The notes: generated by a model not told the origin, from the sequence alone. A stretch of DNA of 64,000 nucleotides from an uncultured Gemmatimonadales bacterium (GCA_965652025.1 CBFGTM010000007.1:19817-83816), one strand, 5' to 3'. Numbered from the stretch's first letter, positions 1 through 64,000 are shown. Program-made: numbers and translations.

Positions 1-156
1 TTGCGGCGGCTTATCGACGACGGCGACCTTCGTCGCAAGCTGGCCGCGGGCGGACTCGCGACCGCGGTCGAGCGGACATGGGACGTTGTCTATGATCGGT
101 TGCTGGAAGACTATCGTGAGGCAATCGAGAATCGGCGGCTGATCCGGGCCGCGTGA
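1..156 (+). CDS. C-terminal fragment of a glycosyltransferase-like protein (5' end outside the window)
   Basis: Frame +1 is open from base 1: LRRLIDDGDLRRKLAAGGLATAVERTWDVVYDRLLEDYREAIENRRLIRAA, stop TGA 154-156. The tail resembles the C-terminal region of GT-B (GT4-type) glycosyltransferases. Too short for a firm call. Confidence 0.35.
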   Translation: MRRLIDDGDLRRKLAAGGLATAVERTWDVVYDRLLEDYREAIENRRLIRAA

Positions 157-165
157 TCGTTCGGC

Positions 166-1203
166 TCAAATCCTCCGGCTCAACACCAGATACGCCATTG
201 CCGCGATCGCCGCGCTCATCGGCATGGTAAGAATCCAGGCCCACACGATCCGCTTCGCCACCCCCCACCGTACCGCTGACAACCGCTGCGCCGCTCCAAC
301 TCCCACAATAGCTCCGGTAATGGTGTGGGTGGTGCTTACCGGCACTCCCAATCTCGACGCGATCAGCACCGTGATTCCGCCCGCTGTCTCGGCACAGAAA
401 CCACCGAACGGTCGCAGCTTGGTAATGCGCGTACCCATCGTCTTGACGATCCGCCAGCCGCCCAGTGCGGTTCCACAGGCAATAGCGGTATAGGCCGACA
501 TCTCGACCCAGAGCGGGATGTGATCCGCGGTAGGCAGATAGAGGAGCCGCAGGTAGCCGTCTTGCCGCACGAACAGATGTTGGGTGGAGACCAGCAGGCC
601 GACGATGATGCCCATGGTCTTCTGGGCGTCGTTGGCTCCGTGACTCAGGGAGTACAGGCCGGCCGACACCAGTTGGAGTCGGCGGAAAGTCTTGTCGAGG
701 GGACCGGGTCTCATGTTTCGGAGCAGCCAGGAGAGTCCGACGGTAAGCCCGAGGGCGATCGCCATGCCCAGCACTGGGGAGACCACGATAAAGGCTACCG
801 GCAAGACCCACCCTGACAGGATCAGAGCGCCGAAACCGGCCTTGGCGATGGCGGCTCCGGCATACCCCCCCAGGAGCGCATGGGAGGATGAGGTCGGAAG
901 CCCCAAGTACCAGGTGATGAGGTCCCACAAGATCGCGCCCAACAGCCCGCCGAGGACCACGCTCGGATCCACCACGACTGGATCGATCAGCCCCTTACCG
1001 ATCGTCTTGGCCACCGCAGTACCGACCACGAAGGCGGCCATGAAATTGAAGAACGCAGCCCAGAGCACCGCCACTCCGGGGCTGAGCACCCGGGTGGACA
1101 CGACCGTTGCGATTGAGTTGGCGCTGTCGTGAAATCCGTTGATGAAGTCGAAGGCGAGGGCAACTGCGATGATGACCAGGACGTACAGAATCTCGTCCGG
1201 CAT
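166..1203 (-). CDS. pit: Inorganic phosphate transporter, PiT family
   Basis: 345 aa. Two PiT signature copies (FINGFHDSANSIATVV and LSHGANDAQKTMGII) and a multi-helix hydrophobic profile. Confidence 0.9.
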   Translation of the reverse strand: MPDEILYVLVIIAVALAFDFINGFHDSANSIATVVSTRVLSPGVAVLWAAFFNFMAAFVVGTAVAKTIGKGLIDPVVVDPSVVLGGLLGAILWDLITWYLGLPTSSSHALLGGYAGAAIAKAGFGALILSGWVLPVAFIVVSPVLGMAIALGLTVGLSWLLRNMRPGPLDKTFRRLQLVSAGLYSLSHGANDAQKTMGIIVGLLVSTQHLFVRQDGYLRLLYLPTADHIPLWVEMSAYTAIACGTALGGWRIVKTMGTRITKLRPFGGFCAETAGGITVLIASRLGVPVSTTHTITGAIVGVGAAQRLSAVRWGVAKRIVWAWILTMPMSAAIAAMAYLVLSRRI

Positions 1204-1206
1204 TGC

Positions 1207-1827
1207 TCAGGCGTGCTTGATGGAGATGGACTCCAGCACGTTACCGGCATCCTCCATGTGGTCCAGGGTCTTTTCCAGGGTGTCGTAGATCTCTTTCCAC
1301 TTGATGACCATGAGCGCGTCGGGAGTGCCGTCGAACAGGCGAGCGACCCACTCGTGGTAAACCGAGTCTCCCTCCTCTTCCAGCCGCTTTACCTGCGCGC
1401 ATGCATCCAACACCACCCGGTCCTTGTTCTTCTCCAGGCTTTGGACCGCCACCAGGAGCTGCTGGGTTGCGCGTAGCACCACATCGGCCATCAGTACGGC
1501 GCCAGGTGGCGCCTCTCCCGCGTGGTACATCTGAACCCGGCTCGCCGTGCCATCGATGAGGTCTACCACATCATCCAGCCGGGAAGCCAACAGGTGGATA
1601 TCCTCCCGGTCGAGCGGAGTGATGAAGACCCGGTCCAGCCGGCTCACCACTTCGTGGGTGACCTGGTCGGCCTCATGCTCCAACCGCTTGATGGCATCGA
1701 CAATGGCTCGCCGGCGCAGGGGCTCTGCTTTGAGCAGGTCCACCTGCAGCTTAGCCGCCTCCACCCCCAGGGTGGCCACCGAACTGAAGAGATCGAAGAA
1801 CTTCTCGTCGCGGGGGAGGAGACGCAT
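1207..1827 (-). CDS. DUF47 / PhoU-like PiT accessory protein
   Basis: 206 aa. The MRLLPRDEKFFDLF N-terminus and helical repeats are typical of DUF47 (TIGR00153) proteins. Stop lies 3 nt upstream of the pit start on the same strand. Confidence 0.85.
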   Translation of the reverse strand: MRLLPRDEKFFDLFSSVATLGVEAAKLQVDLLKAEPLRRRAIVDAIKRLEHEADQVTHEVVSRLDRVFITPLDREDIHLLASRLDDVVDLIDGTASRVQMYHAGEAPPGAVLMADVVLRATQQLLVAVQSLEKNKDRVVLDACAQVKRLEEEGDSVYHEWVARLFDGTPDALMVIKWKEIYDTLEKTLDHMEDAGNVLESISIKHA

Positions 1828-2021
1828 GGAAACCTTTGAGCCGAGGGTATGAGCGGCGGTAAGATAGCCCCCCCGGTGGGCTTGGCAAGCTTGGCATCTT
1901 CCTTGACGGAGGCCGGTCCTCGGGCAGATTCTCCCCCCTAGTGCCTCCGCCTGCCCGGCGGAGTACAGTGCTTCCGCCCACCTGGCGGATACCGGGATTC
2001 GCTTGCGCGATTTCGGGGCCT

Positions 2022-4799
2022 ATGACCCATAGTCTGCTCCTTCGCCCCGACCGGCTGGCGGCCCTCCGCCGAACTGCCCTGCTGGATACCCCACCAGAAG
2101 AGGGGTTCGACCGCATTACCCGCATGGCGGCGCGGCTCCTGGGCGCCCCCACCTCGCTGATCTCTCTGGTTACGGACGAACGTCAGTTCTTCAAGAGTAC
2201 CACAGGGTTACCAGAGCCCTGGGCGAGCCGCCGGAACGCCCCGCTCTCCTTTTCCTTTTGCTCTACAGTGGCCGGCACCGGAGAACCCCTCCTGGTGGAG
2301 GATGCTCGACGACATCCCTTGCTCCGCCACAGTCAGGCCCTGCGGGAACTGGGCTGGGTCTCGTATGCCGGAGTGCCGCTGATCGACCGTGAAGGCCACG
2401 TGCTGGGGAGCCTCTGTGTGGTCGACCGCATGCCACGGCTGTGGTCGGAGCGAGACATTGCCCTACTGCAAGACCTTGCGTCGTCGGTCATAACCGAGAT
2501 CGAGCTTCGCCGCGAGACCGCGCTGCGGCGTCAGGCTGAGCTGGGGCAGCGGGACGTCGAGGAGGAGCTGTACAGTACCTTCGAGCAGGCCGGGACGGGG
2601 TTGGCGCTGGTGTCGCTGGATGGCCGCTGGATCCGGGTAAACCGGGCACTGTCCGAGCTCCTCCAAACCCCGGTGGAGGATCTGGTCGGCTTTCCGGTCG
2701 AGCTCCGCTCCCATCCCGATGACGTCGCGGTGGATCAGGAAGCCATCCGGCTCCTGCTCGCCGGAGAGAGCCGGTCCTACACCATCGAAAAGCGGTACCT
2801 CAAGCCCAGCGGTGAAGTGCTCTGGGCTCTGGTGAACGTCTCCCTCGTGACCGGGCCCGATGGACAGCCGTCTCATCTCATCGCAGCGGTTCAGGACATC
2901 ACCGAAAGGAAGGAGGCTGAGACCCGCCTTCGCAGTCAGGAGGAGGCGTACCGGCTTCTGCTCCAGGGATCCGGCAGCGCCGTTCGGACCTGGGACCTGG
3001 CTACCGATCGAATGACGTGGGAACCTGGGGTAGCGCCTCCGCTCGACTACGACTGGCAGGATCTCGCCGAGACACCGGACTGGTGGTATCAGAGGATCCA
3101 TCCGCAGGACCGGGAACGGGTGGTGCAGAGCATCGATGCAGCCATCACCGGCGGAGCCGCCACCTGGCTCGAAGAGTACTGGTTCCGCAAAGCGGATGGT
3201 TCTTACGCCCTGGTGCAGGATCGTGCTTCGATCAGCCACGACGAAGGTGGACGCCCCCAGCGGGTGATTGCGGTAATGACCGACGTTTCCCGTCTGAGCC
3301 GGGGACAGCAGTCGGAGCAGGTGCTGAACGCCATGCCGGTCGGCATCTGGCTACTGGATCAGACTGGAACCATCGTCTTCGCCAATCCCGCCAGTCAGCA
3401 GACCTGGGGCGAAACTCCGGATAGCCTGGAGCGTCTCAGCGAACTTCCAACCTGGTGGGCGGCCACCGGCCAGCCGGTGCAGCTCGCAGACTGGGGACCG
3501 GGGCGAGTGCTCCGAGGCGAGGGCCCCTTCGACGAAGAGATTCTGGTTGACACCGTAGCCGGGAGACGGACCGTACGGGTGGCCGCGGCGCCTCTCCAGG
3601 CCCCCACCGGCGAGATCACCGGCGCCGTCGTCCTCTCGGAGGACATCTCCGATCGAAAGGCGCGGGACGCGGCCGAACAACAGCGGGAGGAACAGCTGCA
3701 GCACGCCCAGCGGCTGGACGCGGTGGGGCGGCTGGCTGGAGGGATCGCGCACGACTTTAACAACCTGCTGACCGGGATTCTCAGCTACAGCGATCTGATT
3801 CTTCAGGAGCTGCGGCCCAACGATCCGATCCGAAATGACATCGAGCAGATTCGCGATGCCGGGCAACGCGCAGCCGGATTGACTCGGCAGTTGCTGGCCT
3901 TCAGCCGCCGGCAGCTGCTCCGGCCTCGGGTCGTCTCTCTCAACACGATGATTGCGGAGCTCGAGCCAATGCTGCAGCGGCTCCTCGGAACCGAAATCAG
4001 ACTGGAGACCCAGCTGGATCCCGAGCTGGGCAACATCTTCGTGGATCCGGCGCAGGTAGAACAGGCCTTCGTCAATTTGGTGCTGAATGCCCGGGATGCC
4101 ATGCCGTCGGGTGGGCAGGTGTTGATTTCCAGCTTCAACACTGAGCTCGAGGGGGAATCCCATGTAGCGGTGACGGTGAGCGACACCGGGGTCGGTATCG
4201 AGCCTTCGGCCCAGGAGAGGATCTTCGAGCCGTTCTTCACCACCAAGCAAGGCGGTGGTGGCCGGGGTCTCGGCCTCTCCACGGTATATGGGATCGTGGA
4301 CCAGAGCGGCGGTCGAGTAGCGGTGGAGAGCGCGCCCGGTCAGGGTGCGGCGTTCACCCTGTACTTCCCCCGTTACTGGGGCTCAGAGCCGGCTCTCGGA
4401 GGTACTCAGCAGCGGACACCGGACGTCGGCACCGAGACCCTGCTCCTGGTCGAAGACGAAGCCGCGGTGCGCGCATCCGTCCGCCGATTGCTGGAGTGGC
4501 ATGGCTACACTGTACTCGAAGCGCGCAATGGAGCCGAGGCACTGACAGTCTTCGAGGCCTACGAGCGAGACATCGATCTGGTACTCACCGACGTGGTCAT
4601 GCCGGAGATGGGAGGCTACGAATTGGTTGAGCGGCTTCGGGCTCGGCGCCCTGAGCTCCGGGTGGTTTTCATGTCGGGCTATGCCGAGCGCGCCCTTACC
4701 AGCAACGGGTCGATTCCGGCGGGGACCGGATATTTGGAGAAGCCATTTACGGTGGAAACACTCACGAGGCGCCTGAGAGAGGTCTTGGATATTCCCTAA
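2022..4799 (+). CDS. Hybrid sensor histidine kinase (GAF, several PAS, HisKA, HATPase_c, receiver)
   Basis: GAF-like LLDTPPEEGFDRITRMAARLL...LVTDERQFFKS; PAS boundaries ...DITERKEAE and ...DISDRKARD; H-box GGIAHDFNNLLTGI; N-box NLVLNARDAM; G-boxes DTGVGI and GRGLGLS; receiver LLLVEDE...TDVVMPEMGG...EKPF. ATG 2022 preferred over the GTG at 1941 in the ORF track. Confidence 0.85.
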   Translation: MTHSLLLRPDRLAALRRTALLDTPPEEGFDRITRMAARLLGAPTSLISLVTDERQFFKSTTGLPEPWASRRNAPLSFSFCSTVAGTGEPLLVEDARRHPLLRHSQALRELGWVSYAGVPLIDREGHVLGSLCVVDRMPRLWSERDIALLQDLASSVITEIELRRETALRRQAELGQRDVEEELYSTFEQAGTGLALVSLDGRWIRVNRALSELLQTPVEDLVGFPVELRSHPDDVAVDQEAIRLLLAGESRSYTIEKRYLKPSGEVLWALVNVSLVTGPDGQPSHLIAAVQDITERKEAETRLRSQEEAYRLLLQGSGSAVRTWDLATDRMTWEPGVAPPLDYDWQDLAETPDWWYQRIHPQDRERVVQSIDAAITGGAATWLEEYWFRKADGSYALVQDRASISHDEGGRPQRVIAVMTDVSRLSRGQQSEQVLNAMPVGIWLLDQTGTIVFANPASQQTWGETPDSLERLSELPTWWAATGQPVQLADWGPGRVLRGEGPFDEEILVDTVAGRRTVRVAAAPLQAPTGEITGAVVLSEDISDRKARDAAEQQREEQLQHAQRLDAVGRLAGGIAHDFNNLLTGILSYSDLILQELRPNDPIRNDIEQIRDAGQRAAGLTRQLLAFSRRQLLRPRVVSLNTMIAELEPMLQRLLGTEIRLETQLDPELGNIFVDPAQVEQAFVNLVLNARDAMPSGGQVLISSFNTELEGESHVAVTVSDTGVGIEPSAQERIFEPFFTTKQGGGGRGLGLSTVYGIVDQSGGRVAVESAPGQGAAFTLYFPRYWGSEPALGGTQQRTPDVGTETLLLVEDEAAVRASVRRLLEWHGYTVLEARNGAEALTVFEAYERDIDLVLTDVVMPEMGGYELVERLRARRPELRVVFMSGYAERALTSNGSIPAGTGYLEKPFTVETLTRRLREVLDIP

Positions 4800-5452
4800 C
4801 CAGCCCTCTTCACGAACAACTCCACTAGATCCCCCGGCTTCTCCAGCCAGTAATCCGGCTCCGCATGCTCGAGATGGTCCCGCTTGAACGGACCCCACAG
4901 AGCTGCGGCGGTCTTCACTCCTGCTGCCCGTCCCGAATGCATGTCGTGGATGCTGTCGCCCACGTAAACGGTGGCGGCGGGAATGGCTGCAAGCAGGGCC
5001 ACGGCCTTCTCGACCGGTTCCGGGTGCGGCTTGAAGTTGGTTACCTCATCGGCACAGACCATTACATCCATCAAGGCCCCGAGGCCCACGAGCTGGAGCC
5101 CTCGAATTGCACCCTGCCGGTTCTTGCTGGTGACGAGACCGGTCTGAATTCCTGCAGCCTTGATCTCACGGATGGCCTCGAGCACACCGGGGTAGATGGT
5201 CACCATACGGTCGTGGTGCTTGAGGTTGTATTCCCGATACGTCGCGATCATTGCCTCCAGCACTTCCGGCGAGTTCTGCCAGGCCGAAAACTGGATGTGA
5301 AGCGGAGTACCCACCCCCCTCAGCCACTCCTCATCGGTTCGGGCGGGCAGGTTGTGTTGGGTGAGCGTGTGGTGATAGCTGTCGAGGATTAGCCTGATCG
5401 AGTCGATCAGGGTCCCGTCGAGATCGAATAACGCGGTCTGGAGTGTCGGCAC
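4796..5452 (-). CDS. HAD-family hydrolase (phosphoglycolate phosphatase / PpaX-like)
   Basis: 218 aa. Motif I FDLDGTLIDS at residues 9-18, LVTSK (motif II), VGDSIHD (motif IV). Its stop overlaps the kinase stop tail to tail. Confidence 0.8.
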   Translation of the reverse strand: MPTLQTALFDLDGTLIDSIRLILDSYHHTLTQHNLPARTDEEWLRGVGTPLHIQFSAWQNSPEVLEAMIATYREYNLKHHDRMVTIYPGVLEAIREIKAAGIQTGLVTSKNRQGAIRGLQLVGLGALMDVMVCADEVTNFKPHPEPVEKAVALLAAIPAATVYVGDSIHDMHSGRAAGVKTAAALWGPFKRDHLEHAEPDYWLEKPGDLVELFVKRAG

Positions 5453-7763
5453 CCGCAGAAGCTAGCGGGGAAGTGGAGCCCTGCGCAGGTCTGAACACTA
5501 CCAGGCCAGTCAGCCGGATCTCGAGTCCCTCCCACCTGAATGGCCGGACCGGCAGTCTCCGGATCAGCTCCGTGAGCTCTCGGGGCGACACCTGCACCAG
5601 GCGTTCGACCATGGTCTTTTCCCCTGCAGTGTGTCCGCTGGCAAGAAACGCGAGAGCACCCTCCAGCTCGGCCATCTGGGTGGGCTGACGCCGTCGCGCG
5701 GCATCGCCGATGAGCGACTGAATCCTGTTCATGGCTTGCCTGGTCGCGCTGCTTGGGTCGGGTGAGATCCATCGCCGGCCCCGGATCAGGGTGAGACGCT
5801 CTCGCAGCGGACCAGCGAGCAGCGCCAGCCATTCACGCAGCAGAGCGGGATCAACCACTACAACGTCCTGCTGCTCCGCGGCCAGGGAGAGTCGGTGACT
5901 TACTTCTGCTGGCGCTTCGCTCCATGAGCCATCCTTTGTCAGCCATAGTAAGGTGCTCGCGAGAGCACCCGGACTCTCCGAATGGTGCAGTGCAAACCCG
6001 GCCAGAAGGCCGGGAGTGGAAGAATCGATCACCGCGACACCCGGCTGGGCCGAAGCGCACCGGAAACGCTCGGCCAGCTCGGCCCTCCACCGCCAGATGT
6101 GGCGGCCGTTGGGCCCGATCCCAGCGGCCGCGGGAATCCGGGCCTTTCGCGCCAGGATTCGTTCGAGCTTGAGCTGCCGCTCCAGCGCCGGTGGTAGCGC
6201 GAACTGGATCACCTCGACTTGGCCGTGCTGCGAGCCATAGCGTACCGATCTGCCTTCTCGCTGCTCCAGGCGCATCGGGGTCCACGGCAGATCGTAATGG
6301 ACCACCCGGGCTGCCCGCTGAAGATCGAGCCCCTCCGCAGCGACGTCGGTGACGACGAGGTGCTTGGGGGCGACACTGGAGTTGACTGGGCCTCGAAACC
6401 AGCCGAGGACGGTATCACGTGCCAGGAGAGTATGCCCGATGCCGGCCCGCTCTCCGGTACACCACGCCAGCCGCAGATGAGCTAGACGATCGCGCAGATA
6501 TCTGACCGTGTCGCGGAATGCTGTGAATACAAGAGTTGGAGTGTTCTCCTTCAGCAGATGCTCCAGCCGGTCCAGCTTTCCGTCTGGCTGTTGGGCGGAC
6601 GCGGCAACTTCTCCTGCCTGCCTCTCCAGTTGGGAAAGGTCATCCAACTCCATATCACCTTGGGTTCCGATTCCGGGCAGTAGTTCCCACCAGACGAGTT
6701 GGTCACCCATCTCCCGGGTGAACCGCCTCAGCTCGGCCCGATCCATGGGTTGTCCGGCCTGTGCCGCATCACGCGCGCAGAGCAGCAGCCTCCGGTAGCG
6801 GCGCAACGCCCCTTCCAGCGCTGCGGGACTCGAGGCCACCGCCCGCAAGACCACTCCCCGGATCAACCCGGCAATCGCCTCGTTCCGGGAGAGCCGCAGC
6901 TGACCCAGCAAGTCCAGGCTTTGCTGGGTTGCGACTGACTCCTTCGCGTCCGGTAGACTGCGCCGGACCCGCCGCAGTGGGCGCCCGTCGGTCACCCGTT
7001 CATTCTCCTGCACCAGCTGTCCCAGGGCCTCAGCCGCGCATCCTCCAGCCAGCATCGAGTGAAGCGACCGTATACCATGGGGTGCTAGCGCATCATCCTT
7101 GACTGCAAGCAAGAGCTGGTGCGCCAGATCCCGCATGCTGTTCACGACCGGAGTGGCGGTAACCAGCAAGGCCGGTCGTCCAATCAGCCAGGGAGCCAGG
7201 TTGCGGTAACGCTTGGTGCGCGGGTTCCGAAAGTGATGGCTCTCGTCGATGATAACGAGACCCCGAGCTTCCTCGGGGAGATGGCCACGACTCACCTGTT
7301 CGTGAGAGCAAAGGGTGACTGGGATGGCCAGCCGCGCCGCTGTCCCTTGCCACTGGGCCAGGAGCATTGCCGGAACCAGACAGGCGGTAGGTCCCCGGTT
7401 CAGTCTTGCCGCAACGGCCAGGGCCACGAACGTCTTTCCGCTCCCGACGGGATCGGCCAGGACGGCGCCGCGATAGCGCTGGATTGCCGCCAGCACTCGT
7501 CGAAAGCTCTTTCCTTGCTCTGGGAGGAGCCATGAAGGTGGTTCTGCCGCGAGCTCCCTTGGTGCCACGCTGACCGCCAATGCCGCTGCCACCGCAGCCC
7601 CGGAGACGGGCCGGCCCGGCTGCAGCGCCGTCAGCAGAGCGTCCGGTACTCCGAGGAGCGACTCAGCGACGATCGTTGGAGGCGCTGTCCACCGCCGCAC
7701 GAAGCGCTCGCTGAGCCAGAGGCGAGAGGGAGAGGCGCTGTGCTGTGATCCGGTCCAGCTCAT
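5331..7763 (-). CDS. SNF2/DEAD-like superfamily 2 helicase
   Basis: Motif I DPVGSGKTFVAL, motif II VIIDESHHFRN, motif III LLVTATPVVNS, motif VI QREGRSVRYG. About 280 C-terminal residues have no recognisable motif. ATG 7763 is preceded by GGAGGAGAGG; GTG 7700 is the alternative. No in-frame start exists downstream of the methyltransferase stop. Confidence 0.75.
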   Translation of the reverse strand: MSWTGSQHSASPSRLWLSERFVRRWTAPPTIVAESLLGVPDALLTALQPGRPVSGAAVAAALAVSVAPRELAAEPPSWLLPEQGKSFRRVLAAIQRYRGAVLADPVGSGKTFVALAVAARLNRGPTACLVPAMLLAQWQGTAARLAIPVTLCSHEQVSRGHLPEEARGLVIIDESHHFRNPRTKRYRNLAPWLIGRPALLVTATPVVNSMRDLAHQLLLAVKDDALAPHGIRSLHSMLAGGCAAEALGQLVQENERVTDGRPLRRVRRSLPDAKESVATQQSLDLLGQLRLSRNEAIAGLIRGVVLRAVASSPAALEGALRRYRRLLLCARDAAQAGQPMDRAELRRFTREMGDQLVWWELLPGIGTQGDMELDDLSQLERQAGEVAASAQQPDGKLDRLEHLLKENTPTLVFTAFRDTVRYLRDRLAHLRLAWCTGERAGIGHTLLARDTVLGWFRGPVNSSVAPKHLVVTDVAAEGLDLQRAARVVHYDLPWTPMRLEQREGRSVRYGSQHGQVEVIQFALPPALERQLKLERILARKARIPAAAGIGPNGRHIWRWRAELAERFRCASAQPGVAVIDSSTPGLLAGFALHHSESPGALASTLLWLTKDGSWSEAPAEVSHRLSLAAEQQDVVVVDPALLREWLALLAGPLRERLTLIRGRRWISPDPSSATRQAMNRIQSLIGDAARRRQPTQMAELEGALAFLASGHTAGEKTMVERLVQVSPRELTELIRRLPVRPFRWEGLEIRLTGLVVFRPAQGSTSPLASAGADTPDRVIRSRRDPDRLDQANPRQLSPHAHPTQPARPNR

Positions 7764-10686
7764 CCTGCACCGCCTCTCCTCCGCGACCGGCGCGTCCCAG
7801 CCGGCTGAGTGTGGGATCGGCCAGCGCACCGTCGGAGAGAGGCAGGCCGCCGACGACCTGGGCATTGAAGCGGGCGAACCCGCCAGAGGCGGGAACCGCT
7901 CTGGCTCGAGCCACAGCTCTGATCCAGGTGCTGTTCAACCAGGCCGCCAGAGCATGTGCCTGCGAGGCGGAGCGGACTGGGGCGATGTAGCAGCTATTGA
8001 GGGGAATGCGTTCGGCATCGTGCCCGGCAGTGAACGCCACGGCACTGAGCTGCCGAGCCACATCGGGCCAGACCACCCGGTACCGCGCCGTGGCGGCGCG
8101 AGTCCGGAACAACGTCCATATCGGTCCGGCTTCATAATCCCGGCGGGCCTGCAGCTCGGCCTCGAAACGGGCCAAGTACGCTGCTGCCCTGGGGGGAAGC
8201 ACGCCAACTGCCCGCCCCGCGGCATCGTGCGGCCAGAGGAGCGTTACCTGAGAGCGGCAGTGGAACGCCCTCAGGTCTCGACCTCGTACTGCTTGCCGTA
8301 GCACTTCCGGCTCCAGATCCGCTGGCGGATTCAGGAAGACGCGGTTCAGTCCCGTTTTCACGCCAAGGTGGCACGCCATCGTGGCATTGAGTGGCGTGGT
8401 GCTGCGCTCCAACTCGGCGATGATCCCCTGCAACCCCGACGTGAGGATCCAGGGCGAGCCTCCGGTCAGCTCCGACTGGCGAACCGTAGCGCCACCCTGT
8501 CCGACCAATCCGGTGCGCACCTGATGATCCGCTGGCGGCGGAGCTTTGCTGGCAATAATTGCGAGGGGATAGACCGTAGCCTCGAAGGAGGCATCCGGCA
8601 TGCCGGTAAGATCGGCGACCACATGCAGTGTTGTCGTGGTTGCGAGCGCATGCCGCGCAGCCACGCTGCAGTTGGTTGTCGCAAGCTTGGCCGGCACCAG
8701 CATGGCGACAGTCCCGTGTGGCGCCGAGAGCTCGAAGGCCCGCTCGAGAAACGCCACCGCCAGATCCGGGGAGTTGCCGTACGAATGCCGCTTGTTCCGC
8801 CACCAGGCATATCGTCCCGTGAGCTGCCGTCGGATAGTTGGCGGGATGGACTCCGACCTGAGCCAAGGCGGGTTTCCCACTACTAGATCGAAGCCGCCGT
8901 GCGCGAATACATCCGCGAAGTGACTCTGGTAGTGAAACCAGGGAACCTCTCGTTCCTGGACCAGGCGCCGCCTGGCCTGGCGGAGCTCTCGCAGCGAGCT
9001 GCGCAGCTCTTGCAGCCGACGGCCGAGCCCGAGGTCGACTCCTCTACGGCTCCCGAATAGATCTGGCGAGCGGGCCTGCTGCAGACACTCTCTTACAGCC
9101 AATAGGTGCCGCTGCTCTGCAGCATCAATGGAGCAGCGCACCGCACGCGATTCCAAGGTCCGGAGCCGCTGTACCAGTTGGTGTTTGGCCGGTCCGGCTG
9201 TGCTCACCACCTCCCGTCGCAGTGCAGCGATTTCCGCAGCCAGCTTCCCGTCGGTCGCCGTCAGCCCGCTCGCCTGCAAACCGGTTGGCTCGAACAGGCT
9301 GTCACCCTGGCGAATGAGGCAGTCCAGGTTGGGGAGCGGCTGCACCCGTTCCGGCCGTTCGGACGGATCGTCGGCAATGACCGCCAGCCAGAGCCGGAGC
9401 TCAGCCAGCCGCACCGAGGCGGCGTTCCGGTCTACCCCGAACAGATTGCGCTGCAGGATCCGCCGCTTTCTGTCGGTGAGACCACGAGGCTGTCCCAGAC
9501 GGGCGAGCCGCTCGAGGGCGCAGAGGAGGAAGGCACCCGAGCCCACCGCAGGATCGAGAATGGTGATGGATCCGAGAACTCGGCCGACCCGCGGATTACT
9601 ATCGCCCAGAAGCCGATCCGCCTCGGCTTCGGTACAACTCAGCCGGGCCGAGAGTAGACCGACCAGTGCGGTCTCGAGTATCTGGGAGACGAGTGCCGCC
9701 GGCGTGTAGAACGTTCCCGACGACCGCCGACTGACGGGCTCCATCACTCCCTCGAAAACCCGGCCCAGCATGTCGGGCGCAACGCTGCCCCGACTGCTCC
9801 CCTCGGCTACCACAAAGTGGAAACGCTCGAACAGATCGTTGAATGCCTGTCGCCATAGCTCGTTGGACAGATCGCCGCGCCAGAGCTGCTCCAGTGGGTG
9901 AGGCTCGAACAAACCGCCATTCAGGAAGGGAAGGGATCCGAATTGCCGGGCGCCGTGGGTGCGGTGACCGAGCGGCTGATTCAGGGTTCCGAAGAAGAGC
10001 GGTCGCAACACGTCCCGATGGATTTTCCTTTTCCGCGTCAAACAGCGGTCGATCTCCTCGGCAAGAAAGCGGTCCCGCCCATCCAGCCACCCCTTGGCCT
10101 GGATGAAATAGAGGAAGAGCACTCGAGTGAGTTGCAGGAGCGCCAAGGCCTGGCGGTCTTGCGCCGGGAGCGTACCAGGCAGGTCATTTGCCATCCGCTC
10201 GAGAGTGCTGCGGAATGCTCGAAAGAACCGTTGGCTGACCGGCTCGCTCGCCAAGGCTTCGGCCGCGCGTGCAGCATAGGCCAGCGCTCCGCCTTCGGTA
10301 GGGGCCGCCAGACGGGTCAGCGCGGCGACTCCTTCCGGGTCGGGATGCCAGAGATTCAGCTCCAGTGAAGGACAGCGGTCGAATGCCGCGGCAATGGCGA
10401 GACGGTGCAACTGACCGTTGAGAGCGACGACCAATGCCAGTTTGCCTCGTCGGCTGATACGGCGCGCGAGCAGCCTGGCGTCCCGGTGCGGATGGTCAGA
10501 TTCGAGACCAAGCCACGGCACCTGGCCGGTCTGGCCCACAGCTATGATCTTGAGCGGCGCTTCTCCGCGTCGAGTCCAGGCTTCCTCGGGGATGGGCTCC
10601 CAGAGCGGTTGATGTCCGAGCCTGGCGATCAGCTGGGCCACATCCGAGAGTGATTGAATACACCGGATTGACCCTTCGAGATCCAT
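7663..10686 (-). CDS. N6-adenine DNA methyltransferase, gamma class (Eco57I / type IIG / PglX-like) with C-terminal target-recognition domain
   Basis: 1007 aa. Helical region with LFLYFIQAKGW, NGGLFEP, GTFYTP; SAM motif ILDPAVGSGAFLL; catalytic motif VVGNPPWL; TaqI-C-like LGVKTGLNRVFL. The first ~140 aa are unassigned. Confidence 0.85.
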   Translation of the reverse strand: MDLEGSIRCIQSLSDVAQLIARLGHQPLWEPIPEEAWTRRGEAPLKIIAVGQTGQVPWLGLESDHPHRDARLLARRISRRGKLALVVALNGQLHRLAIAAAFDRCPSLELNLWHPDPEGVAALTRLAAPTEGGALAYAARAAEALASEPVSQRFFRAFRSTLERMANDLPGTLPAQDRQALALLQLTRVLFLYFIQAKGWLDGRDRFLAEEIDRCLTRKRKIHRDVLRPLFFGTLNQPLGHRTHGARQFGSLPFLNGGLFEPHPLEQLWRGDLSNELWRQAFNDLFERFHFVVAEGSSRGSVAPDMLGRVFEGVMEPVSRRSSGTFYTPAALVSQILETALVGLLSARLSCTEAEADRLLGDSNPRVGRVLGSITILDPAVGSGAFLLCALERLARLGQPRGLTDRKRRILQRNLFGVDRNAASVRLAELRLWLAVIADDPSERPERVQPLPNLDCLIRQGDSLFEPTGLQASGLTATDGKLAAEIAALRREVVSTAGPAKHQLVQRLRTLESRAVRCSIDAAEQRHLLAVRECLQQARSPDLFGSRRGVDLGLGRRLQELRSSLRELRQARRRLVQEREVPWFHYQSHFADVFAHGGFDLVVGNPPWLRSESIPPTIRRQLTGRYAWWRNKRHSYGNSPDLAVAFLERAFELSAPHGTVAMLVPAKLATTNCSVAARHALATTTTLHVVADLTGMPDASFEATVYPLAIIASKAPPPADHQVRTGLVGQGGATVRQSELTGGSPWILTSGLQGIIAELERSTTPLNATMACHLGVKTGLNRVFLNPPADLEPEVLRQAVRGRDLRAFHCRSQVTLLWPHDAAGRAVGVLPPRAAAYLARFEAELQARRDYEAGPIWTLFRTRAATARYRVVWPDVARQLSAVAFTAGHDAERIPLNSCYIAPVRSASQAHALAAWLNSTWIRAVARARAVPASGGFARFNAQVVGGLPLSDGALADPTLSRLGRAGRGGEAVQDELDRITAQRLSLSPLAQRALRAAVDSASNDRR

Positions 10687-10809
10687 CCGGCAGCGCTCCG
10701 GTGGCGACGGAGCTTCACGCTACGATGCAGTGCTTAAGACGCTGCCATCCAAACACCGCTGACGGTGGCGAAATTTGACTCCCATTCATGCCGGAAAAAC
10801 ATTTCGCCG

Positions 10810-11460
10810 ATGATCACGCGAAGTTCGCTTCCCATTCTACTGCTCGGATTCGGCGGGGCGGGGACTCTCTGTGCCCAAGGTTCCGCGGACACGGGAGCGT
10901 TTGTGGTGCGCCGGGGCCAGGATACCGTCGCCCTGGAGCAATTCACCAGGACAGCGACCCAGCTCCAGGGCACCCTTCACCTCAGAAACTCGAGTCGCAC
11001 CTCCGAGCGATATTCCGCCGTGGTGGCGCCGGATGCCACCGTGCCGCTGATTGAAGTGACCGTTCGCGAGGGAGTCGACAGTGGGGCAGTGCGAGCCAAG
11101 GTGCGGCAACGAGCCCGGGTCATCTTCAAGGAAGACAGCGCGGCTGTGGACGAGGTGGGAGAGTCAGGCCTGGTCACCAGGGTCTTCGCGACGGAGGAGG
11201 GTGCGGTGCCGTACCTCAACCTGTCATTTGCCCTGCTGGAGCAGGCGGTACGGCGGGCACGGGTAGCCCACGGGGGCGCCAGGGTGCCGTTCTTCAATTT
11301 GGGCGGGGGACAGACATTGGTCGCGAGACTGGCGCCATTGCGCGGTGATTCCATCCGAATGGATATCGGTGATACTCGGATACACCTGAAGCTCGACAGT
11401 CAGGGGAGATTGCTGGGTGGCAGGATCCCGGTGCAGGATGTGGTGGTTGACAGACAATAA
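10810..11460 (+). CDS. Hypothetical secreted protein
   Basis: Signal-peptide-like MITRSSLPILLLGFGGAGTLCAQG from ATG 10810 (the ORF track starts at 10765). No recognisable family. Confidence 0.5.
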   Translation: MITRSSLPILLLGFGGAGTLCAQGSADTGAFVVRRGQDTVALEQFTRTATQLQGTLHLRNSSRTSERYSAVVAPDATVPLIEVTVREGVDSGAVRAKVRQRARVIFKEDSAAVDEVGESGLVTRVFATEEGAVPYLNLSFALLEQAVRRARVAHGGARVPFFNLGGGQTLVARLAPLRGDSIRMDIGDTRIHLKLDSQGRLLGGRIPVQDVVVDRQ

Positions 11461-11471
11461 AGCTTCGAACT

Positions 11472-11513
11472 CCGCTTACCCGCTTACCGCTTACCGCTTA
11501 CCGCTTACCCGCC
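11472..11513. repeat. Tandem CGCTTAC array (five units at 11473-11508), i.e. GTAAGCG on the minus strand
   Basis: ccgcttac ccgcttac cgcttac cgcttac cgcttac ccgcc read directly. It lies between convergent genes, and the minus-strand GT2 gene stops at the TAA (11498-11500) inside a unit. Confidence 0.9.
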
Positions 11514-12658
11514 TCCCGATACACTCGTCCTCTCCACTCTACTCGGCGACTCCCGCGCCAGGTCGAGCGGATCCCGATGAAGAGGGTCATCAGAGCGCCG
11601 AGCGGATAGCCTGCCCCATAGATGATGGGGATCCGCATTCCCCAGCAGATCAGCATCCAAAACAAAATGGAAAAGCCAACTGCCAATCCCGCTGCCGGCA
11701 CAGGAAGCTCCAACCCGGGTGCGGCCAGGGCGACCAGCAGCGTAAACGCCGGGATCAGCCAATAGAGCATCGCCGTCACCAGCATGACCGGCACCAGTGC
11801 TCGGAGAGTAGGATTGTGAGGAAATGACCGCCGGCCCCCGAGGTAGATGTTCTTGGACCAGCCCTCCACCAGCGAGCCGAGGTTCTGGTACATCCGAGTC
11901 TCCATCAACCGCTCGGCAAAGGCGAAGTGAAGCTTCCTCCCCATCTCCAGGTAGGTCTGGGCCAGCGCCAGATCTTCCGCCACTTCCCCGCGCACCGCGG
12001 CATGGGTCCCCACGGCTTCATACGCCGGTCTCGTCGTCAGAATGAACTGTCCGTTCGCGATCACGTCGCGGGAGCGCCGAGCCCGGTTGACGCTGGCTGG
12101 ACTGTATCTGAGTGCCAACAGAAACCAGATCTGCGGCATGACAATACGCTCCCAGAAGGTGAGGCAGCGCTGCACGGGCGAGACCGTCAACAAGTCGGCA
12201 CGCTGGGTAAGCAGTCCGCCAACGGCACGCTCGAGCAGCTCGGGCTCATGCCGGGTATCGGCATCGGTGAAGAGCAACAGCTCACCCCGGGCTTCCTGGA
12301 AACCCTGAAAGCAGGCCCAGGGCTTTCCGTACCAACCCTCCGGCAATTCCTTTCCCCGGACCAGCTGGACCGGTCCCTCGGTTTGCATCTGCTCCACCAG
12401 GGTGACCGTCTGGTCGGTGGAGCGATCGTCAACCACGATCAATTCGAACGGCCGATAGGTGGTGTCGAGGATCGAGCGGACCACGGTCCGGATGGTGCCT
12501 GCTTCGTTACGAGCCGGAATGATGATGGACACCAGCGGGCCCGACGCGCGTGGTGCATCGCTCAAATTAGGGGAGCGTCGGGCCAGCCGAGGGAGAGTAA
12601 GGAACGGAAGCAGCCATGAAGCCGCCGGAAGCAGCTGGACGGCGCTGGGGAGCAACAC
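11498..12658 (-). CDS. Family 2 glycosyltransferase, membrane-bound
   Basis: 386 aa. VSIIIPARNEAGTI, LIVVDDRSTD, FTDADT (DxD) and hydrophobic C-terminal helices. The last residues GKR come from the heptamer array. Confidence 0.8.
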   Translation of the reverse strand: MLLPSAVQLLPAASWLLPFLTLPRLARRSPNLSDAPRASGPLVSIIIPARNEAGTIRTVVRSILDTTYRPFELIVVDDRSTDQTVTLVEQMQTEGPVQLVRGKELPEGWYGKPWACFQGFQEARGELLLFTDADTRHEPELLERAVGGLLTQRADLLTVSPVQRCLTFWERIVMPQIWFLLALRYSPASVNRARRSRDVIANGQFILTTRPAYEAVGTHAAVRGEVAEDLALAQTYLEMGRKLHFAFAERLMETRMYQNLGSLVEGWSKNIYLGGRRSFPHNPTLRALVPVMLVTAMLYWLIPAFTLLVALAAPGLELPVPAAGLAVGFSILFWMLICWGMRIPIIYGAGYPLGALMTLFIGIRSTWRGSRRVEWRGRVYREAGKR

Positions 12659-12672
12659 GAGGCGGAAGGAGC

Positions 12673-13233
12673 CTAGTCCACCTGCTGAGAGACCGCCTGC
12701 AGCTCCTGCTCTAAGGCATCCAGTTGCCGCTCGACGTCGCCTACATCATGGTCGGCGCTGAAGGAGGGAACCCCGTTTTGGGAAAAGAGCGTGGCGACCA
12801 ATGCGTCGGTGTATCCGACGACGGCGACCGCGACACCTTTGTCGATGACCCGGTTGAGTCGGAGCATGATCGCCATGCCTTGCCGGGCTCGCATCGCAAC
12901 CAGTACCGGGGCGAGGTTCCGGATCAGGAGCTCGCGGAGGAACTGGAGTTCTTCGACCACCTCGCCGGCAGCCAACCCCCGAGCGGAACCCACTCGACCG
13001 TAGTGTTCGCAGACATGGAACCAGACAGTATTCACCTCTCGGCGCAGCGGGCCGACCATCTCGGTCATGACGTCGAACAGCAGACGGAACTCCCGCTCAA
13101 CGGTTGCCCGCGGTATCGTGGGGGCGGCGGTCATCCGGTCTCCCAGCCAGTCTGCCCACTGGGAAACCATCGAGTCACGCATCTCCGCGATGATACGACC
13201 GGCAGCGAGCAATGCAGGCTGCGAAGCGCGCAC
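12673..13233 (-). CDS. Hypothetical protein (possibly an RsbRD-N-like helical sensor domain)
   Basis: 186 aa, helical, directly upstream of the GT2 gene on the same strand. Family assignment is weak. Confidence 0.45.
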   Translation of the reverse strand: MRASQPALLAAGRIIAEMRDSMVSQWADWLGDRMTAAPTIPRATVEREFRLLFDVMTEMVGPLRREVNTVWFHVCEHYGRVGSARGLAAGEVVEELQFLRELLIRNLAPVLVAMRARQGMAIMLRLNRVIDKGVAVAVVGYTDALVATLFSQNGVPSFSADHDVGDVERQLDALEQELQAVSQQVD

Positions 13234-13275
13234 TGATATTCTCCCTGAGAAGGCGTCCGTGAATTTAAAGCCGGG

Positions 13276-14244
13276 GTGATGATGGGGTCAAAACAACCCG
13301 TTCGACCGCCCAAACTCGGCCCCGGGAGCCGCATTGGCCTCGTTGCGCCCGCTGGCCCGCTGCTGGAAAGAGACGATCTAACCAGAGCCGAAGAACTCTG
13401 CCGTGCTCTGGGTTACGTCCCCGTACTCGGCAAGAATGCCTATCGCCGACATGGCTACCTGGCCGGTACCGATGAAGAGCGACTCGCTGATCTCAACCAG
13501 GCGCTGGGCGACTCCTCGATCGATGCAGTCTGGTGCATTCGCGGCGGCTACGGTGCCGTTCGGCTGCTCGACCGGATCGACTACGAGGCCGTTACTCGCC
13601 GTCCCAAGGCAGTCATCGGGTTTTCCGATATCACGGCGCTGCTCAATGCCGTCAGCCGGCGCGCGGGCGTGGTCACCTTCCATGGACCGGTTGCCCGGGC
13701 AGCGATGCCCCGGTTCAGCCGGGAACATTTCGAGCTGGTACTCGGCTCCGGAAGGTCAGCCGGGCGGCTAAAGCGACTTCCATTTCCGCCCGATGTGCTG
13801 GTGCCCCAGGAGAACCGGATCGTTACCCTCGTCTCCGGAACTGCGGAGGGGCCGCTTGCCGGCGGCAACCTGACGCTGCTCCATTGCCTGGTTGGTACGC
13901 CCTACTTCCCCGATCTGAACGGCGCCCTCCTGTTCCTGGAGGATGTCGGGGAAGACCTGTACAACATCGACCGCATTCTTGCCCACCTGCGCTTGATCGG
14001 TGCTCTTCGATCGCTGGCGGGAGTCATCGTCGGGCGCTTCACCCAGCTCGACCGTGCTAGCCGGGACGGCGCTCTGGGCTTCGATGAGGTCCTCGCCACC
14101 TACTTCGAGCCCCTGGGAATACCCGTCGCCTATGGCTTCCCGGTCGGCCATCTCGAAGCCCAGTGGACCATGCCGCTCGGGGTTCGAGCTCGTTTGGATG
14201 CCGGAGCCGGTGAGGTCGAGCTGCTGGAGCCGGCGGTAGTCTGA
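13276..14244 (+). CDS. LD-carboxypeptidase (peptidase S66, LdcA/MccF-like)
   Basis: GSRIGLVAPAGP, nucleophile context GFSDITALL, C-terminal FPVGHLEAQWTMPLG. Confidence 0.8.
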   Translation: MMMGSKQPVRPPKLGPGSRIGLVAPAGPLLERDDLTRAEELCRALGYVPVLGKNAYRRHGYLAGTDEERLADLNQALGDSSIDAVWCIRGGYGAVRLLDRIDYEAVTRRPKAVIGFSDITALLNAVSRRAGVVTFHGPVARAAMPRFSREHFELVLGSGRSAGRLKRLPFPPDVLVPQENRIVTLVSGTAEGPLAGGNLTLLHCLVGTPYFPDLNGALLFLEDVGEDLYNIDRILAHLRLIGALRSLAGVIVGRFTQLDRASRDGALGFDEVLATYFEPLGIPVAYGFPVGHLEAQWTMPLGVRARLDAGAGEVELLEPAVV

Positions 14245-14269
14245 GCCGGGCTCTGCTACACTTCACCGG

Positions 14270-15115
14270 ATGGCGACCCCCACCCTCAGCAAGCATTCGG
14301 TACCCGGAGCGCTGGGCCCGATTCTGATCGACCTGCGGGCCGGCGCTCGAGAAGCCTCCCGTCCCGCTGTCGTGATCGTCCACGGCTTCAAAGGATTCAA
14401 GGACTGGGGAATGTTTCCCCACCTGGCCGAGCGGCTCGCCCGCGCGGGCTTCGTAGCCCTCAGCTTCAATCTCAGTGGCAGCGGCGTGGACGATGCCGGA
14501 GAATTCTCCCTGCCCGACCGTTTCGGCCACAACACCTTTTCCGCCGAGCTCCAGGACATTGGCCGGGTCACCGACGAACTGATGTCCGGACGACTCGGCG
14601 TCGCAGTCCCCTCTGCGCTCGGCCTGCTGGGACATTCGCGCGGCGGCGGCATGGCGGTCCTTCAAACCGCGCGCGATTCCCGGGTTCAGGCGCTGGTCAC
14701 CTGGGCGGCTATCTCCGGCGTCGATCGGTGGCCGGAGAAACAGCGGACCAGCTGGCGGGCTGCCGGGCGGACTGAGATCCAGAACGCGCGCACCGGGCAG
14801 ATTCTCCCGCTCTACACCAACGTCCTGGACGACATCGAGCAAAACGCCCAGGCACTGGATATCGAAGCCGCCGCCGGTCGCATCCGGGTCCCCTGGCTCA
14901 TCATCCACGGTACCCGGGACGAGTCCGTGCCATTCGACGAGGCCGAAGCGCTCGCGGCTGCCGCACCAAGCAATCGGACCAAGATCCTCCCCATTGAAGG
15001 CGGAGGGCACACGTTCGGCGCCACCCATCCCTGGCGCTCAGCGACCTCGGAGCTCGATTCAGTCTTCGACGCCAGCGTCAGCTGGTTGTCCGAGCACCTG
15101 CAGCCGGCTCCATGA
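14270..15115 (+). CDS. Alpha/beta hydrolase
   Basis: 281 aa. VIVHGFKG, nucleophile elbow GHSRGGG, late HGTRDESVP and GGGH. Confidence 0.75.
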   Translation: MATPTLSKHSVPGALGPILIDLRAGAREASRPAVVIVHGFKGFKDWGMFPHLAERLARAGFVALSFNLSGSGVDDAGEFSLPDRFGHNTFSAELQDIGRVTDELMSGRLGVAVPSALGLLGHSRGGGMAVLQTARDSRVQALVTWAAISGVDRWPEKQRTSWRAAGRTEIQNARTGQILPLYTNVLDDIEQNAQALDIEAAAGRIRVPWLIIHGTRDESVPFDEAEALAAAAPSNRTKILPIEGGGHTFGATHPWRSATSELDSVFDASVSWLSEHLQPAP

Positions 15116-15969
15116 AGCGGCCGCGGGACATCTCGGGTCGGGTCTGCATCGTCACCGGTGCCACCCGAGGCATCGGCCGAGCCACCGCGGAAGGTCTGGC
15201 GCAACTCGGGGCCACCACCGTCCTCATCGCCCGCCGCAGAGAGGACGGAGAGACCGTTGCCCGGGAAATTGCCGCTGGGGCCTTAGTGGCTCCTGCGGTG
15301 GTCAGCGCCGACCTGTCCTCCCAGGGGTCAATCCGGGAAGCCGCCGCCGAACTGGCCGGGCGCTACCCTCGAGTGCACGTGCTCATCAACAATGCCGGTG
15401 TGATTCCCGCGCGCCGCGAGGTTACGGTGGACGGGCTCGAGCTTCAGTTTGCCGTCAACCACCTGGCCTACTTTCTCCTGACCAACCTTCTCCTGTCGCA
15501 GCTCAAGGCCGGGGCGCCGTCGCGCATCATCAATGTCTCTTCCGGTGCCCATGCCGGTGTCGGGCTCCGGTTCGACGACCTTCAATCGAAGGGCGACTAC
15601 CACCCCCGGGAGGTCTATAGCCGGTCCAAGCTGGCCAATATCCTGTTTACCTATGAGCTCGCCCGCCGGTTGAAGGGAAGCGGGGTCACCGCCAACTGTC
15701 TGAGCCCTGGTTTCGTAGCCACCGGCATGCTGGCCGACTACATGGGCGTTCCCCGGGCCGGAGGTGGGTCTGCCAGCAGCTTCGGTGCCAGCCCCGAACA
15801 GGGCGCCGAAACCAGCATATACCTCGCGACCTCACCCGATGTGGAAGGAGTTACCGGCAAGTATTTCGAGAAGGGTCGGGCCATTCGCTCGTCGCACGAA
15901 TCCTACGATGAGGCCGCCGCGCGACGGCTTTGGGAGGTGAGCGAGCGGCTGACCGGTCTGTCCGCGTGA
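15112..15969 (+). CDS. Short-chain dehydrogenase/reductase (SDR)
   Basis: VTGATRGIGRATA (TGxxxGxG), NNAG, YSRSK (YxxxK). ATGA overlap with the upstream gene. Confidence 0.9.
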   Translation: MKRPRDISGRVCIVTGATRGIGRATAEGLAQLGATTVLIARRREDGETVAREIAAGALVAPAVVSADLSSQGSIREAAAELAGRYPRVHVLINNAGVIPARREVTVDGLELQFAVNHLAYFLLTNLLLSQLKAGAPSRIINVSSGAHAGVGLRFDDLQSKGDYHPREVYSRSKLANILFTYELARRLKGSGVTANCLSPGFVATGMLADYMGVPRAGGGSASSFGASPEQGAETSIYLATSPDVEGVTGKYFEKGRAIRSSHESYDEAAARRLWEVSERLTGLSA

Positions 15970-16559
15970 GCCCGGCCGAGCCATCCCCACCGCTGACCGG
16001 CCGCTTGCACCGGTTGCGCGACCGCTTGGCGGCATCCCGTCCGGATGCTGCCGACGATCCGGCGCTGATCTGGGCTGCGGTGGCCGCCGTGATCGCGCCT
16101 GATCCCGAGGCGATTCTCCTGATCCGCCGGGCGGAGCGGGCCGGTGATCCCTGGTCCGGTCATATGGCTCTCCCCGGCGGCCGTCGAGAACCGGACGACG
16201 CCGACCTGCTTTTCACCGCCATCAGAGAGACCAGGGAAGAAGTTGGCCTCCTGCTGGCTGCTGCCGACCTGGTCGGCAGCCTGGAGGATGTCGTGCCGCG
16301 CACCCCCGTGCTCCCACCGATTGCGGTGCGGCCGTATGTCTTCCTGGTAAGCTCAAGACCCCGGATATCGCTCAACCCCGAAGTCACGGCTACCAGTTGG
16401 GTACCCCTCAGCCATCTGCTCCGTCCCGATACCTGGCATCCGGTTCGGCTGGAGGTTGCCGGCCAGAGCCGGGTAGTTCCAGCCTTCGAGCTGGAGGATG
16501 GGATCGTGTGGGGCATGACTGAGCGGATCCTGACCGCCCTACTCAACCACTTACAGTAG
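15930..16559 (+). CDS. NUDIX hydrolase (CoA pyrophosphatase-like)
   Basis: Nudix box LPGGRREPDDADLLFTAIRETREEVGL. Start uncertain (15930, or a later GTG near 15966). Confidence 0.75.
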   Translation: MGGERAADRSVRVSPAEPSPPLTGRLHRLRDRLAASRPDAADDPALIWAAVAAVIAPDPEAILLIRRAERAGDPWSGHMALPGGRREPDDADLLFTAIRETREEVGLLLAAADLVGSLEDVVPRTPVLPPIAVRPYVFLVSSRPRISLNPEVTATSWVPLSHLLRPDTWHPVRLEVAGQSRVVPAFELEDGIVWGMTERILTALLNHLQ

Positions 16560-16580
16560 CGAGCCTTGGATCCTGAGGCT

Positions 16581-16596
16581 CCGGGCTTTCGCCCGG
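16581..16596 (+). terminator. Small GC hairpin after the NUDIX gene
   Basis: ccgggc-tttc-gcccgg, 22 nt after the stop at 16559. No U tract follows, so weak. Confidence 0.3.
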
Positions 16597-16603
16597 GGCA
16601 AAC

Positions 16604-16645
16604 TTGACATTAGCACGGTCTTAACACAATATTAGGCTGTCCTAA
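16604..16645 (+). promoter_or_regulatory. Putative promoter (TTGACA 16604-16609) plus DtxR-type operator TTAGGctgtCCTAA (16632-16645)
   Basis: The 14-bp inverted repeat TTAGG-CTGT-CCTAA ends 1 nt before the regulator start. The half-sites match the TTAGG/CCTAA ends of DtxR/IdeR-type boxes. Confidence 0.55.
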
Positions 16646-16646
16646 A

Positions 16647-17345
16647 TTGGAGCTTGGTGTGAGCGCCGCAGCCGCCAGCGAGTCACTGACCCGGTCGGTC
16701 GAAGACTACCTCAAAGCCATCTATCAGCTGTCCCCCGAAGGCCGGGCGGCCTCGACCAGTGAGATTGCCCATCTGCTGGCGCTTTCCCCGCCATCGGTAA
16801 CCGGGATGGTCAAGCGCCTTTCAGAGCACGGGCTGCTGGAGCACATCCCCTATCGGGGTGTTCAGCTCACCGAGGAGGGAAGGCGTGCAGCCCTCCGGAT
16901 GGTTCGGCGGCACCGACTCATCGAGGCCTACCTGGTCGAGTTTCTGGGTTACTCCTGGGATACGGTCCACGAAGAGGCCGAGCGGCTGGAGCATGCGGTA
17001 TCGGATACCCTGGTTGAGCGGATGGCCAACGCCCTGGGGAATCCAGTAGTCGATCCTCATGGCGACCCCATCCCCGCCGCCGACGGGTCCATCCAGGAAC
17101 TGACCTGCACCCCGTTGTCGGACATACCGGTTGGAGAGACGGTGGAAGTTCACCGGGTCCATGCCAGCGAACCGGAACGACTGCGCTACATCGCTTCTCT
17201 CGGGCTGGTGCCCGGTGCCCGGGTGACCGTGGTGGACCGTCAGCCCTTTGACGACTTGGTGACGATCGAGGTGGCCGGCCAGCAGCACGTCATCGGGCGG
17301 GAGCTGGGGCATGTACTGCAGTGCGCCAGGACGGCTGACCTATGA
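16647..17345 (+). CDS. DtxR/MntR-family metal-dependent transcriptional regulator with C-terminal FeoA/SH3-like domain
   Basis: [15 protein letters not shown] ...[21 protein letters not shown], metal-site region [13 protein letters not shown] start at 16647 (GTG 16659 is the alternative). Overlaps the mntH start. Confidence 0.85.
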
Positions 17346-18697
17346 GCGCTGCGTCCACCCCGCCGATCAACGAACTGGCCTGGCGGTATCCTAGGACCCT
17401 TCCCAGCCTCCCCGAGTCCTACCACTCGGTCGAGATCCCAAGAGGAGTGTCCGTCTGGCGCAAGGCGCTGGCCTTCGCCGGACCAGGGTACATGGTGGCC
17501 GTGGGGTACATGGACCCCGGCAACTGGGCTACCGACCTCGCGGGCGGCGCCCGGTTCGGCTACGCACTCCTGAGCGTGATTTTGCTGTCCAACCTGATGG
17601 CCATCCTGCTCCAGGCGCTGGCGCTCAAACTCGGCATCGCCACCGGCCGCGACCTGGCCCAGGCTTGCCGAGACCACTATTCGCGTCCGGTAAGCTTCGT
17701 CCTCTGGGTGCTGTGCGAGATCGCCATTGCCGCCTGCGATCTGGCTGAGGTGATCGGATCGGCCATCGCGCTCAACCTGCTGTTCGGCATTCCGCTGATC
17801 TGGGGCGTGTGCCTCACGGCATTCGACGTGCTGCTCATCCTTCTGCTGCAGAACAAGGGCTTCCGCTATCTCGAGGCGTTCGTGATCACGCTGGTGGCCA
17901 CCATCGGGGTGTGCTTCGCGGTGGAGCTGGCCATGGCTCGGCCGGAGATTGCCGCCGTTGCCAGGGGCCTGGTGCCTACTGCGCAGATCGTGACCAATCC
18001 GATGATGCTCTATATCGCTATCGGTATCCTCGGCGCCACGGTCATGCCGCACAATCTGTATCTGCACTCCTCCATCGTGCAGACCCGCAAGGTGCTGCCG
18101 GATGCTCAGTCGAAGCGGGAGGCCATCCGATTCGCCACCTTGGACTCGACCGTCGCACTGCTGTTCGCGTTCTTCATCAACGCCGCCATCCTGATCCTGG
18201 CTGCGGCCACGTTCCATAACACCGGCCACCAGGACGTGGCCGACATTGGGGACGCCTATCACCTGCTGACGCCGCTGCTGGGGGCCACACTCGCCAGCAC
18301 TCTCTTTGCCGTGGCGCTGTTGGCCGCGGGGCAGAACTCCACCATCACCGGTACCCTGGCCGGCCAGATCGTAATGGAGGGGTTTCTCAACATCCGGCTT
18401 CCGGCATGGCTGAGACGGCTCATTACCCGGCTCATCGCCATCGTCCCGGCAGTGATCGTCACCGCTCTGTATGGCGAACGGGGCGCCGGCGGGTTGCTCA
18501 TCCTGAGCCAGGTGATCCTGAGCCTTCAGCTCTCCTTCGCGGTGGTCCCGCTGGTGTTTTTCACCAGTCAACGCCGGAAGATGGGTGAGTTCGTGAACAG
18601 CAGGCCTCTCGCCGCGCTGGCCTGGGTGGTGGCAGCCACGATCGTGGGACTGAACGCCTGGCTGCTGCTGGGAACATTTCGAATCTGGATGGCTTAA
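17342..18697 (+). CDS. mntH: NRAMP-family divalent metal (Mn2+/Fe2+) transporter
   Basis: 451 aa. [20 protein letters not shown] (DPGN motif), [12 protein letters not shown], about 11 hydrophobic helices. Confidence 0.9.
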
Positions 18698-18719
18698 GCA
18701 GGCCCCTTCACCGGCTGAT

Positions 18720-19751
18720 TTGCCCGGAGCGAAACCAATGTCGGAACCGTCGTTAACCCGAAGAGATCTGCTGAAGGCCGGCGCCCTGGGCACGGTGGGA
18801 CTGGCGGCCGGCGGAACGGTGCTCGCGCTCCCGGGCTTGGCTCAGGGAGATGCCAAGGCTGGGCAGGGCCAGGCTTCTCACCACGACATGATGACCGTGG
18901 GTCAGCTCGCCCCCGGGACCCCCGATCCGACCCGATTTCTGACCCAGTTCGACACCGGAAACGTCTCCCGGCTGCCCTCAGGCCAGGTCCTGCGGGAGTA
19001 CGAGCTGGTGGCCGAAGATCGGGAGATCGAGGTGGCCCCAGGGGTGTTCTATCCCGCCTGGACCTACAACGGCCAGGTACCCGGCCCCACGATTCGTTGC
19101 ACTGAGGGAGACCGGATCCGGGTGCGCTTCACCAACCGTGGCCGCCACTCCCACAGTATTCATTTTCACGGTGTCCACCCGTCGAACATGGACGGAGCGT
19201 TCGAGCCGGTGCACCCGGGCCGAAGCTTCGTTTACGAGTTCGACGCGGAGCCATTCGGACTGCACCTGTATCACTGCCACACGGTCCCCATCAAGCGTCA
19301 CATCCACAAGGGACTCTACGGCGCGTTCATTATCGATCCCAAGGCCCCCCGGCCCCCGGCGCGGGAGCTGGTGATGGTGATGAACGGATTCGATACCAAC
19401 ATCGACGGCGAAAATGAGGTATATGCCGTCAACACGGTCGCCTTCCACTACCAGAAGCATCCCATCACTCTGCAGAAGGGTGAGCTGGTGCGGGTGTATC
19501 TGGTGAACGTGACCGAGTTCGATCTGCTCAATTCCTTCCACCTGCACGGCAACCTGTTCCGACTCTATCGGACGGGCACCGATCTCGAGCGCTATGAATG
19601 GACCGATATCGTGGCGCTTTGCCAGGGAGAGCGGGCGGTGCTGGAATTCACCTACAAGCACACCGGTCCCTTCATGTTCCACGCTCACCAGAGCGAATTC
19701 GCGGAGCTCGGCTGGAGCGGCATCTTCCTGGTGCAGGCGCCCCATGTCTAA
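18720..19751 (+). CDS. Tat-exported multicopper oxidase family protein
   Basis: Twin-arginine signal TRRDLLKAGALG. Copper-ligand-like motifs HSIHFHGVH, LYHCHTVPIKRHIHKGLYG, HLHGNLF, FMFHAHQ. Confidence 0.75.
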   Translation: MPGAKPMSEPSLTRRDLLKAGALGTVGLAAGGTVLALPGLAQGDAKAGQGQASHHDMMTVGQLAPGTPDPTRFLTQFDTGNVSRLPSGQVLREYELVAEDREIEVAPGVFYPAWTYNGQVPGPTIRCTEGDRIRVRFTNRGRHSHSIHFHGVHPSNMDGAFEPVHPGRSFVYEFDAEPFGLHLYHCHTVPIKRHIHKGLYGAFIIDPKAPRPPARELVMVMNGFDTNIDGENEVYAVNTVAFHYQKHPITLQKGELVRVYLVNVTEFDLLNSFHLHGNLFRLYRTGTDLERYEWTDIVALCQGERAVLEFTYKHTGPFMFHAHQSEFAELGWSGIFLVQAPHV

Positions 19752-20976
19752 TCTCGAACTGCCGGTACAGCCGGACAGCACTCCCTTGGCGGCCCCCTCG
19801 CGAGTGGCATCGCAGCGGGGAATTCCGCTCTGGTTCAAGGGCCTCGCGCCGCTGGTCCTGCTCGCGGCCCTGGTCGCCGTCTTTTTCCGAGTCGGTCCGC
19901 TCGGAGTCTTTCGCCAGAACTTCCCACCGGTTGAACAGCTGACGGTCGAGCGTATCCGGCTGCCGCAGGCCGGACTCATGGAAGTGGAGGTGGTCAACGG
20001 TGGGCCAGAGCCGGTCACCGTGGCGCAGGTAATGGTGGACGACGCCAACTGGGTTCACAGCCTGAACGGGAGCCGGACCCTGGAGCGGCTGGAGAGCCGG
20101 ATCATCAGCATTCCCTACCCCTGGGTAGAGGGAGAGCCTCACAGCGTGGCGCTGGTCAGCAGCACCGGCTTGACCTTCACCGGCGAGGTACCGGTCGCCA
20201 CCCGCTCACCCGCCATCGATGCCCGATACCTCACCACCTTTGCCCTGCTCGGAGTTTACGCGGGGGTGATTCCGGTCTTTATCGGCCTGCTGTGGCTGCC
20301 CTTCGTGCGATCGGTGGGACGTCGCTGGATCGATTTCCTGCTGAGCCTCACCATTGGTCTACTCATCTTCCTCGGCGTCAGCTCATTGATCGAAGCGACG
20401 GAAACCGCCAGCCTGGTGCCGGCCGCGTTCCAGGGCCATGCCCTGGTGCTGCTCGGCGCGGTGGGAACGCCACTCCTGTTGGCCGCAGTCGGCCGCTGGC
20501 GTGCAAGGGAGCGGGGGGAACGGTCGCCGCTGTACGTTGCCGCCCTCATCGCGCTGGGCATCGGACTGCACAATCTGGGAGAGGGACTGGCGATAGGTAC
20601 CTCATATGCCAGTGGAGAGATCGCGCTGGGCACCTTCCTGGTGATCGGGTTCCTGCTGCATAACACCACCGAGGGGCTCGGCATTGTTACGCCGCTGGCG
20701 CAGGAACGCCCGCGGCTCGGCTCGCTCATCCTTCTCGGGATTCTCGCCGGTCTCCCGACCGTATTGGGGGCTTGGATCGGTGGATTTACCTACTCTCCGG
20801 CATGGACCACTTTCTTCCTCGCGGTTGGGGCCGGAGCCATCGCACAGGTGGTCTACGAGTTGGGCCGACTCTTTGCCCGCCGCTCGGGAGCCGCACTCCA
20901 GGCGCCGCTTAACGTAGCCGGTGTGCTCACGGGGATGATGATCATGTACGCCACCGGGCTTCTAGTCCCGGTGTGA
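19744..20976 (+). CDS. ZIP-family metal transporter with N-terminal extracytoplasmic domain
   Basis: HNLGEGLAIG and HNTTEGLGIV (HNxxEG motifs) and multiple TM helices. ATG 19744 overlaps the oxidase stop (ATGTCTAA). The track's upstream extension to 19594 lies inside the oxidase gene. Confidence 0.7.
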   Translation: MSNLELPVQPDSTPLAAPSRVASQRGIPLWFKGLAPLVLLAALVAVFFRVGPLGVFRQNFPPVEQLTVERIRLPQAGLMEVEVVNGGPEPVTVAQVMVDDANWVHSLNGSRTLERLESRIISIPYPWVEGEPHSVALVSSTGLTFTGEVPVATRSPAIDARYLTTFALLGVYAGVIPVFIGLLWLPFVRSVGRRWIDFLLSLTIGLLIFLGVSSLIEATETASLVPAAFQGHALVLLGAVGTPLLLAAVGRWRARERGERSPLYVAALIALGIGLHNLGEGLAIGTSYASGEIALGTFLVIGFLLHNTTEGLGIVTPLAQERPRLGSLILLGILAGLPTVLGAWIGGFTYSPAWTTFFLAVGAGAIAQVVYELGRLFARRSGAALQAPLNVAGVLTGMMIMYATGLLVPV

Positions 20977-20978
20977 TC

Positions 20979-21088
20979 GTGAAAAGCGTGAGCGGTGAGC
21001 GGTTAGCAGTGAGCGGGAAGCATACTATGACCCGGGTTTTCTTTTCTCTTCTGCTCCTGCTCACCGTTCACCGCTCGCCGCTGACCGG
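20979..21088. repeat. Inverted pair of GTGAGCG-type heptamer arrays (left arm 20979-21021, right arm 21053-21088)
   Basis: Left arm: gtgaaaagc gtgagcg gtgagcg gttagca gtgagcg ggaagc. Reverse complement of the right arm: cggtcag cggcgag cggtgaa cggtgag caggagc. ATG 21027 lies in the spacer. Confidence 0.8.
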
Positions 21089-21821
21089 CCAGATACAGGA
21101 CAACAGCTTCCTGCTGGAAGAGGCCTATAACCAGGAGGCTGGAGTCGTCCAGCACATCAACGCATTTTCCCGCTCTTCTGAGGGCGACTGGGCCTACTCG
21201 TTTACCCAGGAATGGCCCCTCGGCGGCATCCGTCACCAGCTCAGTTACACTATCCCCGTTCAGCATGCTGAGGATACCGGCACCGGGCTCGCGGATGTCG
21301 CTCTGAACTATCGCTATCAGTTGATCGGCAACCCCAAGGCGCGCACCGTAATGGCCCCCCGCTTCAGCGTCTTGTTTCCCACCGGCGATGATGAGTTCGA
21401 GCGGGGAACCGGAGGGGTCAGCTATCAGGCGAACCTTCCCCTGACGCTCGTCCTCGGGCCGGCATTCACCACTCACTGGAACGCAGGCGCGACGCTCAGT
21501 CCCAGCGCCCACAATGCGCTGGGCGCACAGGCTACCACGACCAGCATCAACCTCGGCGCCAGCGCCATTTGGCTGATGCGGCCAGCAGTGAACCTGGTGC
21601 TGGAGACGGTCTGGCTCAGTACGGAATCAGTGGTAGGGGAGGGTGCCACCGATCGGGAGGAGTTCTTCCTGCTGAACCCAGGTATCCGCGTCGCGTTCGA
21701 TCTGTCCGGAGACCTGCAGATAGTTCCTGGGATCGCCTACACGATCGGGTTGCATCCAGCGGAGTTGAACAACGCAGTCTTCCTCTATCTCAGTCTCGAG
21801 CATCCCTTCAAGCGTCAGTAA
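21027..21821 (+). CDS. Putative outer-membrane beta-barrel protein (family uncertain)
   Basis: Signal peptide MTRVFFSLLLLLTV and an alternating beta-strand-like pattern. Weak resemblance to MetA-pathway/transporter-type OM proteins. Confidence 0.45.
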   Translation: MTRVFFSLLLLLTVHRSPLTGQIQDNSFLLEEAYNQEAGVVQHINAFSRSSEGDWAYSFTQEWPLGGIRHQLSYTIPVQHAEDTGTGLADVALNYRYQLIGNPKARTVMAPRFSVLFPTGDDEFERGTGGVSYQANLPLTLVLGPAFTTHWNAGATLSPSAHNALGAQATTTSINLGASAIWLMRPAVNLVLETVWLSTESVVGEGATDREEFFLLNPGIRVAFDLSGDLQIVPGIAYTIGLHPAELNNAVFLYLSLEHPFKRQ

Positions 21822-22753
21822 CCAACGATTCTCCTCAGCTCCGCCAGCCGCTCGTCCCGCGCCCCCTTGAGCACATCGGCTTCGCCATCGTAGGCCCGCT
21901 CGATCAGCCGGATCAGGTGCTGGTGCTCGCTGTGCGAGAGCTGAAAGCTGGTGTCGCCCTCCCAGCGGGTTTCCAGGGCCCGCAGCATTGCGCTGAGCTG
22001 GGCGGTCTGCCGCTCCCCGGCTGCCAGGTAGACCGTCTGGAAAGGTCCCGCTGCAGCCCAACCCGCGGCCAGTCCTGAGGACATCAGGGCGTCCACGTCG
22101 CGAACCTCGAGTACTCCGTCGAGCACCAGCCGGATGCACTCCCGCCACACGGCCACCGCTATCCTCCCCGTCGCATTCCCGGGGACTTCCTTCCGCAGCA
22201 CCACCGGCAGCCGGCCGAGCCTCCGGAGCCAGTTACGCAGCTCGTCCAGGACAGCCGGGTCGGTCTGCGGCCCCGGCACCACCTCGATTGCTGGGATATG
22301 CTCGACCGGTTCGAGGGCGTAAGCCACCAGCAGCCGGGTAGGCCGCCGCAGCCGGGCGCAGAGGTCGGTAGGGGAAATGCCTGGGGCGCTGCTGGTCAGG
22401 ATGGCGGCGAGCCGAGCCGCCCGCTCCACCTGCTCCAGCAGGCGCTGGCGGTGCGAGAGGTCGCCTGGAGTGGCATCGATGATCCAGTCCGCGTTGGTCA
22501 CCGCATCCAGGAGGCTACGTCCCAGCCGCGGCCCGTTGGATCCGGGGTCCTCCCGTTGGTCCCGCGTGGCTGGAATGCCCGAGCCGACGGACTGACGCCT
22601 CCGGCTGGCGATATCCTCCTCGCCACTGCGCAGCAGCGCCGCATCCGGGTCGTAAATGGTCAGCGGCCACCCGGCCCCGGACACGAGTGTGGCCCATCCC
22701 CGTCCCAATTCGGTCATGCCCAGCACTGCCACCCTCGGGCTCTGCGCGACCAT
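21815..22753 (-). CDS. 3-hydroxyacyl-CoA dehydrogenase-family protein, divergent
   Basis: Layout RVAVLGMTELGRGWA...ILTSSAPGIS...LLVAYALEPVEHIPAIEVVPG follows the 3HCDH pattern. The GxGxxG motif is degenerate and the usual HFFNP His appears replaced (YALEP). Confidence 0.5.
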   Translation of the reverse strand: MVAQSPRVAVLGMTELGRGWATLVSGAGWPLTIYDPDAALLRSGEEDIASRRRQSVGSGIPATRDQREDPGSNGPRLGRSLLDAVTNADWIIDATPGDLSHRQRLLEQVERAARLAAILTSSAPGISPTDLCARLRRPTRLLVAYALEPVEHIPAIEVVPGPQTDPAVLDELRNWLRRLGRLPVVLRKEVPGNATGRIAVAVWRECIRLVLDGVLEVRDVDALMSSGLAAGWAAAGPFQTVYLAAGERQTAQLSAMLRALETRWEGDTSFQLSHSEHQHLIRLIERAYDGEADVLKGARDERLAELRRIVGY

Positions 22754-22850
22754 GAGAGCTCCTCAGTTCAATCAAGTCAGGGACGGAATCACCCTAACTA
22801 CCTTACGACGCAGGCTCTAACCAGCCGACGTTCCCGGCTGAAAGGAAGTT

Positions 22851-23690
22851 ATGACCCCACTCGTTCGGCAATCGGGAAGACTCCTGGGTCTTTTGACCAT
22901 GGCTCTGTCCTCCCGGCTGCCCGCGCAGTTGCCCGAGATCGCCATCGAGCGCCGGCTGGCCACCGAGCTGGACCTCGCGGTCGGGGATACCATACGCCTT
23001 GGCCCTGCGGCCGACTCGATTCGCTTCGCCGGGGTTGTCGCCGCCGTTTACGAGCCCAGGTCCGATCCAGCCGAAATCGCCAAGGTCGAGTGGCATCTGA
23101 GAATGCATCTGCCGGACCTCACCCGTCTATTGGGCACCCCGGACCGGGTGGATCGTCTAAGTATCGGCCTCAAGGGTGGTATTTCTGCAGATTCGGCGGC
23201 TGCACGGCTTAACCGCAGCGCCTACGGATACCGGGCCCACAGCTCCCGGGTGATTGCCTCGGAATCTTCGCAGACCTTCCGGGTAGTGAGCCGGTTTCAT
23301 CGGGCTATCGCCATCATCACCATTGTGGCGAGCGCGGTCTTCCTGCTCTGCATCATGTTGCTCAAAGTCGAGGAGCGCCGGCTCGATGCCGCAGTGATGC
23401 GGTTTGTCGGCGTCCGCCGCCGGACCATCTTCGGGGCCCTGCTGCTCGAGGCGGTTCTGATAGCCGCTCTGGGCTCGCTGCTCGGCACCGGCCTGGCCTA
23501 TCTGGCAGGGGCCGCCACCAACGCTTACTATCGCCGATTCTTCGATACCCTGCTCACTTTCTCCCTCATCACCCCCGACATCGTCTGGTTCAGCGTGATG
23601 CTCTCGCTGGTTCTAGGGGCGGGGGCGGGCGCCGTGGCGGCATGGAGGCTGGTGCACACCAAGCCGCTGGTGCTTTGGGGCCGCGGATGA
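22851..23690 (+). CDS. FtsX-like ABC transporter permease (short form)
   Basis: 279 aa. A soluble segment followed by three C-terminal TM helices typical of the FtsX/MacB permease fold. First gene of a coupled four-gene string. Confidence 0.6.
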   Translation: MTPLVRQSGRLLGLLTMALSSRLPAQLPEIAIERRLATELDLAVGDTIRLGPAADSIRFAGVVAAVYEPRSDPAEIAKVEWHLRMHLPDLTRLLGTPDRVDRLSIGLKGGISADSAAARLNRSAYGYRAHSSRVIASESSQTFRVVSRFHRAIAIITIVASAVFLLCIMLLKVEERRLDAAVMRFVGVRRRTIFGALLLEAVLIAALGSLLGTGLAYLAGAATNAYYRRFFDTLLTFSLITPDIVWFSVMLSLVLGAGAGAVAAWRLVHTKPLVLWGRG

Positions 23691-24880
23691 GTGGGCTGGG
23701 TTGGGGTCTGAAAAGTCTGCGCCGTCACCGTTTGCGCTCCGCACTCTCGGTGGCCGGCATAGCGATCTCCGCCGCGCTATTGCTGGACATGGTCATGCTG
23801 AGTGGGGGGATTGAGCGCTCCTTCGCCGAGATGCTGCTGGCTCGGGGCTTCCAGATTCGCCTTACGCCCAAGGGCACGCTGCCCTTCGATACCGAGGCGA
23901 CTCTCACCGGTGCCGGCCGTCTGGTGGAAGCCGTCCGGCGGGTGCCCGCGGTGGAGGCTGCCGGGGCAGTCCTGGGAGCCTCGCTGCACGCCCGCAGCGG
24001 AGATTCTCTAGTCACGCTCTTCGGGTACGGTATTCAGCCCGAGGCCCAGGCACTTTACACCATGCTCTCGGGGTCGGATCTCGCTCCGAGCGACAGTTCC
24101 GGTGTGCTGCTTAGCGAGCCGGCCTCCCGCCTGTTGCACGCGGCGGTAGGCGACAGCGTGACCTTAATTGGTCGGTTGGACCCACAGGTTGTCACCGAGC
24201 GGCTGGGCCGCACTCTGAAAGTGCGTGGCATCGTGCGGTGGGTGTACGACTATCGGGGCCAGCCCTCGGTGGGCACGGTATTGCCGGTTATGCAGTCGCT
24301 GGCCGGCCAGCGGAGCGACGATCGCGCATCCCTGCTCACGGTCCGGGCGGAGGCAGATAGCCTGGCTGCCACGGTCGCTGCCAGCCTGCGCCGCGAGTTC
24401 CCCCGGCTGGAGGTAAACAGCGTCGCCGATCTGGTGCGCCACTTCAAGCAGCGGCTGGTCTACTTCCGCCAGCTGGCATACATCCTCGGTTCCATGAGCC
24501 TCGTCGTAACGGTGCTGTTGATCGCCACGCTGCTCACTATCAACGTGAACGAGCGCCTGGGAGAGATTGCCACACTACGCGCTTTGGGCATCAGCCGGCG
24601 CACGGTCGTCCGCCAGATCATGCTGGAGGGCGCCGTCCTCACCACTCTGGGTTCGATCATCGGAATTGTCCTCGGACTCGTCACCGCGCGCTATCTGGAT
24701 AGCATCCTGACCAGCTTTCCCGGGCTACCGGCCGCGTTTTCGTTTTTCGTGCCCCGGCGGGACAGCCTGGCCACGGCCGGGATCGTTCTCTTCCTGACCG
24801 GTACGCTGGCGGCGCTGTACCCAGCCTGGCTCGCCGCCACATCCCCGGTGGCGGCGACTCTCCGGGCCGAGGCCACGTGA
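23687..24880 (+). CDS. FtsX/MacB-like ABC transporter permease
   Basis: N-terminal LKSLRRHRLRSALSVAGIAISAALLL, a periplasmic domain and a C-terminal FtsX triad. ATGA overlap at 23687. Confidence 0.8.
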   Translation: MSGLGWGLKSLRRHRLRSALSVAGIAISAALLLDMVMLSGGIERSFAEMLLARGFQIRLTPKGTLPFDTEATLTGAGRLVEAVRRVPAVEAAGAVLGASLHARSGDSLVTLFGYGIQPEAQALYTMLSGSDLAPSDSSGVLLSEPASRLLHAAVGDSVTLIGRLDPQVVTERLGRTLKVRGIVRWVYDYRGQPSVGTVLPVMQSLAGQRSDDRASLLTVRAEADSLAATVAASLRREFPRLEVNSVADLVRHFKQRLVYFRQLAYILGSMSLVVTVLLIATLLTINVNERLGEIATLRALGISRRTVVRQIMLEGAVLTTLGSIIGIVLGLVTARYLDSILTSFPGLPAAFSFFVPRRDSLATAGIVLFLTGTLAALYPAWLAATSPVAATLRAEAT

Positions 24881-25578
24881 CCGCGACGATTCCACCCGGC
24901 CCGGTCCTGGTGGCCAGCAGTGTGTCCAAAGACTATCCGATGAACGGTGGTGAAGCAGTCCACGCGCTGCGGGGTGTCTCACTGGAGATTCAGCGGGGCG
25001 AATTCGTTGCGGTTACCGGTCCGTCGGGGAGCGGCAAGTCGACTCTGCTACAGCTGATGGGGGGAATCGACACGCCCTCGTCCGGCACGGTCGAGCTCCT
25101 CGGTACCCGACTCGGATCCCTCTCCGATCGGGAGCTGACCCGGCTCAGGTTGACCCGGCTGGGCTTCATCTTCCAGCGGTTCCATCTTCTGCCGGTACTC
25201 ACCGCCCGGGAAAACGTGGAGTTGCCCATGGCCGAGGCAGGCGTGCCCCGCCCGGCCCGGCAGGAGCGGGCGGGTGAGCTCCTCCAGTACGTCGGCCTGG
25301 GGCATCGGGCTAACCATCGCGCCACCCAACTCTCCGGTGGTGAAATGCAGCGGGTGGCCATCGCCCGGGCCCTGGCCAATCGCCCTGCATTGCTGCTGGC
25401 CGACGAGCCCACCGGCGAGCTCGATGCCAGCACCGGGCGGGAGATCCTGGCGCTTTTCCGCCGGCTCCATCAGGACGGCACCACCATCGTGGTTGTCACT
25501 CACGACCAGCACCTGGCACAGCAGGCCGGGCGGATCATCCACATGCTGGACGGCCGGGTCCAGGCTACCGACTCATGA
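24877..25578 (+). CDS. ABC transporter ATP-binding protein (MacB/LolD type)
   Basis: Walker [12 protein letters not shown], signature [15 protein letters not shown], Walker [17 protein letters not shown] overlap at 24877. Confidence 0.9.
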
Positions 25579-27032
25579 TTACGGTACTGGCCTTTCGCCA
25601 TCTGCTGGTCCGGAAAATTCGATCCCTGTTTCTGCTGCTGGGGTTCTCCCTCGGCGTCGGGGTCATGATCGTGCTTCTCTCCGTAGGGCAGGCGATGCTG
25701 GAGCAGTCGCGTGATGTCTCGCTCGTCGGAGGGGGCGAGGTCACCGTGCTGCCGGAGGGTATCGATGTCGAGGCCATGCGCACCGGTGGCCCCAGCGGCA
25801 TGTTCTTCGGCATCGATCGCGCTCGCTTCCTCACCCGCCAGGTCTTCGGGGGAGTCCGGAACCGCGATCTGATCCGGTCTGCCTCTCCCGTGGTCGAAGG
25901 AAAACTGCTCTACCTGCAACGCTGGGGGCGGATAATCCCGGTTCGGGCCGGGGGTGAGATTCCCAGCAGAGCCGCAGCGGTCGGCTCTGGACTTCAGGTC
26001 ATCGCGGGACGGTGGCAGGATGGTCCGGTGGATTCGAGCTACATCGCGCCGTCGGCCCAGCAGCTCTATGATGAGCTCGACCGCTTTCACCGCCCTGCGC
26101 TACCGGACTCCACCTGGGGAGAGTGGCACTATTTCAACGTCGTAGTGGCAGATAACGAATGGTGGTACCTCACCTATCTGATCGGCGGAGAGGTCCCCTC
26201 TGGCCGCTGGGGTGGACAGCTGCTCGCCACCCACCGGCGGCCCGACGGAGGCTATGAGCGGTTTGCCGCCACGGTCCCGGCGAGCCGCATCACCTTCGAT
26301 ACTACTCGGGCAGATTTGGTCCTTGGCAATAGCAGCGTGGAACAGCGACGGGGGCGGTATCACCTCCGCGCCAAGACCAGGGGGGTCAGCGGTCCTCTCG
26401 ATCTGGAGCTGAATCTCACCCCGCTGGCGAACCGCTACTTCCCGCCGGTCGAGCTTCGGGACGAGGAGTTTGTCTCCGGTTACGTGGTTCCTGGCCTCGC
26501 GGCAACGGCGTCGGGACGAATCTGTGTCGCCGGGCGCTGCCACGGCTTCAGCGATCGGCCGGCATATCACGACCACAACTGGGGTGTGTGGCGAGATGTC
26601 ACCTGGGAATGGGGTGCCGCCCGGGGGCATCAACTCAGCCTTCTGTACGGCGGGGTGTACGGCGCTGAGCGCCGGGAACGGGAGAGCGCTGGTGCCGTCC
26701 AATCCCCCTTCTTTCTGACTGTTGTCGACTCGTCAGGGGTGAAGCAGGTCCTTCGCTTCAGTCGCATCAGCTACTCTGGTTCCCGTACGGCGTCTGGTCG
26801 CCGAGGTCTGACGGCCCCCGCTCACTTTTCGCTACTTGCCACCCGCGAGAGCGACACCCTCAGGCTTTCGGTGAACGTGGCGGACGCCTTGGGTACCGAG
26901 ATGGCCACCAACGGGTTTCGCCGAGTATTTCTGCAGATGCGAGGAAGCTTCAGACTGGCAGGTACGGTGCTGGGACAGGAAGTGACCGATTCCGGGACCG
27001 GCTTCTTCGAGACTTACCTCATCCCCCGCTAG
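25575..27032 (+). CDS. Membrane-anchored protein of unknown function (possible AttH/CrtC-like domain)
   Basis: 485 aa. One N-terminal TM helix, then a Trp-rich, beta-rich domain (WHYFNVVV, DHNWGVWRDVTWEWG). ATGA-coupled to the ABC ATPase, as attH is in attEFGH operons. Family call is from memory only. Confidence 0.4.
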   Translation: MITVLAFRHLLVRKIRSLFLLLGFSLGVGVMIVLLSVGQAMLEQSRDVSLVGGGEVTVLPEGIDVEAMRTGGPSGMFFGIDRARFLTRQVFGGVRNRDLIRSASPVVEGKLLYLQRWGRIIPVRAGGEIPSRAAAVGSGLQVIAGRWQDGPVDSSYIAPSAQQLYDELDRFHRPALPDSTWGEWHYFNVVVADNEWWYLTYLIGGEVPSGRWGGQLLATHRRPDGGYERFAATVPASRITFDTTRADLVLGNSSVEQRRGRYHLRAKTRGVSGPLDLELNLTPLANRYFPPVELRDEEFVSGYVVPGLAATASGRICVAGRCHGFSDRPAYHDHNWGVWRDVTWEWGAARGHQLSLLYGGVYGAERRERESAGAVQSPFFLTVVDSSGVKQVLRFSRISYSGSRTASGRRGLTAPAHFSLLATRESDTLRLSVNVADALGTEMATNGFRRVFLQMRGSFRLAGTVLGQEVTDSGTGFFETYLIPR

Positions 27033-28048
27033 GCGCTTGCCATCGCCGCCTCTTCGGCAGCGTACAGCTCAGGCCCGGGATCGCCGGTGGGGAATGGGGT
27101 GGCCTGCTCCCATGCAATCGTGCGGCGCATACCATCTTCACTGGAGATGGACTCAGTGAACTCCAGCTCGGCACGGAGCCGGCGGGTGTCCATGACCAGG
27201 TTTTGACTGGGCTGGAACGGTGGACGAAGATGGGCCGGAACCTGTGCCGCGGGTAAAGCGACAACTTTGCCTCTCCATCCCGCCAACACTCCAATTTCGG
27301 CGACTCGCTCAGCCATGGTGGGGACAATCAGCTCGCCCACATTGTAGACCCTTCCGGTTGACCGCTCGTCCGTGACCGCCCGGACGATGGCTTCCGCCAC
27401 ATTCTCCACGTAGCCATGACTCCAGCGCCATCCGGCTTGAGCCGCATCCATTGGTATCCCCGGTCGGCCGTCCTGCATCCGCTTGATGTAAGGCCGAAAC
27501 CTTCGCTGGGGATCACCCGGTCCATACACGGCGGGTAGTCGCAGTACCGTCGCCGGTATAGAGCCGGCGAACAGGGCCCGCTCGGCCAGAATCTTCTCGT
27601 AGTGATAGGTCCAGTCTGATGGACCGCTGGCCTTCGAGCGGTAGGGGTAAAGGACGTCGCGAAGGGGAGCGTCCTCGGTGAGCGGTTGTGGCTCCGGTGG
27701 GCCGGCCTCGAGTCCGATCAGGCGCCCGTAGGCGCGATACACATCACCGCTGCTGACCGCGATGATTCGCCCGGTCACTCCGGTGAAGCGGGCCACGGCC
27801 GCTTGAGTGTCCTCATCTCCGACCGGAAACATGTGGAGGACAAGGTCTGGTGCCGGCTGGCTGAGCTCCGAGGGAAAATGCAGGAACGGGATGGCGGCTC
27901 TAGGGCTGTGGATGTGCCGCACGCCGGAGGGAAGTTCGGGCTCGTGGAGGCCCCGATGGAAGACCGTGATCTCGTGCCCCCGGTGGTGCAGGCGTCTCAC
28001 CACGGGGGGACCGATGAAGTTGGTTCCGCCCAGAACCAGAACCCGCAT
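27029..28048 (-). CDS. NAD-dependent epimerase/dehydratase (extended SDR)
   Basis: MRVLVLGGTNFIGPPVVRRL (GxxGxxG). 339 aa. Directly downstream of the TPR/barrel gene on the same strand. Confidence 0.85.
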   Translation of the reverse strand: MRVLVLGGTNFIGPPVVRRLHHRGHEITVFHRGLHEPELPSGVRHIHSPRAAIPFLHFPSELSQPAPDLVLHMFPVGDEDTQAAVARFTGVTGRIIAVSSGDVYRAYGRLIGLEAGPPEPQPLTEDAPLRDVLYPYRSKASGPSDWTYHYEKILAERALFAGSIPATVLRLPAVYGPGDPQRRFRPYIKRMQDGRPGIPMDAAQAGWRWSHGYVENVAEAIVRAVTDERSTGRVYNVGELIVPTMAERVAEIGVLAGWRGKVVALPAAQVPAHLRPPFQPSQNLVMDTRRLRAELEFTESISSEDGMRRTIAWEQATPFPTGDPGPELYAAEEAAMASA

Positions 28049-28058
28049 GGCCCTCAGG

Positions 28059-29660
28059 TTATAGGCCGAGCCTCAGCGACAGCCCGGCGGACCGGTACCG
28101 GAATGCTCCAGTGGTGGAACTGACCGCGCTGTTGGTGACCATGCCAAAGAGCTCGAGCCGGTTGCCGCTGCCCCATCGGGGTCCGACCCGACCCTCCAGG
28201 TGCCACTCGGTCTGGGCTGCGCCGCTCGCGCCGATCTGCTGAGCCCCGAGTCCGCCACTCAGGTTGACCAGCCAGGACCGGCTTTCCTGGGTGTAGCCCG
28301 CGGTGCCCTCCAGCACCGAAAACCGATCGGGCGAAAAATAGCCTATGCCTCTCTGTTCATAGCTCAGGGTTCGGCCAAAGACGCCGGCGTAAAAACGGCG
28401 GCCAATCTTCTGGTTCAATCCTCCGGCGAAGCTGGTGCGACTGTTTCCGTCGCTGAGCCAGAGGCCCCCGGCTGCGCCGAACACGGTGAGCGTGGTCGTG
28501 GGCCTGACGTCGAAGCCACCCTCCAGCGACTCCATATCCAGCGCCAACTCGAATAGAGACGCGATCTCGTCGAAGGGCTGCCGGGAGTACGCCGCACTCA
28601 GACCAACTCGGGAATTGGGACGATAGCCGACCCGGGCGCGGTAGGTGGCGGCGGTCCGCTCCGGCGCTACCTCGGGCTTCAGGCGACGAGCCCCGGCGGC
28701 GGCGAAGAGTTGCAGTCCTCCCGAGGAGAGCGAGAGGCCGGCTTCGCCACCGACTCGAGAGGCCTCCCGGACCGGATCGCTGGTTTCCAGCGCGTTCACC
28801 GACCCGTAAATCCCCACTGTTCCACCCAGAGGCCCGTGGGCAGCGAGCGTCTGCCAGAAGCTGGTGTTCTGGTCGGAATCGTTGCTCCAATATGCCGCAG
28901 GCTCGAGCGAGGCTTGGGTAGCTACGCGCACTGCCTGGCGAAGCTCGCGGCCGGCCTTGTTGGTAGAGTCTATTGCCAGGGCGTAGCCGGCTTGTCGCAC
29001 GGCAGCCGCTGCTCGGCCCTGCCAGAGGTACACATAGCCGAGTCCCACCCGGGCCTCGACGTCTCGCGAGTTTCGTTGGAGTAGAGTGCGGTATTCGGTT
29101 TCCGCCCGCGCCAGATCACCTCTCCATGCGCTCACCTGGGCCGCTCCCAGACGCGCATCGCGATCGGTGCTATCGGTCGCGATCATGCGACGGTAAGCGG
29201 CTGCGGCCTGGTCCAGCCGGCCGGCCCAGGCCAGGGTGCGGGCTCGACCCAGCTGCGCTTCGTGCAGTCGCGGCTGTTGAGCCAGCAGACTGTCATACGA
29301 GCTCAGAGCCTCGTCGTAGCGTCCGGTCCAGGCCGTCACCCGGGCCTGAATCAGTCGAATGTCGGGATCCGCCGGATCGCCCGCCCGAGCTCGGCCGATC
29401 AGGACCAGGGAGGAATCGAGCTTCCCCTCCCAGGAAAGAAGCACGCCGAGCCGGAGATTTGCCCGGACGTTGTGCGGCTCCTGAGCCAGGACACGAAGGT
29501 ACGCCGCCCGGGCAGCATCGTACCGGCCTTCGAGCCAGGCCTGATCCGCGGCTTGGGTTTGCTGAGCTGCCAAACCGGTGACTACGAACAGCCCGATGAC
29601 CGCCGTGATGAGCAGATCGCGTCTCCAGAGGCCTGGGCGCGTTTTGCACGGCGCCCTCAT
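28059..29660 (-). CDS. TPR-repeat protein with C-terminal beta-barrel-like domain (PgaA/BcsC/NfrA-type polysaccharide export candidate)
   Basis: Signal/TM LLITAVIGLFVVTGLAAQQ from ATG 29660, about 250 aa of TPR (AWLEGRYDAARAAYLRVL...), then an alternating Gly/aromatic beta-strand pattern to the C-terminus. Confidence 0.6.
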   Translation of the reverse strand: MRAPCKTRPGLWRRDLLITAVIGLFVVTGLAAQQTQAADQAWLEGRYDAARAAYLRVLAQEPHNVRANLRLGVLLSWEGKLDSSLVLIGRARAGDPADPDIRLIQARVTAWTGRYDEALSSYDSLLAQQPRLHEAQLGRARTLAWAGRLDQAAAAYRRMIATDSTDRDARLGAAQVSAWRGDLARAETEYRTLLQRNSRDVEARVGLGYVYLWQGRAAAAVRQAGYALAIDSTNKAGRELRQAVRVATQASLEPAAYWSNDSDQNTSFWQTLAAHGPLGGTVGIYGSVNALETSDPVREASRVGGEAGLSLSSGGLQLFAAAGARRLKPEVAPERTAATYRARVGYRPNSRVGLSAAYSRQPFDEIASLFELALDMESLEGGFDVRPTTTLTVFGAAGGLWLSDGNSRTSFAGGLNQKIGRRFYAGVFGRTLSYEQRGIGYFSPDRFSVLEGTAGYTQESRSWLVNLSGGLGAQQIGASGAAQTEWHLEGRVGPRWGSGNRLELFGMVTNSAVSSTTGAFRYRSAGLSLRLGL

Positions 29661-29824
29661 CGGCGCTCCGGACTGAATTGTCTGCCGGTATTGCAATGCG
29701 GTATCAGTCAAAGACTTGCTGCCAGAAACGGCGCCCGGGGGTAGGGAACGGAAGTTGCCCCGCAAGTTTGAAGCCCACCAACCCCTACTGCGATCGAACG
29801 TCGGTCCGTGGAGATACTTCCGGC

Positions 29825-30892
29825 ATGGCACCTGTCATTCCGCTCGAGCCACTGAGAAATGCTGTGCTGGCCCTGGGCGGTGCAGTGCTGCTCCTGGCGA
29901 TGTTCCTCCTGCTCGAGCGCGGCCTGGCACTGCTCGCCAGGACCCGCGCCGCGCGACGTGAGCCCGCACTCACCCGTGCGATCTACGACGCGCTGCAGAG
30001 CTCCCCGGCGGACGCGCGCCGTCTGCCTCGGCTCAGTCGATTCGACCGCAAGCTGGTCCGTTCCATCCTCCTCGACCTGGCACTTGACCTTCGCGGCGAA
30101 ACCGCTGAAGCCATCGCCAGTCTCTATCGCCAACTCGGCTTTCTTCGGCGCGATCTGCGCCGGATGAAATCGTGGCGTGCGACCACCCGGGCCAACACCG
30201 CCGCGGACCTCGGCCTCACTCATGCCGCCGAAGCTATTCCTGCCTTGCTCGAGGCGATGGACGATGATGATGTCCGAGTTCGCCAAGCGGCGGTCTGGGC
30301 AGTAGGTCAGGTGGGAACAGCGGCCACCTTGAGGGGTGTGGTCCGCCTGCTGGGCGACCGCAACCTCATCGTCGCCCATCGGGCCCAGGAGGTGCTTGCG
30401 GAGCGGGGGCGGGAGGTTGGAGATGCGATCCTTACCTACGCCGAGACGACGTCGAATCGCCCCGGCCGTCTCGCTGCCATCGAGTTGATCGGCTGGCTTC
30501 GGCTGACCAATGGCGCCCGCCTGCTTCACGGCTTCGTCAGTGATCTGGACCCGGAGATCAGGGTCAAGAGTGTAAAGGCCGCGGCCGCCATCGGCGATCC
30601 GACATTCCTGGAGCCGTTTCACCTCCGCCTCCAGGACTCCAGCTGGCCGGTTCGCTGCCAGGCCGCCAAGGGACTCAGCCTCTTCGGAAGCCCGGAGAGT
30701 GTCCCCCAGCTCACCGCGGCGTTGCGGGACGCGCAGTGGTGGGTGCGCTTCTATGCCGCTATTGCCTTGGCCGAAGTGGGCCCCGCCGGTGTCGAGGCTC
30801 TCAGCGCTGCCCTGCAGGATCCCCAGCCGGCAGTGCGTGACATGGCTCGCTATCTCCTCGAGCGGGGAGAGGCGGTTCCGGCGCTGCCATGA
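29825..30892 (+). CDS. Membrane-anchored HEAT-repeat protein
   Basis: One N-terminal TM (AVLALGGAVLLLAMFLLL), then repeated PBS-lyase-type HEAT units (...DDDVRVRQAAVWAVGQVG, DPEIRVKSVKAAAAIGD, SWPVRCQAAKGL, QWWVRFYAAIALAEVG, QPAVRDMARYLL). Confidence 0.7.
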   Translation: MAPVIPLEPLRNAVLALGGAVLLLAMFLLLERGLALLARTRAARREPALTRAIYDALQSSPADARRLPRLSRFDRKLVRSILLDLALDLRGETAEAIASLYRQLGFLRRDLRRMKSWRATTRANTAADLGLTHAAEAIPALLEAMDDDDVRVRQAAVWAVGQVGTAATLRGVVRLLGDRNLIVAHRAQEVLAERGREVGDAILTYAETTSNRPGRLAAIELIGWLRLTNGARLLHGFVSDLDPEIRVKSVKAAAAIGDPTFLEPFHLRLQDSSWPVRCQAAKGLSLFGSPESVPQLTAALRDAQWWVRFYAAIALAEVGPAGVEALSAALQDPQPAVRDMARYLLERGEAVPALP

Positions 30893-32310
30893 TGCGGTCG
30901 TATCTGGAGAACGCGCTCGGCTGGTACACCAGCTTCATTCTGGTCTTCTTTCTTGCGATCAACTCGTACTATCTGGTCCTTACTCTGGCCGGATTCTGGC
31001 GGACTCTGAGGGTTTTTAAGGAAGTGCGCCGTCCCGACCAACGCCGGTTACTGCGCTCGCCGCTGACTCCGCCGGTTTCGGTGCTGGCCCCGGCCTTCAA
31101 TGAGGAGGCCAACGTGGTCGAGAACGTGCGATCGCTGCTCATGCTGGATTACCCGCTCTACGAGGTCATACTGGTCAACGATGGCTCCCGAGACCGGACC
31201 CTGGGCCACCTGATCGACGCCTTCGATCTGCGAAAGAGCGGTCGAACCTTCGAGCAGGCGCTTCCCAGCAGACCGATCCGCGGAGTCTATGAATCTCCCA
31301 CCTATCCCAACCTGGTCGTGGTGGACAAAGTAAACGGCGGCAAGGCCGACGCCCTGAATGCCGGGCTCAATCTCAGCCTCTACCCGATCTTCTGCGCGAT
31401 AGATGCTGACTCCATTCTGGAGCCGGACGCACTGCTTCGGCTGGTCCGGCCCTTCGTGGACGCGCCCGGGGTTACCATCGCAGCCGGTGGAGTAGTGCGG
31501 GTGGCCAATGGATGCGACATCCATGGCGGCCGGGTGCACCAGGTCCGGCTCCCCCGACAGCCACTCCCGCTGATCCAGATCGTGGAATATCTCCGGGCCT
31601 TCCTGTTCGGACGGATGGGATGGAGCACCGGGAACTCCCTGCTCGTCATCTCCGGAGCGTTCGGGCTGTTCGACAAGAAGGCCGCCATCCAAGCCGGCGG
31701 CTACGCCACCGATACCGTGGGCGAGGACATGGAGCTGGTAGTGCGAATGCACCGAAACCGGCGTGAGCGCCGTCTCCCCTATCGCATAGGGTTCGTGCCC
31801 GATCCGATCTGCTGGACCGAGGTGCCGGAGAAACTCCGCACCCTGCGCCGGCAGCGCACCCGCTGGCAACGCGGCCTCATCGATACTCTCCTGCGCCACC
31901 GCGGCATGGTTGGGCGCCCTCGCTATGGAAATGTCGGGATGATTGCGTTGCCCGGGTTCCTGGTCTTCGAGATGGTCAGCCCACTGGTGGAAATGTCCGG
32001 TTACCTCTTGCTGCCGCTGCTGTGGTGGTTCGGTCTGCTCAGCCCCACGGTTGCCGGCGCCTTCTTCGTGCTGGCCCTCATGTATATGGTGCTCGTCTCC
32101 GCCCTGGCGGTGCTGCTGGAAAACCTCGCCTTCCAGAGGTATGCCAGTCTCGGTGACCTGGCCCGGCTTCTCGTCGCTGCAGTCCTGGAGAACTTCGGCT
32201 TCCGGCAACTCACCGTCTGGTGGCGAATCCAGGCTTTCTGGCAGTATCTGCGGGGAGATCTGTCCTGGGGTGCCATGGAACGTCGCGGCGTAGCGGCGAG
32301 GACTGCATGA
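30889..32310 (+). CDS. Processive family 2 glycosyltransferase (PgaC/NodC/cellulose-synthase-like polysaccharide synthase)
   Basis: Two N-terminal TMs, VSVLAPAFNEE, VILVNDGSRD, CAIDADS, GEDMEL, QRTRWQRG (QxxRW), C-terminal TM bundle. ATGA overlap with the HEAT gene. Confidence 0.85.
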   Translation: MMRSYLENALGWYTSFILVFFLAINSYYLVLTLAGFWRTLRVFKEVRRPDQRRLLRSPLTPPVSVLAPAFNEEANVVENVRSLLMLDYPLYEVILVNDGSRDRTLGHLIDAFDLRKSGRTFEQALPSRPIRGVYESPTYPNLVVVDKVNGGKADALNAGLNLSLYPIFCAIDADSILEPDALLRLVRPFVDAPGVTIAAGGVVRVANGCDIHGGRVHQVRLPRQPLPLIQIVEYLRAFLFGRMGWSTGNSLLVISGAFGLFDKKAAIQAGGYATDTVGEDMELVVRMHRNRRERRLPYRIGFVPDPICWTEVPEKLRTLRRQRTRWQRGLIDTLLRHRGMVGRPRYGNVGMIALPGFLVFEMVSPLVEMSGYLLLPLLWWFGLLSPTVAGAFFVLALMYMVLVSALAVLLENLAFQRYASLGDLARLLVAAVLENFGFRQLTVWWRIQAFWQYLRGDLSWGAMERRGVAARTA

Positions 32311-34298
32311 CCCTCACTCTCCGTCCCAAGCAAAGCCCCCAGAACGGCGCCGCCCTGGTTGCCGCCGCCTCCGGAGCGAGCGTCGCGGCGCTCGGCGGGC
32401 TGGTGGTGGCCGGATGGCTCACGGTTGCGGTGGCCTTGATCCAGGTTCTACCGGGCTTCCCGCCGATGCAGTACAACACGGCGCTGGGGTTCATGATCTG
32501 CGGCGCGGCGCTGCTGACCGCCGCACTCGAACAGCGGCGGCCCACGTTGCTTCTGGGCGGCCTGGCGACCGGCATGGGCATCGCCACCCTGGTTCAGTAC
32601 GTCTTCCACACTGATCTCGGCATCGACGATCTGATGCTGGAGACCTACCTCCTCACCGGCGTCTCCAATCCCGGCCGGATGCCCCCCAACACCGCGGTTG
32701 CATTGACCCTGATCGGCACCGCGCTGCTCGGTCTCTCCTGCCGGCCACTTTCCCGATCCCGGCATCTCTATCCTGCGCTCCTGGGCACGATTGTCATCTC
32801 ACTGGGAACTGCCGCGCTGGTGGGCTATGCGGCCAGAGTGCCGGGCGCTTATGGGTGGGGCCACTTCAATCCCATGTCGGTTCATACTGCCCTTGGATTG
32901 ATACTCCTGGGTGGTGGCATCGTCGGACTCGCGTGGAACGCAACCCAGAGACCATCGTCTGAAACGCCTCCCTGGCTGCCGACGCTGGTGGCGGTCGCGG
33001 TCGGTACGGTGACTATCTGCATGTGGTATGCCCTGGCCGTCGGTCCCCGGACGCCGTTCGGACGCATAGTTCTGCCACCGACCCCCATCGGCCCGGCTCT
33101 TCCAAATATCACCCTGGCAGCGGGGCTGCTGAGTGCCCTCCTGGTAGGGTGGTCGCTACGGGTGGAACAGACCTCCCGCCGGAGGGCGATCTCCCTCGCT
33201 GCGACGAACCTTGCCCTGAGCCAGCAGAGTCAGGCTCGCGAGCAGGCGGAGGAACGGGTTCATCAGCTGGCAGCGATTGTTGAGCATTCCAACGACGCGA
33301 TCATCGCGACTTCACTCGACGGAACGATCCTGACCTGGAATGCGGGGGCCGAGCGGCTGTACGGATACAGCCAGGCCGAGGTGCAGGGACGTCACGTGTC
33401 CCTGCTCCACGTGCGGAAGCACACTGGGGAGGAGCTGTTCGGGCGGATCATGCGAGGTGACCTGGTTGAGCAGCTCGAGGCAACCAATCTCACCCGCAAT
33501 GGACGGAAGATCGATGTCGCCCTCACGGTCTCGCCCATGCTGGATCGCGCTGGGAGGATCATCGGAGCTTCGACCATTGCCCGTGACATCACCGAGCGCA
33601 AGCAGCTGGAGCAGATGAAGGACGACTTCGTGGGAACCGTCTCCCACGAGCTCCGCACCCCACTGACAGCCATCAAGGGCTTCATCGAGCTGGTGGTGGA
33701 CGGAGACGCCGGCCCGCTCACCGAATCGCAGCGGGAGTTCCTTCATATCGCCGCTCGAAACACGGACCGGCTGGGGAGCCTGATCAACGACCTCCTGGAT
33801 GTGAACCAGATCGACTCCCAGCGGCTCGAGATCCGAACCCAGCCTACCGACCTGGTCGCCCTACTTCAGGATGTCGCAAAGACCTTTCGGTCCATGGCGG
33901 AGGCCAAGGGGCTCGACCTCCAGGTCCAGATCGACCGTCTTCCGACGATCACGGGGGACGGGCCTCGGCTGGTTCAGGTCTTCAGTAACCTGGTCTCCAA
34001 TGCCATCAAGTACACGCCTAGTGGAGAAGTCGGCATTCGGGCACGGGTCGCGCAGAACGGGGTGGAGGTTATCGTGCATGACTCCGGGATCGGGTTGAGC
34101 TCGGATGAGCAGGGGCAGCTCTTCACCAAGTTCTTCCGGGCCCGCAATCCGATCGTCACCGAGTCAGGCGGCACCGGGCTGGGGCTGGTCATTGCCAAGG
34201 GTATCATCGAAAAGCACCACGGCACGATCGAAGTCGCCAGCGTAGTCGGGGAGGGCACCCGCTTCAGGGTGGTGCTTCCGCTCTCGTCCGCCAGATAG
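32307..34298 (+). CDS. Membrane sensor histidine kinase (multi-TM input, PAS, HisKA, HATPase_c)
   Basis: About 280 aa of TM helices, PAS (...IIATSLDGTILTWNAGAERLYGY...), H-box VSHELRTPLTAI, NLVSNAIKYT, DSGIGL, GTGLGLVI. ATGA overlap with the synthase stop. Confidence 0.85.
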   Translation: MTLTLRPKQSPQNGAALVAAASGASVAALGGLVVAGWLTVAVALIQVLPGFPPMQYNTALGFMICGAALLTAALEQRRPTLLLGGLATGMGIATLVQYVFHTDLGIDDLMLETYLLTGVSNPGRMPPNTAVALTLIGTALLGLSCRPLSRSRHLYPALLGTIVISLGTAALVGYAARVPGAYGWGHFNPMSVHTALGLILLGGGIVGLAWNATQRPSSETPPWLPTLVAVAVGTVTICMWYALAVGPRTPFGRIVLPPTPIGPALPNITLAAGLLSALLVGWSLRVEQTSRRRAISLAATNLALSQQSQAREQAEERVHQLAAIVEHSNDAIIATSLDGTILTWNAGAERLYGYSQAEVQGRHVSLLHVRKHTGEELFGRIMRGDLVEQLEATNLTRNGRKIDVALTVSPMLDRAGRIIGASTIARDITERKQLEQMKDDFVGTVSHELRTPLTAIKGFIELVVDGDAGPLTESQREFLHIAARNTDRLGSLINDLLDVNQIDSQRLEIRTQPTDLVALLQDVAKTFRSMAEAKGLDLQVQIDRLPTITGDGPRLVQVFSNLVSNAIKYTPSGEVGIRARVAQNGVEVIVHDSGIGLSSDEQGQLFTKFFRARNPIVTESGGTGLGLVIAKGIIEKHHGTIEVASVVGEGTRFRVVLPLSSAR

Positions 34299-34308
34299 GA
34301 TCCGGGAC

Positions 34309-34695
34309 ATGGCAAAGATCCTCGTGGCGGAAGATGAAAAGCAGATCGGCGACATGATCGCGTTCAAGCTCAGCAACAGTGGGCATCAGGTGGTGCGAGC
34401 ACCCGATGGTGAACAGGCGATCAAGTTGGCCAGTCGAGAGCTGCCCGATCTGATCCTGCTCGATGCTATGATGCCTGGGCTGAGCGGCTTCGAAGTTCTC
34501 CGGCGCCTCAAGGGGGATACCTCGTTGCGAGCGATCCCGGTCATCATGGTGACGGCAAAGGGGCACGAGCGGGACGTCTTGAACGGGCTTCGGGGTGGTG
34601 CCGTCGATTACATCGTCAAGCCTTTCAGTTTGAAGGAGCTCTCCGCTCGGGTGGAGCTGGCGCTTCGGCGAGAGCCTCCTGCCATACAGCTCTAA
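34309..34695 (+). CDS. Single-domain response regulator (CheY-like receiver)
   Basis: 128 aa. ILVAEDE, LILLDAMMPGLSG (phospho-Asp), VTAK, KPF. No output domain. Confidence 0.9.
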   Translation: MAKILVAEDEKQIGDMIAFKLSNSGHQVVRAPDGEQAIKLASRELPDLILLDAMMPGLSGFEVLRRLKGDTSLRAIPVIMVTAKGHERDVLNGLRGGAVDYIVKPFSLKELSARVELALRREPPAIQL

Positions 34696-37306
34696 GGCTG
34701 TCGTAGACTGGTTTGAGCCGGCCATGTGAGCGCGGCTCAGTCCACTCCCGCCACCGCCATGGCCGGAACCTTTCGGCGGACCACTCGCCGTCATCCCTCT
34801 CCGGCACAGTCCCCAGCACCGGGTGACGTGCCCCTTTCTGATAGAGCACCGCGCCAAAGTGGAAGTCCCCAGCCTTCACGGTCCCAAAGCTCCCTTCGGT
34901 TCTTGGGTCGAACAGGAGCGTGCGGGTAGAAGGATCGGTGACGTTGAGCAGGTCCCACGCCAGCCGAAGCTGCAGTAATCCCGCCTTTCTATCGAAATAC
35001 CAGTCGGAGAGAGTGGATTGCGCTTCCGTTCCGTGGAGCAGTCGGCCGCGGTCGTAACCCCGGGCCCCGTAGAAGGTCCCGTCTCGTCCAAAGCGAGCCC
35101 GATTGGTAATGATTGCCAGGCTGTCGAAGCGGCCGTCACCCCGATTCCGGGTAATCACTGGACGTCTCGAGAAACGCCCGAAGTCGTCTCCGCTAGCGGA
35201 GTCGAGGCGGGCGTCGTGCCGGTTGTAGTCGGGAATGACCCGGAGGGACGCCTCCCGGGTGCTCGACAAATCAACCAGAAACTCAAACCCGAGCCCGCTG
35301 CGAATCTGAGACCTAGGAAGCAGGTGTTGCCCGATCTCCGGCAGGTAGGTGTCGATGGCGATCTCGACACCGGCGCTATCCCACTCGATCCCCTCGGGAG
35401 AGAGCTCCATGGCCAGATATAGAAACGATTCGTCTGCTCCTGCCCGGATCGCTCTCAAGTTTCCCGGCTGCCCCCGTGCAGCAGTCTGAATCAGGGGCAG
35501 GGCGCGCCACCCCTCCGGATCTCCCCCGAGTCGAGGTCTTGTGGCGGCGGCGCCGGCATACTGACCCAGAATCCCGTAGTTCTGCTCGGCGTCCATGAGG
35601 TTGTGCCACAGCCGGGTGTTGTCCGATGGAATCTCGTAATCCATGACAGCCCAGTTCTTTTTGAACCACTCGTCGAGCCAGGCAAAGACAACCGATCCCG
35701 CCGCCCCAGCCCCCCGGATCTCCCGAGTCAGCCGCGCGTCGATGGCTGCCATGGCCCGCTCGTCATGCCCTCCATGGCTCCACCCTTGAGGATGGAGGTG
35801 GGCGATGCCCCGGCTGGAAGGCACTCCATACTCTGCGATGACGGTCGGCATGACTGCATGATGGGTCACCAGCTCTCGCAGGTAGCCGAAGTAGCTGGAG
35901 GGTCCTTCACTCGAGCGAGCCCGCCGGTAGCCGGGATCCAGGAGCATGAAATCCGGGTAGTACGGATAGGCGTGGTAACTCGCGAACCAACCGGCTGGGT
36001 TTGCCGGCGTGGGCTGGATCAAATTGGCATCCAGCCCAATTGCATCGTTCTCGTACTCTAGCCTCTGGTAGCGTGCTCGCCGGCCCGAACGCCGGCGCCA
36101 GACCGCCTCCTCGGCGGTGTTCGCCTCGGTGGGATGCCGTAAAGGGTCCAGCGTCGGCCAGTTGGTGTACGCAATCGGCCGGATGGCGTTGTAGCTGTCC
36201 ACTTCGTACCTGAGCATCAGATCACACTGCTGCGCCAGCCAGCGCTCCATTGCAGGCGCTCTTGCCGCCTTGAGGAATCTCCCACTGTAGGCGCCGGCTG
36301 GGTTCCGGCTGTCGTAGGCCTTCACCGCGAAGGGCTCCCACTCCCGGCCGAGGATGTACGCCAACACCCAGCGTGACACATCCGCGTCATACCGTCCCCC
36401 GGCGTGGCCTGGTCGCCCCAGGATCGTGACTGAACCGTGAACCAGATCGATCACTCTCCGCATCTCTGCCTGGAACTGTGACTTCCATCCGGGATCATCG
36501 AAGTCATGCCGGGGCGGCAGCTCGGTCCAGACTCCGTGAATCAGCCAGAGGGTGCGGTCCGGATGAGCAAGGTTCCAGGCCCGCAGCGCTCTATAGAATG
36601 AAGGGGGGAAAATGGTATAGAGTCGCAGCGTATTGGCGCTCATAGCCGCGAGGGTGTCGAGCCAGCCGGCATAGAGCGACGAATCGGTCGGGAACTCCGA
36701 TGGATAATGCCCTGGCAGAGCGACCCCGAGATTGACGCCCTTTATATAGAAGGCCCGCCATCCGGCTGGAGTGGAGATCTCGAAGCGCTGCCCCTGCGTG
36801 CGAGCTACGAGCTGCAGGTTCGCTGGACGCAGTCGCCGGTAGGGAGCGGCGCGCTCCCAGTCGCGCGAGATCCGGTTCAGGAAGCTGCGGAGATCCTGGT
36901 TGGCCGGCGCCAGTGCAATGGCCCGCCGGCCGGCCGAAACCGCACGGACGGTATCTCCCTTTCGAGCGCTGGCTCGGGCTCGCCCTTCCCACGCATCAGG
37001 GCTGGTGGAGTCCCGTTCCAGTACCAGCGTGAAGAGTGAGTCGGCATCCCGGACCAGCCCCTGACGTAACCGGGTGAAGCCCAACCCAGTTACCGCGTCC
37101 AGGTTGCGGGGGCACAATTGGTGGGCCAGGGTGAATTGCTCCACCGCTCGGGCGCTGGAGTCGGCCCGATACGCCCGCCACCCGCTCTTGAGGACCGAGT
37201 CAGCCGACGCTGGGCACTGGTGCTGGCCGACGAGCGGCTCCTGGGTCAGCAGCAGGGCGGCGAGCGCCCCGCCGGCCACTCTCCAGCCATATATGTTCAT
37301 GGGCAT
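34625..37306 (-). CDS. Secreted TPR protein with clan-A-like glycoside hydrolase domain (putative)
   Basis: Signal peptide from ATG 37306/37300 (MPMNIYGWRVAGGALAALLL) and N-terminal TPR. Then YIKGVNLGV...NTLRLYT, ILGREWEP and IAEYGVPSS, which resemble the NxxR, NEP-type acid/base and xEYG nucleophile contexts of (beta/alpha)8 glycosidases. Confidence 0.5.
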   Translation of the reverse strand: MPMNIYGWRVAGGALAALLLTQEPLVGQHQCPASADSVLKSGWRAYRADSSARAVEQFTLAHQLCPRNLDAVTGLGFTRLRQGLVRDADSLFTLVLERDSTSPDAWEGRARASARKGDTVRAVSAGRRAIALAPANQDLRSFLNRISRDWERAAPYRRLRPANLQLVARTQGQRFEISTPAGWRAFYIKGVNLGVALPGHYPSEFPTDSSLYAGWLDTLAAMSANTLRLYTIFPPSFYRALRAWNLAHPDRTLWLIHGVWTELPPRHDFDDPGWKSQFQAEMRRVIDLVHGSVTILGRPGHAGGRYDADVSRWVLAYILGREWEPFAVKAYDSRNPAGAYSGRFLKAARAPAMERWLAQQCDLMLRYEVDSYNAIRPIAYTNWPTLDPLRHPTEANTAEEAVWRRRSGRRARYQRLEYENDAIGLDANLIQPTPANPAGWFASYHAYPYYPDFMLLDPGYRRARSSEGPSSYFGYLRELVTHHAVMPTVIAEYGVPSSRGIAHLHPQGWSHGGHDERAMAAIDARLTREIRGAGAAGSVVFAWLDEWFKKNWAVMDYEIPSDNTRLWHNLMDAEQNYGILGQYAGAAATRPRLGGDPEGWRALPLIQTAARGQPGNLRAIRAGADESFLYLAMELSPEGIEWDSAGVEIAIDTYLPEIGQHLLPRSQIRSGLGFEFLVDLSSTREASLRVIPDYNRHDARLDSASGDDFGRFSRRPVITRNRGDGRFDSLAIITNRARFGRDGTFYGARGYDRGRLLHGTEAQSTLSDWYFDRKAGLLQLRLAWDLLNVTDPSTRTLLFDPRTEGSFGTVKAGDFHFGAVLYQKGARHPVLGTVPERDDGEWSAERFRPWRWREWTEPRSHGRLKPVYDSLRAVWQEALAEAPAPPERRAPSN

Positions 37307-37718
37307 GTCGCCGGAGCAATCTACCGAAGCCACCCGCACCCTGGGACGCTCACTCATCGACACCTTCGGACGGGGATGGTCGAGGGCTGATATCCCCCTA
37401 TTGATGTCGGTGTACGCGTCCGACGCGGTGTTCGTGGAGACTCCGTTCACCCCCGCTCTCCGGGGTGCCGATGCGATTCGGGGGTACTGGAATGAGGTAC
37501 CCTATAACCAATCCGAGATCACTTTCAGTTCGGGCGAGATCTATGCGGCCGGGCCTTGGTTCGGCACCGAGTTCAAGTGTGTCTTCCGCCGCCGCCGGAC
37601 CGGAGAATGGGTGGAGGCTCGCGGGGCCATATTCTGTGAGACCGAGGCCGATCGCATTACGGAAATGCGGATGTACTGGCATCGCTGGAACGGAGGAACC
37701 GAGACCAGCAAGCCCTGA
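37293..37718 (+). CDS. SnoaL/NTF2-like fold protein
   Basis: ...LIDTFGRGWSRADIPLLMSVYASDAVFVE...IRGYW...TEMRMYWH is typical of SnoaL-like domains. In-frame ATGs at 37293, 37299 and 37305; the track's longer form overlaps the divergent gene. Confidence 0.6.
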   Translation: MFMGMSPEQSTEATRTLGRSLIDTFGRGWSRADIPLLMSVYASDAVFVETPFTPALRGADAIRGYWNEVPYNQSEITFSSGEIYAAGPWFGTEFKCVFRRRRTGEWVEARGAIFCETEADRITEMRMYWHRWNGGTETSKP

Positions 37719-37916
37719 CCTGACAACTGTCCGCGCCCGGCCGCAAATGCCTGAAAACAGGACGTTTGAGGCCCGCTCTCCGGATCTAAGTAGTTAACTT
37801 CCAATACTATAGGCAGTGGCACGCGGTTCGCAGCAGGTTTCGCCGATGTCCGACTCTGTATCTGCGTTCCCCGTCGTCAGTTCCACGTCCGACCCAAGGT
37901 CGTTTCGGGGGGTGCC

Positions 37917-39317
37917 ATGATTTCCGCGCTGCTCCTTCCATTGCTCCTTGGCGGTAAGCCGGTCCCGGCTGCCGCCGTGGTTTCCGTTCAGGAGCCTCCC
38001 ATCCAACTCTGGATCAGTAACGATCGGCGTTTTCTGCCCGGTGATCGCGCCACGGTTCAGGTGCGAACCGAGAACGATGGCTATCTCCTGGTTCTCCACG
38101 TGGACCCGGAGGGCTACCTCCGGGTGTTGTTCCCGATGGATCCCGACAAGGACAACTTCATCCGCGGCGGCAAGAAGTATGAGGTTCGCAGTCGGGGTGA
38201 TCGTGAAGCCTTCGAAACCGATGCCAAGGGACAGGGGACGGTGTATGCAGCGGTGTCTCGCCAGCCTTTCCAGTATGAAACCTTCGTGGCGGGCGATCAC
38301 TGGGACTATCGCACGCTCGCGCCATCCCGGCTTTCCAACAATCCGGAGTCGGAGCTCAACGAGCTGGTCCGTCGCATGGCAGGGGGAGACTTCGACTACG
38401 ACATCCTGAGCTATGATGTTGTAGAGCACACTGCCTACGCCTCGGACTACTATCCCCGTTCTTACGGCGCGTACTACAGCGACCCCTGGTGCTATAGCTG
38501 CGGCCACTACTACGGCTCACTCGGTTTCACGATCTTCTTTGGGCGGCCGTATCGGAGCTACTACTACGACCCCTATTACTACGCCTACTCCCCGTTCTAT
38601 AACCCCTTCTTCTACGATCCCTACTACTACGCACCGGCCTACTATCCCCGGTACATCTACCCGTGGCGCTACTACCACCCCTATTCGAATTATCCCTATT
38701 ATGGAGGCGGCGGGTACTACGGATATCGGAATCGTTTCTACGGCCAGACATTCACGCCGTATCGTGAACGGCGCTACGATCTCCGTCGGGCTGTGAATAC
38801 CGTCTATCACCCACCGTTGTCGCCGTCACGCCAGCCGGCCACCGCCACCCGGGCACGGCGGGTGATTGACGCACCGGGAGAGCAGCTGCCTGATCGCGCA
38901 GCCCCGCGGCGCCTGAGTGACAATGGCCGCATGGTGCAGGGAAGGACAGTGGAGGCCCGGCGCTCCCGGCCTGAGGGGCGCGGCCCGGAACGGTCAGCAG
39001 GGGAGCCCCGGCTTATCCGGCGGGAGGTCGAGGCCCGAGGCAGAAGTAATGAAGGCCGCGGCGATCCACGGTCGGAGGAGCGTCGGGCGCGGCCGGAGGA
39101 ACGTCGCGCCGAGCCACGGGGTGAGCGCCCCAGTGAAGCTCGGCGGGTAACCGAAAGGGCACCGGCAGCCGAGCGCCGGCCGTCTCAGGCCCGTCCTCCG
39201 CGTAGCGAAGCCCCCAACCGCGGTGGTGGACGCGCCGAGAGTCGCAGCTCAGGTGGTGGGTCGAGGGAGGGTGGCGGCTCGCGCCACTCAAATGACGGAG
39301 GGCGGCGGCACCGGTAG
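37917..39317 (+). CDS. Secreted DUF4384-like protein with Tyr/Pro-rich and Arg/Glu-rich low-complexity regions
   Basis: Signal MISALLLPLLLGG and DUF4384-like DGYLLVLHVDPEGYLRVLFP. Tyr-rich block about 38439-38787 (YYDPYYYAYSPFYNPFFYDPYYYAPAYYPRYIYPWRYYHPYSNYPYYGGGGYYGY). RE/RG-rich tail to the stop. Confidence 0.65.
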   Translation: MISALLLPLLLGGKPVPAAAVVSVQEPPIQLWISNDRRFLPGDRATVQVRTENDGYLLVLHVDPEGYLRVLFPMDPDKDNFIRGGKKYEVRSRGDREAFETDAKGQGTVYAAVSRQPFQYETFVAGDHWDYRTLAPSRLSNNPESELNELVRRMAGGDFDYDILSYDVVEHTAYASDYYPRSYGAYYSDPWCYSCGHYYGSLGFTIFFGRPYRSYYYDPYYYAYSPFYNPFFYDPYYYAPAYYPRYIYPWRYYHPYSNYPYYGGGGYYGYRNRFYGQTFTPYRERRYDLRRAVNTVYHPPLSPSRQPATATRARRVIDAPGEQLPDRAAPRRLSDNGRMVQGRTVEARRSRPEGRGPERSAGEPRLIRREVEARGRSNEGRGDPRSEERRARPEERRAEPRGERPSEARRVTERAPAAERRPSQARPPRSEAPNRGGGRAESRSSGGGSREGGGSRHSNDGGRRHR

Positions 39318-41354
39318 CTACCAGATCTGGGCCCGCTCGCTCTCCGGCCGAACCATCGGGTTTCCCGGCTTGCAGTTAAACGCTTCGGCGAAGGCGGGAA
39401 TGTTCGACAGTGGTCCGATAGTTCGGAACTGCGGGGGGGCGTGTGGGTCCACGGTCACCAGTAGCCGGGTGAATTCGGGGCGCGACTTTGCCCGCCAGAT
39501 CTGAGCCCAGGCCAGGAAAAAGCGCTGGGGGCCGGTGAACCCGTCGATCGGGGCCGGCTGTGGCTTTCCCTCCAGCGAACGGCGGTAGGCGCCATAGGCA
39601 ATCAGCAGCCCTCCCAGGTCCGCGATGTTCTCTCCCAGGGTCAGCTTGCCATTCACGTGCAGGGAGTCGATGGCGACATAGCCATCGAACTGCTTCTCCA
39701 CTACCTCCGCCCTTCGGTCGAACTCCTTGCTGTCAGCCTCCGTCCACCACCCGCTCAGATTGCCGAAGGCGTCGAACTGCCGTCCCTGATCATCGAAGCC
39801 GTGGGTGATCTCATGCCCGATCACAGCGCCCATTCCGCCATAGTTGACCGCATCGTCCGCCCGGGGATCGAAGAAAGGCGGCTGCATGATGCCGGCAGGG
39901 AAGGTGATCTCGTTGGTAGGAGGGTTGTAGTACGCGTTCACCGTGGGGGGCGTCATCCTCCACTCGGAACGATCGGTCGGCCGCCCGATCTTGCCGAAGT
40001 CTCGCTGAGAGGCGAAGGCGGATGAGCGCAGGACGTTGGTGACGAACGGCCCCGGCCTGGCCTCCAGCTTGGTGTAGTCCCGCCACTTATCGGGATAGCC
40101 GATCTTGTTGATGATCGAATCCAGCTTGGCGTAGGCTTTGGTCTTGGTCTCGTCGCTCATCCAATCGAGCGTGCCCAGCCTGGCCCGGAGCTCCGCTCGG
40201 ATATGGCGCACCATCTCCAGCGCCCGGGTCTTTGCCTCAGGGGTGAAGTTCTTCCTGACGTAGGCCTGCCCCAAGATTTCGCCCACCGCGTTATCCGTCA
40301 GCGTCAGGCAGCGCTTCCATCGGGGCCGCATCTCCTTAACTCCCTGGAGGACGGTCGAGTTGAAGCGGAAGCGTTCGTTCACCAGCTCGGAGCTGAGAGC
40401 GGGCGCCAGATTGGCAATGAGATTCCAGCGGAGGTACGCCTTCCAACTTTCCACTGGCAGTGCCGTGAGGAGGGAATCGTAGGCTCCCATGAATTGGGGC
40501 TGGGCGACGTTGACCTCCTCCACTCCGCTCAGGCCGAGGCTGCGGAAATAGTCTCCCCAGGTGAAATGAGGTGTGGTGCGCTGCAGCTCGGCGACGCTCA
40601 TCAGATGATAGATGGCCTCGGGATCGCGCTGGGCTTCCCGGGTCATGGAGGCCTGTGCCAGTGCGGTTTCCAGCTGGAGGATGGACTTGGCGGCGGGGCT
40701 GGCCCGGTTTTCCTGCAGCCCCGAAAGCTGGAGCATTCGTTGCACGTGGTAGGCATACTCGGTACGGATTTTTTGTGCTGCCGAATCGGTCTTCAGGTAG
40801 TAATGCCGATCCGGCAGTCCCAGGCCACCCTGGTACGCCTCAGCGATGGTTCGGCTGCTCTTCTTGGCGTCGGTATTCGAGCGGAACTGAAAGCCCGCTG
40901 GAATCCCGCGACTATGCAGCTCTGCCACCACGGATTCGATCCCGGGGCGATCCCGGATCGCGTCGATGCGGTCGATCTGCGGGCGAAGCGGTTTGATGCC
41001 CGCGGCCTCGACCGCAGCCGAATTCATACACGTACCGTAGAAAATCCCCAGCTTTCGCAGATTGGAGTCTTTGGTGGTCGAGGCGTTTTTGGCGGCTTCG
41101 GTGAGAACTCCGCGTAGGGCCGCGTAATTCTGTTCCTGCAGCTCGTTGAAGCTGCCCCAGCGAGGCTGATCACCCGGAATGGAGTTCCGCTTGATCCACC
41201 CTCCGTTGGCAAACCGGTAGAAGTCCTGACAGGGCGCGCAAGTTGTGTCGAGGTTGGCCCGCTCCAGCGGCCGGGCCTGAATCTGAGCGGAAGTGGTGTT
41301 GGGGGCGATCACGCAGGCAAGGGCAACTACAGCCTGACATTTCAAGCTATGCAT
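39318..41354 (-). CDS. M13-family zinc metallopeptidase (neprilysin/PepO-like)
   Basis: VIGHEITHGFD (HExxH), GENIADLGG (ExxxD), C-terminal ...CKPGNPMVRPESERAQIW. Signal peptide from ATG 41354 (MHSLKCQAVVALACVIA). Confidence 0.9.
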   Translation of the reverse strand: MHSLKCQAVVALACVIAPNTTSAQIQARPLERANLDTTCAPCQDFYRFANGGWIKRNSIPGDQPRWGSFNELQEQNYAALRGVLTEAAKNASTTKDSNLRKLGIFYGTCMNSAAVEAAGIKPLRPQIDRIDAIRDRPGIESVVAELHSRGIPAGFQFRSNTDAKKSSRTIAEAYQGGLGLPDRHYYLKTDSAAQKIRTEYAYHVQRMLQLSGLQENRASPAAKSILQLETALAQASMTREAQRDPEAIYHLMSVAELQRTTPHFTWGDYFRSLGLSGVEEVNVAQPQFMGAYDSLLTALPVESWKAYLRWNLIANLAPALSSELVNERFRFNSTVLQGVKEMRPRWKRCLTLTDNAVGEILGQAYVRKNFTPEAKTRALEMVRHIRAELRARLGTLDWMSDETKTKAYAKLDSIINKIGYPDKWRDYTKLEARPGPFVTNVLRSSAFASQRDFGKIGRPTDRSEWRMTPPTVNAYYNPPTNEITFPAGIMQPPFFDPRADDAVNYGGMGAVIGHEITHGFDDQGRQFDAFGNLSGWWTEADSKEFDRRAEVVEKQFDGYVAIDSLHVNGKLTLGENIADLGGLLIAYGAYRRSLEGKPQPAPIDGFTGPQRFFLAWAQIWRAKSRPEFTRLLVTVDPHAPPQFRTIGPLSNIPAFAEAFNCKPGNPMVRPESERAQIW

Positions 41355-41383
41355 TGCGGCTCCAGAGGGTGGGATACCTGGAT

Positions 41384-41860
41384 CTACGGCTCTGAGTGGG
41401 GCTGGTTTCGGCGAACGTAATCCAGGCCCCACTCCATCATCTCGGCACTGCGCAGCCCAACTCGCATGGCCTGATCGATCGCGTCCGGCTCATCCAGCTT
41501 CCGGTCCAGCATGAAATACGGTATGAGAGCCCCACCGACCCGGTTGCCACTGCCACAGTGCACAAACACGGTGCGGTCCCCCGCCGAACGCAGGACCAAC
41601 AGAATCCGGGTCAGGGTAGCGTCATCGAGCGCTCCGGCGCGAACCGGGATGTTCACGTATTCCATGCCTAGAGATTGTACCACTGCTGGTTCATCCACCG
41701 CCCTCGGTTCCATGGGGTCGCGAAGGTCGAGCACGATGCCGCCCCCGGCCTCTCTGAGGGCCCGGAGCTGCTCCGCATTGGGTTGCCCTCCTGTGACCAG
41801 TTGAGGAAAGACCTCGCACGCATTGGCCACACCGCTGAGAGCTTGGAGTGCTATGGACAT
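41384..41860 (-). CDS. DUF442 / PTP-like phosphatase-fold protein
   Basis: 158 aa. P-loop-like VFVHCGSGNRVG in the position typical of TIGR01244/DUF442 proteins. Confidence 0.6.
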   Translation of the reverse strand: MSIALQALSGVANACEVFPQLVTGGQPNAEQLRALREAGGGIVLDLRDPMEPRAVDEPAVVQSLGMEYVNIPVRAGALDDATLTRILLVLRSAGDRTVFVHCGSGNRVGGALIPYFMLDRKLDEPDAIDQAMRVGLRSAEMMEWGLDYVRRNQPHSEP

Positions 41861-41915
41861 GTCCTTTACCGGCCTCCTCTTGGTTTGAAACTAAGCCACC
41901 TCTTACCTTTAAGAT

Positions 41916-43745
41916 GTGCTCCGTCTTGCGATAGCCCAGGTACGGCCTCAAAAAGGGGCGTACGAGCAGAACCTCTGCCGGATAGGGGCCCTCCTCCGGG
42001 AGGTGGGCGGCTGGCCTGACCCACCCGAGCTGGTGATAGCACCGGAGACCGCGCTCACCGGTTACTTCCTGGAAGGTGGAGTACGGGAACTCGCGGTCTC
42101 CGCCGATCAACTGTTCGATGACCTGAGCCGGCAGCATGAAGAAGCAGGCATCAGTCCCCTCGATATCGCGCTCGGGTTCTACGAGGTCCACGGCAACCGG
42201 CTCTATAACTCCGGCCTGTATGCTACCCTCGGTGGGTCCGAGGCTGGGATCCGCCACATCCATCGCAAGATCTTTCTTCCAACCTACGGCGTGTTCGATG
42301 AGGAGCGATTCGTGGAGGCCGGGCGCAGCGTGCAGGCGTTCGACACCCGCTGGGGCCGAGCAGCCATTTTGATTTGCGAGGACGCCTGGCACTCGTTCAC
42401 GCCGATGCTGGCTGCGCTGGATGGAGCACAGGTCATTATCGTGCCCAGCGCCAGCCCGGCCCGGGGCGTCATCACCAGTGACGATACGGCTGGCCGGCCG
42501 GTTAGTCTGGCCCGCTGGAGCCGTCTAGCGCAGGACATAGCCGGGGAGCATGGGGTCTATGTTGCCCTCGCCCAGCTGGTTGGCTTCGAGGGTGGCAAAG
42601 CATTTCCGGGTGGCTCGATCCTGGCCGGCCCCCGCGGTGACCTGTTGGCACAGGCACCGGTCTTCCAAGAGGCGATCATCCCGGCGGTGCTGGACTTCGA
42701 GGAGATCACCCGGGCCCGGACCGACCTCCCTCTCCTGGCCGATCTCGAGATGCGACTGCCCCATCTGCTCGGGTCACTGCACGCGGCACGTAAGGAGAAA
42801 GGAAGCGGGGAAGCGGGCAAGCGGGGAAGCAAGTCCAGCGAGACCAAACCGGATGGTCGGACATCTCAACGTCCCAGCGTCCCCGCCTCCCCTCTTCCGC
42901 CCTTACCCGCCCGCTTCCACCCCCGGCAGGATCCGCTGGCCATCGATCCCGAGCTGACCCGGCGCTGGCTGGTCGAGTTCATCCGCGATGAGGTGCAGCG
43001 TCGCCGCAAGTTTGAACGAGTGATCATCGGGCTCTCCGGCGGAGTGGACAGCTCCCTGGTGGCCTATCTCGCCGCGGAGGCCCTCGGTCCGGCAAATGTG
43101 CTTGGAGTGCGAATGCCCTACCGCAGCTCGAGCCAGGAAAGTTTAGAACACGCTCAACTGGTCATCGAGGCACTGGGCATCCAGAGCCGCACCATTGACA
43201 TCAGCCTATCGGTGGACGCGCTGGCCGGTGCGATTGGTGGCGAGGTCGATCCGGCCCGTCTGGGCAACATCATGGCCCGTACCCGGATGATTACCCTCTT
43301 CGATCTGTCGGCCGCGTTCCGGGCCCTGCCGCTGGGGACCGGGAACAAGACCGAGCGGCTGTTCGGGTATTTCACCTGGCATGCGGACGATTCGCCGCCG
43401 GTCAATCCGATCGGTGATCTCTTCAAGACCCAGGTGTGGGCTCTGTCGCGGCAGGTGGGGGTACCCGAGGTCATTGTGTCCAAGCCGGCCAGCGCCGATC
43501 TCATCAAGGGCCAAACCGACGAGGGTGACTTCGGCATCTCCTATCCCCGCGCCGATGCCATCCTGCACTGGATTCTGCTGGGTTACAAAGCTCCCGAAAT
43601 CATGGCGCTCGGCTTCGAGGAGGCGGAAATCCGTCTGGTGCGCCAGCGCCTCGACTCGACTCACTGGAAGCGCCGGCTGCCCACGGTCGCCATGCTGAGT
43701 GGAACGGCGATCGGCGAATACTATCTGAGGCCGGTGGATTATTAG
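41916..43745 (+). CDS. nadE: Glutamine-dependent NAD+ synthetase (CN-hydrolase domain + NAD synthetase domain)
   Basis: N-terminal nitrilase-type domain (LVIAPETALTGY, ILICEDAWH), C-terminal PP-loop IGLSGGVDSS. GTG start. The interdomain linker carries the repeat insertion at 42790-42924. Confidence 0.9.
   Translation: MLRLAIAQVRPQKGAYEQNLCRIGALLREVGGWPDPPELVIAPETALTGYFLEGGVRELAVSADQLFDDLSRQHEEAGISPLDIALGFYEVHGNRLYNSGLYATLGGSEAGIRHIHRKIFLPTYGVFDEERFVEAGRSVQAFDTRWGRAAILICEDAWHSFTPMLAALDGAQVIIVPSASPARGVITSDDTAGRPVSLARWSRLAQDIAGEHGVYVALAQLVGFEGGKAFPGGSILAGPRGDLLAQAPVFQEAIIPAVLDFEEITRARTDLPLLADLEMRLPHLLGSLHAARKEKGSGEAGKRGSKSSETKPDGRTSQRPSVPASPLPPLPARFHPRQDPLAIDPELTRRWLVEFIRDEVQRRRKFERVIIGLSGGVDSSLVAYLAAEALGPANVLGVRMPYRSSSQESLEHAQLVIEALGIQSRTIDISLSVDALAGAIGGEVDPARLGNIMARTRMITLFDLSAAFRALPLGTGNKTERLFGYFTWHADDSPPVNPIGDLFKTQVWALSRQVGVPEVIVSKPASADLIKGQTDEGDFGISYPRADAILHWILLGYKAPEIMALGFEEAEIRLVRQRLDSTHWKRRLPTVAMLSGTAIGEYYLRPVDY
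42790..42924. repeat. Inverted pair of G(G/T)AAGCG arrays inside nadE (left arm 42790-42833, right arm 42884-42924)
   Basis: Left arm: gtaagga gaaa ggaagcg gggaagcg ggcaagcg gggaagca ag. Reverse complement of the right arm: gggggtggaagcgggcgggtaagggcggaagaggggaggcg. 50-nt spacer. Confidence 0.8.
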
Positions 43746-43776
43746 CAAATCTCCGGCCTCTCCGCCCTCCCGCCCC

Positions 43777-44217
43777 ATGTCGTACTCCACCGGGTCCATC
43801 ACCACCTTCGTGATGCCGCACATGCAGAATGTCCGAGGGGATCTGTTCGGTGGCGAGCTCATGGCGCTGGTGGACCAGGCTGCTGCCGTCGCCGCCATCC
43901 GCCATGCCGGCGGCCCCGCCGTGACGGCGAGGATCGAACGGGTCGATTTCCGGGAGCGTATCCCGGTCGGAGCGCTGGTCACCTGTACCGCGACAGTGGA
44001 CTACGTCGGAAACTCGTCCATGGATATCACGGTGGAGGTGTACGCCGAGCGGGTCAGCAGCGGAGAGAAGCGCCATACTCACACCGCTCATGTGGTCTTC
44101 GTCGCTCTTGACGAGCAGGGCAAACCCAAGCGGGTGCCGCGGCTCCTGCCTGAAACCGACGAAGAGCGGGAGCGCTACGCCCGTGCCGAGTCGCATCGGC
44201 ACCAAAGGCGCCCTTGA
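43777..44217 (+). CDS. Acyl-CoA thioesterase (hotdog fold, YciA-like)
   Basis: 146 aa. ...VMPHMQNVRGDLFGGELMALVDQAAAVAA... is typical of the 4HBT/acyl-CoA hydrolase family. Confidence 0.75.
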   Translation: MSYSTGSITTFVMPHMQNVRGDLFGGELMALVDQAAAVAAIRHAGGPAVTARIERVDFRERIPVGALVTCTATVDYVGNSSMDITVEVYAERVSSGEKRHTHTAHVVFVALDEQGKPKRVPRLLPETDEERERYARAESHRHQRRP

Positions 44218-45083
44218 CTCACCGCACGGCTGCGGTGGTGCTGAGTGGCGGGGGGGCCAAGACCGCCGCCCACATTGGCGCCACCCGCGCCCTCAGGGAG
44301 GCCGGTTTCGAGCCGGCCTGGTATGTGGGCACCAGCATGGGTGCGGTGGTCGCCGCCGGCCTGGCCAGCGGGGTTGGGGTTGACGAGCTCCTGGAGCGAA
44401 TGGTGGAGGTGGGACGTCGGGGTGTGGTTCGTGATCCACTGACGCCGGTAGCCGGTCTCTTCCTTCGCTCTCTGCTCAAGCCGGCTCCCCTGCGGGCGGC
44501 GATCGAGGCCTTGGTGCCGGTGCGGCGATTCTCGGATCTGTCGCTCCCCCTCACCGTGACGGCTGTCGACCTGGATACCGGCGAGCTGGTCTTGTTTGGT
44601 GCCGGCGCTACCAATGCCCCGCTGATTGACGTGCTCTGTGCCAGCTGTGCACTCCCGCTGTACTACCCTCCGGTTGAGCTCAATGGCCGGCGCTATGGCG
44701 ACGGCGGCCTGCGGGCGGTGGTTCCGCTGGAACCAGCAGCTGAGCTCGATGTAGAGCTGGTGCTGGCGGTGGATGTAGGTCCGGGATTCGACCTGCCTCC
44801 GGCGGTGGACCCGGTACGGATCCCGCCCATGATCAGGGCGCACGATGACGCGATGGGTATTCTCATGGCTGCGAACACTGCCAGTCAGCTCGAGCTCTGG
44901 CGGGCTCACCCTGACCGGGCGCCACTGGTCTATGTGCGGCCCAAGGTTGAGCGCAATGCTACCTTCAGGGTCGAGCGGGTCCGGGCATATGCCACTGAAG
45001 GACGCCGAGCCACGCGGGAGGCCCTCGAGCAATGGGCTGAGACTCTTGACCGACCCCCCTTTCACGACAAATTCAGCCCATGA
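44214..45083 (+). CDS. Patatin-like phospholipase
   Basis: VLSGGGAKTAAHIG (oxyanion GGGxK/R), GTSMGAVV (GxSxG), YGDGG (catalytic Asp). TTGA overlap with the thioesterase. Confidence 0.85.
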   Translation: MTHRTAAVVLSGGGAKTAAHIGATRALREAGFEPAWYVGTSMGAVVAAGLASGVGVDELLERMVEVGRRGVVRDPLTPVAGLFLRSLLKPAPLRAAIEALVPVRRFSDLSLPLTVTAVDLDTGELVLFGAGATNAPLIDVLCASCALPLYYPPVELNGRRYGDGGLRAVVPLEPAAELDVELVLAVDVGPGFDLPPAVDPVRIPPMIRAHDDAMGILMAANTASQLELWRAHPDRAPLVYVRPKVERNATFRVERVRAYATEGRRATREALEQWAETLDRPPFHDKFSP

Positions 45084-45493
45084 AAGCCTCAGAAGTGATG
45101 GTTCCCGATCCCCACGTCGCAGTTGCGGGAGCCATGGCAAGCGAGGTCGCTATCATGCTCAAGACCCGCAACATCTCAGTGGTTCCCGTGGTAGATGACC
45201 ACCGAACCCGCCGCTTCCTGGGCACCTTGAGCGATCGCGACCTCGTGACCCGCTGTCTGGCTGAGGGGAAACACCCCTGGCATACCCGGGCCGACTCGCT
45301 CATGCGCACCAATTCACCGGTGGTCAGGCCCGATCGCGAGCTCGATGGCTTCGAGGTGCGGATGGATCTGGATCCAGCGGAATCCCATTTGCGTCCCACC
45401 ATCACCGTTGTTGATGAAAGTGGTAGAGTTGTAGGCTTTATCAGTCACCCGGAGCAGATTCCGGAGGTAAAGATTGTCTGGGGGAGTGGTTAA
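45080..45493 (+). CDS. CBS-domain pair protein
   Basis: 137 aa. Two CBS-like units (...ISVVPVVDDHRTRRFLGTLSDRDLV... and ...PTITVVDESGRVVGFIS). ATGA overlap. Confidence 0.8.
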   Translation: MKASEVMVPDPHVAVAGAMASEVAIMLKTRNISVVPVVDDHRTRRFLGTLSDRDLVTRCLAEGKHPWHTRADSLMRTNSPVVRPDRELDGFEVRMDLDPAESHLRPTITVVDESGRVVGFISHPEQIPEVKIVWGSG

Positions 45494-45918
45494 TGGCTGA
45501 GTTCAAGCTTTTTACTCTGGAAGAAGCCGAGCGGACTCTCCCGCTGGTGCGGCGGGTCGTGGCCGATCTCACCCTCGAGTACCCCAAATGGCGGGCGGCG
45601 GTGGGCCGCTTCGAGCTGCTCACCGGTGGCGCGCGCGCCGACTGGGGCGAGACCCAGGAGCTGGTCGCGGCGCGAGAGGAGGTTACCCGGCACGCCACCC
45701 GAATCAATCAGTACCTCCAGGAGCTGGAGGCCATCGGCTGCGTCTTCAAGGGGTTCGAAGCCGGCCTGGTGGACTTCTATTCCCTCAGGGAAGACCGGCC
45801 GATCTTCCTCTGCTGGCGCCTGGGGGAGGACCGCATCAATCACTGGCACGAGATCGATACCGGGTTCTCCGGACGCCAGCCGATCGACGGAGCTATCCTC
45901 TCGGCCATCTCCTCGTGA
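45493..45918 (+). CDS. DUF2203-family protein
   Basis: MAEFKLFTLEEAERTLPLVRRVVADL and ...GCVFKGFEAGLVDFYS...LCWRLGE match my recollection of DUF2203. TAATG overlap. Confidence 0.55.
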   Translation: MAEFKLFTLEEAERTLPLVRRVVADLTLEYPKWRAAVGRFELLTGGARADWGETQELVAAREEVTRHATRINQYLQELEAIGCVFKGFEAGLVDFYSLREDRPIFLCWRLGEDRINHWHEIDTGFSGRQPIDGAILSAISS

Positions 45919-46370
45919 GCCGAGCCTGGTTGTTCCTGCACCTGCTGGGCTTCACCATGTGGCTGGGCGGCGCCATCGCCTCGATGGTGGTAGGAATTGC
46001 GGCCCGTGCGGAGGAGCGGAGTCTGCTGGGCGCCGTAGTCCGGGCCCAGTCGAAGGTCACCAAGAGCGCCATCGCGCCCGGCTCGCTGCTGACCGTTCTT
46101 TCCGGACTGGTGCTCACCTTCCAGCTCAGCGGCGGTGAGTTTGCCGGATTCAGTATCTGGCTGGTCATCATGCAGACCGCCGGACTCATTGCCGCGCTGA
46201 TTACCCTCTTCATCGCACTGCCCACGGCTACTCGGCTGGGTCGGCTGGACCCGGTGGGCGAGGCAGCGCGCTACTTCGACGAGCTGCGCGCCCGTCAGCG
46301 CATTGTGGCCTCGATCGCGGGAACCTTGGGACTCATCGCTCTCTTCGCGGGGGCAATGCTGAGTCGGTAG
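45915..46370 (+). CDS. Small integral membrane protein (four predicted helices)
   Basis: GTG 45915 (GTGA overlap), VSRAWLFLHLLGFTMWLGGAIASMV.... The track's longer form from 45588 runs through the DUF2203 gene in another frame. Confidence 0.5.
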   Translation: MSRAWLFLHLLGFTMWLGGAIASMVVGIAARAEERSLLGAVVRAQSKVTKSAIAPGSLLTVLSGLVLTFQLSGGEFAGFSIWLVIMQTAGLIAALITLFIALPTATRLGRLDPVGEAARYFDELRARQRIVASIAGTLGLIALFAGAMLSR

Positions 46371-47034
46371 CCTTTCCGTTCCTTCCAGACTTACAAACCT
46401 GTCGCACCGGACATACTCCACACCTCGCCTCTCGTGCGGTGCAGACCAGTGCTCCCAGTTCCATGAGCGCCTGGTTGAATAACCAGGCAGACTTTCCCCG
46501 CCGGGGAACGATCTGTTCGGCCGTGTTCCAGAGCGTGCGGCTGGCCCTTGGTCCCTGTAGTCGCGGGTGGAACACCCGCTGCAGCACTCGCGCGACATTG
46601 GTGTCTACGGCCGCGGTGGAGCGCTCGAAGGCAAAGGATGCGATCGCGCCGGCGGTGTATCGGCCCACTCCAGGCAGCCGCCGAAGCTTCTCCGGATCGG
46701 ATGGAATGCGGCCACCCAACTCCTGCATCACGGCCTGCGCCAGGCGCTGCAGGTTGGCCGCTCGACGATAGTACCCCAGTCCTTCCCAGCTCTCCCGTAC
46801 TGCCCCCGGAGACGCCGAGGCGAGCGATTCGATTGTGGGATGGCGCTGGAGAAAGCGATCATAGTATCCCACCACCCGGGAGACCTGCGTCTGCTGCAGC
46901 ATGAATTCGGAAACGACGATGTGGTAAGGATCGCGGGTTCGTCGCCAGGGAAGGTCCCGGCCATGGCGCCGGAACCACGCCAGCAGGCGGCGTCGAAAGA
47001 CCAGTGCGTGGGTCGGAGTGTCGGCTCTGGGCAT
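46333..47034 (-). CDS. MutY-type adenine DNA glycosylase catalytic domain (HhH-GPD with 4Fe-4S loop), no C-terminal NUDIX-like domain
   Basis: LPWRRTRDPYHIVVSEFMLQQTQV, HhH LPGVGRYTAGAI, cluster CTAREARCGVCPVRQVC. Only 233 aa. Confidence 0.75.
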   Translation of the reverse strand: MPRADTPTHALVFRRRLLAWFRRHGRDLPWRRTRDPYHIVVSEFMLQQTQVSRVVGYYDRFLQRHPTIESLASASPGAVRESWEGLGYYRRAANLQRLAQAVMQELGGRIPSDPEKLRRLPGVGRYTAGAIASFAFERSTAAVDTNVARVLQRVFHPRLQGPRASRTLWNTAEQIVPRRGKSAWLFNQALMELGALVCTAREARCGVCPVRQVCKSGRNGKATDSALPPRRER

Positions 47035-47105
47035 CGCTGAACGGTAGCCTGAGCGCTCGGCCGGCGGAAAGCGCCTCGTCCCAGAGGAGGTTACTTTTGG
47101 ACGCC

Positions 47106-47879
47106 ATGAACCTCTTCGCCACGATCGGACGTTGGGTCCTGGATGGTGCGTCCCACGTTGGACGTCTGACCTACTTCGTTGTCGAGGCGGTTCGAGGTTT
47201 GAGCGAGGTCCGAATCTGGTGGCCCCGGATGATGGTGGAGGCCTGGAACATTGGGGCGGGCAGCCTCTTCATTGTGCTGCTGATCTCGGCCTTTGCCGGA
47301 GCGGTCACCGCGCTCCAAACCGGATACCAGTTCACCGGCAGCATTCCTTACTATGTCGTCGGCACGCTGGTGGTGTCATCCATCATTCTCGAGCTCGGAC
47401 CGGTGCTCACTGCCCTCATCCTCGCCGGCCGGATCGGAGCTCGCTACGCGGCGGAGTTGGGGACCATGCGGGTCACCGAGCAGATCGACGCTCTCGAGAG
47501 TCTGGGCCGGTCTCCGTCATCGCATTTGGTGATTCCTCGGGTGCTGGCGGGCCTGCTGATGATCCCCGCGCTCACCGTGCTGGCAAACCTCTCCGGCGTC
47601 GTCTCGGGATGGTTGTCGGTTAAGGCTGTGCTCCCGGTGACGGATGCCGATTTCATCTACGGCGCCCAGTACTACTGGCGACCCTGGGATGCGTGGTACT
47701 CGGTGATCAAGGCATTCTTCTTTGCCGGGTCGATTACCATCATTTCCTGTTACATGGGCTTCAATACCAAGCAGGGTGCCGAGGGCGTCGGCCGATCGAC
47801 CACCACTGCGGTCGTAACCAGCTCGGTGCTGATCCTGGTCCTCGATACCGTGCTCACCCGTCTCCTGCTCAACCAATGA
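47106..47879 (+). CDS. mlaE: MlaE-like ABC transporter permease
   Basis: MNLFATIGRWVL...; conserved ...GPVLTALILAGRIGARYAAELGTMRVTEQIDALE... is typical of MlaE/TtgB permeases. Confidence 0.8.
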   Translation: MNLFATIGRWVLDGASHVGRLTYFVVEAVRGLSEVRIWWPRMMVEAWNIGAGSLFIVLLISAFAGAVTALQTGYQFTGSIPYYVVGTLVVSSIILELGPVLTALILAGRIGARYAAELGTMRVTEQIDALESLGRSPSSHLVIPRVLAGLLMIPALTVLANLSGVVSGWLSVKAVLPVTDADFIYGAQYYWRPWDAWYSVIKAFFFAGSITIISCYMGFNTKQGAEGVGRSTTTAVVTSSVLILVLDTVLTRLLLNQ

Positions 47880-48628
47880 TCGAGCTCCGCAATGTGCACA
47901 AGGCGTTCGGCAAGCAGGTAGTGCTGAACGGGGTGGACTTCGAGGTCCGGGAAGGGGAAACGGTGGCGCTGATGGGCCCGTCCGGCACCGGAAAGAGCGT
48001 GCTGCTCAAGCACATCATCGGCCTGATCCGCCCCGACATCGGGGAGATCTACGTGGATGGGAAGGATGTATGCCGGCTCAAGCGAAAGGATCTCGCCGAG
48101 CTGCGGTCCCATATCGGCTACGTGTTCCAGAACGGCGCGCTGTTCGACTCGATGAATGTCTTCGAGAATGTGCGGCTCGGGATCACCGATGAGGACAAGT
48201 ACGGCGATCTGGAGTATTGCCAGAAGCGAGTGGCTGAATGCATCCGCCTGGTCAACCTCCCGGCCGACACGATCGCCAAGTTTCCGGCCGAGCTCTCCGG
48301 CGGAATGCGCAAGCGCGTCGGCATTGCCCGGGCCATTGCGGGCAACCCCAAGTACCTCTTGTACGATGAGCCTACCTCCGGCCTGGACCCGGTCAACGCG
48401 GACATCATCGATGGGCTGGTCCAGCGGCTCGACCACGAGCTGGGAGTCACCAGTGTTATGGTCACCCATGACGTGCGAGGTGCGTTCCGGGTGGCCGACC
48501 GGCTGGCCCTCCTGAGCGAGGGAAAGATCGTGATGCAAGGCACTCCGCAGGAGTTCCTGCAGTCGACCAATCCCAAAGTTCGCGAGTTCCTCGAGCGCGA
48601 CTTCGACAATCCCTCGTTCGCCGCCTGA
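47876..48628 (+). CDS. mlaF: MlaF-like ABC transporter ATP-binding protein
   Basis: Walker A GPSGTGKSVLL, signature LSGGMRKRVGIARAI, Walker B LLYDEPTSGLD. ATGA overlap. Confidence 0.9.
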   Translation: MIELRNVHKAFGKQVVLNGVDFEVREGETVALMGPSGTGKSVLLKHIIGLIRPDIGEIYVDGKDVCRLKRKDLAELRSHIGYVFQNGALFDSMNVFENVRLGITDEDKYGDLEYCQKRVAECIRLVNLPADTIAKFPAELSGGMRKRVGIARAIAGNPKYLLYDEPTSGLDPVNADIIDGLVQRLDHELGVTSVMVTHDVRGAFRVADRLALLSEGKIVMQGTPQEFLQSTNPKVREFLERDFDNPSFAA

Positions 48629-48634
48629 GCCCCT

Positions 48635-49519
48635 ATGGATGTCCGCTATTCCCGGGAAGTGATCGTCGGCGCCATCGTCACCATCGCCATTCTGGTGTTC
48701 ATCTTCGGGACCATGTGGCTGAGCGGGCGCTCGGTCTCCTCGGATAACCTGATTCACCTGCAGTTCGCCAACGTGAGCGGCCTCAAGCGGGCGTCGCCGG
48801 TTCGGGTGTCCGGGGTGAACGTAGGGAAGGTCGAGCGAATCGAGTTCGTGGATGTGGGCAAGGTGGTGGTGACTGCCAGCCTGCCACCCAAGATCCGCCC
48901 CCGGGTAGATGCGGAAGCCAAGATCGTCTCGGTCACGTTGGTTGGTGACTACGCCGTGGACTTCGACCCGGGCCGCGCCGGGGATTTCCTGGCTCCAGGC
49001 AAGGTCATACTGGGAACCCAGGACCTCGGGCTCTCGGGCCGCGCCATGGAGCTGAGCGACCGGGCGGACAGCATCCTGATCGGCGCCCAGGCCATCGTGA
49101 ACAAGGAGACCGCGGAGCAACTCCGCTCGACGCTGACGGCGCTGGAAGGCACCTTGAAGGCCGCCCAACGAACCATGCAGATCTACGGCGACTCGACTCG
49201 GGGACCTACGGCCGAGCTCACCCGCACCATGGCGGCGTTCCGCCAAGTGACTACGCGCCTCGACAGCACGCTTGCTCATCCCGCGCTCGACCGGACGCTC
49301 AGTCGCACCGATACCCTGACCGCGAACCTGGCCGCCATGACCGCCCGGCTCGACTCCACTCTCGCTGCCCTCAACCGGGGCCAGGGGACCCTCGGCAAGC
49401 TCGCGACCGACAGCGGTCTCTACTACGACATGCGGGAGGTCTCCCAGTCGATGAAGGCGTTGCTGGACGAACTGACGAAGCATCCGGGCAAGGTGGGGGT
49501 AACAGTCAAGTTGTTCTAA
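48635..49519 (+). CDS. mlaD: MlaD/MCE-domain substrate-binding protein
   Basis: N-terminal TM VIVGAIVTIAILVF, MCE core ...GLKRASPVRVSGVNVGKVERIEF..., helical C-terminus. Confidence 0.8.
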   Translation: MDVRYSREVIVGAIVTIAILVFIFGTMWLSGRSVSSDNLIHLQFANVSGLKRASPVRVSGVNVGKVERIEFVDVGKVVVTASLPPKIRPRVDAEAKIVSVTLVGDYAVDFDPGRAGDFLAPGKVILGTQDLGLSGRAMELSDRADSILIGAQAIVNKETAEQLRSTLTALEGTLKAAQRTMQIYGDSTRGPTAELTRTMAAFRQVTTRLDSTLAHPALDRTLSRTDTLTANLAAMTARLDSTLAALNRGQGTLGKLATDSGLYYDMREVSQSMKALLDELTKHPGKVGVTVKLF

Positions 49520-49521
49520 AG

Positions 49522-49584
49522 GCGTGAGTGGTAAGCGGTAAGCAGTAAGCCGGGCTTGAGGAGCTGACTGCTCACCGCTCACGC
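49522..49584. repeat. Inverted pair of GT(A/G)AGCG arrays (left arm 49522-49550, right arm 49563-49584); probable terminator hairpin
   Basis: Left arm: gcgtgag tggtaag cggtaag cagtaag c. Reverse complement of the right arm: gcgtgag cggtgag cagtcag c. Starts 3 nt after the mlaD stop. Confidence 0.8.
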
Positions 49585-49597
49585 TATCTTGTACGCC

Positions 49598-50524
49598 ATG
49601 TTAAGCGTCACTTTCCTGGGAACCGCAGCCTCCATCCCCACCATCGATCGCAACGTGGCAGGCCTGGCCGTGCAGCGGGAAGGGGAGACCATCCTCTTCG
49701 ATTGCGGCGAGGGGAACCAGCGCCAGATGATGCGCTACGGGGTGGGTTTCGCCTTTCGGGAAATCTTCTTTACCCATTACCATGCCGACCATCTTCTGGG
49801 CGTCACCGGCCTGATGCGGACCATGGGACTGCAGGACCGGACCGCGCCGGTGGTACTCTACGGGCCCAGGGGAGCTTCGCGAGTGCTCGGCGCCGCCATT
49901 TCACTGGGCATCGAGCGAAACAAGTTTCCCATCGAGATTGTGGAGATCAAACCAGGAGATTGCCTGGCCCGGGATTCCTATGACATCAAGGTCTTCGAGA
50001 CCGAGCACCGGGCGGATACGGTGGGGTATACGCTGGCCGAGCATACCCGGCTGGGCCGGTTCAACCCGGAGCGGGCGCGGGCGCTGGGGATTCCCGAGGG
50101 TCCACTCTGGGGTCAGCTCCATAAGGGGAAAGCGGTGACACTCGAGGACGGGAGTACAATCGCCCCGGGCGATCTGGTAGGCGCCCCCCGCCCCGGCCGA
50201 GTCCTGGTCTATACCGGCGATACTCGTCCTAACCTGTCGGTCATTCAGGCTTCCCGGGGCGCCGACCTCCTGATCCACGAGGCCACTTTCGGCGGTGATG
50301 AGTCGGACCGGGCCAGGGAGACCGGGCATTCGACTGCGGCCGAAGCCGCCCGGGTGGCACTCGAAGCCGGGGCCCGGCGGCTGGTTCTGACCCACATCAG
50401 CTCGCGCTATAACCGAGATACTTCGGAGCTCCTCGCCGAGGCGCGCGCAGTATTTCCGGAGACGACGATCGCACGGGACGGGATGTCCCTGGACGTGTCC
50501 TACCGGGATGCCGAGTCACACTGA
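49598..50524 (+). CDS. rnz: Ribonuclease Z (metallo-beta-lactamase fold)
   Basis: LSVTFLGTAASIP, FTHYHADHLLG (HxHxDH), THISSRY. ATG 49598 preferred over TTG 49589. Confidence 0.9.
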   Translation: MLSVTFLGTAASIPTIDRNVAGLAVQREGETILFDCGEGNQRQMMRYGVGFAFREIFFTHYHADHLLGVTGLMRTMGLQDRTAPVVLYGPRGASRVLGAAISLGIERNKFPIEIVEIKPGDCLARDSYDIKVFETEHRADTVGYTLAEHTRLGRFNPERARALGIPEGPLWGQLHKGKAVTLEDGSTIAPGDLVGAPRPGRVLVYTGDTRPNLSVIQASRGADLLIHEATFGGDESDRARETGHSTAAEAARVALEAGARRLVLTHISSRYNRDTSELLAEARAVFPETTIARDGMSLDVSYRDAESH

Positions 50525-50606
50525 CAGTGCACCCGGAATCTGGCCCTTGGCTTGCAGGTTATTACCGGGCGTCGCTTTCCATCCGTGTTCCAGGTGACCC
50601 AGGCTC

Positions 50607-51782
50607 ATGGACCACCATTCCCCGGTAAGCCGCATGTTGCGCTCTACCACGATCGCTGCATTTGCCACCGTTTGGCTGATAGGCTGCGGCAATGCCCCGG
50701 CCGGTGCTTCGGCCCAAACGGCGGACAGTACGCAGGATTGGGAGGTCCAGCCCACGCTCTGGAGTCCCCGTCCAATTTTGATCCCCCGGAGCACTCCCCC
50801 CGAGCCGCCGGCAGATTCCACGGATACCACCACCCTCCTGGACTCGATTCTGGACGCGAGCAGAAGGGCCCGGACCGCCAAGGCCGATTCCTCCACCGCC
50901 CGGTCCAAGCCCCCGACAGCTGCCGCTCTTAAGCCGAAACGAAGCGCGTTCAATATCAGTCCCAGCGACTCCGCGCGATGGCCGGTAAAGGGTCCGTCCC
51001 CGCTGCCCGAGTCGATCATACCCGAGCATCGCATCGTGGCGTTCTATGGCAACCCTCTGTCCACCCGGATGGGCATCATGGGTGAACTTCCGCCCAAGGA
51101 AATGCTGCGGCGCCTGGAGAAGGTGGCCACCGAATGGGCTGCGGCAGACAGCGGGCAAAAGGTGCTGCCGGCATTGCATCTCATTGCCACGGTTGCGCAG
51201 GGGTATCCCGGACCGGCCCGAAAGTATCGGCTCCAGATGCCTGACAGCCTCATCAATCGGGTGGCCGGGTGGGCTGAGGAGCGCGGGTGGCTGATCTTCC
51301 TCGATATCCAGGTCGGTGTGAGCACGGTCGAGGAGGAGCTGAAGGTGCTGGTGCCCTACCTCAAGCGGCCGTATGTCCACCTGGCCCTGGATCCCGAGTT
51401 TGCCATGAAGGACGGCAAGAGGCCGGGCACCGACTGGATGGGCCGGATGGATGCCTCGGAGGTGAATCACGCGGTCGAGGTGTTGGCTCGGATCGTGGAG
51501 GAACAGCAGCTGCCCCCCAAGGTGCTGGTGGTCCACCGCTTCACCCGAAACATGCTGACCAACGCCTCCCAGATCCGGCTGGATCCGCGGGTCCAGGTGG
51601 TGATCGACATGGATGGCTGGGGGCCGCCGGGAAGCAAGATGGGGGCTTACCGCTGGTTCGTGGTGCGGCATCCGGTCCAGTACACCGGATTCAAACTCTT
51701 CTACAAGAACGACAAGCCGATGATGACCCCAGAGCAGGTGCTGGAGTTGTATCCCAAGCCGATGTATATCCAATATCAGTAA
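50607..51782 (+). CDS. Hypothetical lipoprotein
   Basis: Lipobox-like WLIGCG after a hydrophobic stretch (start 50607 or ATG 50634). Pro/Ser/Thr-rich linker, then a conserved-looking ~270 aa domain of unknown family. Stop TAA 51780-51782 is part of the first GTAAGCG unit. Confidence 0.55.
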   Translation: MDHHSPVSRMLRSTTIAAFATVWLIGCGNAPAGASAQTADSTQDWEVQPTLWSPRPILIPRSTPPEPPADSTDTTTLLDSILDASRRARTAKADSSTARSKPPTAAALKPKRSAFNISPSDSARWPVKGPSPLPESIIPEHRIVAFYGNPLSTRMGIMGELPPKEMLRRLEKVATEWAAADSGQKVLPALHLIATVAQGYPGPARKYRLQMPDSLINRVAGWAEERGWLIFLDIQVGVSTVEEELKVLVPYLKRPYVHLALDPEFAMKDGKRPGTDWMGRMDASEVNHAVEVLARIVEEQQLPPKVLVVHRFTRNMLTNASQIRLDPRVQVVIDMDGWGPPGSKMGAYRWFVVRHPVQYTGFKLFYKNDKPMMTPEQVLELYPKPMYIQYQ

Positions 51783-51929
51783 GCGGGTAAGCGGGTAGGA
51801 CGGTAAGCGGGTAAGCTGCCTGACATCTGGGGGAAAAACGAGATGCGCACCGCGCTCCTGACGGCTGTCGTGCTTATTACCTCTTCCTCGAACGCCCCGC
51901 CTACCCGCTTACCTGCTTACTCACCTACC
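51779..51929. repeat. Inverted pair of GTAAGCGG arrays (left arm 51779-51816, right arm 51897-51929)
   Basis: Left arm: gtaagcgg gtaagcgg gtaggacg gtaagcgg gtaagc. Reverse complement of the right arm: ggtaggtga gtaagcag gtaagcgg gtaggcgg. The 80-nt spacer contains ATG 51843. Confidence 0.8.
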
Positions 51930-52325
51930 ATCTCCGACCTCTTCTGGCTTCAGGGCATCTGGCAGGGCCGCATTGGAGGGCGGGACTTCGAGGCTCACTA
52001 TACTGGAGCGGAAGGCGGACAGATCCTCAGCGCCAGCAAATACACCGAAGAAGGAAAGCCTTCCGGTTTCGAATTCGAGCGATTCGAGCAGCGGGGTGAT
52101 ACGCTGATGCTCACTCCGTTTCCGGAAGGCAAGTCTTCCGTGTCCTTTCCGCTGGCGGAATACGATGCCCAGAACCGCCGCGCCGTGTTCGAAAACCTGG
52201 CCCATGATTTCCCCACCCGGATCAGCTACCAGCGGGTGGCCAAGAACCACCTGACCATCCTGGTTTCCGGGCCGGGTGAGGATGGCCAGGAGCAGGTCCT
52301 CACCTATAGTCTCACTCGCAAGTAG
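51843..52325 (+). CDS. DUF6265-like secreted protein
   Basis: Signal-like MRTALLTAVVLITSSS; WLQGIWQG...; FENLAHDFPTRISYQRV matches the FENxxHDFPxRIxY motif I associate with DUF6265. Confidence 0.6.
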   Translation: MRTALLTAVVLITSSSNAPPTRLPAYSPTISDLFWLQGIWQGRIGGRDFEAHYTGAEGGQILSASKYTEEGKPSGFEFERFEQRGDTLMLTPFPEGKSSVSFPLAEYDAQNRRAVFENLAHDFPTRISYQRVAKNHLTILVSGPGEDGQEQVLTYSLTRK

Positions 52326-52394
52326 CGGTCGAGCTGCCGACTTGACGACTCCCGGCTACCACCGGTATTTAGCAACACCCATTTAGTTTTCCCG

Positions 52395-53036
52395 TTGCCT
52401 TGTGACCGCTGGCCGACTGTGAGCTCCACGTCTTCACCCACCGAATACTCCCCGTCTCGACGTCAGGCGTCCGCACCCGACGGCGCCGCCGCCGAACGCC
52501 AGCTGGCCCGCTGGATCGCCGAGGGAGACGAGGCCGCTCTGGCTGAGCTGTTCGACCTCACGGGTCCGACGCTCTACGCCGTCGCTTTTGGCATTTGTGA
52601 GAATGCCCGGCAGGCTGAAGGCGCGGTCGAGGAGACCTTCGCCGAGCTCTGGGACAAGCGCGCTTCCCTGAGCCGGCTCCCGGCGGTCTCACCCTGGCTG
52701 CTGGAACGCTGCCGCTCCTGGGCCATGGCCCTGCAATCCGCGAACGACATCCCCAATCCCAAGACCCTCCAGGACCGGGCCGGTGACGTACCACTGACCC
52801 GGCGGCTACTGCGTTGCCCGGAGCCGCTGCGGACCGCGCGGGTGCAGGCAGCCCTCGATCGGTTGGACGAGCGCGAAGATGAGGTTGTCGTGCTGGCCTC
52901 GCGAAGCGGCCGCAGCGTTGCCCAGATTGCCGACCAGCTCGGCCTGACCCCGGAAGAGGTGCACCGACTCATTCGTCACGGGCTACGATCATTGCGCCAA
53001 GAGCTGGAGCACACCGTACGGCGGGAAACGGTATAG
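52395..53036 (+). CDS. ECF-type RNA polymerase sigma factor
   Basis: Region 2 ...ALAELFDLTGPTLYAVAFGI...AEGAVEETFAELW, region 4 HTH RSGRSVAQIADQLGLTPEEVHRLIRHGLRSLR. TTG start at 52395 is uncertain. Confidence 0.75.
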   Translation: MPCDRWPTVSSTSSPTEYSPSRRQASAPDGAAAERQLARWIAEGDEAALAELFDLTGPTLYAVAFGICENARQAEGAVEETFAELWDKRASLSRLPAVSPWLLERCRSWAMALQSANDIPNPKTLQDRAGDVPLTRRLLRCPEPLRTARVQAALDRLDEREDEVVVLASRSGRSVAQIADQLGLTPEEVHRLIRHGLRSLRQELEHTVRRETV

Positions 53037-53896
53037 TGAGCCACCCGGACGCACTGGCCGACCGGCTTGGGGCCTACGCCCTCGGCCTGCCCGATGCCGA
53101 TCCCGATGGGGCCCTCGCCGCGCACTTGGCGGCTGGGTGCGACGACTGCGCCGGCGAGCTGCGCGAGCTGCGCGAAACCTCCGCGCTTCTGGCGCTCGGA
53201 ACCGAGCCGCTGACCCCGCCAGACGATCTCCGGGAACGGCTGCTGGATCGGGTGACCGGCGAGAGCTTCGTCTTCGTGTTGTCCGGATCCGGCCAGTGGC
53301 GGCAGGAGGGAGAGCTCGAGATCAAGCAGCTGTTTTCGTCGCCCGCCGGCGGAGGCACGGAACTGATCTCACTGCGGACCGGCTCCACCCTGGAGCAGGC
53401 GTATCGCCCCGGTCACCTGGGGTATGTGATCATTCGGGGCGAGCTCGACGGCGAGAGTCTGCGCTTGGGTGCTGGCGACTTTGTGCCCGCAGCGGGCAAA
53501 CTCCCCGGCCGGAAGATGTCGGTGGTGATGGATACGGTGTTGCTCGCCGTGGCGGGCTCGGAGAAGGCGTTGCCCCTCGACTCCCCCCGGGCGGTGCGCT
53601 CCGGAAAGGCGGCCTGGAATCCGATGGAGCCGAGCACTCTGGCGCTGCCGCTGGCCGGGAGCGCCCAAGAAGGGGTCGAGATTTCGCTGATGCGGATCGA
53701 GCCCGGCGGCTCCGTCGCGAGGCACCGCCACGACTGGGTGGAGGAGTTGTGTGTGATCTCAGGCGATTGCCGCTGCCAGGGCATGGAGCTGGGACCCGAA
53801 GATTACCATCGCGCCAGTCCCGGAACGAGACACGATGTTCTCACCAGCGTGGGCGGATCCACGATGGTTTACATCATTCGAAAGAGTGAGCAGTAA
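53036..53896 (+). CDS. Anti-sigma factor, ChrR-like (zf-HC2 N-terminus + cupin C-terminus)
   Basis: HLAAGCDDCAGEL (HxxxCxxC) near the N-terminus and cupin-like ISLMRIEPGGSVARHRHDWVEELCVISGD. Its start overlaps the sigma stop by 1 nt. Confidence 0.65.
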   Translation: MSHPDALADRLGAYALGLPDADPDGALAAHLAAGCDDCAGELRELRETSALLALGTEPLTPPDDLRERLLDRVTGESFVFVLSGSGQWRQEGELEIKQLFSSPAGGGTELISLRTGSTLEQAYRPGHLGYVIIRGELDGESLRLGAGDFVPAAGKLPGRKMSVVMDTVLLAVAGSEKALPLDSPRAVRSGKAAWNPMEPSTLALPLAGSAQEGVEISLMRIEPGGSVARHRHDWVEELCVISGDCRCQGMELGPEDYHRASPGTRHDVLTSVGGSTMVYIIRKSEQ

Positions 53897-53915
53897 GCTT
53901 AAGCTTACTACCTCG
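53886..53915. terminator. Minimal GTAAGC palindrome between convergent genes (perfect 18-bp palindrome 53892-53909)
   Basis: AGTAAGCTTAAGCTTACT is its own reverse complement. It contains the TAA stop (53894-53896) of the plus-strand gene and the stop (53908-53910) of the minus-strand gene. Confidence 0.6.
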
Positions 53916-55581
53916 CCGCTACCTTCACGTCCGCCGTTTGCCAAGCCTTCTTGAAGCGTTTTTCGGCCGCATCAGCGGCTTTGGCTTTCCCTTGCGCTCT
54001 CAAGCTCTCTGCCAGTCCATGTAGCGACCAGCCGTTCTCCGGCCGGCGCACCAAATCTTCACGGTAGACCTTCTCGGCCCGAACCGGCCTTCCCGCCGCC
54101 AGCAGAATCGCCCCCAGTCGCTGCCGCATCGGCAGATACCAGGCCGGTGGTTCGTCATAAGTCAGATCATCTTCGCCCTTGATGGCCTTCTCGAGCTCAG
54201 CCACGGCCTTGTCAGTCTGTCCTTGCTTGGCTGCCATCTCGCCCGCCAGGTGCGCCTGCGCAATAGCGAGGAGCGCCTTGGCCGAGTTGAGATTCATCAT
54301 CGCGTCCTCCGGCATGGCTTGGACAATGGCCTCGAGCCGCTGCCGTTCCTGCGCCGCAGAGTCCAGCCGGCCCCGCCCGGTGTGGGCCAGCCCCCGGACG
54401 TAGTGCCAGATTCCAGTGGTATAACGCAGATCCTTGGGAGGAGCCGGCTGCTTCAGGATGTCGCCCCACTTCGAGAAGCGAGCCAGAGTGTACAGCAGCG
54501 TGGGAGAGAAGTACTCGAGCGGGGGGGCCTGCCTCACCGCCTCGGCCGGCACCTTCTTGCCGATGTTCCTCGCCGCCTCGAGGGCATCTTGGCTGCGGCC
54601 CAGCATGTTCAGGGCATACCACATCACGTGGAAGTTGTGGGGATAGTACGCCACGGGATACACGCCGGTCGGATGCCGCTCGCTGATGAACTCTTCGTCG
54701 GCATGCACGGCGTGCTCGTTGTCCTCGGTGGCCAGATCCCACTGGCCCAGCTTGATGTAGATGTGCGTCGGCATGTGGACCAGATGACCGGCGCCCGGCA
54801 TCAAGCGGCCTAAGCGCTTGGCACAGGGGACGGCTTTGCTGGCCTCGTTCGATGCTTCTACCGCATGGATGTAGAAGTGGCAGGCGCCGGGGTGGTCGGG
54901 ATTTCGTTTGAGGACGGCCTCCAGCACCTTCACCGTCTCTCTGGTGGAGGGTGCCTTGGGGTTGCCACCGTTGGTCCAGTAGTTCCACGGCCGGAGGTCC
55001 ATCAGCGCCTCGGCGTAGAGCGTCGCCGCATCATCGTCATCCGGGAACATCCGACTCACCCGTCCAATGGCGCGGGCCCAGGCCGTGTCCAGCGAGGCTC
55101 GGTTGGCGGAGGGGTCGGCGGAGTAGCGCTTGGCCAGTGCGTCGATATAGGCCCGCTCCTGGGGTGTCACCTTCACCGAGTGGCTTACCGCATTGTACGC
55201 AGCCTCCCACGCAGGCCGTACCAGTGAGGTGTCCATCGGAAGATTGATGTTGGGGCCGAGCGCGTAGGCGATGCCCCAATAGCACATGGCGCAGGTGGAA
55301 TCATGCTTCAACCCCTCCTTGAACGACTTGATTGCCTCGTCGTGGTTGAAGGCGTAGGTAAGTCGGAGTCCCTGGTTGAAATACTGCTGGGCCAGCTGCA
55401 CCTCGGTCGTGATGGTATGGTGCAGTGAGCCCAGATTGTCGTAGAGCGGGATCTCGAGAGTGGAGGAGTCCGTAGTGGGTGCCCCTGGCGGATGGCGATG
55501 CTCCTGAGCCTGCAGAACCGATGACATCATGGATAAAGCCAGGCCCGATCCCAGACCGAAGCGAAGATACCGAACTATCAT
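53908..55581 (-). CDS. Secreted TPR-repeat protein of unknown function
   Basis: Signal peptide MIVRYLRFGLGSGLALSMMSSVLQAQ; TPR-like helical repeats throughout (...AQQYFNQGLRLTYAFNHDEAIKSFKEGL...). Confidence 0.6.
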   Translation of the reverse strand: MIVRYLRFGLGSGLALSMMSSVLQAQEHRHPPGAPTTDSSTLEIPLYDNLGSLHHTITTEVQLAQQYFNQGLRLTYAFNHDEAIKSFKEGLKHDSTCAMCYWGIAYALGPNINLPMDTSLVRPAWEAAYNAVSHSVKVTPQERAYIDALAKRYSADPSANRASLDTAWARAIGRVSRMFPDDDDAATLYAEALMDLRPWNYWTNGGNPKAPSTRETVKVLEAVLKRNPDHPGACHFYIHAVEASNEASKAVPCAKRLGRLMPGAGHLVHMPTHIYIKLGQWDLATEDNEHAVHADEEFISERHPTGVYPVAYYPHNFHVMWYALNMLGRSQDALEAARNIGKKVPAEAVRQAPPLEYFSPTLLYTLARFSKWGDILKQPAPPKDLRYTTGIWHYVRGLAHTGRGRLDSAAQERQRLEAIVQAMPEDAMMNLNSAKALLAIAQAHLAGEMAAKQGQTDKAVAELEKAIKGEDDLTYDEPPAWYLPMRQRLGAILLAAGRPVRAEKVYREDLVRRPENGWSLHGLAESLRAQGKAKAADAAEKRFKKAWQTADVKVAAR

Positions 55582-55624
55582 AGCCTGCTCCTCGGAGAAT
55601 GAAGTTTCTCCCGCATTGCGCTGA

Positions 55625-58600
55625 TCAGTTGCTTTCGGCTGCAGTCAGCCGTCCGAACCCGGGGTTCGACCGCAGCGCCCAGAAATTCGGGTCCAGCCGG
55701 AGCCATGCCGGCGATACATAGAACGGGATTGAGAGCATCGTGCCGAGGGTTACCAGGGCCTCGTCCTCCATACCTACGCGCGACTGAACGCAGGCCAGCC
55801 GGTAGACCAGGAGTGCGCCGTTCAAGGCGTCCTTGGCGATGGGGAGCAGGGAGATGGCTTTCTCTGCCTCGCGAAGCGCCTCGTCCTTGCGACCGAGATA
55901 GGCGTGGACCAGGGCCAGGCGCGAGTAGGTGTCGGCGTCGTCCGGCCTGGCCTTCACCTGCGCAGTCAGCAGCCGCTCAGCGGCGCGAGCTCGGCGTTGA
56001 GCCGTGGCTGAGTCACCCTGCTGGAGATAAATGGCCGCCGAAGCTGTGTTCCACCACACCGTGTCGCCGAAAAATTGCTCGGGCCCCATGCGGAGCACCT
56101 TGGCCTGCTGATCCGCATCCAGCAGCCAATAGAGATCCCAATAGGTGGCAACAAAGGGCAGCAGCTCATCGAGTGCGATCTGGGATGCGCCGCCGCGGAT
56201 GGCCTTGCGCGCTTCGTCCAGTTTTCCCTCACCCAGAGAAATCATAGCCCGGAGCTGATAGGCTTCGGGATTGGTGGGGCCAAGAATGATGTACCGGTCC
56301 GCCGCGCTGCGAGCTTCGGCATAGCGCCGTAGCCAGAGCAGATTGGTCGCCAAGCCAGCCGCATAGCCCGCCGAGGTAGGATCCAGGATGGCTGCTCGCT
56401 GGCGATAGGGCAGGGCTGCGAGCCAACGTCCCTCCAGCTCGAGGAAGCTGGCGGTATAGCCGGTCAGGCGTGCGTTCGAAGGGTCCGCCTGCAACCCCCG
56501 GCGGGTCTCCTCCCGTGCCGCTCCCTGGTTTCCCTTCATCAGATGGTAGTAGGCCAAGACCTGGCGGGCATCTGCCTCTGCGCCCCCGATCCGGAGCGCC
56601 CGCTCACCGTGGTTCCTGGCCTGTTCCAGCAGCTTGGGGTCGGCTATCACATTATTCCACAAAGCCGCCTCGGCCCAGCCCAGTTGAGCCCAGGCCGCCG
56701 CAAAGTTGGAATCCCGTTTCACCGCGTTGGCGAACTCCGCCATAGCTCGCTTGAGCTCGCCGGGACCCGAGGCACCCTGGCGCATGATCTGTTGGCCTCG
56801 GAGGTAAGCCTCGTAGGCCTCCGGATCGCGACGCTGCTCGGACAGCGATCCGGCGATCTCCTGGGAGGGGGCCAGCCAGCCTCGGCGCCAGGCTGCGACT
56901 GCGGTGCCAGCAACCAGGACCAAGGCTACCGCGATGAGGGCACCCCACTGGAGGCCGGCGCTGGGCAAGCGACCTCCTGAGGGAACGGCCCCAACCAACG
57001 CATCGGCAAACTCCCCGGCACTCTTGAACCGATCATCCGGCTTTGTCGCCAGCGCCTTCATCAGGGCTCGGCTCACCCGCCGGGGTACGCCTGACCGACG
57101 CTGAGTGATGGTGACGGGAGGTGCATGAAGCCGCTGGGCTACGACCGCCCTCGGTGTGCCGGTAAATGGGGGCCCGCCGGCCAACATCTCATAGAGCACA
57201 CATCCCAGCGCATAGACGTCGGCCCGGCCGTCGACCTCCTGAGATCCGCTGGCCTCCTCTGGGCTCATGTAAGCGGGGGTTCCCACCGCAAAGCCGGTGG
57301 CGGTGAGGCCATCGCCCGCCGCCTTATCCAGCGCCCGGGCCACACCGAAGTCCGCTATGACCGCGTGCTGCTCCTCGATCATGATGTTCTCGGGTTTGAC
57401 ATCCCGATGCACGACGCTTCGCCGGTGGGCGTAGTCCAGGGCCGAGGCCACTTCGCAGGTGATCCGGACCGCATCGTCTATCGGGATGGTGCGCTCCCGG
57501 ACCAGCCGCTGCCGCAGAGTTTCACCTTCGACAAACGGCATGGTGTACCACAACTGGCCTGCGGCCTCACCGGAGTCGAACACCGGGAGGATGCGCGGGT
57601 GGCGCAACTGGGCGGTGATCCTGATCTCGTGGAGGAACCGCTCGGCACCGACCGAGGAGGCGAGATCGGGTCTCATGACCTTGAGAGCCACGAGGCGGTC
57701 GTGACGCAGGTCGCGAGCGAGGTAAACCGTCGCCATCCCGCCCTTTCCCAGCGCCTGCTTGATGGAGTAGCGGCCGGCCAGGGCGTCCTGGAGCTGGAAT
57801 AGACTCGGGATGCTCTGACTCTGAGGCTGGTGATCCGGAGGTGTCGGAGCTTTGGTTGGCCGCGATGCACCCAGCTTCTCCAGGGTGCTGTGGGCATCCT
57901 CGAGTACCAGGGAAGCGGGCTCCTGGCGTCCCAGTTTCTTCAGGCTCTCGGCCAGCTGAAACCGGGACCGGGCCGCCTCGAACGGGGTCTCGTTCCGCTC
58001 GAACAGGGCCGCGCTCGTCTCCAAACGTTCCCAGGCGGCCTGATGGTTGTCTTCAGCAGCGAGGAGGCAGCCCTCCGCGTGAGCGACGATGGCCTGGAGC
58101 GGCTCCGTGCCTACAGTTTGGGCGATGGTGCGCAGCTCGGCGATGGCAACTCGGGCCTCTTCCAGCGACCCTTCACCGATTCGTGCCCGAGCCAGGACGT
58201 CGAGCCCAGGCACTCGTTCGGTGCGGTCGGCTTGTGGTACCCGGCGCAGGTACTCCTCCGCCAAATCTGCCGCCGCGCTCGGCTCGCCACGGTCGAGAGC
58301 CAGCTGCCCCCGTCCCAGTACCGCCAGCAGGTGGGTGCCGCTCTTGGCCAGGAGCTCTTCCGCCTCTCGCCAGCGGCCCTGCCGGCGGCGAAGGTCGGCC
58401 AGGCGGATCTGGGCGATCGGCACCAGCCGAGGCTGAACCTGTTCGACGTGGCGGCGAAGTGCTTCGATCTCCTGTTCGGCCTCGGTCCATTCTCCCCGGA
58501 TGGTCAAGAGACCAGCGTACTGGATCCGGCAAGCGGAGAAGAGCCCGTTGAGGTTCCAGCGGCGGCTGAACTCTCGCACCCGGTGGCACCACTGGGCCGC

Positions 58601-59272
58601 GCGGTCATAGTCGTGCACCTGCTCGCAGGCTCGAATGAGGTAGCAGCACGCGGTCCCGACCATGGCGGGCTCATTCAGCTCGCCGGCTAACGCGGCCGCG
58701 GTGGCTTCATCCAGACGGCTCATGCCCTGGGCCACCTGGCCCTCGTTCACCAGCGCCAGGCCCTCGAGGGCAATGCCCAGCATCTCTATGTCGGCGGGTC
58801 CGACCTTTCTGGCGATCTCGGCGGCTTCGGCGCTGAGCCGGCGGGCTGCCACCGGGTCACGCTGACCCATAAGAGCGTTGTGGGCATTGAATTGCGCGAG
58901 CAGAGCATGTTCGGGCGACAAGGGGAGATTCTCCAGGAGCCGCTCGGCCCGGCGGAGCCAACCGTTGGCAATGGCGGTCTCGCCCCGGTATTCGGCGTAG
59001 TCATGGCTGAGCCAGACGGCCATGCGGGCGGCCCCGAGCATGTCGTCTCGGGTGCGATAGAGTCGGTAGGCACACTCCCGGGCTTCGATGCCGGCGGCGT
59101 ACTCCTCCAGCCACCAGCAGGCCATTCCCAATCCTTCCAGTGCCTGAGGGGAATCCCGCTGGGGGCTGGCGGCCTCGAAGCTCTGCCGCGCGGCCTCCCA
59201 GTTCCCTTCGGCGAGAGCGGCGCGGCCGGCCTGAAGGTGCTCTACGGGCGGGGAATCGGGTGTGGTCGCCAT
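55625..59272 (-). CDS. Ser/Thr protein kinase with ~480-aa N-terminal TPR-like solenoid, one TM helix and C-terminal extracytoplasmic TPR domain
   Basis: Kinase core GKGGMATVYLARD, VALKVM, HRDVKPENIMI, DFGVA, SPEE. TM LQWGALIAVALVLVAGTAVAAW. TPR-like repeats on both sides. Confidence 0.85.
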   Translation of the reverse strand: MATTPDSPPVEHLQAGRAALAEGNWEAARQSFEAASPQRDSPQALEGLGMACWWLEEYAAGIEARECAYRLYRTRDDMLGAARMAVWLSHDYAEYRGETAIANGWLRRAERLLENLPLSPEHALLAQFNAHNALMGQRDPVAARRLSAEAAEIARKVGPADIEMLGIALEGLALVNEGQVAQGMSRLDEATAAALAGELNEPAMVGTACCYLIRACEQVHDYDRAAQWCHRVREFSRRWNLNGLFSACRIQYAGLLTIRGEWTEAEQEIEALRRHVEQVQPRLVPIAQIRLADLRRRQGRWREAEELLAKSGTHLLAVLGRGQLALDRGEPSAAADLAEEYLRRVPQADRTERVPGLDVLARARIGEGSLEEARVAIAELRTIAQTVGTEPLQAIVAHAEGCLLAAEDNHQAAWERLETSAALFERNETPFEAARSRFQLAESLKKLGRQEPASLVLEDAHSTLEKLGASRPTKAPTPPDHQPQSQSIPSLFQLQDALAGRYSIKQALGKGGMATVYLARDLRHDRLVALKVMRPDLASSVGAERFLHEIRITAQLRHPRILPVFDSGEAAGQLWYTMPFVEGETLRQRLVRERTIPIDDAVRITCEVASALDYAHRRSVVHRDVKPENIMIEEQHAVIADFGVARALDKAAGDGLTATGFAVGTPAYMSPEEASGSQEVDGRADVYALGCVLYEMLAGGPPFTGTPRAVVAQRLHAPPVTITQRRSGVPRRVSRALMKALATKPDDRFKSAGEFADALVGAVPSGGRLPSAGLQWGALIAVALVLVAGTAVAAWRRGWLAPSQEIAGSLSEQRRDPEAYEAYLRGQQIMRQGASGPGELKRAMAEFANAVKRDSNFAAAWAQLGWAEAALWNNVIADPKLLEQARNHGERALRIGGAEADARQVLAYYHLMKGNQGAAREETRRGLQADPSNARLTGYTASFLELEGRWLAALPYRQRAAILDPTSAGYAAGLATNLLWLRRYAEARSAADRYIILGPTNPEAYQLRAMISLGEGKLDEARKAIRGGASQIALDELLPFVATYWDLYWLLDADQQAKVLRMGPEQFFGDTVWWNTASAAIYLQQGDSATAQRRARAAERLLTAQVKARPDDADTYSRLALVHAYLGRKDEALREAEKAISLLPIAKDALNGALLVYRLACVQSRVGMEDEALVTLGTMLSIPFYVSPAWLRLDPNFWALRSNPGFGRLTAAESN

Positions 59273-59426
59273 GCCAAAAGTTTGGAGTATTGGGGGAACG
59301 ACCCTGTAACCTAGGGGTTTCGAGTGGGCCTGTCACGCCGGACATGGCCGCTCCCGGCCTCGAGCGTAGCGGGGACCCCAAGACTGTATGTGCTTGGAAT
59401 TAGCCCTCTAAGAACCTCAAGTTTGG

Positions 59427-59456
59427 TTGACGGCGGTGGGGGAGGATCGGTAACTT
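59427..59456 (+). promoter_or_regulatory. Putative promoter of the tRNA pair (TTGACG 59427-59432, 18-nt spacer, TAACTT 59451-59456)
   Basis: Sigma-70-like hexamers; the -10 ends 12 nt upstream of the tRNA-Ala 5' end. Confidence 0.4.
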
Positions 59457-59468
59457 ACGCGCCTTCGT

Positions 59469-59541
59469 GGGGCTGTAGCTCAGCTGGGAGAGCGCTGCAA
59501 TCGCACTGCAGAGGTCAGGGGTTCGATCCCCCTCAGCTCCA
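59469..59541 (+). tRNA. tRNA-Ala (anticodon CGC)
   Basis: Manual cloverleaf: acceptor GGGGCTG/CAGCTCC with the G3:U70 alanine identity pair, D arm GCTC-AGCTGGGA-GAGC, anticodon arm CTGCA-ATCGCAC-TGCAG, T arm AGGGG-TTCGATC-CCCCT, discriminator A. CCA not encoded. Confidence 0.95.
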
Positions 59542-59552
59542 TGACACAAAAC

Positions 59553-59625
59553 TGCCCCTTGGTGTAACTGGCAACACGCCTGACTCTGGATCAGGAGAGT
59601 CCTGGTTCGAGCCCAGGAGGGGCAA
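59553..59625 (+). tRNA. tRNA-Gln (anticodon CTG)
   Basis: Manual cloverleaf: acceptor TGCCCCT/AGGGGCA (U1:A72 as in bacterial tRNA-Gln), anticodon arm CCTGA-CTCTGGA-TCAGG, T arm CCTGG-TTCGAGC-CCAGG. CCA not encoded. Confidence 0.95.
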
Positions 59626-59627
59626 CT

Positions 59628-59665
59628 GAAAGCGCCGCATCGGAGTTCCCGGTCGCGGCGCTTTC
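59628..59665 (+). terminator. Hairpin after tRNA-Gln
   Basis: gaaagcgccgc (59628-59638) pairs with gcggcgctttc (59655-59665), followed by cctattt. The U tract is weak. Confidence 0.45.
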
Positions 59666-59700
59666 CCTATTTGCGGTCCTGAGTTCATGTGTGAGTTACT

Positions 59701-59900
59701 TCAAGCTTTAAGCTCCAAAGGATCTCTCGATTTTGTCTTCACGGACAAATTTTTTCGCTCAGTGGCCCACATCCGCCGGAAAGCATGCCACAAGCTTCCA
59801 TCCGGCTTCTTTAGCCCGCTCAGCTCATAGGCCCGCTTGAGCCCATAAGCGGCAAGACGTCGGTCCACTGGCCTGCGATGCCTCTTCTGCCTGGGGTGCA
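59701..59900 (-). pseudogene. Tyrosine recombinase (phage integrase family) C-terminal remnant
   Basis: ...LAAYGLKRAYELSGLKKPDGSLWHAFRRMWATERKNLSV... matches the box II HxxRR region of integrases. It stops before the catalytic Tyr region and has no N-terminal domains. The rest of track ORF 59701-60588 is antisense to arsR. Confidence 0.6.
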
Positions 59901-59993
59901 GAAAGATGGCTACCTCACCAGCGCCCGGGTAAACTGCTCGGAATCGGGCCAACCCGGCTTCCCACCCCCTTGCAGAGATCGATCCGCCTGCTA

Positions 59994-60019
59994 TATACTG
60001 AACCATATGGTTCAGTATA
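59994..60019. promoter_or_regulatory. Perfect 26-bp palindrome, probable ArsR-family operator
   Basis: TATACTGAACCATATGGTTCAGTATA is its own reverse complement. The central ATG (60007-60009) is the arsR-like start codon. Confidence 0.6.
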
Positions 60020-60372
60020 CGCCGGGCCGCCTCGATGCCTCGTTCGCCGCGCTCTCGGACTCCACCCGCCGTGGCGTGCTGGAGCAGCTCGGACGCGAAA
60101 ATGCCTCGATCACATCTCTCGCCGAGCGGTTCCACATGACCCTGACGGGCATGAAGAAGCACGTCGGCGTGCTGGAGCAGGCGGGTCTCGTGACGACCCA
60201 GAAGGTCGGCCGGGTGCGGACTTGTCGCCTCGGCCCGCGCCGGCTGGAGGACGAGACGGCGTGGATCGAGCGCTACCGGCGACTCTGGGAAGCGCGCTTC
60301 GATGAATTGGAGAAGATGGTCGATAAACTGAAACACAAGGAGAAAGGCAATGGAGACCAGGACCGCAAGTGA
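60007..60372 (+). CDS. ArsR/SmtB-family transcriptional regulator
   Basis: FAALSDSTRRGVLEQLGRENASITSLAERFHMTLTGMKKHVGVLEQAGLV (winged HTH of the ArsR family). Start ATG 60007. Confidence 0.85.
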   Translation: MVQYTPGRLDASFAALSDSTRRGVLEQLGRENASITSLAERFHMTLTGMKKHVGVLEQAGLVTTQKVGRVRTCRLGPRRLEDETAWIERYRRLWEARFDELEKMVDKLKHKEKGNGDQDRK

Positions 60373-60382
60373 GCCCACTACC

Positions 60383-60859
60383 ATGAAGAACCGCACGACA
60401 TCGGAGCGGAAGTCTGCGCGTGAGCTGGTCGTGACGCGCACGATCAACGGCCCGGCGCGGATCGTGTTCGAGGCGTGGACCAAGCCCGAGCTGTTCAAGC
60501 AGTGGTGGGTACCGAAGTCGCTCGGCTTGACGCTGCTGTCGTGCGACATGGACGTTCGTCCCGGGGGCAAGTATAAGCTCGTGTTCAAGCACGGAGCTTC
60601 AGAGCCGATGGCGTTCTACGGCCGGTATGCGGAAGTGACGCCGCCTTCGCGGCTCGTGTGGACGAACGAAGAGGGCGGGGAAGATGGGCCGGTCACGACG
60701 GTGACCTTCAAGGAGGAAGGTGGCAAGACGCTGGTCGTGCTAACCGAGCTTTACCCGTCGAAGGAAGCGCTCGATGCTGCGATCGCGTCCGGCAGTACCA
60801 GCGGAGACATGAATGAGACATTTGAGCAGTTGGAGGAGCTGATCGGCATGCTGAAGTAG
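60383..60859 (+). CDS. SRPBCC / AHSA1-domain protein
   Basis: ELVVTRTINGPARIVFEAWTKPELFKQWWVPKS...GGKYKLVF...VTFKEEGGKTLV is typical of Aha1-like SRPBCC proteins that commonly follow arsR genes. Start 60383 or 60350. Confidence 0.8.
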   Translation: MKNRTTSERKSARELVVTRTINGPARIVFEAWTKPELFKQWWVPKSLGLTLLSCDMDVRPGGKYKLVFKHGASEPMAFYGRYAEVTPPSRLVWTNEEGGEDGPVTTVTFKEEGGKTLVVLTELYPSKEALDAAIASGSTSGDMNETFEQLEELIGMLK

Positions 60860-61046
60860 CAAGCGACCGCGAATCCGTTAGGCCGCACGGGTACGATGAC
60901 TCACCATACCCGATCAGCGCTTTCTCGAGATACTGCTGAGGGATACTGAAGCGCGCTTTATCTTAGGGAGACCGCGCTGGCGAAGCGCGAAGCGCGGAGC
61001 GGGAAGCTAGCGAGAACGGTGGGCTTTTTCTTTGCGCTCGGCCGTC

Positions 61047-61080
61047 GGCTCGAACCCAGGAGGGGCAACTCGAAGCGCCG
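61047..61080 (+). repeat. Second copy of the tRNA-Gln 3' end (att-like)
   Basis: ggctcgaacccaggaggggcaactcgaagcgccg versus ggttcgagcccaggaggggcaactgaaagcgccg at 59604-59637. Confidence 0.8.
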
Positions 61081-61389
61081 TGTCTGCATGCGCGGCCACT
61101 GCGCTTTGTTTGCCAGCTTTAGCCTCCGGAGCAGTTCACGGAGTTTCTGCTCGACATTGGAACCGAGCCGCTGGATAGTTTCCACCGCGCCACGCACTAC
61201 CGAAACGAACAGACGAAGCGTCCTTCCTACGGGGGGACTCTGATCCAGTGCTCTTGGTGTCACCATCCGATGCCGTAGTGTCAGCGCTCTCGCCAAGGGG
61301 CCTTGTCACGCGAATCAGCTTCGGTCTGGCGACGGCTCTTGCTTGATAGAAGACAAACCCATCGAGTGGTTGTCAACGAGGGAGGCTTG

Positions 61390-63741
61390 CTATCGCAACC
61401 CCATCCGGTCGACTAGCCGGGCGAATCGCGGATCCCGACGGAATGGATCGAGCGCAGGATCGAAAAAGCTCTCGGCCAAGATGATGTCACGCTGGTCGAT
61501 CCCCCTCTCCAGCCACTCTAGGACTCGCGTGGTATCGCCCAGTCCGGCGTACACGACCGCGAAGCCGAACGGTGACACATACTCACGTGCAGACCGTCGC
61601 CGGAGTTCCTTCAAGATCCTCCCCGCCGCCATGTGGTCCCCGGACGCCGCATAGGCATACGCAAGCGCTGCCGGCACAAGCCCATGGAACCCGCCGAGAT
61701 CCACCGCGCGCCGCAGCGATGCGATCGCCTCGCCGTAACGGCCTTGCTGGCTCTGAACTTGCCCAAGCACGAAGTGCGCCTGGGAGTAATTCTGGTCCAG
61801 TGCGAGCGTTCGGCGAATCTCTTCAGTAGCCTCCTGAGAGCGGTGCATGAGGTAATACACCCACGCGAGCTCGGTTCCGATTTGACGGGACAAGGGATCC
61901 AGCGTATGTGCGCGGCGCATCTCGCGCATGCTTTCCTCGAGCCGCCCACGGCCGGCGAGGAAGTCGCCATACCAATGGTGGCCGGTGGGGTAGTTTGGGT
62001 TCGCTGCGATGGCTCGGCGGAAGCTCTCTTCCGCGGCCGGCCAGTCCCACTCGTAGGCCATGGTTCCATACGCGACCGAGGTGTACGCCTCGGCGGACAT
62101 GCTGTCGAGCGCGAGCGCTTTGGCCGCGGCGGCCTTGGCTCTGGGCCACGCTACGGCGGGCGAGACGCCGGCAAAGGGCGGGAGGAGGATATACGCGTCG
62201 GCGAGGCCGGCGTACGCTCTCGCGAATGTCGTGTCACGGGCGACCGCCTGCTCGAAGTAACGCACCGCCTCCGGGAGGGCGGCCTGGGTTCGCTGGTTCC
62301 ACGCAAATCGGCCTTGGAGGTAAAGGTCATAGGCCTGGAGGTCCTCCGTGGGACGGGCAGCCAGCGCCGAGTCGGGTCCGGGGGCGAGACGCACTTGAAG
62401 CGCCGCAACGATAGCTCGCGCGATCTCCTCCTGCACGGCGAACACATCGGCCAGGTCGCGATCATACGAATCCGACCACAGCTGGTACCCGTCCTTCGCG
62501 CTGCTCAACTGAGCAGTCACCCGGAGACGATTTTCGCTCCTCCGGACTCCTCCCTCCAGAACCGCCCCGACACCGAGCTTGCGACCCACTTCGCGGACAT
62601 CGGTATTCCGCCCTTTGAACTGAAACGACGATGTCGGGGCGGCCACACGGAGTCCCTTGATCTGGCTCAAGGAGGTGATCAGTTCCTCGGTCAAACCGTC
62701 GCTGAAGTATTCCTGATCCTTCTGCGGGCTCATGTCTACGAACGGGAGGACGGCGGCCGAGGCTGGAGGCGCCTCGTCCCCACCCCCTGCGTGCTCAAGG
62801 AAGACATACCAGGCGAGGAGCGCGAGCAGCGGCAGACCGGCCACTGCGGCCGTCCGCAGCCCCCTCTTCTGGGCCAGAGCGCGCACGGGAATAGTCGGCG
62901 GCGATGGATCCAAAAGATTGGGGGCTAGTGCGGCAGCGAACTCGCTGGCCGTTGGGAATCGATCGGCCGGTGTCCGAGCGAGCGACCGGGTCACCGCGCG
63001 CTCGATCGAGTGCGGCACCTCACGAATAACTCCCAGGTGCGGCACCGGCTCGCTCAGCCGCTTGGCCAGGATCGCCTGGTGGCTTGGACCGGTGAACGGG
63101 GGCTCCCCGGCGAGCATCTCGTAGAGCACACAGCCCAGCGCGTAGATGTCACTGCGAGGATCTACCTGACCGCCAGTAGCTTGCTCGGGGGCCATGTAGG
63201 CGGGTGTGCCCACGGCCATGCCGGTCTCGGTGAGCGAGCCTGCTCCGGCTGCCTCAAGCGCCCGAGCCACGCCGAAGTCGGCCACGCGCGCGTGACCACG
63301 GGAGAGCAGGATGTTCTCCGGCTTGATGTCGCGGTGCACCACGCCGTGCGCGTGCGCGCAGTCGAGGGCGTCGGTGACCTCCCGGGCGAGCTGCACCGCC
63401 TGCTGCACTGGAAGTTGGCCCTCGCGCTTCAGGCGCTCACGCAGGTTCTCCCCTTCCACGTACGGCATGGTATACCACAGGAGCCCTGCCGCTTCCCCGG
63501 AGTCAAAAACCGGCAGGATGTGCGGGTGGTCGAGCCGGGCGGTCGTACGGATCTCGCGCAGGAAGCGTTCAGTCCCCAGGCTGGCGGCCAGCTCGGGGTG
63601 CAGGACCTTCAGTGCGACCGGCCGGTCGTGGCGGACATCTTGGGCGAGGTAGACCGTGGCCATGCCGCCCCGCCCGAGCTCCCGCTCGATCACATAGCGG
63701 TCGCGCAGGGCATCGGTGAGGAGCGAGTCGACTGCGGTCAC
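61390..63741 (-). CDS. Ser/Thr protein kinase with TM helix, TolB-N-like periplasmic module and TPR domain
   Basis: GRGGMATVYLAQD, VALKVL, HRDIKPENILL, DFGVA. TM AVAGLPLLALLAWYVFL. AVLPFVDMSPQKDQEYFSDGLTEELITSL, then TPR repeats to the C-terminus. Confidence 0.9.
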   Translation of the reverse strand: MTAVDSLLTDALRDRYVIERELGRGGMATVYLAQDVRHDRPVALKVLHPELAASLGTERFLREIRTTARLDHPHILPVFDSGEAAGLLWYTMPYVEGENLRERLKREGQLPVQQAVQLAREVTDALDCAHAHGVVHRDIKPENILLSRGHARVADFGVARALEAAGAGSLTETGMAVGTPAYMAPEQATGGQVDPRSDIYALGCVLYEMLAGEPPFTGPSHQAILAKRLSEPVPHLGVIREVPHSIERAVTRSLARTPADRFPTASEFAAALAPNLLDPSPPTIPVRALAQKRGLRTAAVAGLPLLALLAWYVFLEHAGGGDEAPPASAAVLPFVDMSPQKDQEYFSDGLTEELITSLSQIKGLRVAAPTSSFQFKGRNTDVREVGRKLGVGAVLEGGVRRSENRLRVTAQLSSAKDGYQLWSDSYDRDLADVFAVQEEIARAIVAALQVRLAPGPDSALAARPTEDLQAYDLYLQGRFAWNQRTQAALPEAVRYFEQAVARDTTFARAYAGLADAYILLPPFAGVSPAVAWPRAKAAAAKALALDSMSAEAYTSVAYGTMAYEWDWPAAEESFRRAIAANPNYPTGHHWYGDFLAGRGRLEESMREMRRAHTLDPLSRQIGTELAWVYYLMHRSQEATEEIRRTLALDQNYSQAHFVLGQVQSQQGRYGEAIASLRRAVDLGGFHGLVPAALAYAYAASGDHMAAGRILKELRRRSAREYVSPFGFAVVYAGLGDTTRVLEWLERGIDQRDIILAESFFDPALDPFRRDPRFARLVDRMGLR

Positions 63742-63844
63742 AACACGGCCTGGCGGGGATGACTAGAATGTGGCGTGGATGATCGCAGATTGCCAGGAAG
63801 TGTCGCTCGCCCTCGGGCTTATCCGAACGTGAACCGCCGCCCCT

Positions 63845-63873
63845 TCGGCTCGAGCCCAGGAGGGCTCTGAAAC
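63845..63873 (+). repeat. Third, more degenerate copy of the tRNA-Gln 3' end
   Basis: ggctcgagcccaggaggg (63847-63864) matches tRNA positions 59604-59621 at 17/18, followed by ctctgaaac versus gcaactgaaag. It shares the tcggctcga 5' flank with copy 2. Confidence 0.55.
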
Positions 63874-64000
63874 TTGGGCTATCTCACCTGCAATCCCACG
63901 GTGAGCCGGTGCAAGCGGGGCGAGCGGCAGCTCAGTCTTCACCCTGCGCACGATGATAGGCCACCAGAGCGTTGGCGTGCCCGTGGCCCATCTTGTGTTC

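Follow-up and report, generated by a model that had tools for sequence, protein, structure and literature searches.

Short tandem arrays of GT(A/G)AGCG(G)-type units recur at six loci of a 64,000-nt stretch of DNA (hereafter the window) from a soil bacterium of the Gemmatimonadales, and raise the question of what such arrays are: mobile elements, modules that end translation and transcription, binding sites on a G-rich strand, or sequence that is remodelled where it stands. We consider it probable that they are vertically inherited, inverted short-period arrays, remodelled in place and forming hairpins at gene boundaries.

Array inventory, enrichment and folding

The presence of the arrays was confirmed at all six loci (Table 1). 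With regard to their placement, loci 1, 2, 4, 5 and 6 lie at gene boundaries, as the original prediction held for the whole set, whereas locus 3 (42790-42924) is embedded, in frame, in nadE, the gene for NAD synthetase. The four stop codons said to fall within units are real, and the stop-free arms said to be translated, at loci 2 and 5, both lie within genes that were called independently.

Table 1. Array loci of the window, with their gene context and predicted folding
Feature	Position	Strand	Units or sequence	Gene context	Predicted folding
Locus 1, single arm	11473-11508	-	five GTAAGCG(G) units (minus-strand reading); partner arm absent	between convergent genes; TAA (11498-11500) of the minus-strand glycosyltransferase gene falls within a unit	absent (z +0.65)
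Locus 2, G-rich 5' arm	20979-21021	+	GTGAAAAGC, then GTGAGCG GTGAGCG GTTAGCA GTGAGCG, then GGAAGC	begins 2 nt past TGA (20974-20976) of the ZIP transporter gene; occupies the entire 50-nt spacer; last unit, GGGAAG, Shine-Dalgarno-like, ends 8 nt short of ATG 21027	pairs with 3' arm, -56.2 kcal/mol, z -6.8
Locus 2, C-rich 3' arm	21049-21088	+		within the outer-membrane protein gene (Phenol_MetA_deg family, ATG 21027); codes for signal-peptide residues ..LLLLLTVHRSPLTG	
Locus 3, G-rich arm	42801-42830	+	unit GGAAGCGG, 3.8 units	inside nadE (41916-43745); translated ..GSGEAGKRGS.., part of the linker joining two NadE domains	with degenerate right arm, z -2.8
Locus 3, C-rich arm	42870-42924	+	degenerate	inside nadE; translated ..PSVPASPLPPLPARF..	
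Locus 4, G-rich 5' arm	49522-49551	+	GCGTGAGTG GTAAGCG GTAAGCA GTAAGCC	begins 2 nt past TAA (49517-49519) of the MlaD gene	hairpin, -38.4 kcal/mol, z -5.4
Locus 4, C-rich 3' arm	49565-49584	+	TGACTGCTCACCGCTCACGC	ends 13 nt short of ATG 49598, start of a metallo-beta-lactamase-fold gene	
Locus 5, G-rich 5' arm	51779-51817	+	unit GTAAGCGG, 4.8 units	first unit contains TAA (51780-51782) of the 391-aa gene; loop holds ribosome-binding site, ATG and signal-peptide codons	pairs with 3' arm, -73.0 kcal/mol, z -6.5
Locus 5, C-rich 3' arm	51896-51929	+		inside the DUF6265 gene (ATG 51843); translated ..NAPPTRLPAYSPT, linker following the signal peptide	
Locus 6	53886-53915		mini-palindrome GTGAGCAGTAAGC TTAAGCTTACTACCTCG, only 30 nt, remnant-sized	between convergent ChrR-like gene (TAA 53894-53896) and TPR gene (TAG 53908-53910, minus strand)	z -3.8
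Possible weak relative	43750-43775	+	unpaired C-rich array TCTCCGCCC, 3 units	between nadE stop and ATG 43777	small hairpin around the stop codon (z -2.4)
Possible weak relative	60980-61007	+	single (GCGAAGC)x4 array	intergenic	not significant (z -0.67)

The arrays stand far above chance in both shuffled and Markov controls. The two-unit pattern AGCG-N0-1-GTRAGCG was observed six times against 0.30 expected from dinucleotide-preserving shuffles, none of 100 shuffles reaching six, and arms of at least three units with at most one mismatch number six against 0.12 expected (maximum 1) in third-order Markov sequences. A laxer unit-chaining scan returned nine arms, among them chance-level ones at 31045 and 63901. 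As for the proposal that the arms fold into long hairpins, it is supported: four pairs are predicted to be very stable, three of them with z from -5.4 to -6.8, whereas locus 1 is unstructured and locus 3 weak, folding being weaker at locus 6 as well.

Arm order and anchoring at stop codons

The G-rich arm lies 5' in 78 pairs and the C-rich arm in five, counts that are not phylogenetically independent, since a handful of orthologous sites supplies many of the pairs; the p-values therefore overstate the support. None of the features tested provided a cause for this order. A coding-like ORF stop precedes 56 of the 184 five-prime arms at a distance of 0-12 nt, where random placement would give 2.7. 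In an acidobacterial member of the Pyrinomonadaceae (L048), such hairpins occupy most of the gaps between genes in the S10/spc ribosomal-protein operon: almost every spacer of this 8-kb operon harbours its own heptamer pair, in the order stop, arm, loop, arm, 12-19 nt with a Shine-Dalgarno site, and ATG.

Comparison across relatives

Three orthologous sites were compared over about 200 relatives, in which the arrays keep their position at the same gene boundary and usually begin within the stop codon of the preceding gene or right at it. At the site behind the 391-aa gene, about 60 relatives show such a start (for example CAGTAA followed by GCGGGTAAGCGG, or CAGTAG followed by GCGGGTAGGCGG), with lineage-specific units (GTAAGCGG, GGGGAAGC, GGGACAGC, GGGGCAGC, GGGTAGGC, GGTCGGGC, GGACGGAGA). 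Right arms at this site differ from their own left arm by 0.71 cyclic mismatches, compared with 2.01 for cross-locus arms (permutation p<1e-4). In several lineages (L148, L159, L160 and L163) the two arms match imperfectly, and RNA duplex energies alone separate own-arm from cross-locus pairings poorly, as G-rich and C-rich arms pair whatever locus they come from.

At the boundary between the ZIP transporter and outer-membrane protein genes, the type of the upstream arm covaries with that of the signal-peptide arm among 41 homologues (Fisher p=4e-7, subject to the overstatement noted above). GTGAGCG (VSGER) is paired with CGCTCAC (PLTAYRSPLT) in 13 of them and GTGAACG (VNGER) with CGTTCAC (LFTVH) in 24, the remaining four being mixed; the co-variation is borne out at the DNA level in L209 and L210. 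The arms remain mutually complementary even where the C-rich arm codes for a signal peptide or a linker. The nadE linker is of variable length among 120 homologues, and about 50 aa longer than in PDB 3n05.

Unit sequence and copy number turn over fast. Between the window and a 97%-identical relative (L127), the array regions share 56% identity, against 92-95% for the flanking genes, and no array indels were found among six same-species contigs. The best NadE and outer-membrane-protein homologues come from named Gemmatimonadales, and Gemmatimonadota account for 24 of the 120 genome stretches that a three-unit pattern scan returned.

All-frame stops and transcription termination

Four genes of the window end within or right at a unit, and the arrays had accordingly been read as modules that end translation in all frames and terminate transcription; under such a reading, the unit would be selected for the TAA/TGA frame walk and the hairpin would terminate transcription bidirectionally. 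The underlying arithmetic is correct, as the GTRAGCG unit carries stops on one strand and none on the complement, and PMC4679880 proposes that the same coding asymmetry influences where TAACTGA repeats occur. As the organising principle of the family, however, it is not supported. Only three of 17 orthologous arrays downstream of the 391-aa gene, one per lineage, have a stop-bearing unit, those of the other lineages being stop-free (GGGGAAGC, GGGACAGC, GGGGCAGC and similar), so the property is incidental. Furthermore, among 40 pairs with other units stops are carried by just 16 five-prime and 12 three-prime arms, and stop-free arms are anchored just as strongly: 24 of 62 five-prime arms without any stop triplet sit at stop codons, against 0.9 expected at random.

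With regard to transcription, the hairpins are very stable and each of the five intergenic loci could plausibly mark the end of a transcription unit. In Gemmatimonadota, A is enriched (0.38-0.50 versus about 0.2) 3-6 nt beyond the arms on the 5' side, which on the other strand gives a few consecutive Ts behind the C-rich arm (CACGCTTTAT, GCTTTTC), and TATCTTGT follows locus 4. Such A/T-rich flanks are, however, confounded by the stop codons themselves, and at loci 2, 3 and 5 the 3' arm is within a translated gene. None of nine terminator-like scan sites coincides with an array and their number is not above that of shuffles, in a scan that accepts loops of 3-8 nt only and to which long-loop pairs are therefore effectively invisible. 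The lack of a canonical U-tract, together with hairpins separating most genes of the normally co-transcribed S10/spc operon in L048, argues against efficient terminators. A terminator role is a doubtful candidate, and the combined stop and terminator module is an unlikely explanation of the arrays.

Mobility and single-strand binding

Somewhat less likely still is a miniature element of the MITE, REP or REPIN kind, with the heptamer arrays as terminal inverted repeats, spread in trans by a transposase. The same unit recurs at no fewer than six loci in 64 kb and is found in Gemmatimonadota, Betaproteobacteria, Acidobacteriota and Bacteroidota, a distribution that a purely in-place origin does not predict, and MacGregor proposed horizontal transfer for the TAACTGA repeats (PMC4679880). 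In relatives, the arrays often flank a dispersed 66-nt palindrome (GTCACCCTGAGCGAAGCGAAGGGG..), but this lies away from arrays in 10 of 16 copies and has no copy in the window, where none of 40 proteins scanned is a transposase or RAYT. Close relatives also differ by presence or absence at the MlaD site: the hairpin is missing in L128 and L131-L134 but present in closer and more distant relatives, which requires losses or repeated gains. The spacers of this same site nevertheless form a graded series, from empty (4-33 nt) through a one-unit stem (GCGTGAGCG/CGTTCACGC) to 1+2, 4+1 and 4+3 units, with different units in further lineages and no target-site duplication in the orthologue comparison. 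Arrays are retained at orthologous sites despite unit change, and the unit differs from spacer to spacer within the single L048 operon. Since target-site duplications and a conserved internal core are absent, and host start codons and conserved signal-peptide codons lie inside the loops, the mobility that had been suggested is not supported.

A function of the single-stranded G-rich repeat rather than of the hairpin, as a G-quadruplex (G4) or other non-B element or as a protein array (S1, CsrA, cold-shock or Chi-like), is highly improbable: the 8-nt versions (GGGTAAGC, GGGGAAGC, GGGACAGC) do place tracts of at least three G every 8 nt, usually over 3-5 or more units, the Xanthomonas and Nostoc relatives make G4 structures in vitro (PMC4692102), the G-rich strand has a constant polarity relative to genes and single unpaired arms occur (locus 1), but G runs in the 7-nt GTRAGCG unit never exceed GG, AT-rich units of L048 (GTGAATG, AATCGTG) are incapable of G4, unit sequence is unconserved at orthologous sites, and the arms covary to stay complementary, which is unnecessary for a single-strand binding site.

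Relation to known repeat systems

The arrays fall into the class of heptameric long simple sequence repeats (SSRs) known in Xanthomonas, Nostoc and Beggiatoaceae, the closest published relatives being the inverted GGGAATC heptamer arrays of Xanthomonas and the TAACTGA repeats of Beggiatoaceae. Cyanobacterial STRR repeats are a further close system. The heptanucleotide long SSRs of Mrazek et al. (2007), which both PMC4692102 and PMC4679880 summarise, are another such system. The intergenic arrays of Xanthomonas (GGGAATC) and Nostoc (GGGGA(C/T)T) resemble those of the window in several respects (Rehm et al. 2015, PMC4692102): they consist of tandem 7-nt units, typically in about four copies, are ~90% intergenic and near the end of the upstream ORF, have the G-rich strand as coding strand downstream of ORFs and as non-coding strand upstream, and differ in length and sequence between related species at the same intergenic sites; in Xanthomonas, many form convergent inverted pairs capable of stem-loops (70-75 per genome). 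They differ from ours in unit, here GTRAGCG(G) and GCGGGNNN variants, and in phylum, and G4 formation is not common to both because the 7-nt form here is without G3 tracts. Arm co-variation, stop-codon anchoring and arms serving as signal-peptide or linker codons, all found here, are, as far as we read, not reported in PMC4692102. We found no published description of the GTRAGCG unit or of such arrays in Gemmatimonadota, the class itself being covered by PMC4692102 and PMC4679880.

The TAACTGA repeats of marine Beggiatoaceae, Cyanobacteria and Bacteroidetes (MacGregor 2015, PMC4679880) are likewise intergenic heptamer arrays (2-6 copies), with all-frame stops on one strand and a translatable other strand (LSVISYQ), internal sites in ribosomal-protein operons and a patchy distribution over several phyla. 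Unlike the present arrays, they are direct repeats, with one inverted set only in the Maribeggiatoa genome, have no predicted secondary structure, lie mostly just upstream of start codons and keep a single fixed unit across taxa (PMC4679880).

REP, BIME and REPIN sequences are similarly abundant GC-rich extragenic hairpins, just past stop codons and between convergent genes, with proposed roles in mRNA 3'-end protection and attenuation. REPs are, however, single conserved palindromes of 20-40 nt that have a conserved GTAG-type head and owe their spread to RAYTs, none of which was seen in the window, whereas each arm here is a tandem array whose unit and copy number vary, and there is no conserved palindrome. 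The inverted-repeat architecture and presence/absence polymorphism recall MITEs (Correia, RUP, Nezha and others), and the copy in frame inside nadE, which is not disrupted, recalls Rickettsia palindromic elements (RPE); in contrast to both, our arrays lack target-site duplication, conserved core and fixed length, contain host gene starts and change their units in place. Rho-independent terminators share the GC-rich stem-loop directly after the stop codon and, at some copies, symmetrical A-rich/T-rich flanks. The stems here, however, are of 20-40 bp with loops of up to 80 nt that may include a start codon, canonical U-tracts are absent, and copies occur within operons and coding sequence.

A model of remodelling in place

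Under the explanation that we favour, vertical inheritance with remodelling in place, finished elements would not transpose; each array would be fixed at its boundary and inherited vertically within the Gemmatimonadales. A purine- or G-rich arm of tandem 7-8-nt units directly follows the stop codon, and a complementary C-rich arm mostly comes after it, just before the next gene or within its first codons, the two forming a predicted long hairpin with several pairing registers. Remodelling would consist of unit gain, loss and homogenisation, most simply through replication slippage, while arm complementarity could be upheld through selection acting on pairing or through correction of one arm templated by the other. 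An arm overlapping a gene is simply translated, the stop-free C-rich arm yielding signal-peptide or linker residues; the G-rich arm can provide a GTG start, a stop codon or a stretch resembling a Shine-Dalgarno site, and the TAA or TGA within GTRAGCG would be a by-product of that particular unit.

By folding in the transcript, or in single-stranded DNA, the hairpin would tuck the extra sequence out of the way, so that the upstream stop stays beside the downstream ribosome-binding site and start, which would explain why such arrays are tolerated even inside operons. It may also shield mRNA 3' ends or weakly attenuate transcription, in the manner of REP elements. What these loci add is a Gemmatimonadota instance of a little-studied class of inverted heptamer arrays already known from Xanthomonas.

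Occurrence, layout and folding of the arrays

All six arrays of GT(A/G)AGCG(G) units named in the original prediction are present in the window (loci 1 to 6, listed in the table with the other features), and this family is real and non-random. The two-unit pattern AGCG-N0-1-GTRAGCG occurs six times, where dinucleotide-preserving shuffles predict 0.30, and a chaining script recovers six arms with at least three units and at most one mismatch, where 0.12 are expected from Markov-shuffled sequence; a looser version of the script returns nine arms, two of them at chance level. In this stretch of 64% G+C, which carries ordinary chromosomal genes, about ten arrays in 64 kb correspond to roughly one per 6 kb. 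Their period is 7 or 8 nt, with 3 to 5.3 copies per arm, and at five of the six loci a G-rich arm of GTRAGCG-type units is paired with a C-rich arm of complementary CGCTYAC units. The arrays match no Rfam family at gathering thresholds, nor at E<=1 around loci 4-6; the adjacent genes for tRNA-Ala(CGC) and tRNA-Gln(CTG) are the sole Rfam and ARAGORN matches in the window.

The predicted location at gene boundaries applies to five loci, where the arm contains a stop codon or begins 0-3 nt from one, and the stop codons named within units are all genuine, but locus 3 lies in frame within a gene. The expected folding into long hairpins was found at loci 2, 4 and 5, is weaker at loci 3 and 6, and is absent at locus 1, which has a single unpaired arm. 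With regard to the stop-free strand, said to be translated at loci 2 and 5, ATG 21027 and ATG 51843 are gene starts in independent gene calls on other same-species assemblies, and the C-rich arms of both loci are therefore translated. The loops of these two loci enclose the ribosome-binding site, the ATG and the signal-peptide codons of the host gene.

Two gene clusters were noted in addition. The window and its closer relatives carry a three-gene cassette of DUF6265, an ECF sigma factor and a ChrR-like anti-sigma factor, whose borders coincide with array arms; in many other relatives (among loci L148-L169, fetched from them) the cassette is absent, and a lone array pair separates the 391-aa gene from the convergent TPR gene directly after it. 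An Eco57I-type N6-adenine methylase/restriction fusion (1007 aa) adjoins an SNF2/helicase-C protein (844 aa), and the two may represent a type IIG or defence-island pair; signals of G+C by codon position are ambiguous around 5.4-7.6 kb.

Coordinates, context and folding of the arrays and other features (window positions, unless a locus fetched from another genome is named by an L-number)
Feature	Position	Context	Folding
Locus 1	11472-11513	single arm without partner	
Locus 2	20979-21088	ZIP gene / outer-membrane protein gene	-56 kcal/mol; z -6.8
C-rich arm of locus 2	~21049-21088	inside gene starting ATG 21027, translated	
Locus 3	42790-42924	in frame inside nadE, CN_hydrolase-NAD_synthase interdomain linker; unit GGAAGCGG	weaker fold; z -2.8
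nadE	41916-43745	contains locus 3	
Locus 4	49522-49584	MlaD / lactamase-fold gene	-38 kcal/mol; z -5.4
C-rich (T)ATCTTCCCCCC	49585-49600	directly before metallo-beta-lactamase-fold ATG	
Locus 5	51779-51929	391-aa gene / DUF6265 gene	-73 kcal/mol; z -6.5
C-rich arm of locus 5	51896-51929	inside gene starting ATG 51843, translated	
Locus 6	53886-53915	30-nt mini-palindrome only	weaker fold; z -3.8
DUF6265/ECF sigma/ChrR-like cassette	51843-53896		
Eco57I-type fusion and SNF2/helicase-C protein	5331-10686 (minus)		
tRNA-Ala(CGC), tRNA-Gln(CTG)	59468-59626		
Ribosomal-protein operon with arrays	L048:600-7100	S10/spc operon (S3, L16, S17, L5, S8, L6, L18, S5, L15), Pyrinomonadaceae MAG DASWNP010000031.1	
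Inverted pair GGGAACC / TTCCCCG	L076:3343-3498	Pseudoxanthomonas MAG	
66-nt palindrome	L170:890-955, 1942-2007, 2682-2747, 4183-4248	four copies in one 5.6-kb contig	
66-nt palindrome, further loci	L171, L174, L175, L177, L183, L096, L156, L168		

Turnover and co-variation at three orthologous gene boundaries

The boundaries of loci 5, 4 and 2 (sites 1, 2 and 3, respectively) were compared across about 200 relatives, and the arrays there invariably have their G-rich arm beside the stop codon. At site 1, which follows the 391-aa gene and was sampled in about 60 metagenomic relatives, the array starts at or in the stop codon in most of those with at least roughly 64% protein identity, while its unit changes with the lineage (GTAAGCGG, GGGGAAGC, GGGACAGC, GGGGCAGC, GGGTAGGC, GGTCGGGC or the 9-mer GGACGGAGA). 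The all-frame stop property described for the GTRAGCG unit is arithmetically right but not conserved: of the 17 orthologous arrays compared at this site, just 3 have a stop-bearing unit.

Site 2, between the MlaD and lactamase-fold genes, answers the proposed search for presence/absence polymorphism, since empty spacers of 4-33 nt occur in some relatives and filled ones in others, with intermediates: one relative has a single-unit stem, GCGTGAGCG...CGTTCACGC, and others have 1+2, 4+1, 4+3 (as in the window) or 3+3 units (GTGAACA), or octamer arrays of GGGACAGC, GGGGCAGC or GGCGGACA. In the orthologues of this boundary (L127-L197) as in the window, the C-rich stretch before the ATG of the metallo-beta-lactamase-fold gene is conserved and shows no Shine-Dalgarno-like purine run, which suggests an unusual translation-initiation context.

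The two arms of a pair change together. The right-arm consensus unit at site 1 has 0.71 cyclic mismatches to its own left arm versus 2.01 to those of other lineages (permutation p<1e-4), and at site 3, among the 41 homologues whose called ORF enters the upstream arm, GTGAGCG (read as VSGER) is paired with downstream CGCTCAC (PLTAYRSPLT) in 13 and GTGAACG (VNGER) with CGTTCAC (LFTVH) in 24, four being mixed (Fisher p=4e-7); as counts at orthologous sites are not phylogenetically independent, both p-values are upper bounds on support. The site 3 co-variation is also seen on the DNA of two homologues, in one of which the only in-frame starts are GTGs inside the G-rich arm. Own-arm and cross-locus pairing was compared by k-mers and consensus units in place of RNA duplex energies, which discriminate poorly (-57.8 versus -51.1 kcal/mol) because G-rich and C-rich arms pair indiscriminately.

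Six same-species contigs, a few SNPs per kb apart, show no indels and three SNPs in the arrays, none compensatory, so that the arrays are not hypervariable repeats of the contingency-locus kind. Compared with a relative at 97% protein identity (L127), the flanking genes share 92-95% and the array regions 56% DNA identity, the changes being repeated across units (for instance, GTAAGCG three times versus GTGAGCG three times). The arrays are thus stable within a population and undergo much faster concerted turnover, in place, than the neighbouring genes.

Polarity, anchoring and distribution

Counted over the window and every fetched locus, inverted pairs of any unit have the G-rich arm 5' in 78 cases and the C-rich arm 5' in 5. 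Anchoring at stop codons was counted with coding-like ORFs, because stop-bearing arrays end spurious ORFs, and separately on arms devoid of any stop triplet: the stop of such an ORF lies 0-12 nt upstream of 56 of 184 five-prime arms (2.7 at random), and 24 of the 62 arms without a stop triplet are anchored in this way (0.9 at random). Of 40 pairs built on other units, 16 have a stop in the five-prime arm and 12 in the three-prime arm. The G-rich-arm-first order might keep spurious Shine-Dalgarno or GTG start signals away from true starts, or might stem from seeding of the array in a purine-rich stop-codon context. A genome-specific unit, as a trans-acting template would impose, was rejected, different units occurring at different sites of single contigs.

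Such variety of units is plainest in the S10/spc ribosomal-protein operon of a Pyrinomonadaceae MAG, where nearly every intergenic spacer has its own inverted heptamer pair (units GGACGAT, GTGAATG, GTGAGCG, CAATCAG and AATCGTG) in the order stop, purine-rich arm, loop, pyrimidine-rich arm, 12-19 nt with the Shine-Dalgarno site, and ATG. Each hairpin begins precisely at the stop codon and ends immediately ahead of the next Shine-Dalgarno site. Inverted pairs of the GTRAGCG unit were also found in Rhodocyclaceae/Thiobacillus, Pyrinomonadaceae, Saprospiraceae and Lysobacterales, and with one genome scanned per species, Gemmatimonadota account for 24 among the 120 matches listed for three consecutive units. 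The closest NadE and outer-membrane-protein homologues carry a Gemmatimonadales annotation.

Array arms as coding sequence

In nadE, the array occupies the linker (residues ~292-336) and both the CN_hydrolase and NAD_synthase domains are retained. The linker consists of translated units, GSGEAGKRGS-type repeats on the left and PLPPLPARF-type on the right, and exceeds that of the solved Streptomyces enzyme (PDB 3n05) by about 50 aa; across 120 Gemmatimonadales NadE homologues (582-644 aa at full length), the aligned stretch containing it measures 73-101 residues. Where the DUF6265 gene follows site 1, the right arm becomes a variable Pro/Ser-rich stretch from the signal peptide to a conserved I(S/T)DLSWLEG motif. 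At site 3, the N-termini of 120 homologues of the outer-membrane protein are visibly translated arrays; the hydrophobic signal-peptide core comes from the C-rich arm, and the final G-rich unit of locus 2, GGGAAG, lies at Shine-Dalgarno distance from ATG 21027.

For this same protein (homologues P0123-P0240; L209:601, L210:601), the called ORF frequently reaches back to a GTG in the G-rich arm, and its N-terminus then reads, for instance, VSGERLAVSGK or VNGERLTVNG. The third unit of the upstream arm reads GTTA.. in the window and in the two homologues with fetched DNA (L209, L210), which removes an in-frame TGA; common descent may account for this, or selection to keep the frame open. Routine over-extension of ORFs into arrays by gene callers produces false N-termini (VSGERLAVSG, VNGERLTVNG); beyond annotation, a non-coding pairing constraint is able to shape signal peptides and domain linkers.

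Terminator, G-quadruplex and mobile-element readings

The arrays had also been taken for transcription terminators or RNA-structure modules. Nine terminator-like sites were found in a scan of 41-56 kb, a count no higher than in shuffles; none of the nine lies at an array, and no array presented a stem-loop followed by a U-tract (at least five U in 8 nt), in a scan that takes only 3-8-nt loops whereas the array pairs are long-looped. Read by eye, a U-rich tail is present at locus 4 only (UAUCUUGU). Short A-rich and T-rich flanks look terminator-like, yet they are confounded with adjacent stop codons and were not counted as evidence. The hairpins inside the ribosomal-protein operon argue against efficient termination; weak attenuation or protection of 3' ends may still occur. 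As to G-quadruplexes, the 8-nt units carry GGG every 8 nt, and the 7-nt GTRAGCG unit has GG only. The AGCGG/GAAGCGG core of the units may resemble Firmicutes Chi sites.

The suggestion that the arrays are mobile, MITE/REP-like elements is not supported, though it keeps some probability through the recurrence of one unit across the window and in distant phyla, and through the patchy presence at site 2. A MITE has inverted ends around a conserved core and target-site duplications; the arrays have no conserved core, no duplication is visible when filled and empty MlaD sites are compared, and initiation signals and signal-peptide codons of the host genes lie within the loops of loci 2 and 5. A MITE would also be present or absent as a whole; empty and filled sites both occur, alongside one-unit to multi-unit intermediates. 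REP/REPIN sequences are numerous, near-identical copies of a conserved 20-40-nt imperfect palindrome whose head is also conserved, in contrast with these tandem arms of varying unit and number and mutually unrelated loops. The nadE array resembles an RPE in being in frame within a conserved gene whose domains are kept, but no dispersed, conserved element of ~100-150 bp is seen. Among 40 window proteins scanned, none is a transposase or RAYT.

Relatives also contain a separate, dispersed and near-perfect 66-nt palindrome (GTCACCCTGAGCGAAGCGAAGGGGCCATG...CATGCCCCCTTCGCTTCGCTCAGGGTGAC), of which 16 copies were found; it has the look of a genuine REP/MITE-type element, and no paper containing its core sequence was found. 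Six copies are nested between or beside arrays. The palindrome (GTCACCCTGAG..) was rejected as the core of a composite element, the ten other copies lying away from arrays and the window containing no copy.

Relation to known heptameric arrays and proposed origin

The closest known counterparts are the GGGAATC arrays of Xanthomonas, with 186 and 183 repeat sites in two genomes, ~90% of them intergenic at a mean of 28 nt from the upstream ORF, mostly with four units, and 70-75 per genome in convergent inverted pairs; they differ between species at the same sites (Rehm et al., PMC4692102). TAACTGA arrays occur in Beggiatoaceae, Cyanobacteria and Bacteroidetes, with copies inside ribosomal-protein operons, and MacGregor explicitly remarked that they carry stops in every frame one way and are translatable the other (PMC4679880). 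The Xanthomonas/Nostoc (PMC4692102) and Beggiatoaceae (PMC4679880) studies reached no function or mechanism. Mrazek et al. (2007), as cited in both papers, ascribed the over-representation of heptanucleotide long SSRs to polymerase slippage, and heptanucleotides are reported as the commonest long simple repeats in bacterial genomes rich in such repeats.

The window arrays share the traits of the Xanthomonas-type class, namely, head-to-tail units of ~7 nt (in the class, 2-26 copies with a mode near 4), a strongly intergenic position near the end of the upstream ORF, frequent convergent pairs whose outer 5' side carries the G-rich strand, and variation in length and sequence at the same intergenic site between related genomes. 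They are best filed in this class of heptameric inverted-array SSRs, with a new unit and a new phylum; no paper was found on GTAAGCG or GTGAGCG as a repeat unit, nor on such repeats in Gemmatimonadota. The Pseudoxanthomonas MAG, fetched for its GTRAGCG match, also has a pair of the Xanthomonas-type unit, so that both unit families are present in one genome. What the present data add to the class is that the arms co-evolve and shape coding sequence.

With regard to origin, the arrays would grow and shrink by slippage, and either selection for pairing or templated correction within the strand would keep the arms complementary. Once folded, the hairpin would leave the upstream stop next to the downstream initiation region, which would allow the insert to be tolerated even in tightly packed operons; the hairpin may also add REP-like 3'-end protection. 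We can propose, as a tentative reading that we would sooner doubt than affirm, that inverted arrays of period 7-8 form one multi-phylum class of self-renewing hairpins, made in place at stop codons by polar slippage and arm-to-arm templating, in which the architecture (period, inversion, G-rich arm first, stop-to-start span) is conserved and the sequence is not. Since the two arms must stay complementary, the pairing constraint would then dictate the residues encoded in every stretch where arm and gene overlap, possible examples being the signal peptides with PLTAYRSPLT versus LFTVH, the NadE interdomain linker, and the GTG starts and Shine-Dalgarno-like stretches derived from the G-rich arm.

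The window and its relatives provide three orthologous sites at which array evolution can be followed, and turn a descriptive curiosity into testable questions, namely, slippage with arm-to-arm correction versus selection on an RNA hairpin, the period of 7-8, and the polarity. If the self-renewing hairpins proposed here are real, they would offer a general answer to the dominance of heptamers among bacterial long SSRs, and the arrays would steadily supply new sequence for signal peptides and linkers.
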